Below are positions 1 to 64,000 of a DNA stretch of 64,000 bases, in pieces. The position numbers and the translations under genes are program-made. The notes below the pieces were generated by a model. It was not told the DNA's origin and searched no databases. It saw only the letters and a list, made by a program, of their open reading frames with translations. Origin of the DNA: Gammaproteobacteria bacterium (GTDB lineage Bacteria > Pseudomonadota > Gammaproteobacteria > Eutrophobiales > Eutrophobiaceae); assembly GCA_965221695.1 (NCBI GenBank), contig OZ244905.1, forward strand, positions 1,312,001-1,376,000, in the 5' to 3' direction. Each line of letters opens with the position of its first letter. Position 1 is the first letter of the stretch.

Positions 1-1
1 C

Positions 2-127
2 AGCATCAGGGATTTTATCAACGAATTCCACTGCCCCTACGGCATCGTCATCAACAATGATGAAAAACTCAGAGTTTACGACGAAAAATTATTCGGCATA
101 CCTTTCCCGCTGTTGATTGCCGGCTGA
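2..127 (+). CDS. 3' end of a CDS running off the window; possibly an AAA+ ATPase/DUF4143-type protein
   Basis: Frame 2 reads SIRDFINEFHCPYGIVINNDEKLRVYDEKLFGIPFPLLIAG*; this tail resembles the C-termini of DUF4143 ATPases (inference). Confidence 0.45.
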   Translation, partial: SIRDFINEFHCPYGIVINNDEKLRVYDEKLFGIPFPLLIAG

Positions 128-161
128 AAGGATACTCCACAGCCTTATCTTTAATTTCACT

Positions 162-185
162 TAAGGAACCTCTGAGATTAACTCT
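162..185. repeat. F1 element, single terminal half-site
   Basis: TAAGGAACCTCTGAGATTAACTC matches the F1 end (compare TAAGGAACCTCTGAAATTAAGTC at 6781). Confidence 0.65.
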
Positions 186-201
186 CACTTGTGTCCGCCA
201 A

Positions 202-444
202 TCAGTAGGCCGGAGTGTGTCGGACATGGTCGGAAACCAGCAGAGGTAGAGGGACATCAATCATGAGTGCGCCGGAATCTTCAGCAGCCTGTAGCACAGA
301 GGATGCTTGTCGTGAGCCTAAACTGGCGTATTCTTTGTCAGGTTTGAAACCCAGTTCTTTCAGCGCCTCTGAAAGAACCCCTCTCTCATAGCAGGATTCA
401 ATAAAAAGCTGGATTGCCTCAAGATCTGGGTTATGCATGGCCAT
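202..444 (-). CDS. hypothetical protein, divergent from the XRE gene
   Basis: ORF 202..474; ATG at 444 follows an AGGA-like RBS; no recognisable motif. Confidence 0.4.
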   Translation of the reverse strand: MAMHNPDLEAIQLFIESCYERGVLSEALKELGFKPDKEYASLGSRQASSVLQAAEDSGALMIDVPLPLLVSDHVRHTPAY

Positions 445-531
445 TATCGTTATCCTAATTTTGAGTATACCCATAGGAGTATCTGTTCCTCAATGCTTAT
501 GGATTAGGTTCGTTAGAAAATTGATTCTATC

Positions 532-641
532 ATGTCATTGAATCTCATCAATGTCTTATATTACCCATTATTAATATGATATGTCATCATAATGTCATTT
601 TATTTATATACTTTTATCATGTATTATTATAAATATGTCAT
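532..641. promoter_or_regulatory. AT-rich divergent promoter region with repeated ATGTCAT (putative operators)
   Basis: ATGTCAT at 532, 581, 592 and 635; ATGTCTT at 551. Confidence 0.45.
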
Positions 642-663
642 TAATATATCAAAGGTGAATTGT

Positions 664-1617
664 ATGAAAATCGATCCAAAATCCTTGAAACAATTGCGTA
701 ACTCGAAATCCTGGTCTCGAGCAAAACTTGCGGAGTTGTCACATGTATCAGAACGACAAATTGCGCGAATTGAAGCTTCTAAGACAAATTGTGATGTGCG
801 CGAAGCTACGCTTAAACGGTTAGCCAATACTTTGAAAGTAGAACAGGAGGCACTCACTGGAGAAAAACCACCGAGTCTCCCCTCATCTCGCCCGACTACA
901 GATGTTCAAATAAATTCTAAGATCAGCTCAGAGGTGATTCTTGCATTCGATTTAGTGGGTCTTCGATATGGGGCGAGCCACAAAGATTTGATTGTGTTGG
1001 CCCCACTGCTTTTCACATTATTAGCAGAAGGAAGTCTCGCTTGGCGTCGTAAACATCTTGGCGAGGTAGATGAAAAAATGGAAGAGCTGAAAGCGCTAAG
1101 CAATGAATACAAGCAACTTTATTTTGCTAAACACTTTCCGGATCTTGAGCATGGTCTTTGGGCTGAACAGGAATCAATTGAAAAAGCTGATCTAATCGGC
1201 AATATATTAAGGACGAGGAACGACAGTAACCTAGGTTTTGCTGATGTTGACGATCTATATGCAGTCACACCTTTTGCGGATTACTTATGTAAGTTCGCCG
1301 CTGATCTGGAAATTTCCGGTGTAGTCGATTTTGAAAATGTAGCCGATCTTGGAGATGAGAACGAATTTGGAGACGGAGTCGGTTATTTTGATGACATCTG
1401 GGGAGTTGAACCATATCAGGTTTGTCGGGACCAGCTAAAGGAAATCACAGGCGGTTCCGAAAAGGCTAAATCGGCATTACAAACCGGTAACGTGCGTTTA
1501 TCTGATATTCCAAAGGAATTGATGACAGAGCAGGCTAAGGAACAACGAATAGCCTGGCTGGAAGGTAAATATAAACCTATAGACTTATCCAAATTATTGG
1601 AGGCGCCATTAGCATGA
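664..1617 (+). CDS. XRE-family HTH protein with a long uncharacterised C-terminal region
   Basis: LKQLRNSKSWSRAKLAELSHVSERQIARIE is an HTH_3-type motif; ATG 664 preferred over 592. Confidence 0.8.
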   Translation: MKIDPKSLKQLRNSKSWSRAKLAELSHVSERQIARIEASKTNCDVREATLKRLANTLKVEQEALTGEKPPSLPSSRPTTDVQINSKISSEVILAFDLVGLRYGASHKDLIVLAPLLFTLLAEGSLAWRRKHLGEVDEKMEELKALSNEYKQLYFAKHFPDLEHGLWAEQESIEKADLIGNILRTRNDSNLGFADVDDLYAVTPFADYLCKFAADLEISGVVDFENVADLGDENEFGDGVGYFDDIWGVEPYQVCRDQLKEITGGSEKAKSALQTGNVRLSDIPKELMTEQAKEQRIAWLEGKYKPIDLSKLLEAPLA

Positions 1618-1844
1618 AGAAGCAAAAGATAGAGCCTACTGATCATGCTGTGTTGCGGTATCTGGAGCGGATCATAGGTATTGACGTTGAAAATTATCGT
1701 AACAACCTTATTCAGGATTTGAATACAGCGCCGAGGGTGCAAAAGGTCATGGATTTTGTAGGAAATAGCAAATTTAAACTCACGAGAAACGGAGTTATCT
1801 ATCGTCTCCGTGATGGTAAGATTATCACCTGCTATCCAGATTAG
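1614..1844 (+). CDS. small basic protein, possibly RelE/BrnT/DUF4258-like
   Basis: ATGA overlap with the XRE stop; TDHAVLRYLER at the N-terminus, IITCY at the C-terminus. Confidence 0.6.
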   Translation: MKKQKIEPTDHAVLRYLERIIGIDVENYRNNLIQDLNTAPRVQKVMDFVGNSKFKLTRNGVIYRLRDGKIITCYPD

Positions 1845-2046
1845 TATCACAAATATCCTTTGATTGACTGAAGGTAAGGCCTCCAGAATGTATATCGATT
1901 CCTGTTGTTTTCTTACGTGAGCGGCTTGCCGGCGGTATTGACGCCAGAAAATTTACACGCCGCAATGAGCAGTTGTTAAGATTTCCCTTGGATATTTGAT
2001 GTATGATGTTTGATGATATGTAAATCAATCCAATTGGTGATCTACA

Positions 2047-2295
2047 GTGCGCACAACTTTAAATATCGATAATGAATTGCTTATTGCGGTCAAGGAGCTA
2101 GCACATCGGGAACAAAAAACGGCCGGGTTGGTTGTGTCAGAATTACTGCGCCAGGCTTTGCAGGCACGTTTGGAACATGCGCGAGGAAAAACAGCCTCAC
2201 ACCGGGATATTTACGGGTTTCAACCTGTTCCTTCCCGCGGCAATATAGTGACTAACCAGTACATTAACCATCTCCGGGAGGAAGTCGGCGATTAA
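2047..2295 (+). CDS. vapB: VapB-type ribbon-helix-helix antitoxin
   Basis: MRTTLNIDNELLIAVKELA N-terminus; directly upstream of a PIN toxin. Confidence 0.85.
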   Translation: MRTTLNIDNELLIAVKELAHREQKTAGLVVSELLRQALQARLEHARGKTASHRDIYGFQPVPSRGNIVTNQYINHLREEVGD

Positions 2296-2299
2296 CTCC

Positions 2300-2728
2300 A
2301 TGCGTTCACTGCTGGATATTAATGTATTGATCGCGCTTTTCGACGAGGACCACACGCACCATGCTGCTGCATCAGCGTGGTTGGAAGAACACATCAGCGA
2401 TGGTTGGGCTTCCTGTCCGCTGACTCAAAATGGCTGCATTCGGATTATGTCGCAACCCCGCTATCCTAACACGGTCCCTGTTGCTGACATTGTAACGAGG
2501 CTGCAGAAAGCAGTTTCTACCGGGTATCACCGTTTCGTCCCGGATAATGTCAGTATTCTGAATTCTGACATCATTAACCACAACCGCCTGTTAAGCCCAC
2601 GCCAGATTACTGATAATTACCTGATAGCTCTTGCGGTGGAAAATGAGTGCCGGTTTGTCACTTTTGACCGCTCAATTGCATTCGACATTGTAAAACAGGC
2701 GAGTTCAATGTCATTGATTGTGATCTGA
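2300..2728 (+). CDS. vapC: VapC PIN-domain ribonuclease toxin
   Basis: LLDINVLIAL ... ITDNYLIALA ... FVTFD PIN acidic motifs. Confidence 0.9.
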   Translation: MRSLLDINVLIALFDEDHTHHAAASAWLEEHISDGWASCPLTQNGCIRIMSQPRYPNTVPVADIVTRLQKAVSTGYHRFVPDNVSILNSDIINHNRLLSPRQITDNYLIALAVENECRFVTFDRSIAFDIVKQASSMSLIVI

Positions 2729-2832
2729 CATCGTATTATACAATTCACACCAGAACATTTGGCATCGTTCAGTATTTGTTCCATCGGTATAAATCATGAG
2801 ACAGGGCCCTTCTCGTCAACAATTCAGACGAA

Positions 2833-3384
2833 ATGCTGGTTGATCTTATTATTGATAAAGTGAAGGAGATCAGTAATGGAAAACACATTGCTAAAAAGGG
2901 ACATGTAGTTGATTTTTTGAAGAGACTAAAGGAGCAGCGACCTAAAGAGCCTACCAAACGAGAAGCAGATATTGATCGAGAAACAGGCCCACAAGAAAAA
3001 GTAAAATATCGGTATAAGCTTAATGGTCAAATTCATCCAGCCAAGTATGGTAAAGACGTTTACGTCCAGGCTCTGGATTATGTTTTCGTGAAATATGACC
3101 GATTTAAGGAAATTAAACTTCAAAAGTTCAATAAAAGCGGTAACCTTGGTACGCGATACCAAATGTCCGAACAACCCGATGAAGTTGTTATGGAAATGAA
3201 GCATAAAACACAATTATCCGAAAGTAGAATATGGGTCAATACCTGTCTATCCGCAGATGGTAAGAGAGCAAAGCTGATTTCAGTGGGCAAGTTCTATCAA
3301 CAATTTGAGGGGAGAAAAATCCTGGGCGAATGGGGAAGTGGCGCTGAAGTGGAGTTCGATATTCCAACGAAAACATCTGATTGA
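2833..3384 (+). CDS. hypothetical protein; probable C-terminal remnant with a SeqA-like DNA-binding region
   Basis: AT-rich 183-aa ORF with no clear RBS; IWVNTCLSADGK resembles the SeqA C-terminal WVxTN motif (inference). Confidence 0.45.
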   Translation: MLVDLIIDKVKEISNGKHIAKKGHVVDFLKRLKEQRPKEPTKREADIDRETGPQEKVKYRYKLNGQIHPAKYGKDVYVQALDYVFVKYDRFKEIKLQKFNKSGNLGTRYQMSEQPDEVVMEMKHKTQLSESRIWVNTCLSADGKRAKLISVGKFYQQFEGRKILGEWGSGAEVEFDIPTKTSD

Positions 3385-3532
3385 CGCTGACAACGGTAGC
3401 TTAGGTTATTTATCAACGCAGTTAAGTACGCCGAGAGGCTGATACAAAATTGACGCGGGCGGGACACCTGCTCTCCCAGGGGGATATGAGGGCGGCGCTT
3501 GTTTTCAGGGACGGGTTGGGCTGGCTTTTTGT

Positions 3533-4408
3533 TTATTTCGCTTGTAGCACCTCCTGGCAGGCAGCCGGTAGGTCGGCCATCATGATTTCGGGGGGTGGTT
3601 CTTCAGGCGCTGGCGGGTAGAGCGCTTCGTCGGTGAACCACCAGTCCAGTTCTGCATCGCAGCCATTGCCTTCTGGGGGTGGTTCCTGGCTGATACAAGC
3701 GCCTGCGTCCGGACAGTGCAAGCGCACGTGGAAATGGGAATCGTGGCCCCACCAGGGGCGCACCTTGCGTAGCCAGCCGGTATCGTTTTCATCTCTGTCG
3801 TCGCACAAGCGGCGTTTGATCGCCGCGTTCACAAAGATGCGAGCCACGGCTTTGTCCCGCGCCGCGGCCTTGATGACCCGGGAATGCCCATCGGTCCAGG
3901 TGTTGTTCACTTGCAGCCGGTTTGCCGCGACCAGGGAGGGAGAGTTTATTTGTTCGCGTTCTGCCTGACTCAATGCCAGGCTGTCCGGCGGGCGCAGCCA
4001 GATGTCGGCATCGAGACCGATCTGGTGCGAACGGTGGCTGGATATCATTGGTCCGCCCCGGGGTTGGCTGATATCGCCCACGTAAAGTCCCGACCAGCCG
4101 GCGGACTGGGCTGCGCGGGACAGCCGCTCGATGAATGCAATCATATCAGGATGGCCCCAGTTGCGATTGCGGGACAGCCGCATCGCCTGCCAGCCAGGGC
4201 CTGATTCGGGCAGTTGCGCGGCGCCGGCGAGACACCCAGCCGCATAGCCGCCAAACGGCGCGCTGGCGCCGTCTGTCGGCGTTGCCAGCCCGCTGAAGAT
4301 GAACTTGGCTGGCTGCCCGTTCTGCGCGCCGGCGTTGAATGGCAGAATAAGACCAGTAGCGAGAACCAGCCAAACGAATATGTTCGAATTTATGCAGGTT
4401 CCTATCAT
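3533..4408 (-). CDS. mepA: penicillin-insensitive murein endopeptidase
   Basis: SRNRNWGHP, GDISQPRGG, HRSHQIGLDAD, WWGHDSHFHVR; signal peptide. Confidence 0.93.
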   Translation of the reverse strand: MIGTCINSNIFVWLVLATGLILPFNAGAQNGQPAKFIFSGLATPTDGASAPFGGYAAGCLAGAAQLPESGPGWQAMRLSRNRNWGHPDMIAFIERLSRAAQSAGWSGLYVGDISQPRGGPMISSHRSHQIGLDADIWLRPPDSLALSQAEREQINSPSLVAANRLQVNNTWTDGHSRVIKAAARDKAVARIFVNAAIKRRLCDDRDENDTGWLRKVRPWWGHDSHFHVRLHCPDAGACISQEPPPEGNGCDAELDWWFTDEALYPPAPEEPPPEIMMADLPAACQEVLQAK

Positions 4409-4830
4409 TCCGGGGTGAATTCGCTCATACTGGGTGGATAAGTGTCGTATTTCGGCAAGTCATCGTTTATATCGCACCAGCTAGCCTTTGACTGCCAAAA
4501 CATATGCATCGCTTCTCCGATCTCAATTTCCCCGTCCAGGGTGGCGGCGGTAGCAGCAAGCGCTTTGCCGCCGTTGATCTCTGCAACCAGGGCCGAGCCG
4601 CACACATTACAGAACAGCCTGGCTGAGTGAGAGCTTGACTGGTAGCGGCCGAGTAGTTCCTCCCCTTCCAGCCAGGTAAAACGCTCCGGAGCTACCGGCT
4701 CAATGTAGGTGCCGAATGCGGCGCCGTGATATTTCTGGCAAAAGGCACAATGACAATGATCGATATCATCGGATGTTGTATGCACTTCATAGCGGATTTT
4801 CCCGCAAAGACAGCTACCTTGGGCTTTCAT
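4405..4830 (-). CDS. GFA/CENP-V family protein
   Basis: GSCLCG, HCHCAFCQK, FCNVCGS zinc motifs. Confidence 0.9.
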   Translation of the reverse strand: MKAQGSCLCGKIRYEVHTTSDDIDHCHCAFCQKYHGAAFGTYIEPVAPERFTWLEGEELLGRYQSSSHSARLFCNVCGSALVAEINGGKALAATAATLDGEIEIGEAMHMFWQSKASWCDINDDLPKYDTYPPSMSEFTPE

Positions 4831-4925
4831 GGGGACCTCCGGTCAGGTTGATTTGATATCTCATAATACACCGCGCGAGACTGCGAGGGATATTATGCCC
4901 TAATCTGTATTCCCCATCGGAAATT

Positions 4926-5154
4926 AAAGGAAACTCTGAACAAGTCCATCCTGGACTTGCCAGAGTACGAAAAACAAAAATGCGATTTTTGTTTTCCTCA
5001 CAATATCAATGCCTTACAGTCATTGATATTGATGTGCACCTTCCATGGCGCACACCCTTCGGGCATCCTTCGGATGTCCAAATCCGCTCCAGGCGGATTT
5101 GTGACGATACATCCTTGTATCGTAGGAACCTCTGACTTAATCAGAGGTTCCTTA
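4926..5154 (+). mobile_element. F1 MITE-like element, long form (~229 bp)
   Basis: GGAAACTCTGA...TCAGAGGTTCCTTA ends with consecutive internal hairpins; near-identical inverted copy at 24028-24255. Confidence 0.9.
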
Positions 5155-5157
5155 AGA

Positions 5158-6777
5158 TTACCCTTTGCGCATCTCCTTGAAACCTGCCACAAATCGGCTC
5201 AAGGTCTTGGACATGAGGCCGCGTGCCAGGTGGATGTCGATGAGTTGGAAGCAGGATTCGTCCGCGAAGGCGCGGTCCAGCGCGGCGTGCAGCGCGCGCT
5301 TTGTGCTGGCCGTCTGCCCGCTTCCGCCCAGGGTGTTCGCCAACGCGGCATAGTCCAACATGTCCAGATCGTTGAATGCGGACTCCGGTTGAAATGCCCG
5401 CAGCATCTCCCAACTGCTGTTGTTGAACACCAGCACGATGGGGTTCCAGCCGTAACGCTTGCAGTTGAGCAGTTCCATACCGGTCATCTGGAACGCCCCG
5501 TCGCCCACCAGGATGAGCGGGCGGCGGCCTGTTGCGGCCTGCACTCCCAGGCCGGACGGCACGCCGTAGCCCATGGTCGCGTAATACCCCGGCGCCACCA
5601 GTTCTGTGTACTCCATCTCCATGGTTGTAAACAGGCAATCGCCCATGTCCGAGGCGATGGGCAAAGGGCCGTAGCGGTGGAACATATCGTTCACTGCGGT
5701 AGCGATGTCGGTGGGCGTGACAGGGGTATCCGTCAATTCCAGTCCTTTCGGATAGTCAAACCGGACACCCTCCTGTTGCGGCCGGTCCGGCAACTTGCGG
5801 TTCAAGGCCAGTACCAGTTCCTGCAATGGTATGTTCTGATACACATGAAAGCCCAGGGATACGGAACCGTCACAGGCCAGGACGGTTTTTCTGAGATCGA
5901 TCTTCTTTTCGGAAATGCCGAAGTTGGTATCGGACAACAGGACACCCAGCAGGAACAGCCCGTCGGATGACTCGACCAGGTCGGTCAGGGACTGCTCACC
6001 GGCAATCCCCATGTACGTGCCCCTGAGGTCCACCGGCTGTCCTGCGAGCAGGCCCTTGCCCATGAATGTCGTAACGACGGGTATGCCCAGTTTGCGACTC
6101 AGCAGCGCTACTTCCTGTTCCAGCCCGTAACGGCGGATTTCCACGCCCACCATCAGCGCCGGGGAGCGGGCCCGTTCCAGGGCTTCGATGATCTCATCGG
6201 CGCACGCGTCCAGGGCATCGGCATCACACTCACTGGTCAGCGGCAATACGGGCACGGGGTCACAGGGTTCGAATACCTGGTCCCTCGGCGCTTCGATATA
6301 TACGGGGCGGGATTCGATGATGCAGTTCCTGAGCGCCCTTGCGATCTGCGCCGGCGCCTGCCCAACATCCTCCAGGACCACCTGGTCGCAGGTCACTTCC
6401 TTGTACACCTGTACCTGGGAGTTGAGTTGCCTGGCCTGGTGATGCACCAGCAAGCCGGTGGACTTGTCCGCCCTGCCCGGCCCGCCGGAAATGACAATGA
6501 CCGGCGACTTTTCCGCATACGCGGCCGCAACCGGGTTCACCATGTTAAGCGCACCGGCGCCGTAGGTCACCGCGGCCACGGACGGCCTGGTATGAAAGCG
6601 GGCCGCGGCATCGGCAGCAAAGCCGACCGCAGGTTCATGGCTCAAGGTGTACAACGGCAGGATGTTGCTCTCTTCGATAACCTTGAACAACGGCAGCGCG
6701 AAATCGCCGGGGATGCCGAAGATCTCTTTGACGCCGTAGGCTTTCAGGGCCTTGAGTAAATGTTCCGCAAGATTCAA
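5158..6777 (-). CDS. ipdC: indolepyruvate/phenylpyruvate decarboxylase (TPP-dependent)
   Basis: FGIPGDFALP, SHEPAVGFAAD, GDGAFQMTG...NN TPP motif; TTG start. Confidence 0.9.
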   Translation of the reverse strand: MNLAEHLLKALKAYGVKEIFGIPGDFALPLFKVIEESNILPLYTLSHEPAVGFAADAAARFHTRPSVAAVTYGAGALNMVNPVAAAYAEKSPVIVISGGPGRADKSTGLLVHHQARQLNSQVQVYKEVTCDQVVLEDVGQAPAQIARALRNCIIESRPVYIEAPRDQVFEPCDPVPVLPLTSECDADALDACADEIIEALERARSPALMVGVEIRRYGLEQEVALLSRKLGIPVVTTFMGKGLLAGQPVDLRGTYMGIAGEQSLTDLVESSDGLFLLGVLLSDTNFGISEKKIDLRKTVLACDGSVSLGFHVYQNIPLQELVLALNRKLPDRPQQEGVRFDYPKGLELTDTPVTPTDIATAVNDMFHRYGPLPIASDMGDCLFTTMEMEYTELVAPGYYATMGYGVPSGLGVQAATGRRPLILVGDGAFQMTGMELLNCKRYGWNPIVLVFNNSSWEMLRAFQPESAFNDLDMLDYAALANTLGGSGQTASTKRALHAALDRAFADESCFQLIDIHLARGLMSKTLSRFVAGFKEMRKG

Positions 6778-6780
6778 ATT

Positions 6781-6860
6781 TAAGGAACCTCTGAAATTAA
6801 GTCGGAGGTTCCAACGGTACAGGGATAGGTCGTCAAAATCAATGACAATATGTCATTGAT
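6781..6860 (-). mobile_element. F1 element, degenerate partial copy (right-end hairpins)
   Basis: TAAGGAACCTCTGAAATTAAGTCGGAGGTTCCAACGGTACAGGGATAGGTCGTCAAAATCAATGAC matches the reverse complement of the F1 right part. Confidence 0.8.
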
Positions 6861-8142
6861 TTTTTGGGTAAAACAAAAATTTCTTATTCCCTGGAATGTA
6901 AGATAAAAATACGTAAATGGAAAAACCAACAACAATTGCATCTATGGCAGGAACGGTTGTAAATACAATCATCTTGCTATCGGACAGGTAACCTGCTACT
7001 GAACCCAGAATCCAGGCCAGAAACGCTATGGGATTATATCGGCGAGCGCGTTGCAATGCTTCGTCAGTATAACGCTGTTTGTTTAACCAAAAATAGTCCG
7101 CCAGGTAGACACCGGCAACAGGCGGTATCATGAAAGCAAGAAATTTCAGGAAATAAAGAAAGTTATCCAGTATCGGCAACATGGCTATCAACGTACCCGC
7201 AAAACCGACGACAATGACCAACTTCCATTTCGCCACTGTCTCCGCGATGGTTGCAAAGACCAAGGACGCGGAATAAAGGTTATAAGCATTAGTGGTCCAG
7301 GTAGCCAACAGTAATAACGTAAGACCAGGCACACCCAGGCCGACTATAAGGATCACTTTCAAAAAGTTTGCTTCAGCAGTGGCGACGACCGGTATTGCGG
7401 CAAGTAATAAAATTACAGGCACTCCGAGCCCGAAACTCAGTGACGCCGCTTGAACAGCATCGGTAGATGAACGAGCATAACGACAAACATCGGGAAACAT
7501 GGTCGTAGCAACAATAAACCCACCAATTCCGGCAGAAATCCCTTCGGTGAGCTCCATTGTCGCCTCATGATCAAAGTTCAATCCAAAAGAAGTGGCTGCC
7601 ACGTAAACCAACCAGCCCAACAAGCACACCATGATCGGTACCGCCAGCTTGGATAAACGATCCAACCCTTTAAAGCCAAAAATGGCAATCGCAATCATTA
7701 ATCCTGACGCCATAATCAGATAGAAACGATGGCTTAATGGCTCCCCTCCCATGTCCCGCACTATCACCTCGACGGCGCGTGCAAACATATCAACGGTGGC
7801 GCCATACCACCCCAGCACGGTAATGCCAATAAATGCGCTGACAATTCTGGCGCCCGTATGGCCGAACGAATACTGGATGATAACCCAGGTTGTCAGTCGG
7901 GTACGTGCAGCGAGCACCCCGGTAGCGCCGGCAATAACAGACAATACGATACCTGCAATGAAAAAAGCCACAATAGCCTGCTTTAGTCCCAGGGCACTGG
8001 CCAGTTGCGCCCCCACCAGAAATACCGGCAGAGTAATAATAGCGCCTACAAGAACAACTGTGATCTTTAATCCGCTGACGGCTATCGAATCCGGCACGCG
8101 GTGGCGAGAGTAATCTTCAGTCAGTTTATCGAAATTTCGCAT
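6853..8142 (-). CDS. NCS1/CodB-like purine-cytosine permease
   Basis: 429-aa polytopic membrane protein; SFGHTGARIVS, GWYG, WTTNAYNLYS, PPVAGVYLADYF. Confidence 0.85.
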   Translation of the reverse strand: MRNFDKLTEDYSRHRVPDSIAVSGLKITVVLVGAIITLPVFLVGAQLASALGLKQAIVAFFIAGIVLSVIAGATGVLAARTRLTTWVIIQYSFGHTGARIVSAFIGITVLGWYGATVDMFARAVEVIVRDMGGEPLSHRFYLIMASGLMIAIAIFGFKGLDRLSKLAVPIMVCLLGWLVYVAATSFGLNFDHEATMELTEGISAGIGGFIVATTMFPDVCRYARSSTDAVQAASLSFGLGVPVILLLAAIPVVATAEANFLKVILIVGLGVPGLTLLLLATWTTNAYNLYSASLVFATIAETVAKWKLVIVVGFAGTLIAMLPILDNFLYFLKFLAFMIPPVAGVYLADYFWLNKQRYTDEALQRARRYNPIAFLAWILGSVAGYLSDSKMIVFTTVPAIDAIVVGFSIYVFLSYIPGNKKFLFYPKNQ

Positions 8143-8153
8143 CTGTATCGTGC

Positions 8154-9884
8154 CTACAGTTTCAGTACTACTTTGCCGGTTGCAGGTTTGGCGCTGCAGA
8201 GTAAAACCTGATTCTCTTCAGGCTGATGAGTTAAACTGAAATCATAATGCACTTTTCCTTCTTCCAGAGCAGCACTGCAACTCTGGCATACACCCATACG
8301 ACATGCATTATCGGGAGACAAACCTGCGGATTCGGCAAGTTCCAGCAGTGTCAGATCTCCTTCAGCCGTCCATTGAACAGTTTTCCCCGCATCTGAAAAA
8401 ACAACGCTAGCGCTATCGATTTGTCCGTGCTGATGGCTGCCACTACTTGCCAGAAACGATTCTTGAAAAATGCGATCAGGGTTAGCCCCGGCGCCGGTTA
8501 ACTCAGTATACAATTTATCCTGAAATACCGGTGGCCCGCACATATAGATATCGATATCGGCCAAAGGCATGTCGATACGTTTGCCCCCATGGAGAATATG
8601 GCAACCTTCGATAAATTTCTGAATATGCTCCAGGGATAGATAACCTTCCAACTGGTAGTCTTTGCCCTTTACATCCTCTGCTGTGGGTTGGTCATAAACA
8701 TGCAGCATGGGGATATTATGTTCCTTCGATATCTGGTCCAGTTCAGCACGAAAAGCCTGTGCGGCCCGGTTCCGGCAGCAATGAATAAAATATACAGGCG
8801 GGGCATTTTCCCCCCGCGCCAGGTGGGACTTGAGCATGGACAATAAAGGTGTGATCCCAACCCCGCCGGCTATCAGCAGTATCGGTTTGAAACTACTGCG
8901 ATCCAGTACGAAACGACCCAAGGGTGGGCAGATAGATAAATGCCCACCTGCTTTGATATGCTTGTGCATAAACCCGGAACCCAGACCTTGCGGTTCTTTT
9001 TTGATACTTAAACGATAGCGATCCGGTTCATCCTGGTAATCCGACAGACTCCAGACCCTGAGCAGCGGTGACTCCGTATCAACGGGGACCTGAACAGTGA
9101 GAAATTGACCTGCTCGAAACCCGGCCAACGGCTGATTATCCTGCGGCTTCAAGATAAAGGATTTTATCTCCTCTGTTTCGTCAATGACCTCGGCGACCTT
9201 GAATTCACGCCAACCCTGCCAACGACCAAATCGGGTGCGGTCCTGGTCCAGCACCTGGTAAAGTTTGTTACGCAAGAGCAGTGCGGCAGTTTCGCTCAGA
9301 CCCGGGAGGGCAAGAACATGTCGTAACCTGACTTCATCAATGTCATTACCAAAGATATATTGGGCAATTTCATTGATCGCAATACTGTCTGTGGCTTTGC
9401 CGGTAATCTTCACTTCATCCCCGGCCTGGATCATCCCCGGCCTTTCCACATTGAAATACACCCCGCTTTTTCCGGAAACGGCGAATTCCCGGATAAAGCT
9501 GGTCGGCTGGCCTATACGCCAACACAATTTGAAACAGGGCACCCGCGGACCGGATACTTTCAGTTGCACTTGTTCACCGATGGAAAGTACATCACCAACC
9601 TGAAACTGCGCCTCATCCAGCCCGGCAATGGACAGGTTTTCTGCGAAAAAACCCGGCGGCCAGCCTTCAGGGTTCGCATCCAGCCGATCCGCCCAGAACT
9701 GATAATGTTCCGGTGCAATGGCATACACCGCATCCGTATGCACCGCTACTTCATTGCCTTCAATGCCGTGCTCGTTTATTCGTACCGAACCCGTCATCGG
9801 GGTTTTCAGGTAGGCAGTCTTTACTGATTGACCATGGATATCCAGTTCCTGTGTCTTACCAATACAGACATTAATCAGTTTCAT
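8154..9884 (-). CDS. MOSC (YiiM-like) + FAD/NAD-binding reductase + 2Fe-2S ferredoxin fusion
   Basis: FAENL...GPRVPCFKL (MOSC Cys); RVWSLS, GGVGITP, CGPP; CRMGVCQSC...C. Confidence 0.88.
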   Translation of the reverse strand: MKLINVCIGKTQELDIHGQSVKTAYLKTPMTGSVRINEHGIEGNEVAVHTDAVYAIAPEHYQFWADRLDANPEGWPPGFFAENLSIAGLDEAQFQVGDVLSIGEQVQLKVSGPRVPCFKLCWRIGQPTSFIREFAVSGKSGVYFNVERPGMIQAGDEVKITGKATDSIAINEIAQYIFGNDIDEVRLRHVLALPGLSETAALLLRNKLYQVLDQDRTRFGRWQGWREFKVAEVIDETEEIKSFILKPQDNQPLAGFRAGQFLTVQVPVDTESPLLRVWSLSDYQDEPDRYRLSIKKEPQGLGSGFMHKHIKAGGHLSICPPLGRFVLDRSSFKPILLIAGGVGITPLLSMLKSHLARGENAPPVYFIHCCRNRAAQAFRAELDQISKEHNIPMLHVYDQPTAEDVKGKDYQLEGYLSLEHIQKFIEGCHILHGGKRIDMPLADIDIYMCGPPVFQDKLYTELTGAGANPDRIFQESFLASSGSHQHGQIDSASVVFSDAGKTVQWTAEGDLTLLELAESAGLSPDNACRMGVCQSCSAALEEGKVHYDFSLTHQPEENQVLLCSAKPATGKVVLKL

Positions 9885-10029
9885 CGTCGTCACAAATATT
9901 ATGAGGAATACTCTCTTGATAAATTATGCGAGCAATACACTATCCGCGATTGGAAATGGTAGCGGGGCATGGCCATTACTGGTGACCATGCCCTTGACCA
10001 TAACACTTATTCGCCGGAATCCTCCCGCG

Positions 10030-12225
10030 TTATTCGAAAGTATAACGAACGCTGACTCCCCAGGTCAGGGGCGGGATATAGTTTGCTTCAAGCGTGCTCA
10101 AACCGGCTACCGCTTGCGCCTCACTCAACATGAAAGGAGTGGAGTCATTCAAATAATTGTATGCGCGTTCATCCGTCAGGTTCTTGCCCCACAAGGTAAA
10201 CGCCCAATTGGATTGCAATTCCCAGGTGATACTGGCATTGACGATACTATCCAGGCCGTTAACAATTCCTGGTTCATTGGCCGGGTCCTGGAAATACTCA
10301 TCCTTGTGCTGTATATCAAACCGCATCCTCAATGCTCCCTTGTCGCCAAGCTGTTGCCTGTATGCCATCCCTGTCGAAAAGGCATGTGGAGGCGCAACCA
10401 TTTCGTTACCCGGAAAGAGTTCATCCGAGGTATATTCTCCATCAAAATAATTATAGTTGAACCATGCAGTCAACCTCTCTGTAATGGCTGCATTGAGTTC
10501 AACATCCACGCCTTCAGCTTCCGCTTTACCGGCGTTGGTCTGCAAAAAAGTTGTGCCGACAAGTTGTGATACCTGCAGATCCGTGTAATCCACCATGTAG
10601 CCTGTTATGTTGGCGGTCATGCGATTGTCGAACCAACTGGAACGCACGCCGATTTCATAGTTTTTTGCGGTTTCAGGATTAAGGGGTACGGTATGGGCAT
10701 CGGCAGTCGGAAGACCGAATTGGATAAAACCACCGCTCTTAAAGCCCTCTGAATACGTCGCATAGAACATGATGTCTTCGTTAAGGTCGAAGTCAAGGGT
10801 CACGCGTGAGGTGTACTCGGACCAGGACTCGGATACCGGCAGGCTGAAGGCCTCGCCTGTGGTAAAAATAAAGCTGGTGCCCGCATGGGAAACCACGCCA
10901 TCCTTTTTGTCGTGAGTATAGCGTCCACCTACCGTCAGGCGCAGGTTATCCAGTATGGAAAAAGTTCCCTGGAAAAAACCCGAAATACTGTCGGTTTCAT
11001 TGGTCAGGGTGGTGTCGATGAAATCAGGCTCCGCCGCCCCCTGAAAAAGATCGCCAAGAATCGTTCCCTCGGCAAAATCAGTTACGAAGTTACGATCACG
11101 GGTGTGATCAATGTAGAGATAGTACATGCCGACAACCCAGTCCAAGCGCCCTTTCATCGCATCATCGCCGCTAATCCTGAGTTCCTGGGTAAACTGTTCC
11201 AGGTCGAACTCCTGGCTTTCTACGAGAAGGTCAGACAGCGGCGAACCGAAAACATCAGTTGCGGGCAGTTTTCCTTCGTCCTCGTAGTATGCTGATATGG
11301 ACTTGATTTGAGCAAAGCCCATATTCCAGTCCACAACCATCGAGGCGCCCCAGGAGGTACGGTCCACGCCGCCGTCATTGGGTTGGTTCGTGGTATCGGG
11401 ATCATCTTCCGGCATAAAGTCTCCAAACTCGGCAGAGGCGGGAACCGGCCCGATGTAATCCCGATGCTGGCCGAAACCCGTATCACGCATCAAATCGGCC
11501 TGTAACAGAACCTCAAGTTCATCATTGGGAACGAAACGCAACTGGGCCTTGCCGCTTTGTTTGTCTATGCTGTCAACGTGATTTCCCGTCGCCTGGTTAA
11601 ACGTGTAGCCATCGCGGGTCTTGCTGGAAAAGGCAATAGAACCGTAGACGCCGCTGTCTTCCATTAACGGACCGCTGATAACCCCTTTTACGTCGATCAG
11701 ATCAAAGCGGCCCGAACCTGCCTCGAGAACAATCCGGGTCTCCTCGGTAGGTTTTTTAGTGACCACGTTTATCAGTCCGCCCACTACATTACGCCCAAAC
11801 AATGTCCCCTGCGGTCCACGCAGAACTTCAATGCGCTCCACATCGAACAAGGCCAGGTCCCAATCCGTTACACGCCCTTTGTAAACATCATCAACAAACA
11901 TGGCTACCGGCTGATCAAGTCCCGGCCCATCTTCACCGGACTGTGCGCCGCGCAGCGTCGGCAATGCCTGTACTCGCGTAAATGGCGCAAGATGTAAATT
12001 AGGAATATGGCCGACCAGGTCGGTCGTTCCATCGATCCTCGCTTCGTTGATATAGGTCTCGCTGAATGCCGTCACAGCCACAGGCACATCCTGCAATGAC
12101 TGTTCGCGCTTTTCTGCGGTCACAATTATTTCTTCAATTTGTATTTGTCCATATACGGCCTGAAGATGAAATACTGCAAACAAAATCCACATGAGGTTAC
12201 CGGTAATACTATGCTTAAGTTTCAT
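10030..12225 (-). CDS. TonB-dependent receptor
   Basis: EEIIVTAEKRE, RIEVLRGPQGTLFGRN; start moved to ATG 12225 after a GAGGAG RBS. Confidence 0.92.
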   Translation of the reverse strand: MKLKHSITGNLMWILFAVFHLQAVYGQIQIEEIIVTAEKREQSLQDVPVAVTAFSETYINEARIDGTTDLVGHIPNLHLAPFTRVQALPTLRGAQSGEDGPGLDQPVAMFVDDVYKGRVTDWDLALFDVERIEVLRGPQGTLFGRNVVGGLINVVTKKPTEETRIVLEAGSGRFDLIDVKGVISGPLMEDSGVYGSIAFSSKTRDGYTFNQATGNHVDSIDKQSGKAQLRFVPNDELEVLLQADLMRDTGFGQHRDYIGPVPASAEFGDFMPEDDPDTTNQPNDGGVDRTSWGASMVVDWNMGFAQIKSISAYYEDEGKLPATDVFGSPLSDLLVESQEFDLEQFTQELRISGDDAMKGRLDWVVGMYYLYIDHTRDRNFVTDFAEGTILGDLFQGAAEPDFIDTTLTNETDSISGFFQGTFSILDNLRLTVGGRYTHDKKDGVVSHAGTSFIFTTGEAFSLPVSESWSEYTSRVTLDFDLNEDIMFYATYSEGFKSGGFIQFGLPTADAHTVPLNPETAKNYEIGVRSSWFDNRMTANITGYMVDYTDLQVSQLVGTTFLQTNAGKAEAEGVDVELNAAITERLTAWFNYNYFDGEYTSDELFPGNEMVAPPHAFSTGMAYRQQLGDKGALRMRFDIQHKDEYFQDPANEPGIVNGLDSIVNASITWELQSNWAFTLWGKNLTDERAYNYLNDSTPFMLSEAQAVAGLSTLEANYIPPLTWGVSVRYTFE

Positions 12226-12284
12226 TTCTCTCTCCTCGTTATATACCAACATTTTTACTGATAATTCGACTTTTCTGTTGCCAT

Positions 12285-13415
12285 TCATATATCGTCATGA
12301 ATGTGTTCAATTCTTTGGAATGCTTCCTCGATGCCAAAGCATTCCGGCCCGAAAACGTCCAACGCCTTTTGGGATCGCATGATGGGCGCAGCGCTGGCGC
12401 CTATAACTTTTACCCGCTGCCCAAATTTCAGTGTTTCAACGGTAATGGGTTGCGCGGTCTCCCGATCTACGATACTGATCAGGTCAGGAACAATAGCCAG
12501 CGTTTGGCCGTTGCGTTTTGCCAGCAAATTTTCATTTTGAAATTGGATATGCACACGATCATTCGCATCATCCATATCGCTTATCTCACAATGCCCCATT
12601 GCAAAGCCTTTGGTGATTACCCTTCTGATATCCGTGATTTTTCCATCGAACAAAACCTTACTGTGTTTGTAGTAATCGGTACTGCGCAGGTAAGCCAGCA
12701 AAGATTCGATTGGATTGCCGCAATCCTGACCTGAATGGATTGCCCTGCCGATATTCAGGGCCAGCGTCAAGGTTCCTCTGACGCTATAGGCTTTCACCTG
12801 CTTACCCGTCATTGGATATCCACTGAATAAGACGCTTAATCCCATTTGAATGGCCGCCACCCGGATGATGTCCTCAGCACGTTTGGGATCAGCGGTTTCC
12901 ACCATTACAGTTTCCAGGTGTTCGTTGACAATGACAGCCGGCGTCGCCGAGACACCGTGCACATTAAAGGTCACCATTTGGATTTCCGGAAAGGCCCGGC
13001 CCATACCATCACAGTCCACCAGGGGTAAACCGAGACGCGCTGCGGCAACTATGGGCAACATGGAATTGATACCGCCGATCTCTATTGGAGAAATAGCATC
13101 AGCTTTTTTGCCGATGATCTCGGCAAGCCGTCTGATAGAGAGATCGATATCCTCACCGGCGGTTCCTTTTTCCAGCATAACGGTGGGCGCACCCACCATG
13201 GCTGCGGTAAAGACAGCGGCATCATCGTCCAGTTCGTCGGCATCAATGATTTCCGGCATACCGAATTCCCGTATCGCATGCTCAGCCATCAATCTGCCGA
13301 TATAGGGATCGCCACCACCCCCAGTACCCAGAAAGGCTGCACCCTGAGCAAGGTCTTTTATATCTTCTACGCCAAGAGATAATGGGTCGGCATTTTTCAT
13401 TTGTACATTCAGCAT
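12285..13415 (-). CDS. DUF917 protein (S-methyl thiohydantoin desulfurase-like family)
   Basis: GAAFLGTGGGGDP, EIGGINS, DGMGRAFPE, FQNENL, VPDLIS. Confidence 0.88.
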   Translation of the reverse strand: MLNVQMKNADPLSLGVEDIKDLAQGAAFLGTGGGGDPYIGRLMAEHAIREFGMPEIIDADELDDDAAVFTAAMVGAPTVMLEKGTAGEDIDLSIRRLAEIIGKKADAISPIEIGGINSMLPIVAAARLGLPLVDCDGMGRAFPEIQMVTFNVHGVSATPAVIVNEHLETVMVETADPKRAEDIIRVAAIQMGLSVLFSGYPMTGKQVKAYSVRGTLTLALNIGRAIHSGQDCGNPIESLLAYLRSTDYYKHSKVLFDGKITDIRRVITKGFAMGHCEISDMDDANDRVHIQFQNENLLAKRNGQTLAIVPDLISIVDRETAQPITVETLKFGQRVKVIGASAAPIMRSQKALDVFGPECFGIEEAFQRIEHIHDDI

Positions 13416-14953
13416 ACGGCCAACTCTCCGGCTGATTTAACGCGCAAGCGTACCGCGTTGCCTGGAATATAAGATAAAGGCACCTCTTCAAAGTCGAGCA
13501 TCTCTACGCTATCTTCCAGAGCGCCAGCCTCAACCGCAGCCAATACCGCCTGCTGCTTTGCATCGGCAATGGCGGCATCGCGGCTCATTTGTTCATAGGA
13601 ATAAACTTTGTCCACTTCACCGCCTACCTGAGCGATAGAAGCGCCTATGGCATTGGCAACGCCGGCATGTTCAGGAATAATCACTTCAGAGGTTCCTGCG
13701 ATATCGCGATTGACCAGGATGGCGCCACCACCCACCAGGATCAGCGGTAACGGCTTCGCGCTGGTCTTGATTCGGTCCACACCATCTTCAAGTATGGAAT
13801 GGATCTTCGTCACGGCCGCGTCAATCAGGGTCTCCGGCAAATTATTCACGTAATCCCGCTTGCCGATATCCGCATACCCGGCCGCGACGGCGATATCGGT
13901 AGTTGTGAGCGTATTGCCACCGAATACCCGAGCCACTTTGGTGAGCCGATAACCGACGGAACGCGGCCCGACACTCATGGGTTCACCTTCTGTTACCAGG
14001 CTGCCACCGCCAAGGCCGATAGCCAGAATGTCAGGCATGCGAAAATTCGTCCGCACACCACCGACATCAACAGTCACGGAGGATTCTCGCGGAAAACCCT
14101 TGACCAGCATCCCGATGTCTGTCGTCGTGCCACCGATGTCTGCTACCAGGGCATGTTTCATCCCGGATAAATAAGCGGCGCCGCGCAAACTGTTGGTAGG
14201 GCCGGAAGCAAAGGTAAGCACCGGGTATTTCTCAGCAAACCCGGCGCTCATCAATGTGCCGTCATTCTGGCTGATATAAAACGATGCCCGGATTTGTAAT
14301 TCAGCCAATGCTGCTCTAAAAGAAGAAATTACCTTTGTGGAGAGATCCGTCAGGCTGGCATTCATGATGGCGGCATTTTCCCGCTCCAATAAACTAATCC
14401 GGCCAATGCGAGAAGATAAAGTGATCGATACCTCCGGTATTTCCTCACGCACTATCTCCGCTGCCCGCTCTTCCATATCGGCATTCACTGGAGAAAACAC
14501 ACCACTGATGGCGACGCTGCGTATACCTTCTCGTCTAAGCTCTCGCGCGGCTGAGGCAACAGCCTGTTCATCCAGTGGAGAAATTGGACGGCCATCGAAT
14601 TCATAACCACCCTTGACCAGATAACGATGATTGCCGATGGTGCCGGCTAAATCGGCCGGCCAATCTATCATTGGGGGCAAACCACGGGTCGCGGGTAAGG
14701 CGAGGCGTATCACACCAACAGGCAACAGGCTCCGTCGCTCGACAAAGGCATTGGTAAACTGGGTCGTGCCGATCATGACGGTATCAATTTCTCCGGCCGG
14801 AATGCCGGCGCCTTCCATCACATGACTGATTGCGCTCACAATTCCACCGCTGATGTCGGCGCTGGTAGGGGCTTTATAGCTCGCTTTTACCACGCGATCA
14901 TCCATCAACACCGCATCGGTATTGGTTCCCCCTACATCAACGCCAATTCTCAC
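13409..14953 (-). CDS. hydantoinase/oxoprolinase A-family protein
   Basis: RIGVDVGGTNTDA, SGPTNSLRGA, DIGGTTTD; GTG start at 14953. Confidence 0.9.
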   Translation of the reverse strand: MRIGVDVGGTNTDAVLMDDRVVKASYKAPTSADISGGIVSAISHVMEGAGIPAGEIDTVMIGTTQFTNAFVERRSLLPVGVIRLALPATRGLPPMIDWPADLAGTIGNHRYLVKGGYEFDGRPISPLDEQAVASAARELRREGIRSVAISGVFSPVNADMEERAAEIVREEIPEVSITLSSRIGRISLLERENAAIMNASLTDLSTKVISSFRAALAELQIRASFYISQNDGTLMSAGFAEKYPVLTFASGPTNSLRGAAYLSGMKHALVADIGGTTTDIGMLVKGFPRESSVTVDVGGVRTNFRMPDILAIGLGGGSLVTEGEPMSVGPRSVGYRLTKVARVFGGNTLTTTDIAVAAGYADIGKRDYVNNLPETLIDAAVTKIHSILEDGVDRIKTSAKPLPLILVGGGAILVNRDIAGTSEVIIPEHAGVANAIGASIAQVGGEVDKVYSYEQMSRDAAIADAKQQAVLAAVEAGALEDSVEMLDFEEVPLSYIPGNAVRLRVKSAGELAVC

Positions 14954-15072
14954 TGTCAATTGCCCCCACAACAATAATAATTTCCATTACCGCTATACTA
15001 GTCATAACTCGTTCTTAATCAATGAGATAGATGTGTGGTTTCGATATTTTTTTCAGTAGTGCAAAAAATTAC

Positions 15073-15107
15073 AAATGGGTAGGTAATTTGCATAAACGGG
15101 TAGGTTA
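15073..15107. promoter_or_regulatory. direct repeats 21 bp apart, putative sites for the MalT-like activator
   Basis: AAATGGGTAGGTAA (15073) and AAACGGGTAGGTTA (15094). Confidence 0.55.
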
Positions 15108-15178
15108 AACTACAATTTTGAATGAGCTAACAAGAGCGTTGTATCCAACTTATTGTTGTAACAAACGGCAAGCTAGCA

Positions 15179-17926
15179 GTGAGAATCCAGGACAACTACC
15201 GGATTGCAAATGATAGAGGTCGCTTGCTCCTGAACAGGATGCAGCCACTTCGCCGCAAGGCTGCATCAATACAACGGTTGAGTTTACTTAAACGACTCGA
15301 ACTGCAGAAAGACACTCACCTCAGCATTATCCATGCTCCGGCGGGTTACGGAAAAACTGCCCTGCTTGCACAATACTTTGAGCTACTGCAGACACAGGAC
15401 CAGCATTGTGGCTGGCTTACCTTGGACAGCAGCGACAATGATCCGGTGCAATTACTGGCATATCTTATTGCCTCACTGCACGCAACGACACTTATCCCCA
15501 AAGATATATTGCATGCAGCATTCAATGGTTTTCACGGACTTGAGGAAAACGAAACCTTTAATCTTATCGTCAATAGCCTTTCAGGGTTCCAGACACCCGT
15601 TTATATTTTACTTGATGACTACCACCTTCTCGAGGCTGGTCCCAGCCAACAACGGATACAGAAATTAATTGAATTAACGCTCGAAAATACGCATTTCATT
15701 ATAGCCAGCAGGGAAGTTCCTACCGCTTTAAAAGGGCGCTTGCAGATATCCGGTTCCTATTTTGAATTAACGGCCGGCGACCTGGCATTAACAGAATCAG
15801 AAACAATCGAGTTGCTGGGATTATCCGAACAACTAAACATCACTGATGAACTAATCAGTTTGTTACACGAAAAAACAGAAGGCTGGGCCGCTGCGATTGA
15901 GTTCGCCAGGAACTGGTTAAACAAGAATACCGAAATAGATGTTAACAGCTTTATTAATCAATCAACGGATTTCTCGACTTTTGTCATGACCGAGATTTTC
16001 AATCAACTTCCGGTAGATTTACAACGTGTGATGGTAGCTACATCCATAGTCAGCCAGATTGATGGAGATATCATTAATGTTGTTTGTGCACGAAACGATG
16101 GCTGGCAAGTAGTGGAGAAACTTTTTCAGTACGACCTGATCATTCCCCTTGATGGCGCAAGCGCCCCATACCGATATCATCATTTGCTGACTGTATTTCT
16201 TCAAAACCGGTTTCGTAACAAGAATGATAATGATCAAAGTGAATTGCACAAACTCACATCGGAATGGTACCTGAGGACTGATAACCATGCTGAGTCAATA
16301 AGACATGCCATTGCCTGTAATGATCCGGAACATCTTGCATCAGTAACCGAACGGTCCGGTGGTTGGCGCTTCGTTTTGGATGGAAGGATTTCGACCTTGA
16401 AATCCATACTTGACCTTCTGCCACTGGAAACAATTCAAAACTTTCCCAGAACCTACTTGGGCTATATCATGCTGGTTGCGAAACATGGAAACGTTCACGA
16501 AGCGTCAGTTGAGTTTACTGACTTGCGCGACAGGACACAGGGTTTTACTGTCTTAAATGGAACCCCCTTGCCTTCTTTTTTTGCCGTTGAAGCCAATGTG
16601 GTTGAATTCTTCCTTGGTGGAATAGGAGACAGACCGCAAACTCAGCAGTATATCGCCAGAATGGAATCTGCTCTTAAAGGGATTGACAAAAAAGACCATC
16701 TTCTACAAGCCAACTTATTGAACTACCTCAGCTATGGTTACTTCGATTATGGGAGTTTTGAGAAAGCATTTAATGCCGGTGAAGGCGCAATTTTTCACTA
16801 TAAGGAATTACGTTCGATTTATGGTGAAAACTTTCTCTATTTCCACTTGGGGAAAATATGTCTTGCCCAGGGTCGTCTGCGTGATGCGGAACAAATTTAC
16901 GATGAAGGGTATAAGCTGGCTGTCAATAATTTCGGGATTGACAGCGACATGGCTGCTATTGCCGCTGCGCATCTGGCAGAAATTGCATACGAAAAAAGTG
17001 AGTTTGAGCAGGCACAAACCTACCTGAGCGTTGCCTTCCCAAGAATTGAGCAATCAGAAGCCTGGTTCGACGTATATATTTCTGCCTATTTAACGGCCGC
17101 GAATATCGCCCGTATCCGGAAAGGTGCAGGCGCCGCAATGAAAGTTTTGGTTGATGGCTTCCGCACCGGCAAGCGTCGCAAGATTCACCGGCTACGCGTA
17201 TTCACGATTTGTCAGCAGACTCGTATTTTTGTCCGCGAAGGCCGCTTACAAAGGGCGGGCTGGCTTATTAATCGTTTACAATTTGAATCATTGATAAATC
17301 CAACCACCGGGAATAATTTCGTCAGTCATCGAATTGTTGAAGAAATTGGTTTGACTACTGCCTATTACTATATGCAAAGTGAACGCCCGCTCGATGCAAT
17401 CAAGGTAATCAATTCCTTGCTCACAACAGCGAAACGTAATAACTGTCGCCGAAGTTTAATTTCATTGTTTATCCTGCTGAGTCTGGCTTATTTCAAACTT
17501 GGAAAACTAAAGCCGGCGCTGGCCAGGTTGAATGATGCAGTATCGCATGCGGTGTTTGAGGGATTCAAAAGACCATTCCTGGTCTACGGTGAAGACCAGC
17601 GCATCATGCTGGAATTGGCGCTTTCCGACAATCAGTTGTTTCCTGATAACCGATTAAAGCGATCCTTCCTGGTCGAACTATTAAATATGATCGACCAGGA
17701 AACCCGATACCGTGAACGTCATTCACCAGGCGTGTTAACTTTCAGAGAAAGAGAGATTGTGAAATATATTTACGATGGCTATTCGAATAAGGAGATAGCT
17801 CGAAGTCGAAATTGTTCAGAGAATACCGTGAAATTTCACTTGAAAAACATTTTTTTGAAGTTTGGTGTAAAAAACAGAAAAGCGCTGGCGCGATTGGCTT
17901 GGGAGCACATTGAAGGGCAAAATTAA
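15179..17926 (+). CDS. MalT-like (STAND ATPase/LuxR) transcriptional regulator
   Basis: APAGYGKT Walker A, LLDDYH, TEGWAA, YRYHHL, C-terminal LuxR HTH (SNKEIA...ENTVKFHLKNIF). Confidence 0.92.
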   Translation: MRIQDNYRIANDRGRLLLNRMQPLRRKAASIQRLSLLKRLELQKDTHLSIIHAPAGYGKTALLAQYFELLQTQDQHCGWLTLDSSDNDPVQLLAYLIASLHATTLIPKDILHAAFNGFHGLEENETFNLIVNSLSGFQTPVYILLDDYHLLEAGPSQQRIQKLIELTLENTHFIIASREVPTALKGRLQISGSYFELTAGDLALTESETIELLGLSEQLNITDELISLLHEKTEGWAAAIEFARNWLNKNTEIDVNSFINQSTDFSTFVMTEIFNQLPVDLQRVMVATSIVSQIDGDIINVVCARNDGWQVVEKLFQYDLIIPLDGASAPYRYHHLLTVFLQNRFRNKNDNDQSELHKLTSEWYLRTDNHAESIRHAIACNDPEHLASVTERSGGWRFVLDGRISTLKSILDLLPLETIQNFPRTYLGYIMLVAKHGNVHEASVEFTDLRDRTQGFTVLNGTPLPSFFAVEANVVEFFLGGIGDRPQTQQYIARMESALKGIDKKDHLLQANLLNYLSYGYFDYGSFEKAFNAGEGAIFHYKELRSIYGENFLYFHLGKICLAQGRLRDAEQIYDEGYKLAVNNFGIDSDMAAIAAAHLAEIAYEKSEFEQAQTYLSVAFPRIEQSEAWFDVYISAYLTAANIARIRKGAGAAMKVLVDGFRTGKRRKIHRLRVFTICQQTRIFVREGRLQRAGWLINRLQFESLINPTTGNNFVSHRIVEEIGLTTAYYYMQSERPLDAIKVINSLLTTAKRNNCRRSLISLFILLSLAYFKLGKLKPALARLNDAVSHAVFEGFKRPFLVYGEDQRIMLELALSDNQLFPDNRLKRSFLVELLNMIDQETRYRERHSPGVLTFREREIVKYIYDGYSNKEIARSRNCSENTVKFHLKNIFLKFGVKNRKALARLAWEHIEGQN

Positions 17927-18747
17927 TTCCGTCTCTCATAAGTCCGGTAACAACTGTTGCAAAAATCAAGCGCCTTGCTGTTGAAATCCTCCGCAAACTC
18001 GTGGAAGGAGAGATGCGCCGGCATGTAGTAGGTTGTTGCATTCGGTTGATTTTCGCTGATCCACTGCCCGGCTGCCGTTCTCCAGTCTTCGCGCACTACC
18101 TGCATTATCGGTATCTCTTTGTCGGTGCGGCGGGCAACTTCGCGGTAGTCCAGGTTAAAGCTGGTCCTGATCAGGTCGCAGGCGACAGCTTCCGGTGTCC
18201 TGGCGGCTGCATGCAGCATGTCCCGGACAAAGTCCGGGTCGGGCTTCTCTACGTAGCAATGGTAGAGGTAATCCTCAAAGAATTTCAAATGACCCATTTC
18301 GGTCAGCATCTCCAGGCTGGCCGTGAGTTCATCCGCTTCTCCTTCCCCCCAATCCGCAGCGCTGTCCTTCCTGATCTTCGGCGGCTCGTCAATGCTGATA
18401 AACCCGCGCACACCGGCAGTGCCGAACTGTTCAAAATATGAATACGCGGTGCAGACGCCGAAGGACCAGCCGGCTATCACACAATCGTCGAGTTCAAGGC
18501 GGTTGATGAATTCATGCAGGTCGGCGCCGTGCTGCATGAAATCGTTACCCGTGGCGGTTACGCCGGAATCGCCGTGGCTGCGTTGGTCGTAAGCCAGCGC
18601 CCGGTACCGCCCGGCGAAGGCCGGCAAGTTCCTGGCGAAGACCTTTGTCGTATAGGTCCAGCCCGGTATGAAAATGACCGGTTTGCCGGCGCCGTGTTCT
18701 AAATAAGCGAGCGTTAATTCATCGGATATATCCAAGCGCTTTTTCAT
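17923..18747 (-). CDS. alpha/beta hydrolase
   Basis: FIPGW, DQRSHGDS, GWSFG nucleophile elbow, C-terminal His. Confidence 0.88.
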   Translation of the reverse strand: MKKRLDISDELTLAYLEHGAGKPVIFIPGWTYTTKVFARNLPAFAGRYRALAYDQRSHGDSGVTATGNDFMQHGADLHEFINRLELDDCVIAGWSFGVCTAYSYFEQFGTAGVRGFISIDEPPKIRKDSAADWGEGEADELTASLEMLTEMGHLKFFEDYLYHCYVEKPDPDFVRDMLHAAARTPEAVACDLIRTSFNLDYREVARRTDKEIPIMQVVREDWRTAAGQWISENQPNATTYYMPAHLSFHEFAEDFNSKALDFCNSCYRTYERRN

Positions 18748-18831
18748 AAGCCCGAAAATCTCACCAATTCGCTTGTTAGCATCGGATAGATGTTTGCTGT
18801 CATCGTATCAATTGGTGAGATATTCGGGCTA
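18748..18831 (-). mobile_element. F2 MITE-like element, internally deleted (84 bp)
   Basis: AGCCCGAAAATCTCACCAATT...AATTGGTGAGATATTCGGGCT inverted ends; interior matches 30186-30373. Confidence 0.85.
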
Positions 18832-21132
18832 GAAATCCTTACGGACTTCAAGACCGAAGCTGCGCGGACGGTTGGTCATTATGCGCGGGCGTCCGGGCTT
18901 CTCCGCGGCGATGGAGCGATTATCCGACAGGTTGGCATGTTCGTTGGTCGCGTTTTTGACAAACAGGGCGATATCCCAACTGCCGGCCTGGAAAGCGCCG
19001 ATACGGATATTGAGCAACTCGAAGGAATCTCTGACCCGCGGCGGCAATGTGCCGCTGTTATTTCCACTCAGGCTGTCGCCGTAATGGGAAAAATCACCGC
19101 GCACATAGCCTTCCCACGTGGAAAACAGCGGGAAACTGTATTCAGCGGCCGCATTGAAAGTAACTTCCGGAACCTGGGTCACGCGATCGCCGGCGGCAGT
19201 GCCTGCCAGCGGATTTCCTGAAGTCAGTTTGGCATCGGTATAGCCGAACCCTAAGGACAGGTTCAAGCCCTCCATCGGAACGGCTTGCAGTTCAACTTCA
19301 ACTCCCTTGTTGTCTGCCTCCCCGGAATTGGCTACGTATTGGAAACCGCAGGCCAGCCGGTTCGTTTGCAGGATATCGCTCCAGTTGATGTTGAAAGCCG
19401 CGACATTCAGGTTAACCCGGTCATCAAACCAGGATGACTTCATGCCAAGCTCGAAATTCCACAGCGAGTCTGAATTGAAGTCTCTTACATCGGCGCTGGT
19501 GATGCCCAGGCTCGCTATTTCATCGGCGCAAAGCAGTTCCGGCACAGACAGGTTCACCCCACCGACGCGAAAACCCTTGGATGCGGAGCCGTAAACCATC
19601 ATGTCTTCGGATACATCAAGCTCCACCAGGACCTTGGGAACCACTTCGGAACTGCTCTGCTTGGTCCTCGGCAGCACAACCGGGCCGCTATTGACAAACC
19701 CGCCCCTGTCAGAATCGAAATCGATGGTCGTGTCGGACCAGCGCGCGCCGGCGGTCAACCTGAGGTTCTCGGTCAGCCTCAGCGTCAACTCGCCGAATAC
19801 CGCGATCTCTTCCGTATCCTGGTCATCGTAGGTATAAAATACCAGGTCGGAACCGAGCAGGCCGGGAGGTACCGGCACCGGAAACCCGGGGACAATGCCT
19901 GTCAGCGCTGCGTTCAGCGCGCCGGTAAACTGTTCATTGACGCCGGGCGCGAAAGAAGGCGGATACTCAAGAATATGCTCCCGGTTCTCGTAGAATACAC
20001 CCAGGGTCAGCGCCACATTGTCAAACGGCAGATCGCCGAAATCGGTGATCAAACGGGTTTCATGCACAAACGAGCTGTCCTCTTCCGTTTCGGAGATTTG
20101 ACTCGGGATGTGCGGCTCAGGCACGCCGTTGGCCGCAAACACCAAGCCATCCAGGGTGCCGGTCTGGTCCTCGTACTCCTCGACATCGCGGTCATACTTT
20201 GCCGTGGTAGATACGATTTCACCGAACCCGGTGTCGATATTGACTGTCACGCTGCCCAGCCACCATTCTTCATCGCCGGGTTCTTCGATGTTGTTATGCC
20301 GGGGCACGTTAAAATTGCCGGGCTTGATATCGGCCAGCGGCAGGTTATCCGATTTTGTGCGCTGATACATGAAGCGGGGCCTGATGCTGATGTTGTCGGA
20401 CGCATTCCAGAGAAACGAGATAGCGCCGCCATAGAACTCATCGTCATCGACATTGGTCGCGGTATTGAACGCAGGCCGGTTGGAACCGGCTATATGTAAC
20501 CGATCAAATACCCCGGAATTTTCCGCATAGTAAAACAGCGCGCGGGCACCCAGCACGCCTTCCACTATGGGGGCGTTCACGCTGCCGTCCACCCGCCAGT
20601 TCAGGCCTCCTTCTTTTATGTCCGATATCGACGTGCGCAGATAACCATCCAACTCCTCCGTATGGGCTTGTTTGGTGATCACACGTACAGTCCCGCCCAT
20701 GGAGCGGGCGCCGTAGAGAGTGCCTTGCGGGCCGCGCAAGACCTCAACGCGCGAGATGTCCGAGACCCGCGGGTTCATGTATTCCGGAACCGGTATGTCA
20801 TCGATATAGAACCCGGTCGCGCCGACCACGCCGCCACCGGCCACGCCGCGGATTGCTGGAGAGCCCGCGTTGAAACGGCCATCGGCCTCATTGCTGAAAC
20901 CCAGGTTGGGAATCTTCACGCCATAGTCGAATATGCCCTCGGCGCCGATTCGTTGCAGCTCAAACTCGCCCAAGGCCGTGATGGACATGGCCGTATCCTG
21001 CAGGCTGGTCTCGCGCTTGGTCGCAGTAACGAGTATCTCTTCAATCACTTGCGCCGGCGCCGCAGCCACTGCGCACAGCAGATATATAATCACCCAGCAT
21101 CGTATACGGGCGATGTTTTTTGTTGTATTCAT
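18829..21132 (-). CDS. TonB-dependent receptor
   Basis: EEILVTATKRE, RVEVLRGPQGTLYG, C-terminal Phe; ATG 21132. Confidence 0.92.
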   Translation of the reverse strand: MNTTKNIARIRCWVIIYLLCAVAAAPAQVIEEILVTATKRETSLQDTAMSITALGEFELQRIGAEGIFDYGVKIPNLGFSNEADGRFNAGSPAIRGVAGGGVVGATGFYIDDIPVPEYMNPRVSDISRVEVLRGPQGTLYGARSMGGTVRVITKQAHTEELDGYLRTSISDIKEGGLNWRVDGSVNAPIVEGVLGARALFYYAENSGVFDRLHIAGSNRPAFNTATNVDDDEFYGGAISFLWNASDNISIRPRFMYQRTKSDNLPLADIKPGNFNVPRHNNIEEPGDEEWWLGSVTVNIDTGFGEIVSTTAKYDRDVEEYEDQTGTLDGLVFAANGVPEPHIPSQISETEEDSSFVHETRLITDFGDLPFDNVALTLGVFYENREHILEYPPSFAPGVNEQFTGALNAALTGIVPGFPVPVPPGLLGSDLVFYTYDDQDTEEIAVFGELTLRLTENLRLTAGARWSDTTIDFDSDRGGFVNSGPVVLPRTKQSSSEVVPKVLVELDVSEDMMVYGSASKGFRVGGVNLSVPELLCADEIASLGITSADVRDFNSDSLWNFELGMKSSWFDDRVNLNVAAFNINWSDILQTNRLACGFQYVANSGEADNKGVEVELQAVPMEGLNLSLGFGYTDAKLTSGNPLAGTAAGDRVTQVPEVTFNAAAEYSFPLFSTWEGYVRGDFSHYGDSLSGNNSGTLPPRVRDSFELLNIRIGAFQAGSWDIALFVKNATNEHANLSDNRSIAAEKPGRPRIMTNRPRSFGLEVRKDF

Positions 21133-21257
21133 AACAGTCCTCCACACAGAGGTATTTACATAATTTGACAGAACTTATTTTTACTGCTTGAATTAACAGA
21201 GTGTTATCCTTATTGCGCAATAAAGTCGTATTTTTCAAACAAATTCGGTGAATTAGC

Positions 21258-22250
21258 GTGATGGAATATCCGATTTGCGCAAAAAAGCCCGCCATCTGGC
21301 AGCATCAACATCGGGACATTGATGAACAGGCCGCGCGCCTTACCGGTTACGATCAATCTTACCAGCAGATAAGCAAGGGTTCTTTCCGTGGCACGTTTAC
21401 CACCTGCCACCTGGACCCGGAAATGACCCTGTTTTTTGAATCGACCAACCAGGTGCTGTACCAGAATGCCGCGGTTCCGCCGAAATATTACGCCATCGGC
21501 CTGTTGATGAACACCGACCGAACGCTGGTGTTGAATTGTGAGCCTTTCCCGAAAGGTTCGGCGTTTATTCTTCCTCCCGGCTCCGAGATGGAGGGCATTT
21601 CGTCCCCCGACATGAAAATCTGCATCATCCATATCTCCAGTGACCTCTTGCAGCGAACGCTGCAGCGCCAGTACGAGGAACCGGATCTATTCAAGCCGCG
21701 CTATATTCCCTACCGCCTCATTAACAACGAAAAGGACACGCGACCGCTGTGTGCACTGCTGGAAGATGTTCAGACCGGCGCGGAGCAAGCGGCTCTGTGC
21801 CTGGACAGCGCAAACCAGTTGGCGGCGATGAAAAATGCGCTGGCAGAAACGATATGCTCCGTGTTTATCACAAACAAGCAGCAAAGTCGGGACAGATCCG
21901 GCATCACGACAATAACCCGGCGTCACCGGCTGTTTCATGACGCGCTGGATATTATCAGGGACAACCTGTCCGAGGAGCTGACCGTCGGCAAATTGTGCGA
22001 AGAGTTGTCGGCCTCGCGGCGCACACTGGAATACGTGTTCAACGAAAACATCAGGATGAGCCCGGCCAAGTATATCAGGGCCTGGCGCCTGAATAATATC
22101 AGGCGGGAAATCATCGCGATGGAACCCCGGCCCTTGGGCGATATTGCGGCGAAATGGGGCATCTGGCACCTGGGCCGCTTCGCAAAGGATTACCACCAAC
22201 TGTTCGGCGAACTGCCCTCAGCGACCAAAGAAAGCGCCGGCGGGCGTTAA
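21258..22250 (+). CDS. AraC-family (EutR-like) regulator
   Basis: YQQISKGSFRG N-terminus; IAAKWGIWHLGRFAKDYHQLFGELPS. Confidence 0.9.
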   Translation: MMEYPICAKKPAIWQHQHRDIDEQAARLTGYDQSYQQISKGSFRGTFTTCHLDPEMTLFFESTNQVLYQNAAVPPKYYAIGLLMNTDRTLVLNCEPFPKGSAFILPPGSEMEGISSPDMKICIIHISSDLLQRTLQRQYEEPDLFKPRYIPYRLINNEKDTRPLCALLEDVQTGAEQAALCLDSANQLAAMKNALAETICSVFITNKQQSRDRSGITTITRRHRLFHDALDIIRDNLSEELTVGKLCEELSASRRTLEYVFNENIRMSPAKYIRAWRLNNIRREIIAMEPRPLGDIAAKWGIWHLGRFAKDYHQLFGELPSATKESAGGR

Positions 22251-23351
22251 TTAAGCACGCGCTTCCTGAACTCGGATGGACTCGACCCTGCTATCCTCCT
22301 GGCGCAATACGCCGCGGCGGAGTTGGTCTTGCTCTATGGACTCGAACAATGCCTGAAAATTGCCCTCGCCGAAACCTTCGTTGCCTTTGCGCTGGATGAT
22401 TTCAAAGAAAATCGGCCCTATCACGTTTTCGGTAAAGATCTGCAACAACAGACCCTTGCCTTCACCGGGCGCGCCGTCGATCAGTATATGGCGCTGCCTG
22501 AGCGCCTGCAGATCTTCTCTGTGGCCGGGCAAACGCTGGTCCACGCTTTCATAATATGTGTCCGGCGTGGTCTGGAATTCCACGCCGCGACAGCGTAAAG
22601 CGTCCACGGTCGCATAGATATCGTCCGTTGCCATCGCTATATGCTGTATGCCTTCCCCGCGGTATTCGCTCAGGTATTCCTCAATTTGTGATTTGTCGTC
22701 GGCGGACTCGTTGATCGGGATGCGTATTTTGCCGCAAGGGCTGACCATCGCGCGGCTTTTCAAGCCGGTCAGCCTGCCTTCTATATCGAAGTATTGCAAT
22801 TCCCTGAAGTTGAATAACTTTTGGTAGAAATCCGCCCACTTGTCCATATTGCCGCGGTGCACATTATGGGTAAGGTGGTCCACTGACGCGAGCCTGGTCT
22901 CCACGTTGCGCCGCTCGACGTCGAGCGGAACAAAATCCACATCGTAGATGGTCCTGTCCCCATATCGGTCAACCAGGTACAAGCGGCTGCCGCCGATACC
23001 GGCAAGCGCGGGGATATTCAATTCCATTGGCCCGGCCCGGGTCTCAACTGCTTGCGCGCCCAACTCGAGCGCGCTGGCATAGGCGCTGGCCGCGTCCCTG
23101 ACCCGAAATGCGACCGCACAAATGGACGGCCCGTGCTGTTCCGCAAAGCGCCGGGCAAAACTGTCCGGCTCGGCGTTGATAATAAAATTGATATCGCCCT
23201 GGGCGTGCAAGGTCACATTCTTGCTGCGATGTTGCGCAGTTGCGGGAAAGCCCATTGTTTCAAACAGGCGCCGCAGCAACGCCGGGTCGGGCGCGGTGTA
23301 TTCGATAAACTCAAACCCATCGGTACCCATGGGGTTATGCTTGTCAGCCAT
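22251..23351 (-). CDS. hppD: 4-hydroxyphenylpyruvate dioxygenase
   Basis: NPMGTDGFEFIEY, DHLTHNV, GEGIQHIA, GFGEGNFQALFESIE; ATG 23351 is 7 nt after AGGAGG. Confidence 0.96.
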   Translation of the reverse strand: MADKHNPMGTDGFEFIEYTAPDPALLRRLFETMGFPATAQHRSKNVTLHAQGDINFIINAEPDSFARRFAEQHGPSICAVAFRVRDAASAYASALELGAQAVETRAGPMELNIPALAGIGGSRLYLVDRYGDRTIYDVDFVPLDVERRNVETRLASVDHLTHNVHRGNMDKWADFYQKLFNFRELQYFDIEGRLTGLKSRAMVSPCGKIRIPINESADDKSQIEEYLSEYRGEGIQHIAMATDDIYATVDALRCRGVEFQTTPDTYYESVDQRLPGHREDLQALRQRHILIDGAPGEGKGLLLQIFTENVIGPIFFEIIQRKGNEGFGEGNFQALFESIEQDQLRRGVLRQEDSRVESIRVQEARA

Positions 23352-23372
23352 GAGCATTCCTCCTGTTCTGAA

Positions 23373-23416
23373 ATAGTTGCTGTTGCAACAAATATTAGTT
23401 GCACGAACAACTTTTG
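23373..23416. promoter_or_regulatory. two imperfect palindromic operators between hppD and the MarR gene
   Basis: ATAGTTGCTGTTGCAACAAAT and TTAGTTGCACGAACAACTTTT. Confidence 0.6.
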
Positions 23417-23480
23417 TCAAGCGCTTCGATGGAAGTCCGGGTCGTACTTCGCGCACGACCACGACGGGCGCGCTTGATTT

Positions 23481-23975
23481 GTGGTAAAGAAGGCTATATG
23501 TTGCCGATCGTTATCGCCGGAGCCTGGCGTATTGCAACAGCGCGAACCATTACGACTTGAAGCATTTCTACCCTACAGGTTGTCCCTGCTGTCGAATGCC
23601 GTCAGCGGGGCTATCGCTGAAGTTTACGGGGACAGGTTTGCACTATCGATGCCGGAGTGGCGTATTATGATGATCCTGGCCGAGTATCCTGACATCTCTG
23701 CAGAAGAAGTCTGCCGCCGCACAAAAATTGAAAAGTCCGTCGTATCCAGGGCGGTGGCGCGGCTGCTCAAACGGCATTTCATCCACCGGGATGTGGATGA
23801 AAACGACCGGCGCCGCTCCATATTGAGACTGTCGGAAACCGGCTTGTCCGTTTATGATGAAGTCATGCCCATCGCCCGGGATTACGAAACAAGTTTATTG
23901 GCGGACTTGACCGAGGAAGAGCTGGAGACGTTCAACGCGATGATTGACAGGCTGATGGAAAAGGCGACTATTTAA
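23481..23975 (+). CDS. MarR-family regulator (true start probably downstream)
   Basis: LEAFLPYRLSLLSN, EWRI, DRRRSILRLSETG. Confidence 0.9.
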   Translation: MVKKAICCRSLSPEPGVLQQREPLRLEAFLPYRLSLLSNAVSGAIAEVYGDRFALSMPEWRIMMILAEYPDISAEEVCRRTKIEKSVVSRAVARLLKRHFIHRDVDENDRRRSILRLSETGLSVYDEVMPIARDYETSLLADLTEEELETFNAMIDRLMEKATI

Positions 23976-23979
23976 TCTA

Positions 23980-24008
23980 CTGGATTCCCGTTTGCACGGG
24001 AATGGTAC
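23980..24008. repeat. F3 REP-like half (A')
   Basis: CTGGATTCCCGTTTGCACGGGAATGGTAC; same as 45790-45815. Confidence 0.75.
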
Positions 24009-24027
24009 AGTGCATGGGTTATACAAC

Positions 24028-24255
24028 AAGAGAACCTCTGATTAAGTCAGAAGTTCCCACGATACAAGGATGTATCGTCACAAATCAGCCTGGAGCGGAT
24101 TTGGACATCCGAAGGATGCCCGAAGGGTGTGCGTCATGGACGGTGCACATCAATATCAATGACTGTAAGGCATTGATATTGTGAGGAAAACAAAAATCGC
24201 ATTTTTGTTTTCCGTACTCTGACAAGTCCAGGATGGACTTGTTCAGAGTTTCCCA
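24028..24255 (-). mobile_element. F1 element, long form, inverted
   Basis: Reverse complement of 4926-5154 with a few substitutions. Confidence 0.9.
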
Positions 24256-24277
24256 AGATTTAACAGGAGAAGATAGT

Positions 24278-25363
24278 ATGGAATTAGCCGTTCTTGGCGG
24301 TGGCCACGGTTGTTATGCCGCCGCCGCTACGCTGACCGAGCAAGGCCACCAGGTGCGTTTCTGGCGCCGCGATAAGGTGGCGTTTGAGCCGGTACTGAAA
24401 ACAAAAACCGTTACCCTGCTCGACAGCAAGGGGGAACGGGACGTTGAAATACACCAGGCAACCACTGACCTGGCCGAAGCAATCAACGGTGTGGAGTTGA
24501 TTGTAATCCCCCTGCCGGCGCTGGTCCATGAAGCCCTGGCACGCGAGCTGGCGCCGCACTTGCGGGATGGCCAGGTCGTGTACCTGCCACCCGGAACGTT
24601 CGGCAGCTACCTGTTTGCCCGGGCCTTGCGGGACGCCGGCAACCTTGCTGACGTCAGTTTTGCGGAAACCGGCACCCTGCCCTACCTGGCCAGGAAACGT
24701 TCTGCCAGCCTGGTTGCAGTCAGTGGCTATGCCACCCGCCTGCCCAGCGGAGTGTTCCCGGCAAAAAATTCGGATTACGCATTCCCCATTCTGGAACAGG
24801 CGTATCCCGCTGTGGAGCGTATTGAAGACGCGTTAAGCGGCGCCTTGATGAATGCCGGCCCGATTATTCATCCGCCCCTGATCCTGATGAATGCCGGGCC
24901 CATGGAGCATTTCGAGCGCTGGGATATTCATAACGAAGGCACGCAAGCGTCCATTCGGCGGGTAACCGACACGCTTGACGGAGAAAGAATTGCAATCCGC
25001 GAGGCGTTTGGTTATGCACCACCCCATTTTCCGTTGGCCGACCATTACCGGCCGGATGGCGATGAGTGGATGTACGGGAATGCCGCCCATGAAAGACTCA
25101 CGGACAGCGGCGACTGGCGCGAACATATCGACCTGAAAACACACCGCTATATGATCGAGGATGTCGAACTGGGACTGGCGCTGTTGGTCTCCTGCGCCGG
25201 CTACCTGGGCCTGGATGCGCCCATCAGCCGCGGCATGCTGGCCATGGGGTCCGCCATCACCGGGCGGAATTTTCTTGAGACGGGTCGAACCTTGGAGAAC
25301 CTGGGAGTTGCCGATATGGACCGTGCCGCCCTGGCTGAATTGTTGTATGAGGGAATCCGCTGA
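24278..25363 (+). CDS. NAD/NADP opine (octopine/nopaline) dehydrogenase-family protein
   Basis: VLGGGHG, ETGTLPY, NAGPIIHPP, HRYMIED; ATG 24278 after AGGAG. Confidence 0.88.
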   Translation: MELAVLGGGHGCYAAAATLTEQGHQVRFWRRDKVAFEPVLKTKTVTLLDSKGERDVEIHQATTDLAEAINGVELIVIPLPALVHEALARELAPHLRDGQVVYLPPGTFGSYLFARALRDAGNLADVSFAETGTLPYLARKRSASLVAVSGYATRLPSGVFPAKNSDYAFPILEQAYPAVERIEDALSGALMNAGPIIHPPLILMNAGPMEHFERWDIHNEGTQASIRRVTDTLDGERIAIREAFGYAPPHFPLADHYRPDGDEWMYGNAAHERLTDSGDWREHIDLKTHRYMIEDVELGLALLVSCAGYLGLDAPISRGMLAMGSAITGRNFLETGRTLENLGVADMDRAALAELLYEGIR

Positions 25364-25461
25364 TGACGCAGATTTTTTTATGCCACAGAGGGCACAGAGA
25401 TCACAAAGTGGGCCGAATATCCGTTCAACATCTGTGCTACTTGGATGCTCAGTAATTTATC

Positions 25462-25534
25462 ATGGGAAGCTCTGAACAAGTCCATCCTGGACTTGTCAGA
25501 GTACGGAACATCTGACTTAATCAGAGGTTCCTTA
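25462..25534 (+). mobile_element. F1 element, short form (73 bp; left and right hairpins only)
   Basis: GGAAGCTCTGAACAAGTCCATCCTGGACTTGTCAGAGTACGGAACATCTGACTTAATCAGAGGTTCCTTA. Confidence 0.88.
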
Positions 25535-25536
25535 AG

Positions 25537-26526
25537 ATGGGGGTGATGAAGGATAAACGCATCCTGGCCGCCGGCGCCGGACGAATGGGCAGAGGCATTG
25601 CCCACATGTTCGCGTATGCCGGCTACCCGGTGGCGCTGCTTGACGTCAAGGACCGCGACGAGGACGGATTCAGCCAACTGGTTGATGCGGCGCTGGCTGA
25701 AATTGAGGCAAACCTGACGTTCCTGTCCGGGCTCGGCCACATCAGCCCTGCGCAGGTAAACAAGGTCCTCGACCTCATCGAGGTCAAACCCAAGGCAAGC
25801 GCGCCTACAGCGATAGGCGCGGCCGATGTCATCATCGAAGCGGTACCGGAGACCCTGGAAGCAAAAAAGCATGCGCTTGAACTGATAGGGGAACATGCCG
25901 GCGCCGATGCGATAACGACCTCGACCACCTCTTCCATGCTCGTGACTGAACTGCAACAGTGGGTGGCGCAACCGGAGCGGTTCCTGAACACACATTTTCT
26001 GAACCCTGCCTACCTTATTCCGCTGGTGGAGGTCAGCCCCGCTCCGGATACCGCGGAAAGTGTGACGCTGGATATCATTGCCCTGTTCGAATCCATCGGC
26101 AAGGCGCCGGTCAGGTGTGCGGCAGCGCCGGGTTATATCATCCCGCGCCTGCAATCGTTGCTGATGGCCGAAGCCTGCCGCATGGTGGAGGAAGGCGTGG
26201 CGACCCCGGCCGAGATCGACAAGGCTATTACCCACGGTTTCGGCCCGCGCTATGCCACCCTGGGCGTGATGGAATTCATCGACTGGGGCGGCGTCGATAT
26301 TCTCTACTATGCCGGCCACTACCTCTCAAAGGCGCTGGATTCCCCGCGCCATGCCCCACCGGAGGAAGTATCCAGGATGATGCAGGACGGGCGCAAGGGC
26401 ATGCGTGAAGGCCGTGGCTATTACGATTTCCGCGACATGGATGTGGATGCCTGGCAAAAGGAAAAGCTGACCCGGTTCGTCACCCTGCTGGGTAGCCTCG
26501 GTCAGATCCCGAAACCCGGAGTTTAA
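25537..26526 (+). CDS. 3-hydroxybutyryl/3-hydroxyacyl-CoA dehydrogenase
   Basis: GAGRMGRGIA, EAVPE, HFLNPAYLIPLVEV. Confidence 0.9.
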   Translation: MGVMKDKRILAAGAGRMGRGIAHMFAYAGYPVALLDVKDRDEDGFSQLVDAALAEIEANLTFLSGLGHISPAQVNKVLDLIEVKPKASAPTAIGAADVIIEAVPETLEAKKHALELIGEHAGADAITTSTTSSMLVTELQQWVAQPERFLNTHFLNPAYLIPLVEVSPAPDTAESVTLDIIALFESIGKAPVRCAAAPGYIIPRLQSLLMAEACRMVEEGVATPAEIDKAITHGFGPRYATLGVMEFIDWGGVDILYYAGHYLSKALDSPRHAPPEEVSRMMQDGRKGMREGRGYYDFRDMDVDAWQKEKLTRFVTLLGSLGQIPKPGV

Positions 26527-27146
26527 CCGCCAATGTCGATAATTCCCTTTTCCTTCATATAGTTGATAATGATGTCAACCTCTTGCGCAAGCGTCATTTG
26601 ATCACTGCGGAGATGGATCTCTGGACATTCAGGTTCCTCGTAAGGATCGTCAATACCGGTAAAGTTCCTGATCTCCCCGGCCCTGGCTTTTTTGTACAAG
26701 CCCTTGGGGTCGCGCTGCTCAGCGGTCTCCAGGGAGCAATCCACATGTATTTCGATAAAGTCGAAGCCCGCTTCCCGGTGCAGTTGCCGCACCTGATCGC
26801 GGTCCGCCCGGTAAGGACTGATGAAAGCGGATAGAACCAGCAGGCCCGCATCCACAAACAGCTTGGATATCTCACCGATGCGCCGGATGTTCTCGGTCCG
26901 ATCCTCTGCCGAGAAGCCCAGGTTCCTGTTGATACCCATGCGGATATTGTCACCGTCCAGCCGGTAGCTGAGCTTGCCGTGTTCATAAAGAACCGCTTCG
27001 AGCGCCACCGCAATGGTACTCTTGCCACTGCCGGAAAGGCCGGTAAACCAGAGCGTCGCGCCTTTCTGACCCAGAAACCGGTTCCGGTCCGCGCGGGTGA
27101 TATCTCCTTCATGCCAATGCACATTGGTTGCTTTTTGTATTGTCAT
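26523..27146 (-). CDS. cysC: adenylyl-sulfate kinase
   Basis: WFTGLSGSGKSTIA, LDGDNIR, RDPKGLYKKARAG, FTGIDDPYE. Confidence 0.96.
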   Translation of the reverse strand: MTIQKATNVHWHEGDITRADRNRFLGQKGATLWFTGLSGSGKSTIAVALEAVLYEHGKLSYRLDGDNIRMGINRNLGFSAEDRTENIRRIGEISKLFVDAGLLVLSAFISPYRADRDQVRQLHREAGFDFIEIHVDCSLETAEQRDPKGLYKKARAGEIRNFTGIDDPYEEPECPEIHLRSDQMTLAQEVDIIINYMKEKGIIDIGG

Positions 27147-27383
27147 TCTCTACACCCGTGTCCCATTGCTACAGTTTAACATGTGCCGGATTGCGCGCGG
27201 ATAATCCAGGCAGATCGTAATCAGCCTGTTTGCCGGTAGCGAGGAATACGGAGAGCAGTTGCAAAGGTATGTTGGTATTCCACAAGAGGTATCAGGTGGT
27301 TGTTCTGCATAGGGAAAATACGGCATTGCATAAATTTCTGCCCGCTTATGGTACTAGAATAAATCCCGATCGATCTTTCTATC

Positions 27384-29756
27384 ATGGAGGTCGTTGTGAA
27401 TAATAAGTATCTCTTAGCGGTTTTACCAGGTTTCTTGATTTCGTTGTTTTCCACCATGGCCGCCGCTCAGGTTGTGCTGGAAGAAGTAGTAGTCACTGCC
27501 CAGAAGCGCGAACAATCCATACAGGATGTGCCGATTTCGATTACGGCCATCAGTGGGGATGATTTGCAAAATAATATTGTGCAGGATATCTACGACCTGC
27601 GCGCGACGGTTCCGGCGCTGGAAGTCAGGGGCGTCGACCCACCCAGCCAGGGCGCGGCGTTTGCCATCAGGGGATTGGGTTCTTCTGTATTTAACATGGG
27701 GTTCGAGCCCACTGTCGGTACTTTTATCGATGGTGTGTATGTCAGCCGCTCCGGACTGGTGGCAAGCAGTGACCTGCTTGACCTGGACCGGGTCGAAATA
27801 TTAAAAGGCCCGCAAGGCACCCTGTTCGGCAAGAACACCACCGGCGGCGTTATCCATTTCATCACGAATAAACCCTCGTTCGATGAAGTGGATGGCTTTG
27901 CTGAAGTCACCTACCAGGAATATGATCAGGTCAGGGTCAGAGGCGTATTAAACGTCCCTGTCCAGGATAACTTCGCGGCCCGCATCGCCGCTTCCTGGCA
28001 TAACGGAGATGGCTATCTCGATAATGCAAACGGTGACGATCTCAATGATCGGGACCGGTTCACGCTGCGCGGCCAACTCCTGTGGGAACCGAATGATGAT
28101 TTGAACATCCGGGTTATTGTCGATTACAGCGAAGTGGACGAAAACTGTTGCTGGCCGGTAAGGAATACCAATAACCCGCTCAACCCTGTCGTGAACGCGC
28201 CGCTGGCGGCGGCGATCGGCGCCAGTATCATTGACCCCCCTGACGTGGACGGCCTGCGTGTGGCCGCCAACGGCGACCTGGTTTATGATGCCGAAGATTT
28301 CGGCATATCAGGCGAAATCAACTGGAAGCTCGGTGGTATCACCCTGACATCCATCACCGCTTACCGGGATTACCAGGATGTGAACACCAAGGACAATGAC
28401 TTCACCGGCGTGGACATGCTGATCAATACGGATACCCTGCCGGAGGTGAGCATCGTCTCGGAAGAATTCCGTATTGCCGGAGTGAGTGAGGATGTCGGCT
28501 TCGCCCGGTCGCTTGATTGGGTGGTCGGCTTTTATTATGCCAACGAGCAGGTCAAACGAACCAGGGAATTTGTCTGGGGTTCGCAAATCACCTCTTTTCC
28601 ATTCTTCTTTCCCGGTTTGTTCGGCAACGTGCCCGGACGCGCATTCTTCGATGAATTCAGCCAGGATGTGGACACCGTGGCCGGTTTCGGTCACATAACT
28701 ATCGATATCAACGATAAACTCTCCCTGACCGGCGGTGTCCGTTATACCGATGATGACAAGAACGCCAGCCACAGGGGCGTGACAGGCAATGCGGCAGCGC
28801 CTTTCAATAATTTTCCGCTTGCCGTGGTGCATGATTTCGATGCCGAACGTAATGACAGCGAGGCAACGGGGACCGCCAGTATCCAATACAGGGCCACAGA
28901 CAATGTGATGGGATTTTTCACCTACAGTCGGGGCTATAAATCTGGCGGCATCAGCCTGAACAGGGACGCTGCGGGCAATGCCGTGACCTTGGGCGACCCG
29001 GTACTGGGATGCCCACCGGGCGGGACCTTGGTTCCCCCCGTATGTCTTTTCCCACCAGGCGACCCGACATTCGACCCTGAATATGCCGATCATTATGAGA
29101 TAGGTTTAAAAAGCATTTTGTTTGACGGCCGTATGCGGTTGAATGCTTCTATCTGGAAAACGGATTTTGAAGGGCTGCAACTCCAGACGTTAAGAACGGA
29201 TGGTTCCTTCCAGGTCATTAATGTGGCCGGCGCAACCTCGCAAGGCATCGAGTTGGATGTAAACCTGGCTGTAAGTCAGAATCTTGATGTTTATGCCGCG
29301 GTTCAATTCCTGGACGCGGATTTTGATGATGGCGTACCGGCGCTGTCACCGGGGTTGCCCGCGATGGGCGGTCAGGATATACCTTATTCGTCTGATATTA
29401 CCGGCAATCTTGGCGCCAATTTCAACCTGCCGCTGGGCGATACCGGTATGCGCTTGTTCCTGAACGGCAACCTGTTTTTCCGGTCCGAATACTTTTCCTT
29501 TACGGAACCGGATCCCGCCCGTGTCCAGGAAGCGTATGAGTTGCTGAGCCTGCGTGGCGGTGTCAGCGCTGACAGCGGCAAATGGGAACTCGCCGTGTGG
29601 TGCCGCAATTGTACCGATGAACGGTACAAATACAGCGACTTCGCGATCCCATTTGATGGTTCGATACTGGCGTTCCCCGGCGCTCCCTTAGGCACACTCT
29701 GGTCACATTATGGCGCGCCGAGATTTGTTGGCGTAACTGGTACTTTCCGCTTCTGA
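27384..29756 (+). CDS. TonB-dependent receptor
   Basis: EEVVVTAQKRE, RVEILKGPQGTLFGKN, C-terminal Phe; start may be GTG 27396. Confidence 0.92.
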   Translation: MEVVVNNKYLLAVLPGFLISLFSTMAAAQVVLEEVVVTAQKREQSIQDVPISITAISGDDLQNNIVQDIYDLRATVPALEVRGVDPPSQGAAFAIRGLGSSVFNMGFEPTVGTFIDGVYVSRSGLVASSDLLDLDRVEILKGPQGTLFGKNTTGGVIHFITNKPSFDEVDGFAEVTYQEYDQVRVRGVLNVPVQDNFAARIAASWHNGDGYLDNANGDDLNDRDRFTLRGQLLWEPNDDLNIRVIVDYSEVDENCCWPVRNTNNPLNPVVNAPLAAAIGASIIDPPDVDGLRVAANGDLVYDAEDFGISGEINWKLGGITLTSITAYRDYQDVNTKDNDFTGVDMLINTDTLPEVSIVSEEFRIAGVSEDVGFARSLDWVVGFYYANEQVKRTREFVWGSQITSFPFFFPGLFGNVPGRAFFDEFSQDVDTVAGFGHITIDINDKLSLTGGVRYTDDDKNASHRGVTGNAAAPFNNFPLAVVHDFDAERNDSEATGTASIQYRATDNVMGFFTYSRGYKSGGISLNRDAAGNAVTLGDPVLGCPPGGTLVPPVCLFPPGDPTFDPEYADHYEIGLKSILFDGRMRLNASIWKTDFEGLQLQTLRTDGSFQVINVAGATSQGIELDVNLAVSQNLDVYAAVQFLDADFDDGVPALSPGLPAMGGQDIPYSSDITGNLGANFNLPLGDTGMRLFLNGNLFFRSEYFSFTEPDPARVQEAYELLSLRGGVSADSGKWELAVWCRNCTDERYKYSDFAIPFDGSILAFPGAPLGTLWSHYGAPRFVGVTGTFRF

Positions 29757-29760
29757 TTAC

Positions 29761-29797
29761 TGACCCGGATTTCTTATCGGCTGAGAAATCCGGGCTA
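29761..29797. repeat. hairpin resembling a minimal F2 element; may act as a terminator
   Basis: TGACCCGGATTTCTTATCGGCTGAGAAATCCGGGCTA; its arm TAGCCCGGATTTCTCA differs at 2 of 16 positions from the F2 end. Confidence 0.6.
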
Positions 29798-29924
29798 AGG
29801 TTCTGGGTTCTGGAACACTCTGAGCACGCCAGGTGTTTCATTGCGCTATGAAGAATATTGACAAATATCTTCATGATGCGATACTGGCGGCAGGTTTTTC
29901 TATAGATACTTCGGAGCCAGATCA

Positions 29925-30188
29925 ATGCCTGCATCACTCAATTTATCGCTAACCGATGAACTCAAGGAGTTCGTTGAAAAACAGTCTGGCGATGGGACTC
30001 TTTTTGCTACATCCAGCGAATTTGTGCGCTCACTGATACGGGAAAGGAAAGAAAAAATAGAAGCGGCTACTTTACGCGAATCGATCCTCCACGGCTATCA
30101 GGACATAATAGAAGGGCGTACCAGCGAATACAAAGGCAACATCGCTGAGGTAATCAGACAGGTAAAGGAACGCACTGTAACGGGTTAA
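29925..30188 (+). CDS. parD: ParD-like RHH antitoxin
   Basis: SLNLSLTDELKEFVE...SSEFVRSLIRE; upstream of a ParE toxin. Confidence 0.82.
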   Translation: MPASLNLSLTDELKEFVEKQSGDGTLFATSSEFVRSLIRERKEKIEAATLRESILHGYQDIIEGRTSEYKGNIAEVIRQVKERTVTG

Positions 30189-30373
30189 CCCGAGTATCTC
30201 ACCAATTGATGCGATGATCGCTGAGGATTTTTTGACGCGCCCCATCCTTGGGGCGCTTCCTGAACGTATCAAGCGTAGTGTGTGATGGCAACATAGTCAA
30301 CAGATTACCATAACTCATTGACAGCAAACATTTATCCGATCGTAACAAGCGAATTGGTGGGATATTCGGGTTC
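30186..30373 (+). mobile_element. F2 MITE-like element (188 bp) between parD and parE
   Basis: AACCCGAGTATCTCACCAATT...AATTGGTGGGATATTCGGGTT inverted ends; internal GCGCCCCATCCTTGGGGCGC hairpin. Confidence 0.85.
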
Positions 30374-30727
30374 ATGGTAACTTTACACATTACTGATAGA
30401 GCAGCGCTTGAAATCGAACAGGTTCAAGAATATACAAAACAACAATGGGGACAAGACCAGGCTGACAAATATATTGCGGATATAGACAGAATCCTGCAAA
30501 TGTTACAGGAATACCCTGATCTTTTGCAGACAAAGACTCAAATATCCCAATACTTGAAATTCTATGCCACCGGCAAACATATCCTGGTTTTTGAGAAAAT
30601 AAACGACGAAATTTATCTTATAACGGTTAAACACACGGCAATGGATTTAGACAGCCGGATGCCTGAGCTTGAACCCGTTCTTAAAGAGGAAGTGCGGGCG
30701 TTGCGCGCAAGATTACTCAAATTATGA
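30374..30727 (+). CDS. parE: ParE/RelE-family toxin
   Basis: ITDRAALEIEQVQEYTKQQWGQDQADKYI...HTAMD. Confidence 0.82.
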   Translation: MVTLHITDRAALEIEQVQEYTKQQWGQDQADKYIADIDRILQMLQEYPDLLQTKTQISQYLKFYATGKHILVFEKINDEIYLITVKHTAMDLDSRMPELEPVLKEEVRALRARLLKL

Positions 30728-30737
30728 CTCTTTCAAC

Positions 30738-30894
30738 TAAGGAAACTCTGAACAAGTCCATCCTGGACTTGTCAGAGCACGGAAAACAAAAATGCGATTT
30801 TTGTTTTCCTCACAAAATCAATGCCTTACAGTCATTGATTTTGACGATACATCCTTGTATCGTAGGAACCTCTGACTTAATCAGAGGTTCCCTA
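30738..30894 (+). mobile_element. F1 element, medium form (157 bp)
   Basis: TAAGGAAACTCTGA...TCAGAGGTTCCCTA; lacks the 72-bp central module. Confidence 0.9.
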
Positions 30895-30929
30895 AATTGG
30901 CTTGTTCAGTGGGTCGGGAAACGGATTTA

Positions 30930-31233
30930 ATGGCGTTGCAAAAGGATGAGATTCGCCGCTTATTGGAGCCTCTCAATGATGAACTGGCCTGTGCCGGTAC
31001 TACCGGAGAGTTGTACCTGATGGGTGGCGCCGTTATGTGCCTGGCATATAATGCGCGTCCATCAATCCAGGTCCTTGGATGAGGCTGATGTGCGGTTCCT
31101 GCCCCGTTATCTGAATATTGCGAATTACCGAAAAGCATTGGACATCATCTGCCAATATTACCCTTTGGAGCGATTTCCGCAAAAGACACTGTACGCATTG
31201 GAAGAAATGGTAAATGATTTAGTTCCGGATTAG
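30930..31233 (+). pseudogene. internally deleted, frameshifted nucleotidyltransferase-like gene (DUF6036 type)
   Basis: N-part ELYLMGGAVMCLAYNARPS and C-part DEADVRFL...YYPLERFPQKTLYALEE lie in different frames; the expected DxD segment is absent. Confidence 0.7.
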
Positions 31234-31294
31234 TGGGTTGTCCTGGGTTACTGAAGAATTATTACCTCAAATCAAAACCGGAGGTTAACTGAAG

Positions 31295-31771
31295 ATGCAC
31301 ACCGACAAACAATACACCGACCGATTTGCCCGGGAAGTCATCGACCTGCACATCTTTTTTGAAGACTGGTTCGGCGGCTACTGCGAGAACAACGAGCAGG
31401 TTTTTGCGAAGCGCCTGCTGGACCGGATGCACGGTGATTTCAACATCATCCTGCCCGGAGGTATGATGATTTATGGCGCCGATTTCTGGCCGGAGTTCAG
31501 GAAATTGTACGGCAGCAACCCGGATTTTCATATAAGTATACGCGCCATCCAACAGCAGCCGCTGGCTGGTGATTCGGTGTATCTCGTCAACTACCAGGAG
31601 TGGCAGAGAAACGCCAGACAGTCAACTCCCCAGAACAACGGGCGGTTGTCCACGGCTGTCTTTGTTGAAGACAAGGATGCGCCCAACGGCATCAAGTGGT
31701 TCCACGTACATGAAACATGGCTGCCGGACGCCGTTATGGCTGCGGAAGCGTACAACTGGGAGCATAGCTAA
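31295..31771 (+). CDS. SnoaL/NTF2-like hypothetical protein
   Basis: REVIDLHIFFEDWF...RLSTAVF...WFHVHETW; GGAGG RBS. Confidence 0.75.
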   Translation: MHTDKQYTDRFAREVIDLHIFFEDWFGGYCENNEQVFAKRLLDRMHGDFNIILPGGMMIYGADFWPEFRKLYGSNPDFHISIRAIQQQPLAGDSVYLVNYQEWQRNARQSTPQNNGRLSTAVFVEDKDAPNGIKWFHVHETWLPDAVMAAEAYNWEHS

Positions 31772-31823
31772 GGGAAAAAGTCTACGACCGCTTGGGCTCC
31801 ATGTCGGTAGCCTTCAACATGCT

Positions 31824-33167
31824 CTATGACCCGGATGAGAGCGCAACCCGCTTCCTGGCCAGCCAGCGTCGTATAACGCCGTGCCGGTGTTTGTCGATGG
31901 GGTAGTTATACAGCATGACGGCCCCAGCGAAACCTATGATGGCGGGAAGGAACAGCGCAACGAACGTAAGACCTTGCACGGCCTGTGCGTCATTCTCTGC
32001 CGCCGGTTGAAATCCCAGATAACCAAGCAGCGGCAGGGCGATGCCGACACCGCCCGCAAATGCGACTTTCACCATAAAATTATAAATTGCCATATATATT
32101 GCCGCGTCATCACTACCCCCTTTCATCATTCCATATTCAATCGTGTCCGCAACCAAAGCCGGCGGCATCACCCAGATCACTGAGATAACCGGTCCATGTA
32201 CGAGGGCAACCAATAGTAACTGTGAGAAGTCACCCGGGGTTATCAGCAGATACAGGGGTTGGACTGCCAGGTAGCCAAAACCTCCCCAGATCAGAGCGCG
32301 ATGGCGGCCAAAGCGGTTACCGAACCTCACCCATAACGGCAGGCAAACAATACCGATCACATATTGTATGAGCACGAATTTTAAAAAAGCCGCTCGTGGC
32401 ATCTGCAATATATGTTCAAACGTGAATATAAGCGATGCATTCATCACACTACCGCCCAGCCAGAGAAAAAAGACAGCAATAACCAGACGAAGATACGGCT
32501 TATTTCCCGACAAGAGTCTCAGAGCAGACATCAAACCGTGTTTCCCGGATTCAACAAACGGGGTTTTCGGCGTGATTGTCGTTGCGATTGACATCGCAAA
32601 GGGAATTAACACCAACAGGAATGCAACGTATACCCATAATATATCCCGCAACGCCGGATTTTCCTCCCTCAGAAAAAGCACGGGAAGCAGTGTCGCCAGG
32701 ATGATCCCTATCATAGTGCCCGTCTCGCGGTATCCGTTGATGCGGGTTCGCGCCGTATAATCCCGCGACAATTCAGCGCCCCAGGATAAATAGGGTATCT
32801 GCACGGTAGTCCAGGCGACATAAAATACAAGCGCTACGACGAACAGGTAAGCTTTGTCGACGGCAAAGGGCGGGCTAAGAAACAGGCACACGCTGATCAT
32901 CAGCAAGGGCGACCCAATGACGATCCAGGGTTTGCGACGTCCCCAGGGACCGCGGGTTTGATCGGAAAAATGGCCGATAAGAGGATCTGTTATCGCGTCC
33001 CAGGCGCGGGCAATGAAGAAAATACCGCCTACTGCGGCCAGTTCCAGCCCGAGCTCTGAAGCATAAAATGGTGGAACATAGATGATCAACGGCATACCCA
33101 GCATGGCTAACGGAACAGCCGGCAGCGCATAAGCCAACAAGGAAATTTTATCGGTAGGCGCTCTCAT
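31824..33167 (-). CDS. MFS transporter (GPH/MelB-like)
   Basis: WDAITDPLIGHFSD, GRRKPW, IPYLSWGAEL. Confidence 0.9.
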   Translation of the reverse strand: MRAPTDKISLLAYALPAVPLAMLGMPLIIYVPPFYASELGLELAAVGGIFFIARAWDAITDPLIGHFSDQTRGPWGRRKPWIVIGSPLLMISVCLFLSPPFAVDKAYLFVVALVFYVAWTTVQIPYLSWGAELSRDYTARTRINGYRETGTMIGIILATLLPVLFLREENPALRDILWVYVAFLLVLIPFAMSIATTITPKTPFVESGKHGLMSALRLLSGNKPYLRLVIAVFFLWLGGSVMNASLIFTFEHILQMPRAAFLKFVLIQYVIGIVCLPLWVRFGNRFGRHRALIWGGFGYLAVQPLYLLITPGDFSQLLLVALVHGPVISVIWVMPPALVADTIEYGMMKGGSDDAAIYMAIYNFMVKVAFAGGVGIALPLLGYLGFQPAAENDAQAVQGLTFVALFLPAIIGFAGAVMLYNYPIDKHRHGVIRRWLARKRVALSSGS

Positions 33168-33223
33168 CAGAACCGGTGGCCGGCATTGCGCAGCAGTGCA
33201 TTAAAGTATTTCACGGAACCGGC

Positions 33224-34840
33224 TTATTTCGATATTGCAGAACGCACGAGATCAGAACCCTTCTCACCGATCATGATCACTGTGGCATTGGTGTTGCCGG
33301 TCACCAGGGTCGGCATGATGGACGCATCGATAACCCATAACCCGTCAACGCCCTTGACCTTTAAATTCTGGTCGACCACAGCTTCCGAGTCATTTCCCAT
33401 CTTGCAGGTCCCGACCGGGTGGTACATGGGAAAAGCGCTGTCTTTGACAAACTCCCTGAGCTGATTGCTTGCAAACACCTCTTCATCGGGATGCCGCCAA
33501 CGCGCCAGTTGTTTGCTGAAAGACGGCTGTTCCGTGATTTTCCTGGCTAACAGACAGGCCTCAACAAGTTGATCAATATCATCTTCAGAACTCAGCATAG
33601 GATAATGAATCCGGGGCGGATCCAATGGGTCGCGTGAGCGCACACTGATGTCGCCCCTGCTCTGTGTCCGCATCAGGCCAACAGCGCCGCCTGCAATCTT
33701 TTCCTTGCTGAGCGCGGCGCTGTTATTGCTGATCTGTATATGAAACGGCGCCATGGTAACCTGAATATTGGGCGTCCTGAATTTCTCCCGAGTGCGGACG
33801 AATGCCTGGGCATGGGCAATCGGCGTGGTCAGTAACCCCTTCCCGTTAGCCAGGAACCGGAACAACTGTGCCAGGTTATGCGCGGGACCTGCCCGGCTTC
33901 CCAGTGTCTCACCGTTGACATCAAACGAATAACGAATTCCCGTGTGTTCCTGCAGGTTTTTGCCGACTCCCGGCGCATGCGCGATAGTGGGGATACCTGC
34001 CCTGTTGAGTATCAGCCCGTCCCCGATGCCGGAGAGTTGCAGAAGTTTTGGTGTGGCAATGGCGCCGGCGCTCATAATCACGGCGGCGCGTGCGTATGCC
34101 GTATCGGACGTGGTATTGCCAACTGCGCCAGCGCGGGTAAATTCGATGCCTCCGGCCCTGTTGCCGTTAAACAGAACCCTGGTAACGAGGGTATTGAGGC
34201 GGATATGCAGGTTGCTCCGCTTGCGCACAGGCCAGAGATATGCCTGGGCGGCAGATTCGCGCCAACCCTTACGCTGGGCCACCTGGACGAAGTCCACGCC
34301 CTCATGGTTTGCTCCGTTCAGGTCGTGACTCCTGGGTATGCCGGCTTCCTGGGCGGCCCTGATCCATGCATGGGTCAGCACACTGTCAACGTTTAAATCT
34401 TCCACCGAGTGAGGTCCTTTCTCACCCCGCCATTCATCCCCGCCACGCCGGTTACATTCCAGGCGTTTGAAATACGGTAAAACCGACGCGTAATCCCAGC
34501 CTTCACAGCCCAGCTCAGCCCAGCGATCATAATCATCAGGATGCCCGCGCACGAACATCATACCGTTGATGGCGCTGCCTCCGCCCAGGCAACGCCCGCT
34601 CCACCAACTATCCACCTTCCCTGCCCGGGTCGGGTCCGGTTCGACCGCATACATCCAGTTAAGTCGGGAGTTGAAGACAGCGGCGCCGCTGGCCGCGGGA
34701 ATCCTGCTGTATGGGCGCTTGTCACTCCCCCCTGCTTCCACCAGCAGAACGGTCAGTGACGGATCTTCGGACAAACGACCTGCTGCCACACAACCGGCCG
34801 GACCGCCGCCGACCACGATTACATCATATTCACTGATCAC
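33224..34840 (-). CDS. GMC oxidoreductase (choline dehydrogenase-like)
   Basis: YDVIVVGGGPAG, LGGGSAINGM, HPVGTCKMG, GNTNA; GTG start 34840. Confidence 0.92.
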   Translation of the reverse strand: MISEYDVIVVGGGPAGCVAAGRLSEDPSLTVLLVEAGGSDKRPYSRIPAASGAAVFNSRLNWMYAVEPDPTRAGKVDSWWSGRCLGGGSAINGMMFVRGHPDDYDRWAELGCEGWDYASVLPYFKRLECNRRGGDEWRGEKGPHSVEDLNVDSVLTHAWIRAAQEAGIPRSHDLNGANHEGVDFVQVAQRKGWRESAAQAYLWPVRKRSNLHIRLNTLVTRVLFNGNRAGGIEFTRAGAVGNTTSDTAYARAAVIMSAGAIATPKLLQLSGIGDGLILNRAGIPTIAHAPGVGKNLQEHTGIRYSFDVNGETLGSRAGPAHNLAQLFRFLANGKGLLTTPIAHAQAFVRTREKFRTPNIQVTMAPFHIQISNNSAALSKEKIAGGAVGLMRTQSRGDISVRSRDPLDPPRIHYPMLSSEDDIDQLVEACLLARKITEQPSFSKQLARWRHPDEEVFASNQLREFVKDSAFPMYHPVGTCKMGNDSEAVVDQNLKVKGVDGLWVIDASIMPTLVTGNTNATVIMIGEKGSDLVRSAISK

Positions 34841-34907
34841 GCCACCTCTTCGCCTGGTTGGAAAAAGAAAATCGCAGGATAGCGCCTGAACCGGCCATTC
34901 ATTTTGG

Positions 34908-35396
34908 TCATGGCGAATTGCTATTGCCCATATCCAGAATGACCTTCCATGAGCCGTCGTTTTGACGTTCCCACAATAATACATATTTGCCTTGCCGTGG
35001 TTCCGTCTGGATGTCAGCGCCCCCGTCCTTGTGAATAAAACTGGCCGTAAAATTGCCGCGGGTAAGCGCCCAGTCTCCTTCCCTGGTAACAGAGTCGACG
35101 GTCACGTCCAATTGCTCAATGTCGAAACTACTGTGCACGACCTCTGCAAACTGGCGAATCGCCTGCTTGCCTTCCAGCGCAGGCAATGTGTTATGCATAC
35201 CGACCGCGCCATCGGCAAAAATTTCCATCCAGTGTTCAGTGTCGCCCGTTTTATACGGCTCGATATAACCGCTGATCACCAACTGCTCGAAATCCTGCGA
35301 GGTCATTTCATCCGCTGGCTGCCTCTCATAGTCGGCACAGCCGCTGACGGGAACCAGAAGTACCGTTAGCAGGAGCATAATGGCACAGTTATTCAT
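34908..35396 (-). CDS. exported SnoaL/DUF4440 (NTF2-like) protein
   Basis: Lipobox-like VSGC; GKYVLLWERQNDGSWKV. Confidence 0.8.
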   Translation of the reverse strand: MNNCAIMLLLTVLLVPVSGCADYERQPADEMTSQDFEQLVISGYIEPYKTGDTEHWMEIFADGAVGMHNTLPALEGKQAIRQFAEVVHSSFDIEQLDVTVDSVTREGDWALTRGNFTASFIHKDGGADIQTEPRQGKYVLLWERQNDGSWKVILDMGNSNSP

Positions 35397-36940
35397 AAGC
35401 GCGCTCCGGGGTCAGTTGCCATATTTTTCAGGTATTCATTTCTTATACGTTGCTTCTTTATCTTGCCGGAATCCTCACGCGGCAGCCGGTCAACGAATAC
35501 ACAGTCTCTCGGAAGCTTGAAGTTCGCCAGCCTGGTCTTCAGGTAAGCCAAGACATCGGCGCCGGTTAACAGTCCTTTTTTCTCAATGACTGCAACAAGC
35601 TTTTCACCGTACTCCGGATCCGGGATACCGAATACGACACAATCGATAACGCTGTCCATGGCGAGCAGCTCCGTCTCAATTTCCGCCGGATAGATATTGA
35701 CACCCCCTGATATCACCATATCAGATTGACGGGAGGAAACATATAGAAAACCTGCCTCGTCCTGGTAACCGATATCCCCGGTGACCAGAAAGCCGTTTTG
35801 ATGCAAGTCCTTAACCTGCTCCTCTGCGTTAAGATAAGCAATACAGTGGATGCCCTCATGTCTGACACAGATCATTCCCTCCTCAAAGGGGCCACACCTC
35901 TTTCCTTTCTCATTGCGAATTTCAATCTCTACCCCAGGCGCCGGACGCCCGACAGTTCCTGCGCATTCCAGCCATTCAGCAGAGCTGCAGCAGGTGATTA
36001 TGCCTGTTTCCGTCATGGCGTAGTATTCATAAATCACGTTCCCCCACCAATCGATCATGCTTCTTTTAACATTCACGGGACATGGCGCTGCGCCGTGGGT
36101 GACATGGATTAAAGAATCCAGCCGGTATTTGCTGCGGATATCATCCGGCAAATCCAGCAATCTGACAAACATGGTGGGCACCAAGTGCAGGTGGGTTATT
36201 TCATAATGTTCAATCAATGACAGCAGGTCTTCGGCGCTAAAACGCGCCGTCAGGACAAGCAATCCACCGGACTGCAGGACCATATTACCGTACCCGTTCG
36301 GAGCGGAGTGGTACAGGGGTCCCGTCATCACAGAACGAATCGGGGTTCGATCGAAACCCCACGCAAACCTTGTTCTTGCGCTTACTTTAGCGCCGATTTC
36401 AGGGGTTACGTTTTTGCGCAGGACAGCTTTTGGCCTGCCACTGCTGCCCGAGGTATAAAACAAGGGAGGCCTGAATCTTTTTTCCGTGCCTGTAACCTCC
36501 TGGCTCTTTTCTATCCAGTCATCCCAATCCAGGAAACCCGGCTCCCTATGATCCCTGTCTCCCAAAATTCCGTAACTGTCCAGGATCCCGGCTGGCGTGG
36601 TTACCACAATCACTGGAACATGTCGTATTACTCCTGCTAACTCTCCGGTCAGAAGGTCGGAATGAACGATGACGACCTTTGCCTTGCAGTCGGTCAGGAT
36701 GAAATCAACCTCGGCCGGCTTTAAATGCCAGTTCACCGGAACTGCATCAAACCCAAGATAGTGCGCTGCCTCATGGATAATAAAATAAGGGATATCATTG
36801 CGCAGGATAACGGCCACGCTGTCATTCTCAAGAACTCCCAGGCGCCGCAAGCCGCCGGCAGCGCGCCTTGCTGCTGCATCAATGCCACTGAATGGGCAGG
36901 ACTGCCTGTCAAATGCAAGGATGCTCTGTTCTGCTTCCAC
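35393..36940 (-). CDS. AMP-dependent acyl-CoA synthetase
   Basis: YTSGSSGRPK, PLYHSAP, YAMTE, ISGGVNIYPAEIE. Confidence 0.9.
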   Translation of the reverse strand: MEAEQSILAFDRQSCPFSGIDAAARRAAGGLRRLGVLENDSVAVILRNDIPYFIIHEAAHYLGFDAVPVNWHLKPAEVDFILTDCKAKVVIVHSDLLTGELAGVIRHVPVIVVTTPAGILDSYGILGDRDHREPGFLDWDDWIEKSQEVTGTEKRFRPPLFYTSGSSGRPKAVLRKNVTPEIGAKVSARTRFAWGFDRTPIRSVMTGPLYHSAPNGYGNMVLQSGGLLVLTARFSAEDLLSLIEHYEITHLHLVPTMFVRLLDLPDDIRSKYRLDSLIHVTHGAAPCPVNVKRSMIDWWGNVIYEYYAMTETGIITCCSSAEWLECAGTVGRPAPGVEIEIRNEKGKRCGPFEEGMICVRHEGIHCIAYLNAEEQVKDLHQNGFLVTGDIGYQDEAGFLYVSSRQSDMVISGGVNIYPAEIETELLAMDSVIDCVVFGIPDPEYGEKLVAVIEKKGLLTGADVLAYLKTRLANFKLPRDCVFVDRLPREDSGKIKKQRIRNEYLKNMATDPGARL

Positions 36941-36957
36941 TTCGGTGGGAATGCGCG

Positions 36958-37992
36958 TCAGGGGCGCGTTGGAAGAAGGCCCCGGGCCAGCCCGTCGCTG
37001 CCGCGCTTGACCAGTCCGGCAAAACCATCGACATCAATGTTCGAACCACAAATGATCGCGGCGACCCGCTTGCCTCTGAGCCGCTCTGCGAGCGGCCCGA
37101 AAACGGCAGCCGTGGTTGCTGCGCCGGCAGGCTCAACCGCCAGTTTCCCATGTTCAAACAATATGGCCGCAGCCGCCGCAAGTTCATCGTCCGTTACCAG
37201 CACAAGGCCGTCCAGTGAGCGCTCACACATTGAATAGCAGTAGTCGGTGGTAAACGGGGGAGCCAGGCTGTCGGCTATCGTAGACAGTTCAGCCAGGCTC
37301 TGCGCTGAACCTGCGGCCAGGCTTTTCTGCATCACAGCAGCGCCTTCGGGCTCAACTCCATACACCTTGCACTTTGAATTCAGCAGCTTGGTAACCACTC
37401 CGACACCAGCGCATAACCCGCCTCCTCCTATGGGCACGACTACCGCGTCCAGTCCCCCCACCGCGTCGTGCAGTTCCAGTCCGCAGGTGCCGGTCCCTTC
37501 CGCCACCCTGAAACCTTCAAACGGGTGGATAAAGGTCCTTCCTTCCTGTTCCACTATTTCCTCAACCATCCTGAAGCCGATAGGCCCATTCTCCGCGATC
37601 AGAATTTCAGCCCCGAGATTGCGAGCAATTTCGATCCTGGCGGGGTTGGCGCTGGCCTGCATAACCACTTTTGCGTTGGTGTTGACACAGCGGGCCGCAT
37701 AAGCAGCGGCAATGGCGTGGTTACCGGAACTCATTGCAGTGACACCGCGGGCCAACTGGTCATCAGACAGGCACAGCGCATTATTGACCGCGGCGCGCGC
37801 CTTGAACGTTCCGGTTCGCTGGAACAACTCCAGTTTTAAAAACAATTCCGTGTCTGCTCCCAGCCTGGAGGCGACCGTATCTCCGGACCAATGAAAGGTC
37901 GGCGTCATTCGTATATAGGGCGCCAGTCTTGCGGCAGTTAACCGAACTTCTTCCAGGGTCGGCGCCTTGTGTTCGTTCGATTTGACGTTCAT
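36958..37992 (-). CDS. PLP-dependent serine/threonine dehydratase family protein
   Basis: FQRTGTFKAR, SSGNHA, GGGGL, EPAGA, CGSN. Confidence 0.9.
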   Translation of the reverse strand: MNVKSNEHKAPTLEEVRLTAARLAPYIRMTPTFHWSGDTVASRLGADTELFLKLELFQRTGTFKARAAVNNALCLSDDQLARGVTAMSSGNHAIAAAYAARCVNTNAKVVMQASANPARIEIARNLGAEILIAENGPIGFRMVEEIVEQEGRTFIHPFEGFRVAEGTGTCGLELHDAVGGLDAVVVPIGGGGLCAGVGVVTKLLNSKCKVYGVEPEGAAVMQKSLAAGSAQSLAELSTIADSLAPPFTTDYCYSMCERSLDGLVLVTDDELAAAAAILFEHGKLAVEPAGAATTAAVFGPLAERLRGKRVAAIICGSNIDVDGFAGLVKRGSDGLARGLLPTRP

Positions 37993-38124
37993 TGTATTAA
38001 CCCGTTAGCTGAAGTTTTCTTCTGTCAGTTATCTGAATGCTTCCTGAAATCAGAAAATATACGGCAAAACCTGTAATCGGAATTATTCAGGACAACGATT
38101 ATGCTATTGAAACCAAGCAGGTTT

Positions 38125-39171
38125 CTACATAACGGTCGGGATACGTTCCGCCCGCGCCAGTTTGGGGGTAACTCCAAAGTATTTTCTGAATGCCGTGGTA
38201 AAGTTACTCGAATACTCGTAACCCACGCTCATACTGATCTGGGTAATAGTCATTTCAGTATTGGCTAGTAAATCACAGGCTTTTTCCATGCGGGCGCGGT
38301 GCAGGTAATTATGCACCGTGGTGCCTACGGCTTGTCTGAACACCCGCATCAACTGGGTCTCATTCCAGGACAGGGTTTTAGCCAGTTCACTAATGGTAGG
38401 CGCTTCCGATAAGTCGTTTTCGAGAATTTCACATATCTCTGCAACGCGCTTGATGTCCCGCTGCCGCAACGGGGTTTCAACCGCTCCCGAACCCGGCCAC
38501 AATTTTGATAACTGGTCCAGGGTGTAACAAAGCAGTTCCAGGGTCTTGGCTTCAATATGGAGTTGTTGCAGGCGTCCCGTATAATTCGTTTCAAACAAGG
38601 ACTTCACTGCTGAGATCATTTCAGGACGCATACGGACTGCCCAGTAATACATGTCTTTCTGCTTACTGTAAAGAAAGTTCTCCAACGGGGTAGACATCAA
38701 CAGCGAGGCGCCGGAAATGATTTCTTCCAGAAACGGCGGGTCGCACAAGAGGGTTACCGACTGCTCATGTTGGCGCGCAGGAAAGCACTCGATCTTTTTC
38801 ATGCCGGACGGCTGGATCAGAACACCAAAGGTCATGGGGTCTACCGGTTCGAGTTCATCCCCCTCGGCGCCTATCTCACTGCTGCCTCTATAGCGAAAAT
38901 GGAATTTGACCACATCTCCGCTTTCACTCAGATCACTATGGGCATAATCATGCTCCACGTCGCCTATCAGGACAGCCAGGCCCTTCCTGACGATGCAGAT
39001 ATCCTTTATCCCATGGGTCTCAGGACCAGGCGTTGCCAGCCTAAGTCCAAAATCACTATCGTAGGGTTGTTTATCAAGAGGCTGATACCTGGGCGGGATG
39101 TCATTGAGCAATGCAGGCGCGTCATTTTCGCGTCTTGCCTTGACTACCGTTTCCGACTTGTTATCTGCCAT
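38125..39171 (-). CDS. AraC-family regulator
   Basis: C-terminal SVGYEYSSNFTTAFRKYFGVTP. Confidence 0.9.
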   Translation of the reverse strand: MADNKSETVVKARRENDAPALLNDIPPRYQPLDKQPYDSDFGLRLATPGPETHGIKDICIVRKGLAVLIGDVEHDYAHSDLSESGDVVKFHFRYRGSSEIGAEGDELEPVDPMTFGVLIQPSGMKKIECFPARQHEQSVTLLCDPPFLEEIISGASLLMSTPLENFLYSKQKDMYYWAVRMRPEMISAVKSLFETNYTGRLQQLHIEAKTLELLCYTLDQLSKLWPGSGAVETPLRQRDIKRVAEICEILENDLSEAPTISELAKTLSWNETQLMRVFRQAVGTTVHNYLHRARMEKACDLLANTEMTITQISMSVGYEYSSNFTTAFRKYFGVTPKLARAERIPTVM

Positions 39172-39297
39172 GTCTATAACTGTTCAGGTTATGTGGCCTA
39201 CAGGTATGGATAAAATACCGGCCAGCCTGTCATTTTTCACACAAGGACCAAACTTTATTACATAATGATGTGTATTGACAGACCTGAATGTGCGGAA

Positions 39298-40797
39298 ATG
39301 AGCAAGCTAACCCAACTGAAACGAAGAGATGTTCTGCGCAGGCTTGGCGCCTTGGGCATAACAGGGGGTATAACGGGCGTTATGGGCCAACTGTATTCCG
39401 GTTCATTATTGGCGCGCGCGGGCAATACTGAAAAAGGCTTGGGCCGGTTGGTATCGGGCGAAGTCATCAACCGCGCTGATGGCCAATATGAAGCCTGGCG
39501 CAACAGCATGGTCTGGCACCTGAGAAAACCCGATCGCTACCCGGACATGATAGTCCGGGCACAGTCTGAACAGGATGTGATTGGCGCGGTGAAATACGCG
39601 ACAGACAACGGGCTCAGAGTGTCAGCGAAGAGCAGCGGCCATAATTCCACCTGCGCCGCGGTACGCGCCGGCGGTATGCTGATTGACCTGGCGCTGCTGC
39701 GTGACGTCAAAATCGATCCGGCCACCAGAACCGCGCGCATACAACCGGCGCTTTGGTCGGAACAACTTATCCGGGAAACAAGCAAACATGGCCTTGCTTT
39801 TCCAGCCGCGCATTGCCCTACGGTAGCGCTTGGTGGATACCTGCTTGGCGGCGGCGCCGGCTGGAACCATGGCCAGTGGGGAAGTATGGCCTGTTATTCG
39901 GTCATAAGCGCCGATATCATCCTGGCCGGTGGCAGAAAGGTTACCGCCAGCGCCGATTCCTATCCGGACCTGTTCTGGGCTGTGCGCGGCGCCGGGCATG
40001 GCTTTTTCGGCATCGTCACGGGGTTGGAATTACAGCTTTATCCTCTGCCGCGGAGTATATACACCAGCATGTATGTAACGCCGATCGATAAGCTGCAGAC
40101 CGTCCTCGATTCCCTGGATGAACTCAGCAATGCAAAAGATGATCGCGTTGAAATGCTTGTGCTGCTGATGCATGATCCGCAGGCGTCAGCGGATACGCGT
40201 CCGGACCAGGCCAAGATCTGCCTGGTGGGCGTGAATGCTTTTGCCGATTCCGAAGACGAAGCCACATCAATGCTGGCGCCGTTCGCAAACAGCAAACTTG
40301 CCGCCGCCAGCGCGTTCAAACTTGAGCGCCAGCCGAGTTCGTTTGCAAAGCTGTATAACCCGGATGTCATCGACACCGGCGTCGGCCGCTACATGGTTGA
40401 CAGTATCTGGACCGACGAACCGGGACCGGCCTTGTCATCCCTGGTTGAGCACTTCAAGACAACGCCGTCAGCCCGCACCCACATCTTATGTTCCTATGGG
40501 GTGAATCCCGAACTGCGCAAAGACGCTTGCTTCTCACGCGTCGCCTCGCATTTCCTGGCCAACTACATGCTCTGGGATAACGCCCAGGATGACGAGGCCA
40601 ACCATGCCTGGCTGAAACAGACCAACGACTTGCTCCAGCCGTACAGCAAGGGGACTTACATCAATGAAGTTGAAGCAACCCTGTTCCCGGAGAGGGTAAA
40701 AACCTGCTTTTCCGATGAGAGCTGGCGGCGCCTGGCCGAACTCCGAAGAAAATACGACCCAGACAACATCTTTCATACCTACCTGGGGTATTCGTAA
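39298..40797 (+). CDS. Tat-exported FAD-linked oxidase (BBE/VAO family)
   Basis: KRRDVLRR signal; KSSGHN, LFWAVRGAG, RKYDPDNIF. Confidence 0.88.
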   Translation: MSKLTQLKRRDVLRRLGALGITGGITGVMGQLYSGSLLARAGNTEKGLGRLVSGEVINRADGQYEAWRNSMVWHLRKPDRYPDMIVRAQSEQDVIGAVKYATDNGLRVSAKSSGHNSTCAAVRAGGMLIDLALLRDVKIDPATRTARIQPALWSEQLIRETSKHGLAFPAAHCPTVALGGYLLGGGAGWNHGQWGSMACYSVISADIILAGGRKVTASADSYPDLFWAVRGAGHGFFGIVTGLELQLYPLPRSIYTSMYVTPIDKLQTVLDSLDELSNAKDDRVEMLVLLMHDPQASADTRPDQAKICLVGVNAFADSEDEATSMLAPFANSKLAAASAFKLERQPSSFAKLYNPDVIDTGVGRYMVDSIWTDEPGPALSSLVEHFKTTPSARTHILCSYGVNPELRKDACFSRVASHFLANYMLWDNAQDDEANHAWLKQTNDLLQPYSKGTYINEVEATLFPERVKTCFSDESWRRLAELRRKYDPDNIFHTYLGYS

Positions 40798-40815
40798 TAC
40801 GGGGGCATGATACTT

Positions 40816-40885
40816 GGGGTCAGAGTAAAATCTTCCTCAAGAGCATTGCCAATGGCAACATAAGTAGTGATTTTACTCTCACCCC
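40816..40885. repeat. F4 inverted repeat between convergent genes
   Basis: GGGGTCAGAGTAAAATC...GATTTTACTCTCACCCC (16/17 paired); half-site GGGGTCAGA at 52412. Confidence 0.75.
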
Positions 40886-40904
40886 GCAGTTTCAAGTATC
40901 AGTA

Positions 40905-43211
40905 TCAGAAGCTGTACCTGGCCTCCCCGCCCCAGATCCTCGGCTGGTTGACGTAGCCCAGGTTGTTGGCAAAGTCGATGCCGCCGATGGGATTATGCTC
41001 GTTGGTGATATTGCGGGCAAACAGGCCAATCTCGAAGTTTCTTACCGTGTCCCGGTAGCCCACTCTCAACCCGCCTTCAAACTGGGTGCCGAATGTGAAT
41101 TCTATGCTCTCGTAAAGAAAATCGCTGGTCTTGCCTTTTAGTTTCCAGTCGCTGAACAGGTACAGTTCAGTGCCGTTTGCCAGCGGATGAGTATAGTCCA
41201 ACTCGATGTTCGCGGTCCATTTCGGCGCATGCTGGAACGGGTTGCCGTCAACGTACACATACGGTTTTCCCCTTGGGTCTAAAACGATATTACCATCGTC
41301 ATCCACTTGAGGCGGGTCCAGCGCAGTACAAAAATTGCACACTGCAATCGCCAATTCATCATCATTGATCTCCGTCTTGTTATAACCAAACCCACCGGAA
41401 AGGATGAGATTCTCCGTAACAGCAAAATCAATGTCTAACTCAACACCGTAACCGACGCCTTCATCAGCATTTGTCAGGGTCGTTCTGTTATCAACTCCTC
41501 CAACAAAAACCAACTGTATGTCATCGACTTCATAGTAAAAGGCCGCCATGTTCAACCTGACTTTATCAAACAATGCCTTGTAGCCGATCTCGTAAGACGT
41601 CATGGTCTCGGAGTCGGTGATCGTAATTTCAGGATCGTCCTCAAGGCGATCCGCTACTGTAGGCGCTCGGAAACCGGATGCCGCCCGTACATAGACCTGG
41701 GCATTATCGCCTAACGCACGCGCCAGCGATATGTTCCAACTGACTTTATCGTCCTCCAGGCTGATCGGATCCAAAGGGACCAATACACCATTATTGTCAG
41801 CACGGAAATGTTGCGCGTCTTTCTCATCATCGGTATAGCGTATTCCTGCGGTAAATGTCGCATGCTCGGTGATGCCGAAATCGCCCTGCGCAAACAGAGC
41901 CCAGGTCGTGTTCTCGATATCGGAAATATTGCCCACGATGAAATCAGTAGCAGCGGCGGTTTGACCTTGCGAGACGCTCTTCAAGTCATCTTCGAAGTAG
42001 AAAGCGCCAAACTGGTAGTTAAACGGGCCATCCAGATTGCTGGCGATGCGTATTTCCTGCGTGATCTGCTCTATGGTCTGGTCGCCGCCGGTATCCACGT
42101 CAACGACGAAAGGCGAAGCAGCGGGATTGAAAGGCGTGCTCGGCGGGCCAAACGGACCAAACGGCCCCTCCGCTACATCTCCACAAGCAAACTGTAATAG
42201 ACAACCATACCCGCCGTCAATGTCACCCCGAGCAAAACGGTCATAGATATCCTGGTAAGACGTAATCGAGGTAATCGTATGGTCGTTCACGTCCCAGTCC
42301 ATTTTCAGGGTTACGCCGAAACTTTTTATTTTTGCCGGGTTGTTGTCGCCGCCGTCGAACCATACCGTGTCGCGTTTATAGTTGTCATTCAGCTTGTTGC
42401 TGCCCTGGTCAAACACATTGGCGCGGAACAGCGAAGCGGAATTACCGCCCTGGTCCTGGTGCTGGTACAGCAGCAACGCGCTGAAATCATCAGTGGGTGT
42501 CCACAACAACTGGGCGCGCCCGGCAAAGATATCGAACCCGCCCATCGCGTCGTTTTCACCAGTGTAGCCGTTATTGACCCAGTCCGAGCGATGCTGGGTA
42601 ATAAACGACAGCCGGCCCATCAAGGTGTTCTCCACCAGTGTGCCGCCGATTGCGCCTTCCACGTTTATCGTCCCCTTATTGCCGCCGGAAGCCTTGACAT
42701 AGCCTTCCGTTTCCTCGGTGGGACGGCGTGAATCGAACTTGATGATGCCCGCCGTGGTGTTGCGACCAAACAACGTGCCCTGGGGGCCGCGGATGACCTC
42801 CACATCGTCAATGTCGAAGATGGGAAATGACTTGAGAGAAGGTTTTTCCATCACCACTTCGTCAAACACGATCAACACCGGTTGCGATGCGGCTGCGGTA
42901 AAGTCGGGATTGCCCAGTCCGCGCATGTAGAAACGCGGCGACAAGCGACCATTGGAGCTTTCTACATGCAATCCCGGCACCGTGCTGGCCAGCGCCAGGA
43001 TGTCTTCCCCTCCGGTGAATTTGGATTCGAGTCTTTGACCGGAAAGCCTGGAAATTGAAATTGGCACATCCTGGATGTTCTCCTCGCGTTTTTGCGCGGT
43101 CACTACGATTTCCTCAAGCACTGTCTGGGCATGAGACGGCATGGCGAGGATACATATCAGGGCAAAAAGGCCCAAGTTGGGAAAGTATCTGTTGATTCTC
43201 GGATTGACCAT
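40905..43211 (-). CDS. TonB-dependent receptor
   Basis: EEIVVTAQKRE, RGPQGTLFGRN, C-terminal Phe. Confidence 0.93.
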   Translation of the reverse strand: MVNPRINRYFPNLGLFALICILAMPSHAQTVLEEIVVTAQKREENIQDVPISISRLSGQRLESKFTGGEDILALASTVPGLHVESSNGRLSPRFYMRGLGNPDFTAAASQPVLIVFDEVVMEKPSLKSFPIFDIDDVEVIRGPQGTLFGRNTTAGIIKFDSRRPTEETEGYVKASGGNKGTINVEGAIGGTLVENTLMGRLSFITQHRSDWVNNGYTGENDAMGGFDIFAGRAQLLWTPTDDFSALLLYQHQDQGGNSASLFRANVFDQGSNKLNDNYKRDTVWFDGGDNNPAKIKSFGVTLKMDWDVNDHTITSITSYQDIYDRFARGDIDGGYGCLLQFACGDVAEGPFGPFGPPSTPFNPAASPFVVDVDTGGDQTIEQITQEIRIASNLDGPFNYQFGAFYFEDDLKSVSQGQTAAATDFIVGNISDIENTTWALFAQGDFGITEHATFTAGIRYTDDEKDAQHFRADNNGVLVPLDPISLEDDKVSWNISLARALGDNAQVYVRAASGFRAPTVADRLEDDPEITITDSETMTSYEIGYKALFDKVRLNMAAFYYEVDDIQLVFVGGVDNRTTLTNADEGVGYGVELDIDFAVTENLILSGGFGYNKTEINDDELAIAVCNFCTALDPPQVDDDGNIVLDPRGKPYVYVDGNPFQHAPKWTANIELDYTHPLANGTELYLFSDWKLKGKTSDFLYESIEFTFGTQFEGGLRVGYRDTVRNFEIGLFARNITNEHNPIGGIDFANNLGYVNQPRIWGGEARYSF

Positions 43212-43230
43212 TCTTCTTCTCCTGGCGCAG

Positions 43231-43263
43231 TAAAGAAACCGCTGATGAAGTCAGGGTTCCCTA
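43231..43263. repeat. F1 minimal degenerate hairpin
   Basis: TAAAGAAACCGCTGATGAAGTCAGGGTTCCCTA. Confidence 0.6.
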
Positions 43264-43380
43264 AATTTTATTGACATTTTGTTCTTGTGGATTTTATACC
43301 ATTATTGTCGCATTGTGAATACTAAATGGCTCTGCACGCCCCGACTGCATGTAACTATTGACCTAGACCGGGGTATTCCG

Positions 43381-43461
43381 CCGTAGCACTCCCGCAACAG
43401 CGGAAGTCCAGTCTATTACTGTGTCGCCCGCAGGGCGACCCTTTGTTTTACGGGAATGGTA
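43381..43461 (+). repeat. F3 composite repeat (A-B-partial A')
   Basis: CCGTAGCACTCCCGCAACAGCGGAAGTCCAG...GTCGCCCGCAGGGCGACCCTTTGTTTTACGGGAATGGT. Confidence 0.75.
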
Positions 43462-43476
43462 TATGGAGTGTCTGTG

Positions 43477-44562
43477 TTACGCGGCGAGGCGCCTGCGATC
43501 CGAGAGACGAGAATCCTTGAAACTCTCAGATATCTGATCACCGTCTACCAGAATATCGGTGAGTTGATCCTTAAACGCTTGCAGGTCTTTCCACCCGGTT
43601 GCGCAATGGGCGATGCGGCCGTCTTGTTCATCCACCACGGTATAACCGTCAGCGGTGACGCGCACCGGCAAATCCTCCATAATCAGAAGCTCCAGGGAAT
43701 GCGCGGCATAGACGGCAACGGTATCGAACAAGACCGTGCTTATCAGCGCCGGGTCGGTCCCCGGTTTTATGAAAGGCGCTTGCGGCAACCAGATCTTATA
43801 ATTGTCGATCAACGCATTGAGCCAGGGATCCTCACTTTGGTATATTCGCTGATAATTCTCGCCAGCCAGCTCCACGACTCCGCAAACATCCAAAGGCAAT
43901 ATCGTGCAGTCCCAGGGCGCGGCAAATACCTGTTGCAATGCTTCGGGGTCGGATTTGACATTCCATTCTGCCGCGGGCGGCGGTTTGCCGCCATAACCCA
44001 GGCGCAGGGAACCGTGCATTCCGATAAAACGCGCATTCTCGGCGATTGACGGGTCCTGTTTCAACGCTTGTGCAATATTCGGTACCGGACCGATGCAGAT
44101 CAGGGTAATGGGCTCCGGAGATTGCTTAATCGTATCGATCAAAGCCTGTACACCATCGCGGCGCACCGGCCCCGGGTAATCTTCCAACCGGTAATCGCCT
44201 ATCCAACCGCTCTGTCCCCTCGGCTGATCCGTTTGGCCCAGGCCCACACCGATTGGAATATGCGCATGTCCGGTCAGTTCGAGCAATTTGGCGAGCAAAC
44301 GGCAGCGGTAGATAGCATTGCCGAAATCGCTGACCACCAGTTTTAGCTCGAACTGCGGCATGCGCAACAGCATTAACAATGCCCAGGTATCGTCGATATC
44401 ATCGCCAATGTCGGTATCAAGTATCACAGGTATCCTGGGGCCGGAAAAAGAAGTGTTAAGACCGGCTGCACTGCTGAACCGAAGCGGCGCAGCGGTGGCG
44501 AGGCCTGACAGCAGCGCCAGAGATTGTTGCATGAATGACCTTCTGGTCAACCTTTTAAACAT
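43477..44562 (-). CDS. nucleoside hydrolase with a Tat signal
   Basis: TRRSFMQQ; ILDTDIGDDIDD; GPVPNIA; AEWN. Confidence 0.88.
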   Translation of the reverse strand: MFKRLTRRSFMQQSLALLSGLATAAPLRFSSAAGLNTSFSGPRIPVILDTDIGDDIDDTWALLMLLRMPQFELKLVVSDFGNAIYRCRLLAKLLELTGHAHIPIGVGLGQTDQPRGQSGWIGDYRLEDYPGPVRRDGVQALIDTIKQSPEPITLICIGPVPNIAQALKQDPSIAENARFIGMHGSLRLGYGGKPPPAAEWNVKSDPEALQQVFAAPWDCTILPLDVCGVVELAGENYQRIYQSEDPWLNALIDNYKIWLPQAPFIKPGTDPALISTVLFDTVAVYAAHSLELLIMEDLPVRVTADGYTVVDEQDGRIAHCATGWKDLQAFKDQLTDILVDGDQISESFKDSRLSDRRRLAA

Positions 44563-44574
44563 GTTTCTTCTCCA

Positions 44575-45126
44575 TTAAACCCGCACTACGCGGCCGGTCA
44601 TAGCATCGCGGATCACGCTGGGCCTGGGGTCTCCGCCGACGTTGCCGGGGACATAACAGTCCACATCCTGACCGAAATATGCCCTGGCGCGGCGCTGGGT
44701 TCGGGCGGGCCGGCAGCCGGACGGGTTGGCACTGGTTGACACGAGCGATCCGAATCTGTCACACAGTTGCCGCACGACGGGGTGCGCGGACACCCGCACT
44801 GCCAGTGTGTCATACCGGCCCGTCAGCCAGCGCGGCGTCTCGGGTCGGGTCGGCGCCAACCAGGTGACCGGGCCAGGCCAGGAGCCGGTTATCTGGTCCA
44901 GTCCGGACAATCCGGAAAAGTCCACCAGTTCTGTTAACTGTTCCGGCTCTGAAGCGATGACGATCAGTCCCTTGTCGACCGAGCGCCGTTTCAAGCGCAG
45001 GATTTTCAATGTTGCCGCTTCATTCCAGGGGTCACAGCCAAGCCCCATCACCGCCTCTGTGGGATAAGCGATGACGCCGCCATGTTCCAGGACCCGGCAG
45101 GCTGCGCTGACTTGGCCGCCCTCCAA
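44575..45126 (-). CDS. tsaC: threonylcarbamoyl-AMP synthase
   Basis: IAYPTEAVMGLGCDP, KRRSVDKGLI, STSAN. Confidence 0.93.
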   Translation of the reverse strand: MEGGQVSAACRVLEHGGVIAYPTEAVMGLGCDPWNEAATLKILRLKRRSVDKGLIVIASEPEQLTELVDFSGLSGLDQITGSWPGPVTWLAPTRPETPRWLTGRYDTLAVRVSAHPVVRQLCDRFGSLVSTSANPSGCRPARTQRRARAYFGQDVDCYVPGNVGGDPRPSVIRDAMTGRVVRV

Positions 45127-45132
45127 GTTGAC

Positions 45133-45645
45133 TTATCCGGCCAGTTGCTCCTGCAATGCCGCATCCTTGGCCTGGACTGAGCGGGTCATCTGCTCGCGTT
45201 CAGCGCGGATGGCAGCGGCAAGCTCCGCGTCCTGTAGTGCAAGGATCTGCGCGGCCAGGTAGGCTGCATTCTTCGCGCCCGCCTTGCCGATGGCAACGGT
45301 CCCGACCGGGATACCTCCAGGCATTTGCACGGTTGCCAGCAGCGCATCCATACCGCTTAACGGACCGGCGTCCAGGGGCACGCCGATGACCGGCCTCGTG
45401 GTAGTGGCAGCCACCGCGCCGGCCAGGTGTGCGGCCAGTCCCGCGGCAGCGATGAATACCGCACAACCGCGCGCCTCCGCATCCTTGATATACCCCTTGG
45501 TCGCCTCCGGCGTGCGATGTGCCGAGGTGATCTTGACTTCTCTGGGAATGGAAAAACTGTCCAGCGTCTCAATAGTCGAACGCATTACCGGCAAGTCGGA
45601 ATCCGACCCCATTAAAATTGCTACAAACGGTTTGTTTTCATTCAT
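45133..45645 (-). CDS. purE: N5-CAIR mutase
   Basis: MGSDSDLP, SAHRTP, AAHLAG, VQMPGGIPV. Confidence 0.96.
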   Translation of the reverse strand: MNENKPFVAILMGSDSDLPVMRSTIETLDSFSIPREVKITSAHRTPEATKGYIKDAEARGCAVFIAAAGLAAHLAGAVAATTTRPVIGVPLDAGPLSGMDALLATVQMPGGIPVGTVAIGKAGAKNAAYLAAQILALQDAELAAAIRAEREQMTRSVQAKDAALQEQLAG

Positions 45646-45720
45646 TTTTATTTCTCATATTAAACACTCGTAATCAGGAATCTGCGCAAGCATATAACTG
45701 TTGGTAATGAGGGCATTTCT

Positions 45721-45908
45721 CCGTACCTCTCCTCAACAGATAGGCTCCCGTCAAATTCTGTGTCGCCCGAAGGGCGACCCTTTGTTCCACTGGATTCCCG
45801 TTTTCACGGGAATGGGAGGGGGGGCGCTTGCATGAGCGCAGCCGCCGTACCACTCCCGCGAAAGCGGGAGTCCAGTCATATTCTGTGTCGCCCGAAGGGC
45901 GACCCTTT
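45721..45908 (+). repeat. F3 tandem composite (degenerate A-B-A', spacer, A-B)
   Basis: Two CTGTGTCGCCCGAAGGGCGACCCTTT copies, CTGGATTCCCGTTTTCACGGGAATGG and CACTCCCGCGAAAGCGGGAGTCCAG. Confidence 0.85.
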
Positions 45909-48255
45909 ATTTACGGCGCCTGCGTCCTGCCGGCGCCGCGGCGATTAAATCCTGGCATTCCTGCAGGGTCAGGTCCTGCGGTTGCCTGTCCTTTGGTATC
46001 TTTGCATTCTTTTTCCCATCCGTGATATACGGCCCGTAGCGCCCGTTGAGGATGGATATACCCTCTTTTTCAAATACCTTGATATATTTTGCAGCATCCG
46101 CGGCCTTCTTTTCCCGCACCAGTTCCAGCGCTCGCGGCAAATCAATCGTATAAGGATCATCGTCTTTTTGCAATGAAGCGAAACTGTTGTCATAACGCAC
46201 ATAGGGACCATAACGGCCAATGTTGACGCTGATCTTCTCGCCCTCTTCGGAAACGCCCAGCTCCCGCGGCAATTTAAACAGTTCCAGCGCCTGTTCCAGA
46301 CCGATGGTATCCATGCGCTGGTCAGGCAACAGGCTGGCAAACTTCGGGGCCTCCTCGTCATCCCTGGCGCCGATTTGCACGAACGGCCCATAACGCCCCA
46401 TGCGCACCGTAACCGGCCTCCCGCTGGCCGGATCATTGCCCAGGCTGCGCGGGCTCACTGCTTCACTGCGGCTGACTCCCCCTTCCTTGTCTTTCACCCG
46501 CGCCGAGAACGGGTCCCAAAACTCCCGCATCAACGGGATCCATTCCTTCTCGCCCCGGGATACGGCATCGAGTTCATCTTCCAGCCTGGCGGTGAAGTCG
46601 TAATCGACATAACTGTCGAAATGCTCGGTCAGGAACCGGTTCACGACGCGCCCCACATCGGTGGGGACGAAGCGTTTTTTCACCATCTCCACGTATTCGC
46701 GGTTGCGCAGGGTCGAAATAATGGCGGCATAGGTCGATGGACGGCCGATACCGTATTCTTCGAGGGACTTGACCAGGGTCGCTTCGGAATAACGCGGTGG
46801 CGGTTCGGTAAAATGCTGCTCAGGCCGTATTTTCAATAATCCCACTGCGTCGCCGGCTTGCATCTGGGGCAATTTCCCCAGGGCGCCGTCATTTCCCTGC
46901 CCCGTCTTGCGGTCGTCGTCTCCTTCGGTATAGAGAACCATGAAACCTTTCTCGACGATGGTGGAACCGTTGGCTCGCATTATATTGCCGGTACCACAGG
47001 CCAGATCGACTGCAACGGTGTCGAAAATCGCCTCGGCCATCTGGCTTGCCAGCGCCCGTTTCCAGATCAACTCATACAGCCTGAACTGGTCTTTGGACAG
47101 TTTCGAGCGGATTTCTTCGGGCACGCGACTCACGGAAGTCGGCCGGATCGCCTCGTGCGCCTCCTGGGCATTTTTCGACTTGGTGCGGTAGCGGCGCGGC
47201 TGTTCGGGCAGGTAGTCGGCGCCGAATTTACTGTCTATGAACGCGCGCATTTCATTGATCGCTTCCGCTGCCAGGCTGACCGAGTCGGTCCTCATGTAGG
47301 TAATCAGGCCGACGGCGCCCGAGCCGGTATCTATACCCTCGTATAATTGTTGCGCCACGCGCATGGCCTGCTGTGCGCTGAAACCGAGCTTGCGCACGGC
47401 CTCCTGCTGCAGCGTGGAAGTGATGAATGGCGGAGCCGGCTGGCGCTTGCGCTGTTTACGGTCGACCTTGCTGACGATAAGCGCGCCGTTGCCTTGTGTT
47501 CCCTGCCCGGCTTCATTGAGTTGCGCTGCGGCATGAGTTTCCAACGCTCCGGTTACTTCCCGAGCCCGTTTCTCATCCGTGATGGTGAACTGCTCGACCT
47601 TCTTATCCTCATAACGAATCAGCCGGGCTATAAACTCCGTTCCCGCGCGCGCCAGGTCCGCCTCGATTGTCCAGTATTCACGAGTCTTGAACTGTTCTAT
47701 TTCCTCTTCGCGCTCGACGATCATCCGCAGGGCGGGGCTCTGCACCCGTCCGGCGGAGAGCCCCCTGCGAATCTTCTTCCATAACAACGGGGACAGGTTG
47801 AAACCTACCAGGTAGTCCAGGGCGCGCCTTGCCTGTTGGGCGTTAATCAGGTCCCACGACAGTTCGCCGGGATTATTGATCGCGTTTAATACCGCATCCC
47901 GGGTGACTTCATGAAACACCACGCGCTTTACTTCTTTCTGTCGTAGCGCGCCGCGCTCCTTGAGCAGTTCATACAGATGCCAGGATATGGCTTCGCCTTC
48001 CCTGTCCGGGTCTGTAGCCAAGTAAAGAATGTCTGATTTCTTCAATGCGCGGACGATAGCGTCCACGGAGCGGGCGTTTTTATCGATGATTTCATAGCGC
48101 ATCGCAAATTCCCTTTCCGGTTCCACTGCGCCGGATTTCGGCAACAGGTCGCGCACATGGCCGTTGGACGCCATCACGCTGTACCCGTCGCCCAGGTAAC
48201 GATTTAAGGTTCTTGCCTTTGCGGGCGATTCAACGATTACTAATGCTGAGGTCAT
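45907..48255 (-). CDS. topA: DNA topoisomerase I
   Basis: LVIVESPAKA, ATDPDREGEAI, SAGRVQS, ITYMRTDS; C-terminal GRYGP repeats. Confidence 0.97.
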   Translation of the reverse strand: MTSALVIVESPAKARTLNRYLGDGYSVMASNGHVRDLLPKSGAVEPEREFAMRYEIIDKNARSVDAIVRALKKSDILYLATDPDREGEAISWHLYELLKERGALRQKEVKRVVFHEVTRDAVLNAINNPGELSWDLINAQQARRALDYLVGFNLSPLLWKKIRRGLSAGRVQSPALRMIVEREEEIEQFKTREYWTIEADLARAGTEFIARLIRYEDKKVEQFTITDEKRAREVTGALETHAAAQLNEAGQGTQGNGALIVSKVDRKQRKRQPAPPFITSTLQQEAVRKLGFSAQQAMRVAQQLYEGIDTGSGAVGLITYMRTDSVSLAAEAINEMRAFIDSKFGADYLPEQPRRYRTKSKNAQEAHEAIRPTSVSRVPEEIRSKLSKDQFRLYELIWKRALASQMAEAIFDTVAVDLACGTGNIMRANGSTIVEKGFMVLYTEGDDDRKTGQGNDGALGKLPQMQAGDAVGLLKIRPEQHFTEPPPRYSEATLVKSLEEYGIGRPSTYAAIISTLRNREYVEMVKKRFVPTDVGRVVNRFLTEHFDSYVDYDFTARLEDELDAVSRGEKEWIPLMREFWDPFSARVKDKEGGVSRSEAVSPRSLGNDPASGRPVTVRMGRYGPFVQIGARDDEEAPKFASLLPDQRMDTIGLEQALELFKLPRELGVSEEGEKISVNIGRYGPYVRYDNSFASLQKDDDPYTIDLPRALELVREKKAADAAKYIKVFEKEGISILNGRYGPYITDGKKNAKIPKDRQPQDLTLQECQDLIAAAPAGRRRRK

Positions 48256-48280
48256 AGTTGTTTTCACACCTTTTTTATTC

Positions 48281-48313
48281 TAAGGAAGCTCTGACTTAAT
48301 CAGCGCTTCCCCA
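48281..48313. repeat. F1 minimal hairpin
   Basis: TAAGGAAGCTCTGACTTAATCAGCGCTTCCCCA. Confidence 0.75.
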
Positions 48314-48356
48314 ACTCCGCCGGCTGCTCTCTCAGTTTAAGGAAGGCCGGCGTTGA

Positions 48357-49490
48357 CTATGACGGTTTTTGTTGCGCACGGGCATACTTGCCCGGCGCAA
48401 CCGCCGTGATCAACCCCTCCAGTTCCAGGTTCAACAGTTTTCCCGTAATACTCTCCACCGCGAGTCCGGTTATGTCCACGATTTCATCCAGACCTGTCGG
48501 GTCGTATCCTATATTATCAAGCACGGCTTTTTCTCGTTCGTCAAGTGAATTGATCATTTTGGCCTGCGCCGCAAGGTCTACCTGAGAGGACTCTTTAAGA
48601 TTCTCGAACCGGCCAAGAATGCCTGTAATATCTTCTACCCGTTCCGCCAGTCCAGCGCCTTCGCGCAACAGGCCGTGGCAACCTTGTTTCATAGGATTCC
48701 TGATGGACCCGGGCACAGCAAACACTTCCCTGTTCTGTTCCAGGGCATGTCTTGCCGTGATTAGCGAACCGCTTTTGCGAGCGGCCTCTACCACCAGGAC
48801 CGCATCGCACAGGCCGCTTATGATCCTGTTACGACGGGGAAAGTTGGCGGGAAACGGCCGCCGGTTTAACGGAAATTCAGACACCAGGGCCCCACTTTCG
48901 CTAATCCTGCCCGCCAGCTCAGCATTGGACTCCGGATAGATGCAATTCAGCCCGCTACCCAACACCGCCACGGTCCTGCCTTGTTGCCTCAACGAGCCTC
49001 TGTGCGCTTCCGTATCAATACCCCGGGCCAACCCACTGGTCACCGTGATCCCCTGCCTGGCCAGTTCTCCGGCAAAATACCGGGCATCCCTGCGACCATC
49101 CATGGTAGGCTTGCGCCCGCCGACAACGGCGACCTGGCATCCCGACAGAATGTCCGGGTCTCCCTGCACAAACAGACACAACGGCGGAGCCGAAATCTGT
49201 TTCAACAAGGAAGGATAACGCGGGCTGTCGATCGGGATAAGGTGATAGTCCGGATGTTCGAGAGACAGGATTTCGCGGTCGATTTCTTGCGCATCAGGGT
49301 TTTGCAGGGCTTTAAAAACAGCCCTTGGCAAATGCACGCGCTGGATTGCCCCGGTCTTGACCGCATCCACTACGGCCTGCGCGGTTCCAAAGTCCTCCAG
49401 CAAATAAGACAAGTCATGTTCTGCCGCGGCCGCGGCATGCAAAAGCGCCAACCAGGCATAGCGTCGGGAATACTCTGAAGCCTCGTCCAT
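48357..49490 (-). CDS. dprA: DNA-processing protein DprA
   Basis: SGLARGIDTEAH, FPRRNRIISG, SGSLITA, C-terminal winged helix. Confidence 0.95.
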   Translation of the reverse strand: MDEASEYSRRYAWLALLHAAAAAEHDLSYLLEDFGTAQAVVDAVKTGAIQRVHLPRAVFKALQNPDAQEIDREILSLEHPDYHLIPIDSPRYPSLLKQISAPPLCLFVQGDPDILSGCQVAVVGGRKPTMDGRRDARYFAGELARQGITVTSGLARGIDTEAHRGSLRQQGRTVAVLGSGLNCIYPESNAELAGRISESGALVSEFPLNRRPFPANFPRRNRIISGLCDAVLVVEAARKSGSLITARHALEQNREVFAVPGSIRNPMKQGCHGLLREGAGLAERVEDITGILGRFENLKESSQVDLAAQAKMINSLDEREKAVLDNIGYDPTGLDEIVDITGLAVESITGKLLNLELEGLITAVAPGKYARAQQKPS

Positions 49491-49680
49491 GATGATGTTC
49501 TCTTATCTCCTCCCTGACACGTTAAAAAATCTCGGTGGTTGCCTGTTCAGGCATTCAATGTGGGATGGCTGAGAGTTTAGCTCCCCATGCGAGGTGAGTC
49601 AACCGCCATTACGGCATTGCTTATGATATTTTTTCATGGATAATGGTAGAGAGTTTAACCAGGACACGAGCAGGCATTCG

Positions 49681-50187
49681 ATGTCAAGATTAACCGTACT
49701 ACATTATCCCGACCCCCGGTTGCGCAAGCAGGCGCGGCCCGTTGCTGCCGTAGATTCGCAAGTCAGGGAGCTGTCCCGGGACATGCTGGAAACCATGTAC
49801 GCGGAAAACGGCATCGGCCTGGCTGCCACCCAGGTGAATGTGCAACAACGGGTCGTGGTCATGGACCTCTCGGCAGAGAAAAATGAACCCGTAACCCTGG
49901 TCAACCCGGAAATCCTGCACAAGACCGGCACGGAGGAAATGGAGGAAGGCTGCCTGTCGGTGCCCGGATTTACCGACCTGGTGCAACGGGCGGAACAAAT
50001 TTCCTATCGTTACCTCAACCTGGACGGTGAGGAAATCGAGGCGGAGGCTGATGGTCTGCGCGCAGTCTGTATCCAGCATGAAATCGATCATCTCGACGGA
50101 AAACTGTTTATCGATTACCTGTCTTCGATTAAACGGCAGCGCGTGCGCAAGAAAATAGAAAAGCAGAGCAAGCTCCGCGTCTTGTGA
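49681..50187 (+). CDS. def: peptide deformylase
   Basis: GIGLAATQV, EGCLS, QHEIDHL; ATG 49681. Confidence 0.97.
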   Translation: MSRLTVLHYPDPRLRKQARPVAAVDSQVRELSRDMLETMYAENGIGLAATQVNVQQRVVVMDLSAEKNEPVTLVNPEILHKTGTEEMEEGCLSVPGFTDLVQRAEQISYRYLNLDGEEIEAEADGLRAVCIQHEIDHLDGKLFIDYLSSIKRQRVRKKIEKQSKLRVL

Positions 50188-51110
50188 ACCTATCCTTTGC
50201 CGGTACGCCCGATTTCGCGGCAGTCATCCTGCAAGCGCTGTTCGACAGCCCGCGACACGAAATCAGGCATGTTTACACCCAGCCGGACCGACCCTCGGGG
50301 CGCGGCAGAAAGACCCGTCCGAGTCCGGTCAAGCAGCTTGCCCAACAATATGCGATACCGGTCAAACAGCCTGCGACCCGAACTGAACTCACGCAGGACA
50401 CCGACTTGGCTGATATCGACGCGCTGATCGTCGTCGCCTTTGGCCTGATTGTTCCTGAACCGGTTCTGTCCCGCCCGCGTCATGGATGCATCAACGTGCA
50501 TGCGTCGCTGTTGCCCAGGTGGCGCGGCGCGGCGCCCATCCAGCGGGCGATCCAAGCGGGTGACCGGGAAACCGGCATTTCAATCATGGTCATGGACAGC
50601 GGCATTGATACCGGTATGATCCTGTCGCAGCAGGCCTGCGAAATCGGCGACGCTGACACCGCCCTCTCCCTGTCGGAACGGTTGGCAACGCTGGGAAGTG
50701 AATGCCTGCTCGAAACCCTGGAGAGCCTGGAGACAGGCGACGCCAATCCGCAGGCGCAGGATGATAGCCTGGCGTGCTATGCCGGTAAAATCAGCAAGCA
50801 GGAGGCGGAAATCGACTGGAATACGCCAGCGGATCAAATCGCGCGCAACATCCGCGCCTTCAACCCGGCGCCGGCTGCCCATTGCTGTCTGAACGGTATC
50901 AGGATTCGGGTCTGGAAAGCCCGGACATTGGCGGACGAGGCGGCGCGCGGCAATCCCGGAAACATCATCGCCTATGGGCCGGATGGCCTGGATATCTGCG
51001 CGACAGATCGGCCGTTACGCATCCACGCGTTGCAATTGGAGGGAAAGAAAAAACAGGGTATCAGGGAGATTTACAACGGTTATCCCGATCTGTTCGGAGC
51101 GCCGCAATGA
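50184..51110 (+). CDS. fmt: methionyl-tRNA formyltransferase
   Basis: FAGTPDFA, NVHASLLPRWRGAAPIQ. Confidence 0.97.
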   Translation: MNLSFAGTPDFAAVILQALFDSPRHEIRHVYTQPDRPSGRGRKTRPSPVKQLAQQYAIPVKQPATRTELTQDTDLADIDALIVVAFGLIVPEPVLSRPRHGCINVHASLLPRWRGAAPIQRAIQAGDRETGISIMVMDSGIDTGMILSQQACEIGDADTALSLSERLATLGSECLLETLESLETGDANPQAQDDSLACYAGKISKQEAEIDWNTPADQIARNIRAFNPAPAAHCCLNGIRIRVWKARTLADEAARGNPGNIIAYGPDGLDICATDRPLRIHALQLEGKKKQGIREIYNGYPDLFGAPQ

Positions 51111-52432
51111 ACCTGCGCGCGCGTGCTGCAAAAGCGCTCTACCGGGTTGTCGACACCGGGCTGACCCTGGATGCGGCCATGGAACCCAGTTTGCATGGCA
51201 TAAAAGGCCCGCGGGACCGCAGCTTTGTGAAGGAATTATGCTTCGGCACCCTGCGCTGGTTCGACCAATTGGAATGGCTGCTCGACCATTGCCTGGAGCG
51301 TCCGCTGAAACCTGGAGATGCGGATATCAGAATGCTGATCCTGGTCGGCCTGTACCAGCTTCGCAACCTGGGGGCGCCGCCTCACGCGGCGGTGTCGGAA
51401 ACGGTTGGAGCAACGGTGGAACTGGACAAGCCCTGGGCAAAACCGCTGGTGAATGCGCTGCTACGACGCGCGCTGCGGGAGGCGCAGCAATTGAACAAGG
51501 AACTTGACCGGCATCCCGGGGCGCGCTATTCCCACCCGGACTGGCTCATCGACAGGATCAGGACCGACTGGCCCGAACAATGGGAAGCCATACTAAAGGC
51601 CAATAATCGCCGGCCTCCCCAGCATTTGCGGGTCAATCTTTTACGCGCCACCAGGGAACGCTACCTGAAAGAACTGGAAAGCGCCGGGATCGAAGCGCTG
51701 GCGCTCGCCTTGACGCCCTGCGGCATCCAACTCCCGGACCCGGTTGACGTCAGTTGGCTGCCTGACTTTGACTGCGGGAGCGTTTCCGTGCAGGATGCCG
51801 GCGCGCAGCTTGCAGCCGGTCTGCTGGACCTGCAGCCTGGCAACCTGGTATTGGACGCCTGCGCCGCGCCCGGTGGGAAGACGGCGCATATCCTTGAATC
51901 CCAACCACAGATTGGCGCCATCACGGCCGTTGATGCCGATGAGCGCCGCAATATGCGCCTGCTCGGCACCCTGAACAGGCTGAACCTGGATGCGACCGTT
52001 ATCCAGGCTGACGCCACCGATACCGAAGAGTGGTGGAACGGCGAACAGTTTGACCGCATCCTGCTGGACGCGCCATGCAGCGCGACCGGAGTCATCCGCC
52101 GCCATCCTGACATTAAACGGCGCAAAGCCCCGGAACAACTCCCCGCGTTGCAAACCACCCAGCTCGAACTGCTGACAGCCCTGTGGCCGTTGCTGAAACC
52201 CGGCGGCAAGCTCCTGTACTCGACCTGTTCCCTGCTGCGCGGGGAAAACGACGGAGTAATCGAATCTTTCCTGGACGACCACCCCTCGGCCAAACCCGAC
52301 ACGATCAGCGCCAAATGGGGAGTTGCCACGGAACACGGCCGGCAACTGCTGCCCGGCCTGGATGACACGGACGGGTTTTATTATGCGGTATTGACGCATC
52401 GTTATAATAGTGGGGTCAGACCAAGAAATTAG
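51107..52432 (+). CDS. rsmB: 16S rRNA m5C967 methyltransferase
   Basis: DACAAPGGKT, DAPCSATG, YSTCS, DGFYYA; ATG 51107 overlaps the fmt stop. Confidence 0.96.
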   Translation: MNLRARAAKALYRVVDTGLTLDAAMEPSLHGIKGPRDRSFVKELCFGTLRWFDQLEWLLDHCLERPLKPGDADIRMLILVGLYQLRNLGAPPHAAVSETVGATVELDKPWAKPLVNALLRRALREAQQLNKELDRHPGARYSHPDWLIDRIRTDWPEQWEAILKANNRRPPQHLRVNLLRATRERYLKELESAGIEALALALTPCGIQLPDPVDVSWLPDFDCGSVSVQDAGAQLAAGLLDLQPGNLVLDACAAPGGKTAHILESQPQIGAITAVDADERRNMRLLGTLNRLNLDATVIQADATDTEEWWNGEQFDRILLDAPCSATGVIRRHPDIKRRKAPEQLPALQTTQLELLTALWPLLKPGGKLLYSTCSLLRGENDGVIESFLDDHPSAKPDTISAKWGVATEHGRQLLPGLDDTDGFYYAVLTHRYNSGVRPRN

Positions 52433-52586
52433 GGAAACTCTGAACAAGTCCATCCTGGACTTGTCAGAGTACGGAAAACAAAAATGCGATTTTTGTTTTC
52501 CTCACAATATCAATGCCTTACAGTCATTGATATTGACGATACATCCTTGTATCGTAGGAACCTCTGACTTAATCAGAGGTTCCTTA
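52430..52586 (+). mobile_element. F1 element, medium form (157 bp); its first bases are the rsmB stop codon
   Basis: TAGGGAAACTCTGA...TCAGAGGTTCCTTA. Confidence 0.9.
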
Positions 52587-52626
52587 GAAGACATTACGCT
52601 GCTACCCAAATACCCGGCCTATCCGC

Positions 52627-53409
52627 ATGCTTTCAAAAGACTCTAAGGATTTCATCGGCTCAATCGAACGATGCATGGACGTCATCAGGGCATTTGATGC
52701 CGATGATGTTGAAATGGCGCCGGCAGATGTGGCTGCAAAAACCGGCCTCACCCGGGCGACGGCCAGGCGCATATTGTTGACTCTGGCCACCCTGGGTTAC
52801 GTCGCCACTGACGGCAAGTGGTTTCGATTATCGCCGAAAATTCTCGACCTGGGTTTTTCTTACCTGACTTCCATGCAGATTGGCCAGGTTATCCAGCCGA
52901 TTATCAATGCCTCCAGCAAAACGGTCGGTGAAACATGCGTTCTCTCGGTATTACAGGATAACGATATTGTCAGTATTGCCCACAGTTCGTTTGATCGTTT
53001 TGACCAAGTGACGTTTTACCCCGGGACACACCTTCCGGCCTGTGTTTCAGCGGCCGGAAGGGTGATATTGGCCCATGAGGAGGCAGAAAAACTCCATATA
53101 TACCTGAGGAACGTCAAACTGAAACGTTACACGCCGAACACGATTACCGGCAAAGCGAATTTAAGAAAGGAACTGGAAAAAATAAAGCGGCAGGGCTATG
53201 CCCGCGTTGATGGCGAGCTCGAAATCGGGTTGTATACACTTGCTGCGCCGATATTCAACACTGAAAAAGCTCCCATTGCCGCAGTGACTTTTGGCGGCAA
53301 TGTCGCACGCATCAATGACCGGAATATAGAAAAAAAATTCCTTCCTGAGTTATTCCGTATCACACAAGAAATAGGCAATCTGCTGCCAGGCAAGCACTCA
53401 ATTTTTTAA
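52627..53409 (+). CDS. IclR-family regulator (PcaR/PobR-like)
   Basis: TGLTRATARRILLTL, LDLGFSYL, ELEIGL. Confidence 0.9.
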   Translation: MLSKDSKDFIGSIERCMDVIRAFDADDVEMAPADVAAKTGLTRATARRILLTLATLGYVATDGKWFRLSPKILDLGFSYLTSMQIGQVIQPIINASSKTVGETCVLSVLQDNDIVSIAHSSFDRFDQVTFYPGTHLPACVSAAGRVILAHEEAEKLHIYLRNVKLKRYTPNTITGKANLRKELEKIKRQGYARVDGELEIGLYTLAAPIFNTEKAPIAAVTFGGNVARINDRNIEKKFLPELFRITQEIGNLLPGKHSIF

Positions 53410-53454
53410 CGTCTGTATGTTGACCAATACTTCACCTTCTGAAAACGCCCAATA

Positions 53455-54588
53455 ATGAATAACGACAGGTTATTTCTTGCGGTAAGCGCGGGGAAGTTTA
53501 TCAGTGTCGCCGGTCTGCTGATTATGCCGGTGTTGGTCGGCGCAATGTTGGACGGCCTGCGCCTGGGTGAAGCAGCCATCGGTATTCTTGCGACGATAGA
53601 ATTCTCCGCGCTTGGCATCGGCCTGATGTTTGTCGCGTTGAACCCCCTTAAAACATCGGCAATGAGATACGCATTGATCGGCGCCGTGTTAATCGTCACG
53701 GGCCAGACAGCCTCCGCACTGATTACCGGATACGGTGCATTGATGGCTTTACGTTTTATTGTCGGCTTCGGCGCCGGCCTTGCCAATGCGGCAGCAACGG
53801 TCAGCATTGCCGCATACTTCAAAGAGCCGGAGCGTACTGCTGGTTATGCCTTCGGTCTGGTCTACCTGGTTGGTGGCGCGCTCTATCTTGGCTCACCGTA
53901 TATGACCGCGTTCGGCTACCATAAAGGCGTTTTCCTGAGCCTGGCCGTAATCGTGCTGGTATTCACCCCATTGCTTTTTGCCTTGCCCGATACGCCGCTG
54001 CAACAGAAAAAAAGACCGGCCGCCGGGCAGGATGTGAGATTAACCACAACGGTCCTGTTACTGTTTACCGCCGAGATTTTCCTGATGATTGGCATGGGCG
54101 CAGCCTGGGCCTTCGGCGAGCGCATGGGACTGGCGGTCAACCTGACCCCAAAAGAGATCGGTTTTTATTTTGCCTGTACCATGATCGCATCCATTGCCGG
54201 CTCGTTGTTTGCGGGCTGGCTGGGCCTGCGCTACGGCAGGACACTGCCTTTTGTCGTCGGGACGATCATGGTGTCTGTCTGTTGCTACTTTATGGCCAAC
54301 CCCGGCATTGCTGTCATTTATATCATCTGTCTGCTGAGTTTCCAGGCGTTCCAGGCGGTATTCATCCCATTTTTAATCGGGACCGGCGCGGCGCTGGAAA
54401 GCAGCGGCCGACTGTCCGCGGCCGTGGTCGCGGTGGAGATCTTCAGTTTCGGCGCCGGGGCGGCCGTAGGCGGCGCCGTAGTTGAAGCGTTCGGGCTGGC
54501 AGCGGTCGGCTGGCTGGCGGTTTTGGGCGGCATTCTTGCTATCCCCCTTCTTATTGCAGTGTGCCTGCCGCTGGATCGTCGGGCATGA
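53455..54588 (+). CDS. MFS transporter
   Basis: Polytopic hydrophobic protein; LRFIVGFGAG, AWAFGERMG. Confidence 0.85.
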   Translation: MNNDRLFLAVSAGKFISVAGLLIMPVLVGAMLDGLRLGEAAIGILATIEFSALGIGLMFVALNPLKTSAMRYALIGAVLIVTGQTASALITGYGALMALRFIVGFGAGLANAAATVSIAAYFKEPERTAGYAFGLVYLVGGALYLGSPYMTAFGYHKGVFLSLAVIVLVFTPLLFALPDTPLQQKKRPAAGQDVRLTTTVLLLFTAEIFLMIGMGAAWAFGERMGLAVNLTPKEIGFYFACTMIASIAGSLFAGWLGLRYGRTLPFVVGTIMVSVCCYFMANPGIAVIYIICLLSFQAFQAVFIPFLIGTGAALESSGRLSAAVVAVEIFSFGAGAAVGGAVVEAFGLAAVGWLAVLGGILAIPLLIAVCLPLDRRA

Positions 54589-55741
54589 TACGCCTGCGCA
54601 TGCTGAAAAACAGCAGGTAGCTGCACGTTAACAGGATAATACTGACATAGATGACGTTGGCATAGCGGTTGCCAACGATGACCAGTCCCGCCAGTACCGG
54701 ACCTGCTGCGATACCCAGACCCTGCATGAAAGGCAGCAGAACGATAGTGCGGCCGGTGCGGTCAAGACTGGCAATCCAGCCGCTTTGAAACGGGATAACG
54801 AAGCTGTAAAAGAAATTATAGACACATAAAGCCACCAGGTAGACGGCGGCTGTCGGATTCCGACCCAGCGCGTAGATGGCGATGCACAACCATACATAGC
54901 CAAACGAGATAGTTACGATGCGTTTCATCCTGCCGGCAAGCCAGGCCGGAGCCAGCGCGCCGGCTAAACTGAACAGCAGGGAGACGGACAGGGCAAACGC
55001 GATAAAGTCCGTGGCAAACCCTTCGGCGTCCCCGAACCGTTCCATGAACGACCAGATGCAATTCATGGATGCAAAGAAAAATCCCACTGCCAATAGCCCG
55101 AAAAGCGCGCGACGTTCTATCGCCTGTGACGAACCGCCTGCGCCCTCAGTCTCAGGATTGGAACGAGGCAAGGCGTAAAGAAGAAATACAGGCAATAACG
55201 CGACCAGGCCGCACATGATGAATACCGGCGCCACTCCCCATCTCGTCCACAGCCAGGACGCGCCATTAAGACACAACGCCCCGATAAACACCTGCAACGC
55301 CATTGAAAAAGCGAACTCCCGGTCGGGATTCGCCGCTGCGCGTATGGTCGCATACATGAATGCAACCATCATTCCTGCGCCAAATCCGGCCATGTAACGG
55401 TATCCCAGAAACACAGCAAAACTTTCGGCCGTGCTGCACATCAGGTTAGAAATGACGACCAGGCATACAGTGAAAGGGAAAACCCGGCGCCAATGGCAAC
55501 GATGTATCCAGTAACGAGCGCTGAACGCGGCGATGGTGTTCGCCGTCATGTCCGCCGATAACAACAGGCCGACCTGCCTGCTGCTGAAATTGAACTCTTC
55601 GGTAAAGATACCCGCCCAGATGGGCAACAGATAATAAACAACCAGGCTGGTTGCAAAAATCAGGTAGGTCAGCCAGCGCGTCGCCCAAGCGTTGACATCA
55701 ATGGGATCAGGGTCGCGATAGTCTTTGGACTGAACGATCAA
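54551..55741 (-). CDS. MFS transporter (same subfamily as its convergent neighbour)
   Basis: RYMAGFGAG, IWSFMERFG, LDRTGR. Confidence 0.85.
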   Translation of the reverse strand: MIVQSKDYRDPDPIDVNAWATRWLTYLIFATSLVVYYLLPIWAGIFTEEFNFSSRQVGLLLSADMTANTIAAFSARYWIHRCHWRRVFPFTVCLVVISNLMCSTAESFAVFLGYRYMAGFGAGMMVAFMYATIRAAANPDREFAFSMALQVFIGALCLNGASWLWTRWGVAPVFIMCGLVALLPVFLLYALPRSNPETEGAGGSSQAIERRALFGLLAVGFFFASMNCIWSFMERFGDAEGFATDFIAFALSVSLLFSLAGALAPAWLAGRMKRIVTISFGYVWLCIAIYALGRNPTAAVYLVALCVYNFFYSFVIPFQSGWIASLDRTGRTIVLLPFMQGLGIAAGPVLAGLVIVGNRYANVIYVSIILLTCSYLLFFSMRRRIMPDDPAAGTLQ

Positions 55742-57117
55742 CCTGAGCGCCTTTTGAAGTCTGATGTTGCCTGGTTGAAAGCGCTGGCAATCATACTGAG
55801 CAGCTCGTCGACATGCTCTTTGCTGAAAACCAGTGGCGGCGAAATGATCAGGTTTGAACCGACATTCCTGATTAGCAAGCCCTCTTTGCGCGTCAGGTCT
55901 TGCAGCAACTGAAGAAAAGGATCGTCTGGCATGAAGGACTCTTTGGATGATTTATCTACTACCAGTTCGATAGCAATCATCAGGCCTTTCCCGCGGATAT
56001 CACCGACAAATCCATAGTCAGATAGCTCATTTTTCAGTTTTGTCAGGCAGTAGCTGCCCACGTTTGCGGCATTTTCCGGCAGGTCTTCATCTTCCACGAT
56101 TTGCAACGCCGCATTGGCGGCAGCACAGGCAACGGGGTGCCCCGAGTAGGTATAGCCGTGCAGGATCGCGGCCAGTGGGTGGTCGGAATCCCAAGCCTTG
56201 CGAACACGCTCGTTCACCACGGTTGCGCCCAGAGGGATATAACCGGAGTTGATGCCTTTGGCCAGGCACATGATGTCGGGTTTGACGCCCCAGCCGCGAC
56301 AACCGAACATACTGCCGCTACGACCGAAACCGGTGACCACTTCATCAGCAATCAGTAATACTCCGTACTTATCACAGACATCCCGGACCAGCGGCCAGTA
56401 GTTGTCAGGCGGCACAATCACGCCACCGGCGCCCTGTACGGGTTCAGCGATAAACGCCGCGACCGTGTGCGGCCCCTGGTGTACGATTTCCCGTTCCAGT
56501 AGGTTGGCGCAGATCTTTCCCAGTTCCTCCGGATCCTCCGTATAGGGATTACGATACAACCAAGGGGTATCGACCTGAAAACAACCGGGCAGTACCGGCT
56601 CGTACATCGAGCGAAGATACATCTGGCCGCCGATGGATGTACCGCCAAAGTGCACCCCATGGTAACCCTGCTTCAGTGAAATAAACTTGGTACGTTGCGC
56701 CTCGCCGGACAGCTTCCAGTATTGCCGAGCCAGCTTCATGGCCGTTTCATTGGCATCCGAACCGCCGGAACCAAAAAACACCCGCTGCATGTCTTCGGGC
56801 GCGAGCATGCGCATCAGCCGTTCCGCCAGTTCGATAACCGGCAGGTTGCTGGTGTCGCCGAAGGTGGTGTAATAGGGAAGCCGCTCCAACTGGGCGTTGA
56901 TGGCTTGTTTCACCTCCTGGCGCCCATGTCCCACGTTTACGCACCACAGACCGCCCTGGGAATCCAGGTAACGCCTGCCCGACGTATCGTAGATATAAAC
57001 CCCCTCTGCGCGCTCGAATACCAGCGGCGCTGCCTGCTCCATCTCGCGCGGCGCGGCCATCGGATGCCAGTGATGGATATTTGTTCGTGTTTCATTCGGT
57101 CCTGTATCGCGTTTCAT
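55738..57117 (-). CDS. class III (omega-amine) aminotransferase
   Basis: GLWCVNVGHG, IADEVVTGFGR, LAKGINSGY, HGYTYSGHP. Confidence 0.92.
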   Translation of the reverse strand: MKRDTGPNETRTNIHHWHPMAAPREMEQAAPLVFERAEGVYIYDTSGRRYLDSQGGLWCVNVGHGRQEVKQAINAQLERLPYYTTFGDTSNLPVIELAERLMRMLAPEDMQRVFFGSGGSDANETAMKLARQYWKLSGEAQRTKFISLKQGYHGVHFGGTSIGGQMYLRSMYEPVLPGCFQVDTPWLYRNPYTEDPEELGKICANLLEREIVHQGPHTVAAFIAEPVQGAGGVIVPPDNYWPLVRDVCDKYGVLLIADEVVTGFGRSGSMFGCRGWGVKPDIMCLAKGINSGYIPLGATVVNERVRKAWDSDHPLAAILHGYTYSGHPVACAAANAALQIVEDEDLPENAANVGSYCLTKLKNELSDYGFVGDIRGKGLMIAIELVVDKSSKESFMPDDPFLQLLQDLTRKEGLLIRNVGSNLIISPPLVFSKEHVDELLSMIASAFNQATSDFKRRSG

Positions 57118-57149
57118 TTTAGATGCCTTTTACTTTTTTGAAAGAGTAC

Positions 57150-57197
57150 TATGGAAGCTCTGAACAAGTCCATCCTGGAGTTGTCAGAGTTTTCCTA
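57150..57197 (+). mobile_element. F1 element, left hairpin only (48 bp)
   Basis: TATGGAAGCTCTGAACAAGTCCATCCTGGAGTTGTCAGAGTTTTCCTA. Confidence 0.8.
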
Positions 57198-57201
57198 GAG
57201 T

Positions 57202-58809
57202 TTAATCCGTGCCGATTTGCACGGCATTGCGCGCGGCCGCCTTCAACCTGCGTTTGTCGGGCTTATTATTTGCCAGCGCCGGCAATCCATCTTTGATGAT
57301 GATGTATTTCGGCAGCTTGTAATTGGCGAGCCGGTCGCGGCAATGCTCAATCAGGGCTTGGCTGTCAGGGGATTGACCGGGCGTCGGGGTGACAAATGCA
57401 TAGCCGACTTCGCCGTAGCATGGGTCAGGCACGCCTACTACGCAGGCAAGACTAACGGCCGAGTGCGCTTCGAGCGCCTGTTCGATTTCCCTGGGATAGA
57501 TGTTGTAACCGCCGGACTTGTACATGTCGGACAAACGCCCGACCAGCACGATATTGCCGTCGTCCCGTTCCAGCGCCACGTCTTTGGTGCGCAACCAACC
57601 GTCCTCGTCAATCGTCTCCCGGGTCGCCTCCGGCAAGCGCCAGTACCCTTTCATGATGAACGGGCCGCGTACCTGAATCTCGCCATGCTCACCTTTTGCT
57701 ACCGGCTTGCCGGTTTCGTCAGCCAGGCGGAACTCGCAATCCGCTACCGGCATGCCGACAGTCTCCGTCAGCAGATCAACATCGTCGGTGGCGGCAATGG
57801 CGGTAACAACCCCCGCCGCTTCAGTCAGCGCATACATGGAGGTGATGGCAGGGCAGACTTCCCGCACAATGCGCGCCAGCAGGGCTTTCGAGATCGTGCC
57901 GCCGCTGTAGGAAACCTGGCTGATCGAGGATAAATCCGCGCCGGGAAAATCGGGGTGATCCAGCGCCTGTTGCAGCATGACGGGGACCCCTCCCCAAGCG
58001 CTGATGCGTTTTTCCTCGATCAGCTTCAGCGCCGCGGCGGGATCAAATTTTTCCATGAAATAACTCGTGCCACCGAATACCAGTCCATAAACGGCGCCGG
58101 CGATCACCCCGGCAATGTGGTTGATAGGATATGGGTTCAGTTGACGCAACTCGCCGTCCGGACGCAATGATCCCTGCACCTGGCAATGACGGATGGCGCC
58201 GTAATGGTGCAACAGCGCGCCCTTCGGTCTGCCGGTGGTACCGGAGGTATATACAAGCAAGACAGCATCGTCGCTGCCAACATTTTTCTGTGCCTGCGCC
58301 AGCATCTTGGCGCCGATTTCCGTCCGGCGCGCCAGAAAATTCCGGTAGGAAACAGCGCCGGGCAGCCCTGCGTCCTCATCCAGCGTGACAACATGCTTCA
58401 CACTGTCAATGTTGCCCTGAAAATAGCGCAAATCCTCCCGGTAGTCGCGAGAGCCGATACACGTCCTGGCAAAGATGACGCAAGGTTCGGAATCCGCGAT
58501 AACATGCTCCAGTTCAGCCCGGCTGTAGCGCGCATTGAGTCCCACCCAGATCCCGCCGATGGCGCTGGTCGCCAGAAAAATAATGAAGTAATCGGGGTGC
58601 GGTGGGGTCAGGGTCGCAACCCGGTCGCCTTTGCCGACGCCCAACGCGAGCAGTCCCCTGGCGCAAGCCTCCACTTGCGATAACAGTTCCCGGTAGGAAT
58701 AGCCGGCGTTCCCATTGCTTACGGCCAGCTTGTCCGCCTTGCTGCCAACGTGCCGGTACAGGTAATCAAAGATGCGTTTGTCACGAAATTCCCTGGTATC
58801 AAGTTTCAT
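57202..58809 (-). CDS. AMP-dependent CoA ligase
   Basis: YTSGTTGRPKG, YALTE, KSGGYNIYPREIE. Confidence 0.9.
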   Translation of the reverse strand: MKLDTREFRDKRIFDYLYRHVGSKADKLAVSNGNAGYSYRELLSQVEACARGLLALGVGKGDRVATLTPPHPDYFIIFLATSAIGGIWVGLNARYSRAELEHVIADSEPCVIFARTCIGSRDYREDLRYFQGNIDSVKHVVTLDEDAGLPGAVSYRNFLARRTEIGAKMLAQAQKNVGSDDAVLLVYTSGTTGRPKGALLHHYGAIRHCQVQGSLRPDGELRQLNPYPINHIAGVIAGAVYGLVFGGTSYFMEKFDPAAALKLIEEKRISAWGGVPVMLQQALDHPDFPGADLSSISQVSYSGGTISKALLARIVREVCPAITSMYALTEAAGVVTAIAATDDVDLLTETVGMPVADCEFRLADETGKPVAKGEHGEIQVRGPFIMKGYWRLPEATRETIDEDGWLRTKDVALERDDGNIVLVGRLSDMYKSGGYNIYPREIEQALEAHSAVSLACVVGVPDPCYGEVGYAFVTPTPGQSPDSQALIEHCRDRLANYKLPKYIIIKDGLPALANNKPDKRRLKAAARNAVQIGTD

Positions 58810-58882
58810 CAGAATGCTCTAACGTGCGCGCACCCGGCCGGCGATGTCTTTTGCCTTGCCGAGTAGTTCGGACATGTGGGTA

Positions 58883-59542
58883 TCACTGAAGTAACCGCAA
58901 CTCTTCGCGACAGGCCGCACGCGTGGCCCGCATTGCCTCCTGCGGCAGGGAGAGGATATGCTCGCACCACTTCGTGGCCGCATCAAGGGCGCCCCCGGAC
59001 GCCGCCAGATCATCGACCAGGCCGACCCGGTGCGCGTGTTTCGGGTCGAGCAGGCATCCCTCAACACACAGCCGTTGGGCCCACTGTGCGCCGGTAAGCC
59101 TGGCCAGGACGCGGTATACCTGGTTTGACAACGGTAGCCCGTGGCTGACCTCCGGCAGACCGATCTTGTAAGCGCCCTGCTCCATCACCCGGTAGTCACA
59201 CAGCGCCGCGAGCGCCGCGCCGATGCCCAAACAGTGTCCGGTGATGGCCGCCGCCATGGGCGCCGGACAAGCGGCAGCCGCGGCAAGCAGGGCACGCAAA
59301 CGCGCCAGTATCTCAGTCATCTTCTCCGGTTTGGCCGCGCCCAGTTCCCCGGTATCCAGCCCGGCGCAGAAAAAACCGGGCGTCCCGCACAGGATAATGA
59401 CCTGCCCATCGACGGCGCCGGCCTGGACTATCTCCTCGGTCAATGTTTCCAGCAACGCCGAGTCCAGGGCATTGGCCGGTGGCCGCTCCAGCCTGATCAG
59501 GCAGACTCGGTTGTTCTGTTCAACGGATAACATACAGCTCAT
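58883..59542 (-). CDS. enoyl-CoA hydratase/isomerase family protein
   Basis: PPANAL, FCAGLD, GHCLGIG, IGLPEV. Confidence 0.88.
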   Translation of the reverse strand: MSCMLSVEQNNRVCLIRLERPPANALDSALLETLTEEIVQAGAVDGQVIILCGTPGFFCAGLDTGELGAAKPEKMTEILARLRALLAAAAACPAPMAAAITGHCLGIGAALAALCDYRVMEQGAYKIGLPEVSHGLPLSNQVYRVLARLTGAQWAQRLCVEGCLLDPKHAHRVGLVDDLAASGGALDAATKWCEHILSLPQEAMRATRAACREELRLLQ

Positions 59543-59712
59543 GTTGTGTCATTACAACACCTGTAATATTTTCTTGACAGGTATATACTGGCATGGTAAA
59601 AAACCATATTCGTAGTTGGACGTATAACGTTCATTCGTGCGTATTGCGTACTTTAGATCAGTGTAATTTACCCGGCGCAGTATTTCAAGCGCTATTTTTG
59701 CGGAGATGGATA

Positions 59713-61998
59713 ATGATCAATTTCTCATTGAATACAGCAACAAATATCAGGTTCATTGCCGGCCTGCTGTTGTGCGCTTGCGTGATTGTCTTGCCGGCTC
59801 ATGCGCAGCTCATGCTGGAAGAAGTCGTGGTGACGGCGCAGAAGCGGGAACAGAGCCTGCAGGATGTGGGCATTTCCGTGACAGCTTTCAGCGGAAACCA
59901 GATTCGCGAGTTGGGATACACGAACACCATCGATATCGCCGCGCAGACGCCCGGGCTCGGCATTATCCAGTATCACCCGACTCTGACAACGACCAATATT
60001 CGCGGCATCTCCCAAAACGATTTTGGCGATCACTTAGAGCCTCCCATAGCGATGTATGTCGATGAGGCTTATGTCAGCGCGATGGGCGCCGGTCATGTGC
60101 AACTGTTTGACCTGCAAAGGGTGGAAATATTGCGGGGGCCGCAGGGAACGCTGTTTGGCCGCAACGCAACCGGCGGTTTGCTGCACTATATCAGCGCCAG
60201 GCCGACCGAGGCTCCCGAAGGCTATCTTGAATTCACTTACGGTTCCTATAATCAAAAGAAGTTTGAAGGAGCCATCAGCGGCTCCTTGACGGACAATCTC
60301 CTGGCGCGGGTGTCATTCGCCGGCAATTTTCACGATGGCGTCGGCGAAAACCGGATTGGACCGGATGTGCGCGGCAGCGACCACTACGCGTTGCGCGGCC
60401 AACTGGAATTCCGCCCCGCCGAAAACGTTACACTGAATCTGAAAGCGCATTATTCGAATGATGACGACGAGCATGGCAATGCTTACACGCATGCGCCCAT
60501 CTCGGCAGATGAAGACGGCCTTGGTTATGCAATCAGCCCGGATTCGCTGGTAAACGAGTTCTGCCCGGGGTGTGACTTTTTCGGTTATCGCGACCCTGAT
60601 GGCGACCCCTTCACCGGCTCTTATGATTATATCGGAGAATTTCGCCGGTCGATTGCCGGCATAACCGGCAAGTTGACCTGGGATGCCGGCGCAATAACCG
60701 TTACGTCAATAACCGATTACCTGCAGATGAATAAAAACTACGGCGAAGATACGGACGGTTCGCCCAATCCTGTTTTCGTGTTTATAACCGACCAGGATTT
60801 TGAACAGTTCTCGCAGGAACTGAGACTCAACGGCGATGTGGGTGAGAACCTGCGCTGGACGACAGGGTTTTATTACCTGGATATCGACCATGCGGGCAAC
60901 CTGAATTACTTTCTGGACCTTCCGTTCTTCTCGCCGACTTATTCCTTCGGCGAACCCACATCGTATATTGAAGGACCAACGACCAATAATGTAGACACTG
61001 AGTCCTGGGCCATCTTCGGCCACCTGGAGTATGATTTTAACGAGAACTGGGGAGTGATTGCCGCGTTGCGTTACACCGAAGACGACAGGAATACGGTGTT
61101 CGAATCGGCGGACATCCTGGGCGGAAACGTGACCGGTCTCGGTTTCACGCTCACTATTCCGTTTGATCTCAGAGACGACCCGAATTATGACCTGTTTGAC
61201 CAGAGTTTCGAGAACGTATCCGCCAAGTTCGAAATAGACTGGCGCCCGACTGACGACACCCTGGTATTTGCCAGCTTCAACCGCGGTCATAAGGCCGGGG
61301 GATCGCGAGTGATGGCGGGTGGAAATCCCACCACTCCGATACCAACATTCCCTCACGATGAAGAAGTACTGCATAGTTGGGAGGTGGGTATCAAGACTAC
61401 CTTTATGAATGGACGGGCGCAATTGAATGCCAGTGCGTTCTATTACGATTATAAGGACTACCAGGCTTTCGTTATAATTCCGGACGTGATACCGGCCTCC
61501 CTGACCATCATTAACCTGGATGCAGAAGCAGTCGGCGGTGAAGTTGAACTGACGCTGGCGCCTACCGACCGCCTGAGTTTCCGTTTGGGCGCGGCATTCA
61601 TCGACAGTGAGGTCAAGGATGTTCTGCTACCGAGCGGTCGCCTGGTTGATAATGACCTGCCATACGCACCGGATATCAGTTTAAATGGGCTGGCCCGCTA
61701 TGAATGGCCCGCTTTCGGCGGTTCCCTGGCGATCCAGGGTGATTTCAACTATTCTGACAATTTCTGTTTCAGCGTGCTGTGCGCGCCCATCGACCAGGAA
61801 GATTCCTTTGTAATCGGAAATTTCCGGGTCAGTTACACCAGCGGTGACGAACGCTGGCGACTGGCTGCATTTGTCAATAACATAAGCGATACCGAATACC
61901 GCCTGTATACGCTGGATATCAGTAGTTTGTCCTTCGCCACGGATGCCTATGCTCACCCGCGTTGGGCCGGCGGCACGATTACCTTTAACTGGAAATAA
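59713..61998 (+). CDS. TonB-dependent receptor
   Basis: EEVVVTAQKRE, RVEILRGPQGTLFGRN; ATG 59713 after GGAG. Confidence 0.92.
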   Translation: MINFSLNTATNIRFIAGLLLCACVIVLPAHAQLMLEEVVVTAQKREQSLQDVGISVTAFSGNQIRELGYTNTIDIAAQTPGLGIIQYHPTLTTTNIRGISQNDFGDHLEPPIAMYVDEAYVSAMGAGHVQLFDLQRVEILRGPQGTLFGRNATGGLLHYISARPTEAPEGYLEFTYGSYNQKKFEGAISGSLTDNLLARVSFAGNFHDGVGENRIGPDVRGSDHYALRGQLEFRPAENVTLNLKAHYSNDDDEHGNAYTHAPISADEDGLGYAISPDSLVNEFCPGCDFFGYRDPDGDPFTGSYDYIGEFRRSIAGITGKLTWDAGAITVTSITDYLQMNKNYGEDTDGSPNPVFVFITDQDFEQFSQELRLNGDVGENLRWTTGFYYLDIDHAGNLNYFLDLPFFSPTYSFGEPTSYIEGPTTNNVDTESWAIFGHLEYDFNENWGVIAALRYTEDDRNTVFESADILGGNVTGLGFTLTIPFDLRDDPNYDLFDQSFENVSAKFEIDWRPTDDTLVFASFNRGHKAGGSRVMAGGNPTTPIPTFPHDEEVLHSWEVGIKTTFMNGRAQLNASAFYYDYKDYQAFVIIPDVIPASLTIINLDAEAVGGEVELTLAPTDRLSFRLGAAFIDSEVKDVLLPSGRLVDNDLPYAPDISLNGLARYEWPAFGGSLAIQGDFNYSDNFCFSVLCAPIDQEDSFVIGNFRVSYTSGDERWRLAAFVNNISDTEYRLYTLDISSLSFATDAYAHPRWAGGTITFNWK

Positions 61999-62026
61999 AT
62001 CAGAAGGGCAATCCCGGAATTTGCCA

Positions 62027-63637
62027 ATGGCCCTAAACGCAGCCTATGACGCCGTTATCATCGGCGCCGGCCACAACGGATTGACCTGTGCCAACTACCT
62101 GGCCCGTAAAGGACTGAAGGTGAAGGTGGTTGAACGCCGCCATGTGGTCGGTGGCGCAGTGGTCACGGAAGAGTTCCATCCGGGTTACCGGAATTCAACC
62201 TGTTCCTATGCGGTGAGCCTGCTCAATCCAAAAGTTATCCGTGATCTCGAACTGCATAAATTCGGGCTCGAAATAAAGGACAGGGAATTTACCGCCCTGG
62301 TGCTGGGCGCTGACGACACCTACCTGTTCACCGACACCGACAGCGAAAGCGACCAGGACGATTTTCTTGCGCAGTTGCGCCACGGCTGTCCGGGAGACGA
62401 TGCAGCCTATCCCGACTATGACGCAGTGATCCAACAGGTTGCCGACGTATTACGGGACATGGCGCTGGAGACACCACCGAATATCGGTGGCGGATTGACG
62501 GACTTGTGGCGCGCCGGAAAACTGGCGAACAGGATGCGGCGTTTGCAGCCCGCGCTGCAACGGGAAACGATCAAGCTGTTTACCATGAGCGTAGCGGATT
62601 ACCTGAAACAGTGGTTCGGCGGGGACTTGATACTGGCGCTGGAGAGTTATATCGCGATGGTGGGCAACATGCAATCGGTCTACTCCGGCGGTTCGGCCTA
62701 TGTGCTGCTGCACCACATGTTCGGCGAGGTAAACGGGATGAAAGGGCGCTGGGGGCATGTCACGGGCGGGATGGGCGGCATCACCCAGGCCATGGCGAGG
62801 TCTGCCGAAGCGCAGGGTGTAGAAATTGAGGTCAACGCGCCGGCGCAGGAAGTGATCGTGAAAAATAAGCGCGCGGTTGGCGTCAGGTTGGAAGACGGAC
62901 GGGAGATACATGCAAAAGTCGTCGCGGCAAATGTCAATCCGAAGTTGCTGTTCCAGAGACTGGTGAATCAAGCACATCTGGAGTCGGATTTCAAACGCCA
63001 GATGGATAATTATCGCTGTGTCAGCGGCACATTCCGCATGAACGTGGCGCTCAGCGAGCTGCCGCGCTTCCGTTGCCTTGATGGGAAACCGAATTACGAG
63101 CGTTACCTGCAGGGAAGCGTATTCGTCACCAACTCAATGGAATACAACGAGCGCGCCTATCTAGACGCCATCAACCTGGGCTGGTCAGAAGAACCCATTG
63201 TCCACATGATGGTTCCCTCGGTCTACGACCACACCCTGGCGCCGGAAGGCAAACATGTGGCCAGCCTGTTTTGCCAGCATTTCAACCCGCAACTGCCCGA
63301 CGGCAAATCCTGGGACGATGTCAGGGAACAGGTCGCAGATTTAATCATCGATACCGTTAATGACTACGCGCCCAATTTCAAGGATGCGGTAGTGGGTCGT
63401 CTGGCGCTCAGCCCATTGGACCTGGAACGGGAATTCGGGCTGATCGGCGGCGATATATTCCACGGCTGTATCCAGCCGGACCAACTCTTTTCACTCAGGC
63501 CCGTAGCCGGGCATGCCGATTATCGGATGCCGGTCAAAGGCCTTTACCTGTGCGGCTCCGGCGCCCACCCCGGCGGCGGAGTAACCGGCTGCCCGGGGCA
63601 TAACGCCGCGCGGGAGATCCTGAAGGATATCCGGTAG
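62027..63637 (+). CDS. phytoene dehydrogenase-like FAD oxidoreductase (PYROXD2-like)
   Basis: IIGAGHNGL, GGMGGIT, GGDIFHG, LYLCGSGAHPGGGVTG; ATG 62027. Confidence 0.9.
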   Translation: MALNAAYDAVIIGAGHNGLTCANYLARKGLKVKVVERRHVVGGAVVTEEFHPGYRNSTCSYAVSLLNPKVIRDLELHKFGLEIKDREFTALVLGADDTYLFTDTDSESDQDDFLAQLRHGCPGDDAAYPDYDAVIQQVADVLRDMALETPPNIGGGLTDLWRAGKLANRMRRLQPALQRETIKLFTMSVADYLKQWFGGDLILALESYIAMVGNMQSVYSGGSAYVLLHHMFGEVNGMKGRWGHVTGGMGGITQAMARSAEAQGVEIEVNAPAQEVIVKNKRAVGVRLEDGREIHAKVVAANVNPKLLFQRLVNQAHLESDFKRQMDNYRCVSGTFRMNVALSELPRFRCLDGKPNYERYLQGSVFVTNSMEYNERAYLDAINLGWSEEPIVHMMVPSVYDHTLAPEGKHVASLFCQHFNPQLPDGKSWDDVREQVADLIIDTVNDYAPNFKDAVVGRLALSPLDLEREFGLIGGDIFHGCIQPDQLFSLRPVAGHADYRMPVKGLYLCGSGAHPGGGVTGCPGHNAAREILKDIR

Positions 63638-63669
63638 TTCACGAGAAACTCAACGATATAAACAGATTG

Positions 63670-63703
63670 AAGGAAACTCTGAGACCTAATCAGAGTTTCC
63701 TTA
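63670..63703. repeat. F1 minimal hairpin with perfect 13-bp arms
   Basis: AAGGAAACTCTGA-GACCTAA-TCAGAGTTTCCTT. Confidence 0.8.
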
Positions 63704-63732
63704 ATTCTATTTCCAATCTGCGCAAGTTCCTC

Positions 63733-64000
63733 TCAAGCAACGTCAAGTTTTTCGAAATCGTCTAGGTTGATATTCTGCCGCGCTTTCCACAAATCGAAAT
63801 TGTCCTGCATTGCCAGCCAGCTTTCCGGAGACCTGCCAATGACTTTGGATAACTTGAGCGCCATGGTTGGTGTGATGCTGCCCTTGGCGTTGAGAATCCG
63901 GCTAATCACGGATTCACTGACCCGTAACCTCTCTGCCAGTTGTTTCGCGCCGATGTCAAAGGGTTCCAGGTAAACCCGCCTGATAAAAGCGCCCGGATGC
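63733..64000 (-). CDS. higA: HigA antitoxin, 5' end outside the window
   Basis: Minus strand reads HPGAFIRRVYLEP...ITPTMALKLSKVIGRSPESWLAMQDNFDLW; not in the ORF track because it has no start codon here. Confidence 0.9.
   Translation of the reverse strand, partial: HPGAFIRRVYLEPFDIGAKQLAERLRVSESVISRILNAKGSITPTMALKLSKVIGRSPESWLAMQDNFDLWKARQNINLDDFEKLDVA

Follow-up and report, generated by a model that had tools for sequence, protein, structure and literature searches.

The 64,000-nucleotide stretch of gammaproteobacterial DNA analyzed here (the window) is punctuated by eleven short, hairpin-rich repeats, referred to below as F1, and raises the question of what these repeats are and how they could have become so numerous. 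A preliminary description of the window presented them as an abundant non-autonomous element or structured RNA, possibly mobilized in trans by relatives of IS630 or IS5. Our analysis points, with a probability of roughly 85%, to a non-coding MITE of the IS5 group, which carries the ends of an insertion sequence (IS), is now orphaned without a transposase and is shortening in place. The F1 repeats are true copies of a small mobile element, which is unusually abundant and built from hairpins.

All eleven loci listed in the preliminary description were read and are present, and the end motif TARGGAANCTCTGA, occurs 16 times in the window when at most one mismatch is allowed, whereas shuffled sequences lead one to expect 0.06 occurrences and never contain more than one. 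Copy sizes in F1 as a whole range from 27 to 229 bp; the length classes given earlier (229, 157, 73, 48 and 33 bp) were recovered, with the correction that the copy at 6781 is about 100 bp and not 73 bp long. The 229-bp form at 4926–5154 (plus strand) consists of the left end, hairpins A, B and C, a 72-bp module X, hairpin D and the end hairpin, flanked by TAAA and TTAA with one mismatch; in the genome of the sister species (G008), 218 unrelated bases stand in place of the segment 4380–5157 that includes it. A second 229-bp copy lies reversed at 24028–24256 (minus strand, flanks CAAG and CAAG). The 157-bp form, with five hairpins, is found on the plus strand at 30738–30894 (element 30741–30891, flanks CTAA and CTAA) and at 52430–52586 (flanks TTAG and TTAG; 154 bp here and in G008). 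The 73-bp form at 25462–25534 (plus strand) retains the left end, hairpin A and the end hairpin and lacks B, C and D, while the 48-bp form at 57150–57197 (plus strand, flanks CTAT and CTAG) has its left end folded back via hairpin A. A degenerate reversed copy at 6781–6880 (minus strand; 1318781–1318880 of this genome, G000) preserves the end hairpin, D, C and a remnant of B, and is 100 bp long in both species. Minimal forms occur at 48281–48313 (plus strand, 27 bp inside the flanks CTAA and CCAA, within a block aligned with G008) and at 63669–63703 (29 bp inside the flanks TGAA and TTAA), together with a degenerate minimal hairpin at 43231–43266 (flanks GTAA and CTAA) and a truncated fragment at 162–190 with flank TTAA, which keeps the left core GGAACCTCTGA and loop and lacks an intact right arm. 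The copies at 24028, 25462, 43231, 57150 and 63669 are present in G008 too. The end motif also matches at 19021, within a TonB-receptor ORF and without a partner arm, and this match was rejected as a copy. Among the nine window copies bounded on both sides, the flanking duplication is exact in three and differs by one base in five.

The same picture extends across the genome, where the genome-wide search proposed earlier finds 311–361 loci in 3.54 Mb; the module scan was made with blastn-short, and its counts of 12-base ends are incomplete and were kept out of these totals. With about 300–360 loci and no transposase bearing these ends in the genome, the description of F1 as an abundant non-autonomous element is borne out. 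The 89 copies that align over at least 120 nt have a median identity of 96.7%. The loci were said to be essentially intergenic, and this holds genome-wide: 256 of 361 lie wholly outside ORFs, whereas 29 of 361 randomly placed loci do, on the basis of crude longest-ORF calls. These calls also make the figures for stop codons and for orientation rough, including a weak excess of co-directional copies in tandem gene contexts (28 versus 14 opposite). No bias towards a replication strand or genome strand was detected (45 plus versus 44 minus).

The element proper spans GGAA to TTCC and has terminal inverted repeats at both ends (GGAANCTCTGA ... TCAGAGNTTCC). Immediately outside these ends lie 4-bp direct repeats. 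Copies of 146–158 bp have identical 4-bp flanks in 62 of 82 cases, compared with 18.0 on average and 28 at most when flanks are paired at random; 27 of the 62 are direct-only (non-palindromic), 35 are palindromic and none is inverted-only, and 48 fit YTAR. Solo minimal copies have identical flanks in 51 of 128 cases (shuffled mean 12.9, maximum 23). Identical flanks are missing from 20 of the 82 mid-size and 77 of the 128 minimal copies, which counts against our account, as does the low share of exact duplications among the bounded copies of the window. We propose that insertion would duplicate a 4-bp target, mostly T/C-T-A-A/G, and such a duplication explains both the flanking TA and the frequent abutment of copies on TAA and TAG stop codons. 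The shared TA(A/G) end of the preliminary description is thus real, although its TA belongs to the flanking direct repeat, outside GGAA...TTCC. The TA found directly outside the shared end of most copies is also what an IS630/Tc1-mariner-type MITE duplicating TA would leave behind; we give this reading almost no credence, given that the duplication is of 4 bp, includes CTAA, TTAG, CAAG and TATA and is seen at pairs of empty and filled sites, that the genome has no DDE_3 domain (PF13358), and that both F1 ends match ISs of the IS5 family. Of the two parentages suggested earlier, IS5 therefore stands and IS630, with neither DDE_3 nor a 2-bp TA duplication, falls.

IS5 elements follow a target rule of 4-bp duplication at T/C-T-A-A/G-type sites. 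Starting from a transposase of the same-genus genome G022, we found IS5-group ISs of about 1150 bp whose ends read GGAACCTCTGA(A/T)(C/T)AAGTCC. F1 reproduces the IS at both ends: on the left with GGAAACTCTGAACAAGTCC, and on the right with GGAACCTCTGATTAAGTC, read inward. In one such IS, L077, the left end GGAACCTCTGAACAAGTCC and the right end GGAACCTCTGATTAAGTCC are each identical to the corresponding F1 end at 18 of 19 bases. ISs with ends of the same type are found elsewhere in the Gammaproteobacteria, three species of the genus of G000 among them (L095 and L103 in G001, L137 in G014, L075 and L124 in G022), and the 313-residue transposase of L095 scores 315.5 bits against the NF033581 model 'IS5 family transposase' (cut-off 140). 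On either side of the IS copies stand 4-bp direct repeats, among them TTAA, CTAA, TCAA, TATA and CTAT. F1 therefore resembles the ISs of this group (NF033581; L077, L095, L137) in the first 18–19 bases of both ends and in 4-bp duplication at T/C-T-A-A/G-like sites, but it is non-coding, and beyond about 19 bases at each end no resemblance to them remains. These ends and duplications suggest that F1 was transposed by an IS5-type transposase.

No such enzyme is encoded in this genome. Profile searches of G000 with PF01609, PF13358 and PF01797 returned no match, tblastn with five IS transposases recovered only a 26-residue remnant, and a search with IS DNA yielded three fragments of 61–110 bp. 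The only multi-copy ISs in G000, an IS3 element (three copies) and an IS21 element (two copies), were considered as partners and rejected, their ends being unrelated to those of F1. The earlier statement that F1 has no transposase is accordingly confirmed for G000, where none carries F1 ends; the proposed search for a transposase bounded by the same ends found its object elsewhere, in the IS5-family ISs of relatives that include three same-genus species. A search of G008 with PF01609 found no transposase either. It counts against our account that G000 and G008, in which no transposase was found, are the richest in copies (first-look candidates: 324 and 254, respectively) and also differ from one another by clean presence or absence at several sites. 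The transposase would have been lost from G000 and its closest relative, leaving F1 an orphan, with three short IS remnants in G000; the gap reflects either a very recent loss of the IS in both genomes, a plasmid or phage source outside the assemblies, or precise excisions. The 157-bp form had no match in a plasmid collection searched in distant mode.

Comparison with G008 shows that occupancy differs between the two species. Among 42 and 47 comparable sites, clean empty sites number three in G008 and one in G000, with flanks at the compared empty sites 95–99% identical. G008 is empty at the site of the window copy at 30738 (G000 1342739), where it has a single CTAA, and at G000 1640173 (TTAA) and 3405380 (TATA); conversely, a minimal copy at C4 769635 of G008 is absent from G000, which has a single TTAA. 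The preliminary description had regarded presence fixed at all orthologous sites as an argument against mobility, and had suggested looking in empty sites for a TA duplication: empty alleles do exist, and the duplication that they reveal is of 4 bp, not TA. Each difference between G000 and G008 may represent either an insertion or a precise excision, the latter needing no transposase. When five more distant genomes were used as outgroups for the empty site at 30738, the flanks did not align and only the downstream gene did; the spacer in G003 is non-homologous and contains a partial copy of F1. Contigs from four sequencing runs (short-read assemblies) break at every F1 copy, leaving one usable joint, at 25462: contigs of two runs join 25404 to 25544 via 33 other letters, and represent an allele lacking this copy in a diverged strain. 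Small-share runs were excluded from all claims. In the occupied allele an ATG stands at 25537, 3 bases past the end of the copy.

Tourist/PIF/Harbinger elements are akin to IS5, and the duplication made by Tourist-type MITEs differs in length from that of F1. As described in the available excerpts, Tourist-type MITEs such as mPing, which are moved by PIF/Harbinger, are non-autonomous and mobilized in trans as we propose for F1 (PMC2836001, PMC4561436), and, according to the title of PMC4561436, the target duplication helps excision sites to be repaired precisely, which provides a precedent for clean 'empty' F1 sites arising by excision. Unlike F1, they are eukaryotic and have no hairpin-chain body.

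At other sites, both species retain a copy but the lengths differ: 154 versus 30 bp in G000 and G008, respectively, 156 versus 72, 223 versus 43, 277 versus 28 and 96 versus 32. The loss of whole modules, surmised earlier from the window, is thus seen directly at orthologous sites. We propose that copies shorten in situ after insertion via deletion between short direct repeats, the commonest deletion falling between two GGAANCTCTGA cores and leaving a left core, loop and right end of 27–29 bp with the duplication still flanking it. The product would be the minimal form, an imperfect palindrome of 27–33 bp found at more than 100 intergenic loci. In size and habit this form matches REP elements, and F1 might be read as REP-like palindromes spread by a RAYT (an IS200/IS605-type tyrosine transposase) or kept as structural or terminator elements of the host. 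We regard this as very improbable: PF01797 had no match in G000 although control genomes did score, the flanks of solo minimal copies include 29 direct-only repeats and one inverted-only, long forms stand at the same sites in the sister species, and the minimal arms are chimeras of the two ends of the long element. The last point follows from a variable fifth base, at which the arms of end hairpins within long copies agree in 76 of 84 cases and those of solo minimal copies in only 39 of 111; in the latter, the left arm mostly has G or A at this base, as is characteristic of the long form's left end (A or G in 142 of 151). What F1 shares with REP/RAYT systems is therefore size, palindromy, intergenic position and copy number, while it differs in having no RAYT gene, flanking direct repeats and arms from two different transposon ends. 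In-place loss of modules from an IS5-derived MITE would account for a genome becoming filled with REP-like 27-bp palindromes although it has no RAYT. As to the gain of modules that was also suggested, one case is explained: the 72-bp module of the 229-bp form is present in a second MITE family, which suggests that modules are exchanged by recombination.

The hairpin chain described from the window is supported by computed folds. An inverted self-copy adjoins each end, forming hairpin A on the left and the end hairpin on the right, with three further hairpins (B, C and D) between them. Folded as single-stranded DNA, the 157-nt form has five hairpins (−52.7 kcal/mol, z = −15.1), and the 229-nt form has nine stem-loops in its minimum-energy fold and eight in the centroid (z = −13.9). 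Covariation was examined in 37 copies drawn from several families: for 18 of the 40 base pairs predicted, both partners have changed in such a way that pairing is preserved. Of 22 other genomes of the genus, 20 contain F1, as do three of 16 other families sampled, and the five hairpins of F1 are retained with compensatory changes in at least four of the families sampled. The five-hairpin element also occurs in the record of the Olavius Gamma 3 symbiont, where its cores (...CTCTGCA) resemble those of the symbiont's own IS; hairpin architecture is conserved across several families, whereas the end cores track the local IS.

A rival reading is that the hairpins are exapted RNA, transcribed copies offering putative CsrA sites that titrate CsrA or bring neighboring genes under its control, a reading that we consider improbable but that could hold on top of a MITE origin. 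In the 37 copies the loops of A and D hardly vary from TCC/GGA while the stems covary, and GGA occupies both loops on the strand that runs from the end hairpin to A. Hairpin D (AUACAAGGAUGU) on the reverse strand fits RUACARGGAUGU, which we take to be the CsrA selection consensus, and the papers listed for this string concern, by title, CsrA/Rsm or RNA-binding regulators. G000 has a csrA gene (PF02599, 90 bits) and 93 A-type and 114 D-type GGA motifs genome-wide. Against this, the GGA orientation is not enriched downstream of genes (29 GGA versus 44 UCC for A, p = 0.10; 34 versus 49 for D, p = 0.12), strand use is balanced as noted above, and the D loop of the Olavius symbiont copy has no GGA. 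In our own tally on the covariation set, G-U and A-C exceptions are about equally common (about 23 versus 26), so that neither strand is favored as RNA. The alternative of a structured RNA thus finds no support in the strand and orientation tests. Also improbable is a combined proposal in which the hairpin body is more than filler and its two invariant loops are putative protein-recognition sites brought along to every insertion site, CsrA being the likeliest partner, and the 27–29-bp two-end hairpins are REP-like palindromes derived from collapsed DDE-type MITEs that may still be mobile. If so, a burst of about 100 copies would have created a dispersed CsrA sponge or rewired neighboring genes, and a hairpin that is still mobile would be the smallest known transposon substrate.

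The literature already describes MITEs linked to IS5-family ISs, and as an IS5-group MITE F1 is not a new kind of element. The excerpted text of PMC4596501 names BrickBuilt, MITEPgRS/MITE464 and MITE700 of Porphyromonas gingivalis and ATR of Neisseria meningitidis, the last linked to ISNme1; according to it, these elements are, like F1, short, non-coding and multi-copy with no internal transposase remnant, and they end in inverted repeats identical or almost identical to those of resident IS5-family ISs. Relative to the MITEs in that text, the partner of F1 comes from a different branch (ends GGAACCTCTGA..., 4-bp duplication of the YTAR type) and is missing from the genome, each F1 end is folded back, the covarying hairpin-chain body is kept across several gammaproteobacterial families, and most loci are collapsed derivatives of 27–29 bp. 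Excerpts of a 2024 review of MITEs (PMC10969869) hold nothing useful on IS5, hairpins, the smallest element or stop codons, and the literature matches listed for the end core GGAACCTCTGA are all unrelated by title. The Rfam search suggested earlier found no family at the gathering threshold in the 64-kb window; a permissive search with the element gave sX7 as its best sub-threshold match (22.5 bits, 55 needed), at chance level. F1 provides a cleanly documented case: each of its two unlike ends can be traced to a partner IS, which sister species still possess and of which three fragments are left in this genome. For annotation, it implies that about 300 intergenic hairpins in this genus are best recorded as MITE remnants and not as terminators or small RNAs.

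A second hairpin family accompanies F1. The dRS3-like pattern ATTCCC-N8-GGGAAT has 200 matches in the genome (counting both strands of a palindromic pattern) and two in the window, one of which is separated by 25 bp from the 229-bp copy at 24028. F1 itself might be read as a set of Ssn-related motifs (the NTS/dRS3 type of Neisseria), on which a GIY-YIG single-strand nuclease acts, a reading to which we attach a negligible likelihood: the NTS, dRS3 and degenerate SRM patterns, in the form given in the excerpts of PMC11893778, are absent from either strand of the 229-bp element. The dRS3-like hairpin family is a different repeat from F1.

F1 is a real, abundant, orphan family of MITEs of the IS5 group. 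It shows an asymmetric match between its ends and those of insertion sequences (ISs), remnants of such an IS, collapse at the same site, chimeric minimal forms, a module shared with a second MITE family and covariation across bacterial families. MITEs whose ends are those of IS5-family ISs are known in Porphyromonas gingivalis and Neisseria meningitidis, according to the part of PMC4596501 that was consulted, and F1 is like these in that its ends match IS5-family ISs. Searches of openly accessible literature, by end core (among the papers listed) and by topic, found no description of the family, and the Rfam search proposed in the preliminary description returned none at threshold.

The census covered the single 3.54-Mb contig of the genome under study (G000), on which the window occupies 1312001-1376000. 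BLAST with the 229-bp form gave 311 loci, and BLAST together with a small-hairpin pattern gave 361. In 89 copies the alignment with the 157-bp form spans 120 nt or more, with a median identity of 96.7%; by strand these divide into 45 plus and 44 minus. Strict pairs of cores occur at 146-158 bp (82), at 215-232 bp (six) and at 25-33 bp (227, of which 128 are solo). By crude ORF calls, 256 of 361 loci lie entirely outside ORFs, against 29 of 361 random placements, and the placement first described as essentially intergenic thus holds genome-wide; by the same crude calls, one edge of the locus meets a stop codon in 49 of the 361, where random intergenic placement gave about 14. A first look at candidates counted 324 in G000 and 254 in its sister species (G008), compared with 12-71 in other matching genomes of the genus. 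These two loads are the heaviest, although the transposase of the partner, an IS5-type IS whose ends resemble those of F1, was found in neither (866 kb searched in G008).

Within the window, the common end TARGGAANCTCTGA has 16 matches with at most one mismatch, where shuffles gave 0.06 expected and a maximum of 1, and every one of the 11 loci claimed earlier is present on reading. The match at 19021, within a TonB-receptor ORF and without a partner arm, is a chance one, and the copy at 6781, described as 73 bp, is actually about 100 bp, reversed and degenerate. Folding bears out the hairpin-chain architecture of the long forms: the 157-nt form makes five hairpins (A to D and an end hairpin; -52.7 kcal/mol as single-stranded DNA, z = -15.1), and the 229-nt form makes eight stem-loops by the centroid structure or nine by the minimum-energy one (z = -13.9).

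A filled site in the window reads caaCTAA[GGAAAC...GGTTCC]CTAAattgg, and the syntenic empty site in G008 reads caaCTAAattgg; the element therefore runs from GGAA to TTCC and duplicates 4 bp, and the TA once taken as part of the shared end belongs to the 4-bp flank outside it. Identical 4-bp flanks bound 62 of the 82 mid-size copies (shuffled pairing: mean 18.0, maximum 28). These comprise 27 non-palindromic direct repeats, 35 palindromes (32 of them TTAA) and no inverted-only pairs, and 48 of the 62 fit the pattern T/C-T-A-A/G. That the flanks are direct and not inverted argues for transposition, since a hairpin stem that simply grew longer would not yield direct repeats. Mobilization in trans by IS630 or IS5 relatives had been suggested. 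The TA at the ends spoke for an IS630-type origin, which is rejected given the 4-bp rather than 2-bp TA duplication and the lack of any DDE_3 (PF13358, IS630 type) match in G000; the IS5 half of the suggestion stands, on the ends and the 4-bp duplication.

Comparison with 866 kb of syntenic contig in G008, in which loci were paired through unique flanks, made 42 of the 361 G000 loci comparable. Three are clean empty sites with a single CTAA, TTAA or TATA, and one more is empty at a diverged site; 23 have equal length, five are long in G000 and short in G008, one has another MITE inserted into a small F1 hairpin in G008, and those beyond these classes have no clear state. In the reverse direction, 47 of 88 G008 loci were comparable and 23 unchanged, a 27-bp copy lying opposite a clean single TTAA in G000 and a 228-bp copy opposite a 41-bp remnant. 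The orthologous empty sites named earlier as a check on mobility therefore exist, three in G008 and one in G000. In the window, where loci 162 and 48281 were left out of the comparison, seven of the 11 loci are common to G008 (6781, 24028, 25462, 43231, 52430, 57150 and 63669), the site of 30738 is empty there, and 4926 lies within a segment replaced in that species. This segment (4380-5157) holds a small ORF and a 229-bp F1 copy, in place of which G008 has 218 bases of unrelated sequence, and the small gene is matched in genomes G001, G003 and G019. G008 also lacks an MFS transporter gene (ORF 53455-54588; window 53422-54567) and has 1373 extra bases opposite about 20 at 55726-55746.

IS3, with three copies, and IS21, with two, are the sole multi-copy ISs of G000 and are ruled out as partners by their unrelated ends; PF01609 (IS4/IS5 type) has no match in this genome. 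PF01609 matches occur in 16 of 23 genomes of the genus. One of these genomes, G022, has at two loci a 1150-bp IS that starts with GGAACCTCCGATCAAGCCC and has the inverted equivalent at its other end. Its transposase, used as query against one genome per species, led to 80 loci, many with ends GGAACCTCTGA(A/T)(C/T)AAGTCC between 4-bp direct repeats. The IS at one locus, L077, has the ends GGAACCTCTGAACAAGTCC (left) and GGAACCTCTGATTAAGTCC (right); F1 reads GGAAACTCTGAACAAGTCC at its left end and GGAACCTCTGATTAAGTCA at its right, and each agrees with the corresponding IS end at 18 of 19 bases, including those that distinguish left from right. Same-genus copies at L095/L103, L137 and L075/L124 have ends of the same type, and the L095 transposase scores 315.5 bits (cut-off 140) on NCBIfam NF033581, 'IS5 family transposase'. 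A record of the Olavius Gamma 3 symbiont contains a 151-bp element with five hairpins as in F1, whose cores read ...CTCTGCA, like the ends of that symbiont's own IS; the ends therefore follow the local IS, whereas the body is conserved.

With five partner transposases as tblastn queries, the sole match in G000 was a 26-residue remnant (E = 2e-4), and the 866 kb of G008 gave nothing. Three fragments of partner DNA survive in G000, corresponding to IS positions 1-61 (88.5% identity), 67-152 (87%) and 403-512 (76%); the partner was thus formerly present and has since decayed.

The core GGAANCTCTGA occurs twice in direct orientation in long F1, at the left end and in the inner arm of the end hairpin. 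A deletion between the two would leave left core, loop and right end and would spare the duplication. The five shortened loci, with the same flanks in both species, measure 154 vs 30, 156 vs 72, 223 vs 43, 277 vs 28 and 96 vs 32 bp. At 1445253-1445529 of the G000 contig, a 277-bp head-to-tail dimer of the body (A-B-C-D, A-B-C-D, end hairpin) faces a 28-bp remnant in G008. Collapse was tested on the variable fifth base of the hairpin arms. In end hairpins within long copies the arms agree at this base in 76 of 84, mostly as C/C; of 111 solo minimal copies, just 39 have agreeing arms, the commonest states being G/C (30), C/C (24), G/A (14) and A/C (12), and the long-form left end has A or G in 142 of 151. 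Most solo hairpins are therefore chimeras of the two ends. This is the outcome expected of collapse, and it can be seen directly at the 154 vs 30 site. The 73-bp form fits a deletion between the GGAA starting hairpin B and that starting the end hairpin. The minimal form may also transpose, with one clean empty site, but precise excision would look the same. An origin of F1 as REP sequences of a RAYT system is rejected on the chimeric arms, the direct flanking repeats and the lack of a RAYT gene, PF01797 (RAYT type) having no match in G000.

The 229-bp form carries a 72-bp insert, module X, with a core of about 50 bases. Outside full F1, seven of eight copies of this core lie inside a second, larger MITE family, and the eighth lies next to hairpin A in a truncated F1-like copy. 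This makes the 229-bp form a recombinant of two MITE families. Of the proposal that whole hairpins are gained and lost, loss is thus upheld by the same-site short forms and stepwise gain is not. The second family has ends ...CCCGAAAATCTCACCAATT and two copies in the window (18751-18829 and 30185-30372); each of the five genomes of the genus that were searched has it in multiple copies. Its 80-bp copy at 18751 fills exactly the stop-to-start gap between two genes, which abut in G008, where it is absent.

RNAalifold recovered the five hairpins from 37 F1 copies drawn from the window, from 13 genomes of the same genus and from four of other genera, three of these four in other families, with two-sided changes preserving pairing at 18 of 40 pairs. 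Exceptions, tallied manually, are about 23 of G-U type and about 26 of A-C type, a balance that favours neither strand as RNA. Correction of quasi-palindromes by template switching could yield such compensation without selection, and covariation by itself is thus no proof of hairpin function. The loops of hairpins A and D are almost invariantly TCC (GGA on the opposite strand), and the reverse strand of hairpin D, AUACAAGGAUGU, fits RUACARGGAUGU, a string present in papers on CsrA/Rsm or RNA-binding regulators and taken here to be the CsrA selection consensus; csrA is present in G000. From sequence, the GGA-loop hairpins, if transcribed, would be putative CsrA-binding sites, a reading of low probability. 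The GGA-showing orientation is not enriched downstream of genes (29 vs 44, p = 0.10; 34 vs 49, p = 0.12).

A relation to Ssn-related motifs is rejected, the NTS, dRS3 and SRM patterns published in the consulted part of PMC11893778 having no match in F1. A separate dRS3-like family, ATTCCC-N8-GGGAAT, has 200 matches in G000 counting both strands of the palindromic pattern; its window hairpins ATTCCCGTTT(G/T)CACGGGAAT, at 23984-24003 and 45794-45813, are distinct from F1. Opposite about 43324, G008 (locus L003) has an insertion of about 270 bp, missing from the window, with long inverted ends GTACTCTTTCAACTTAATTTTGACATATTCAG; short pieces of this end (CTCTTTCAAC / GAAAGAGTAC) at 30725-30737 and 57137-57149 adjoin two F1 copies, 30738 and 57150. 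Elsewhere on the contig, 1036938-1106798 and 1934542-1960653 are rich in self-matches of at least 85% identity and contain internal repeats 2-9 kb long; these two regions are possibly giant repetitive genes.
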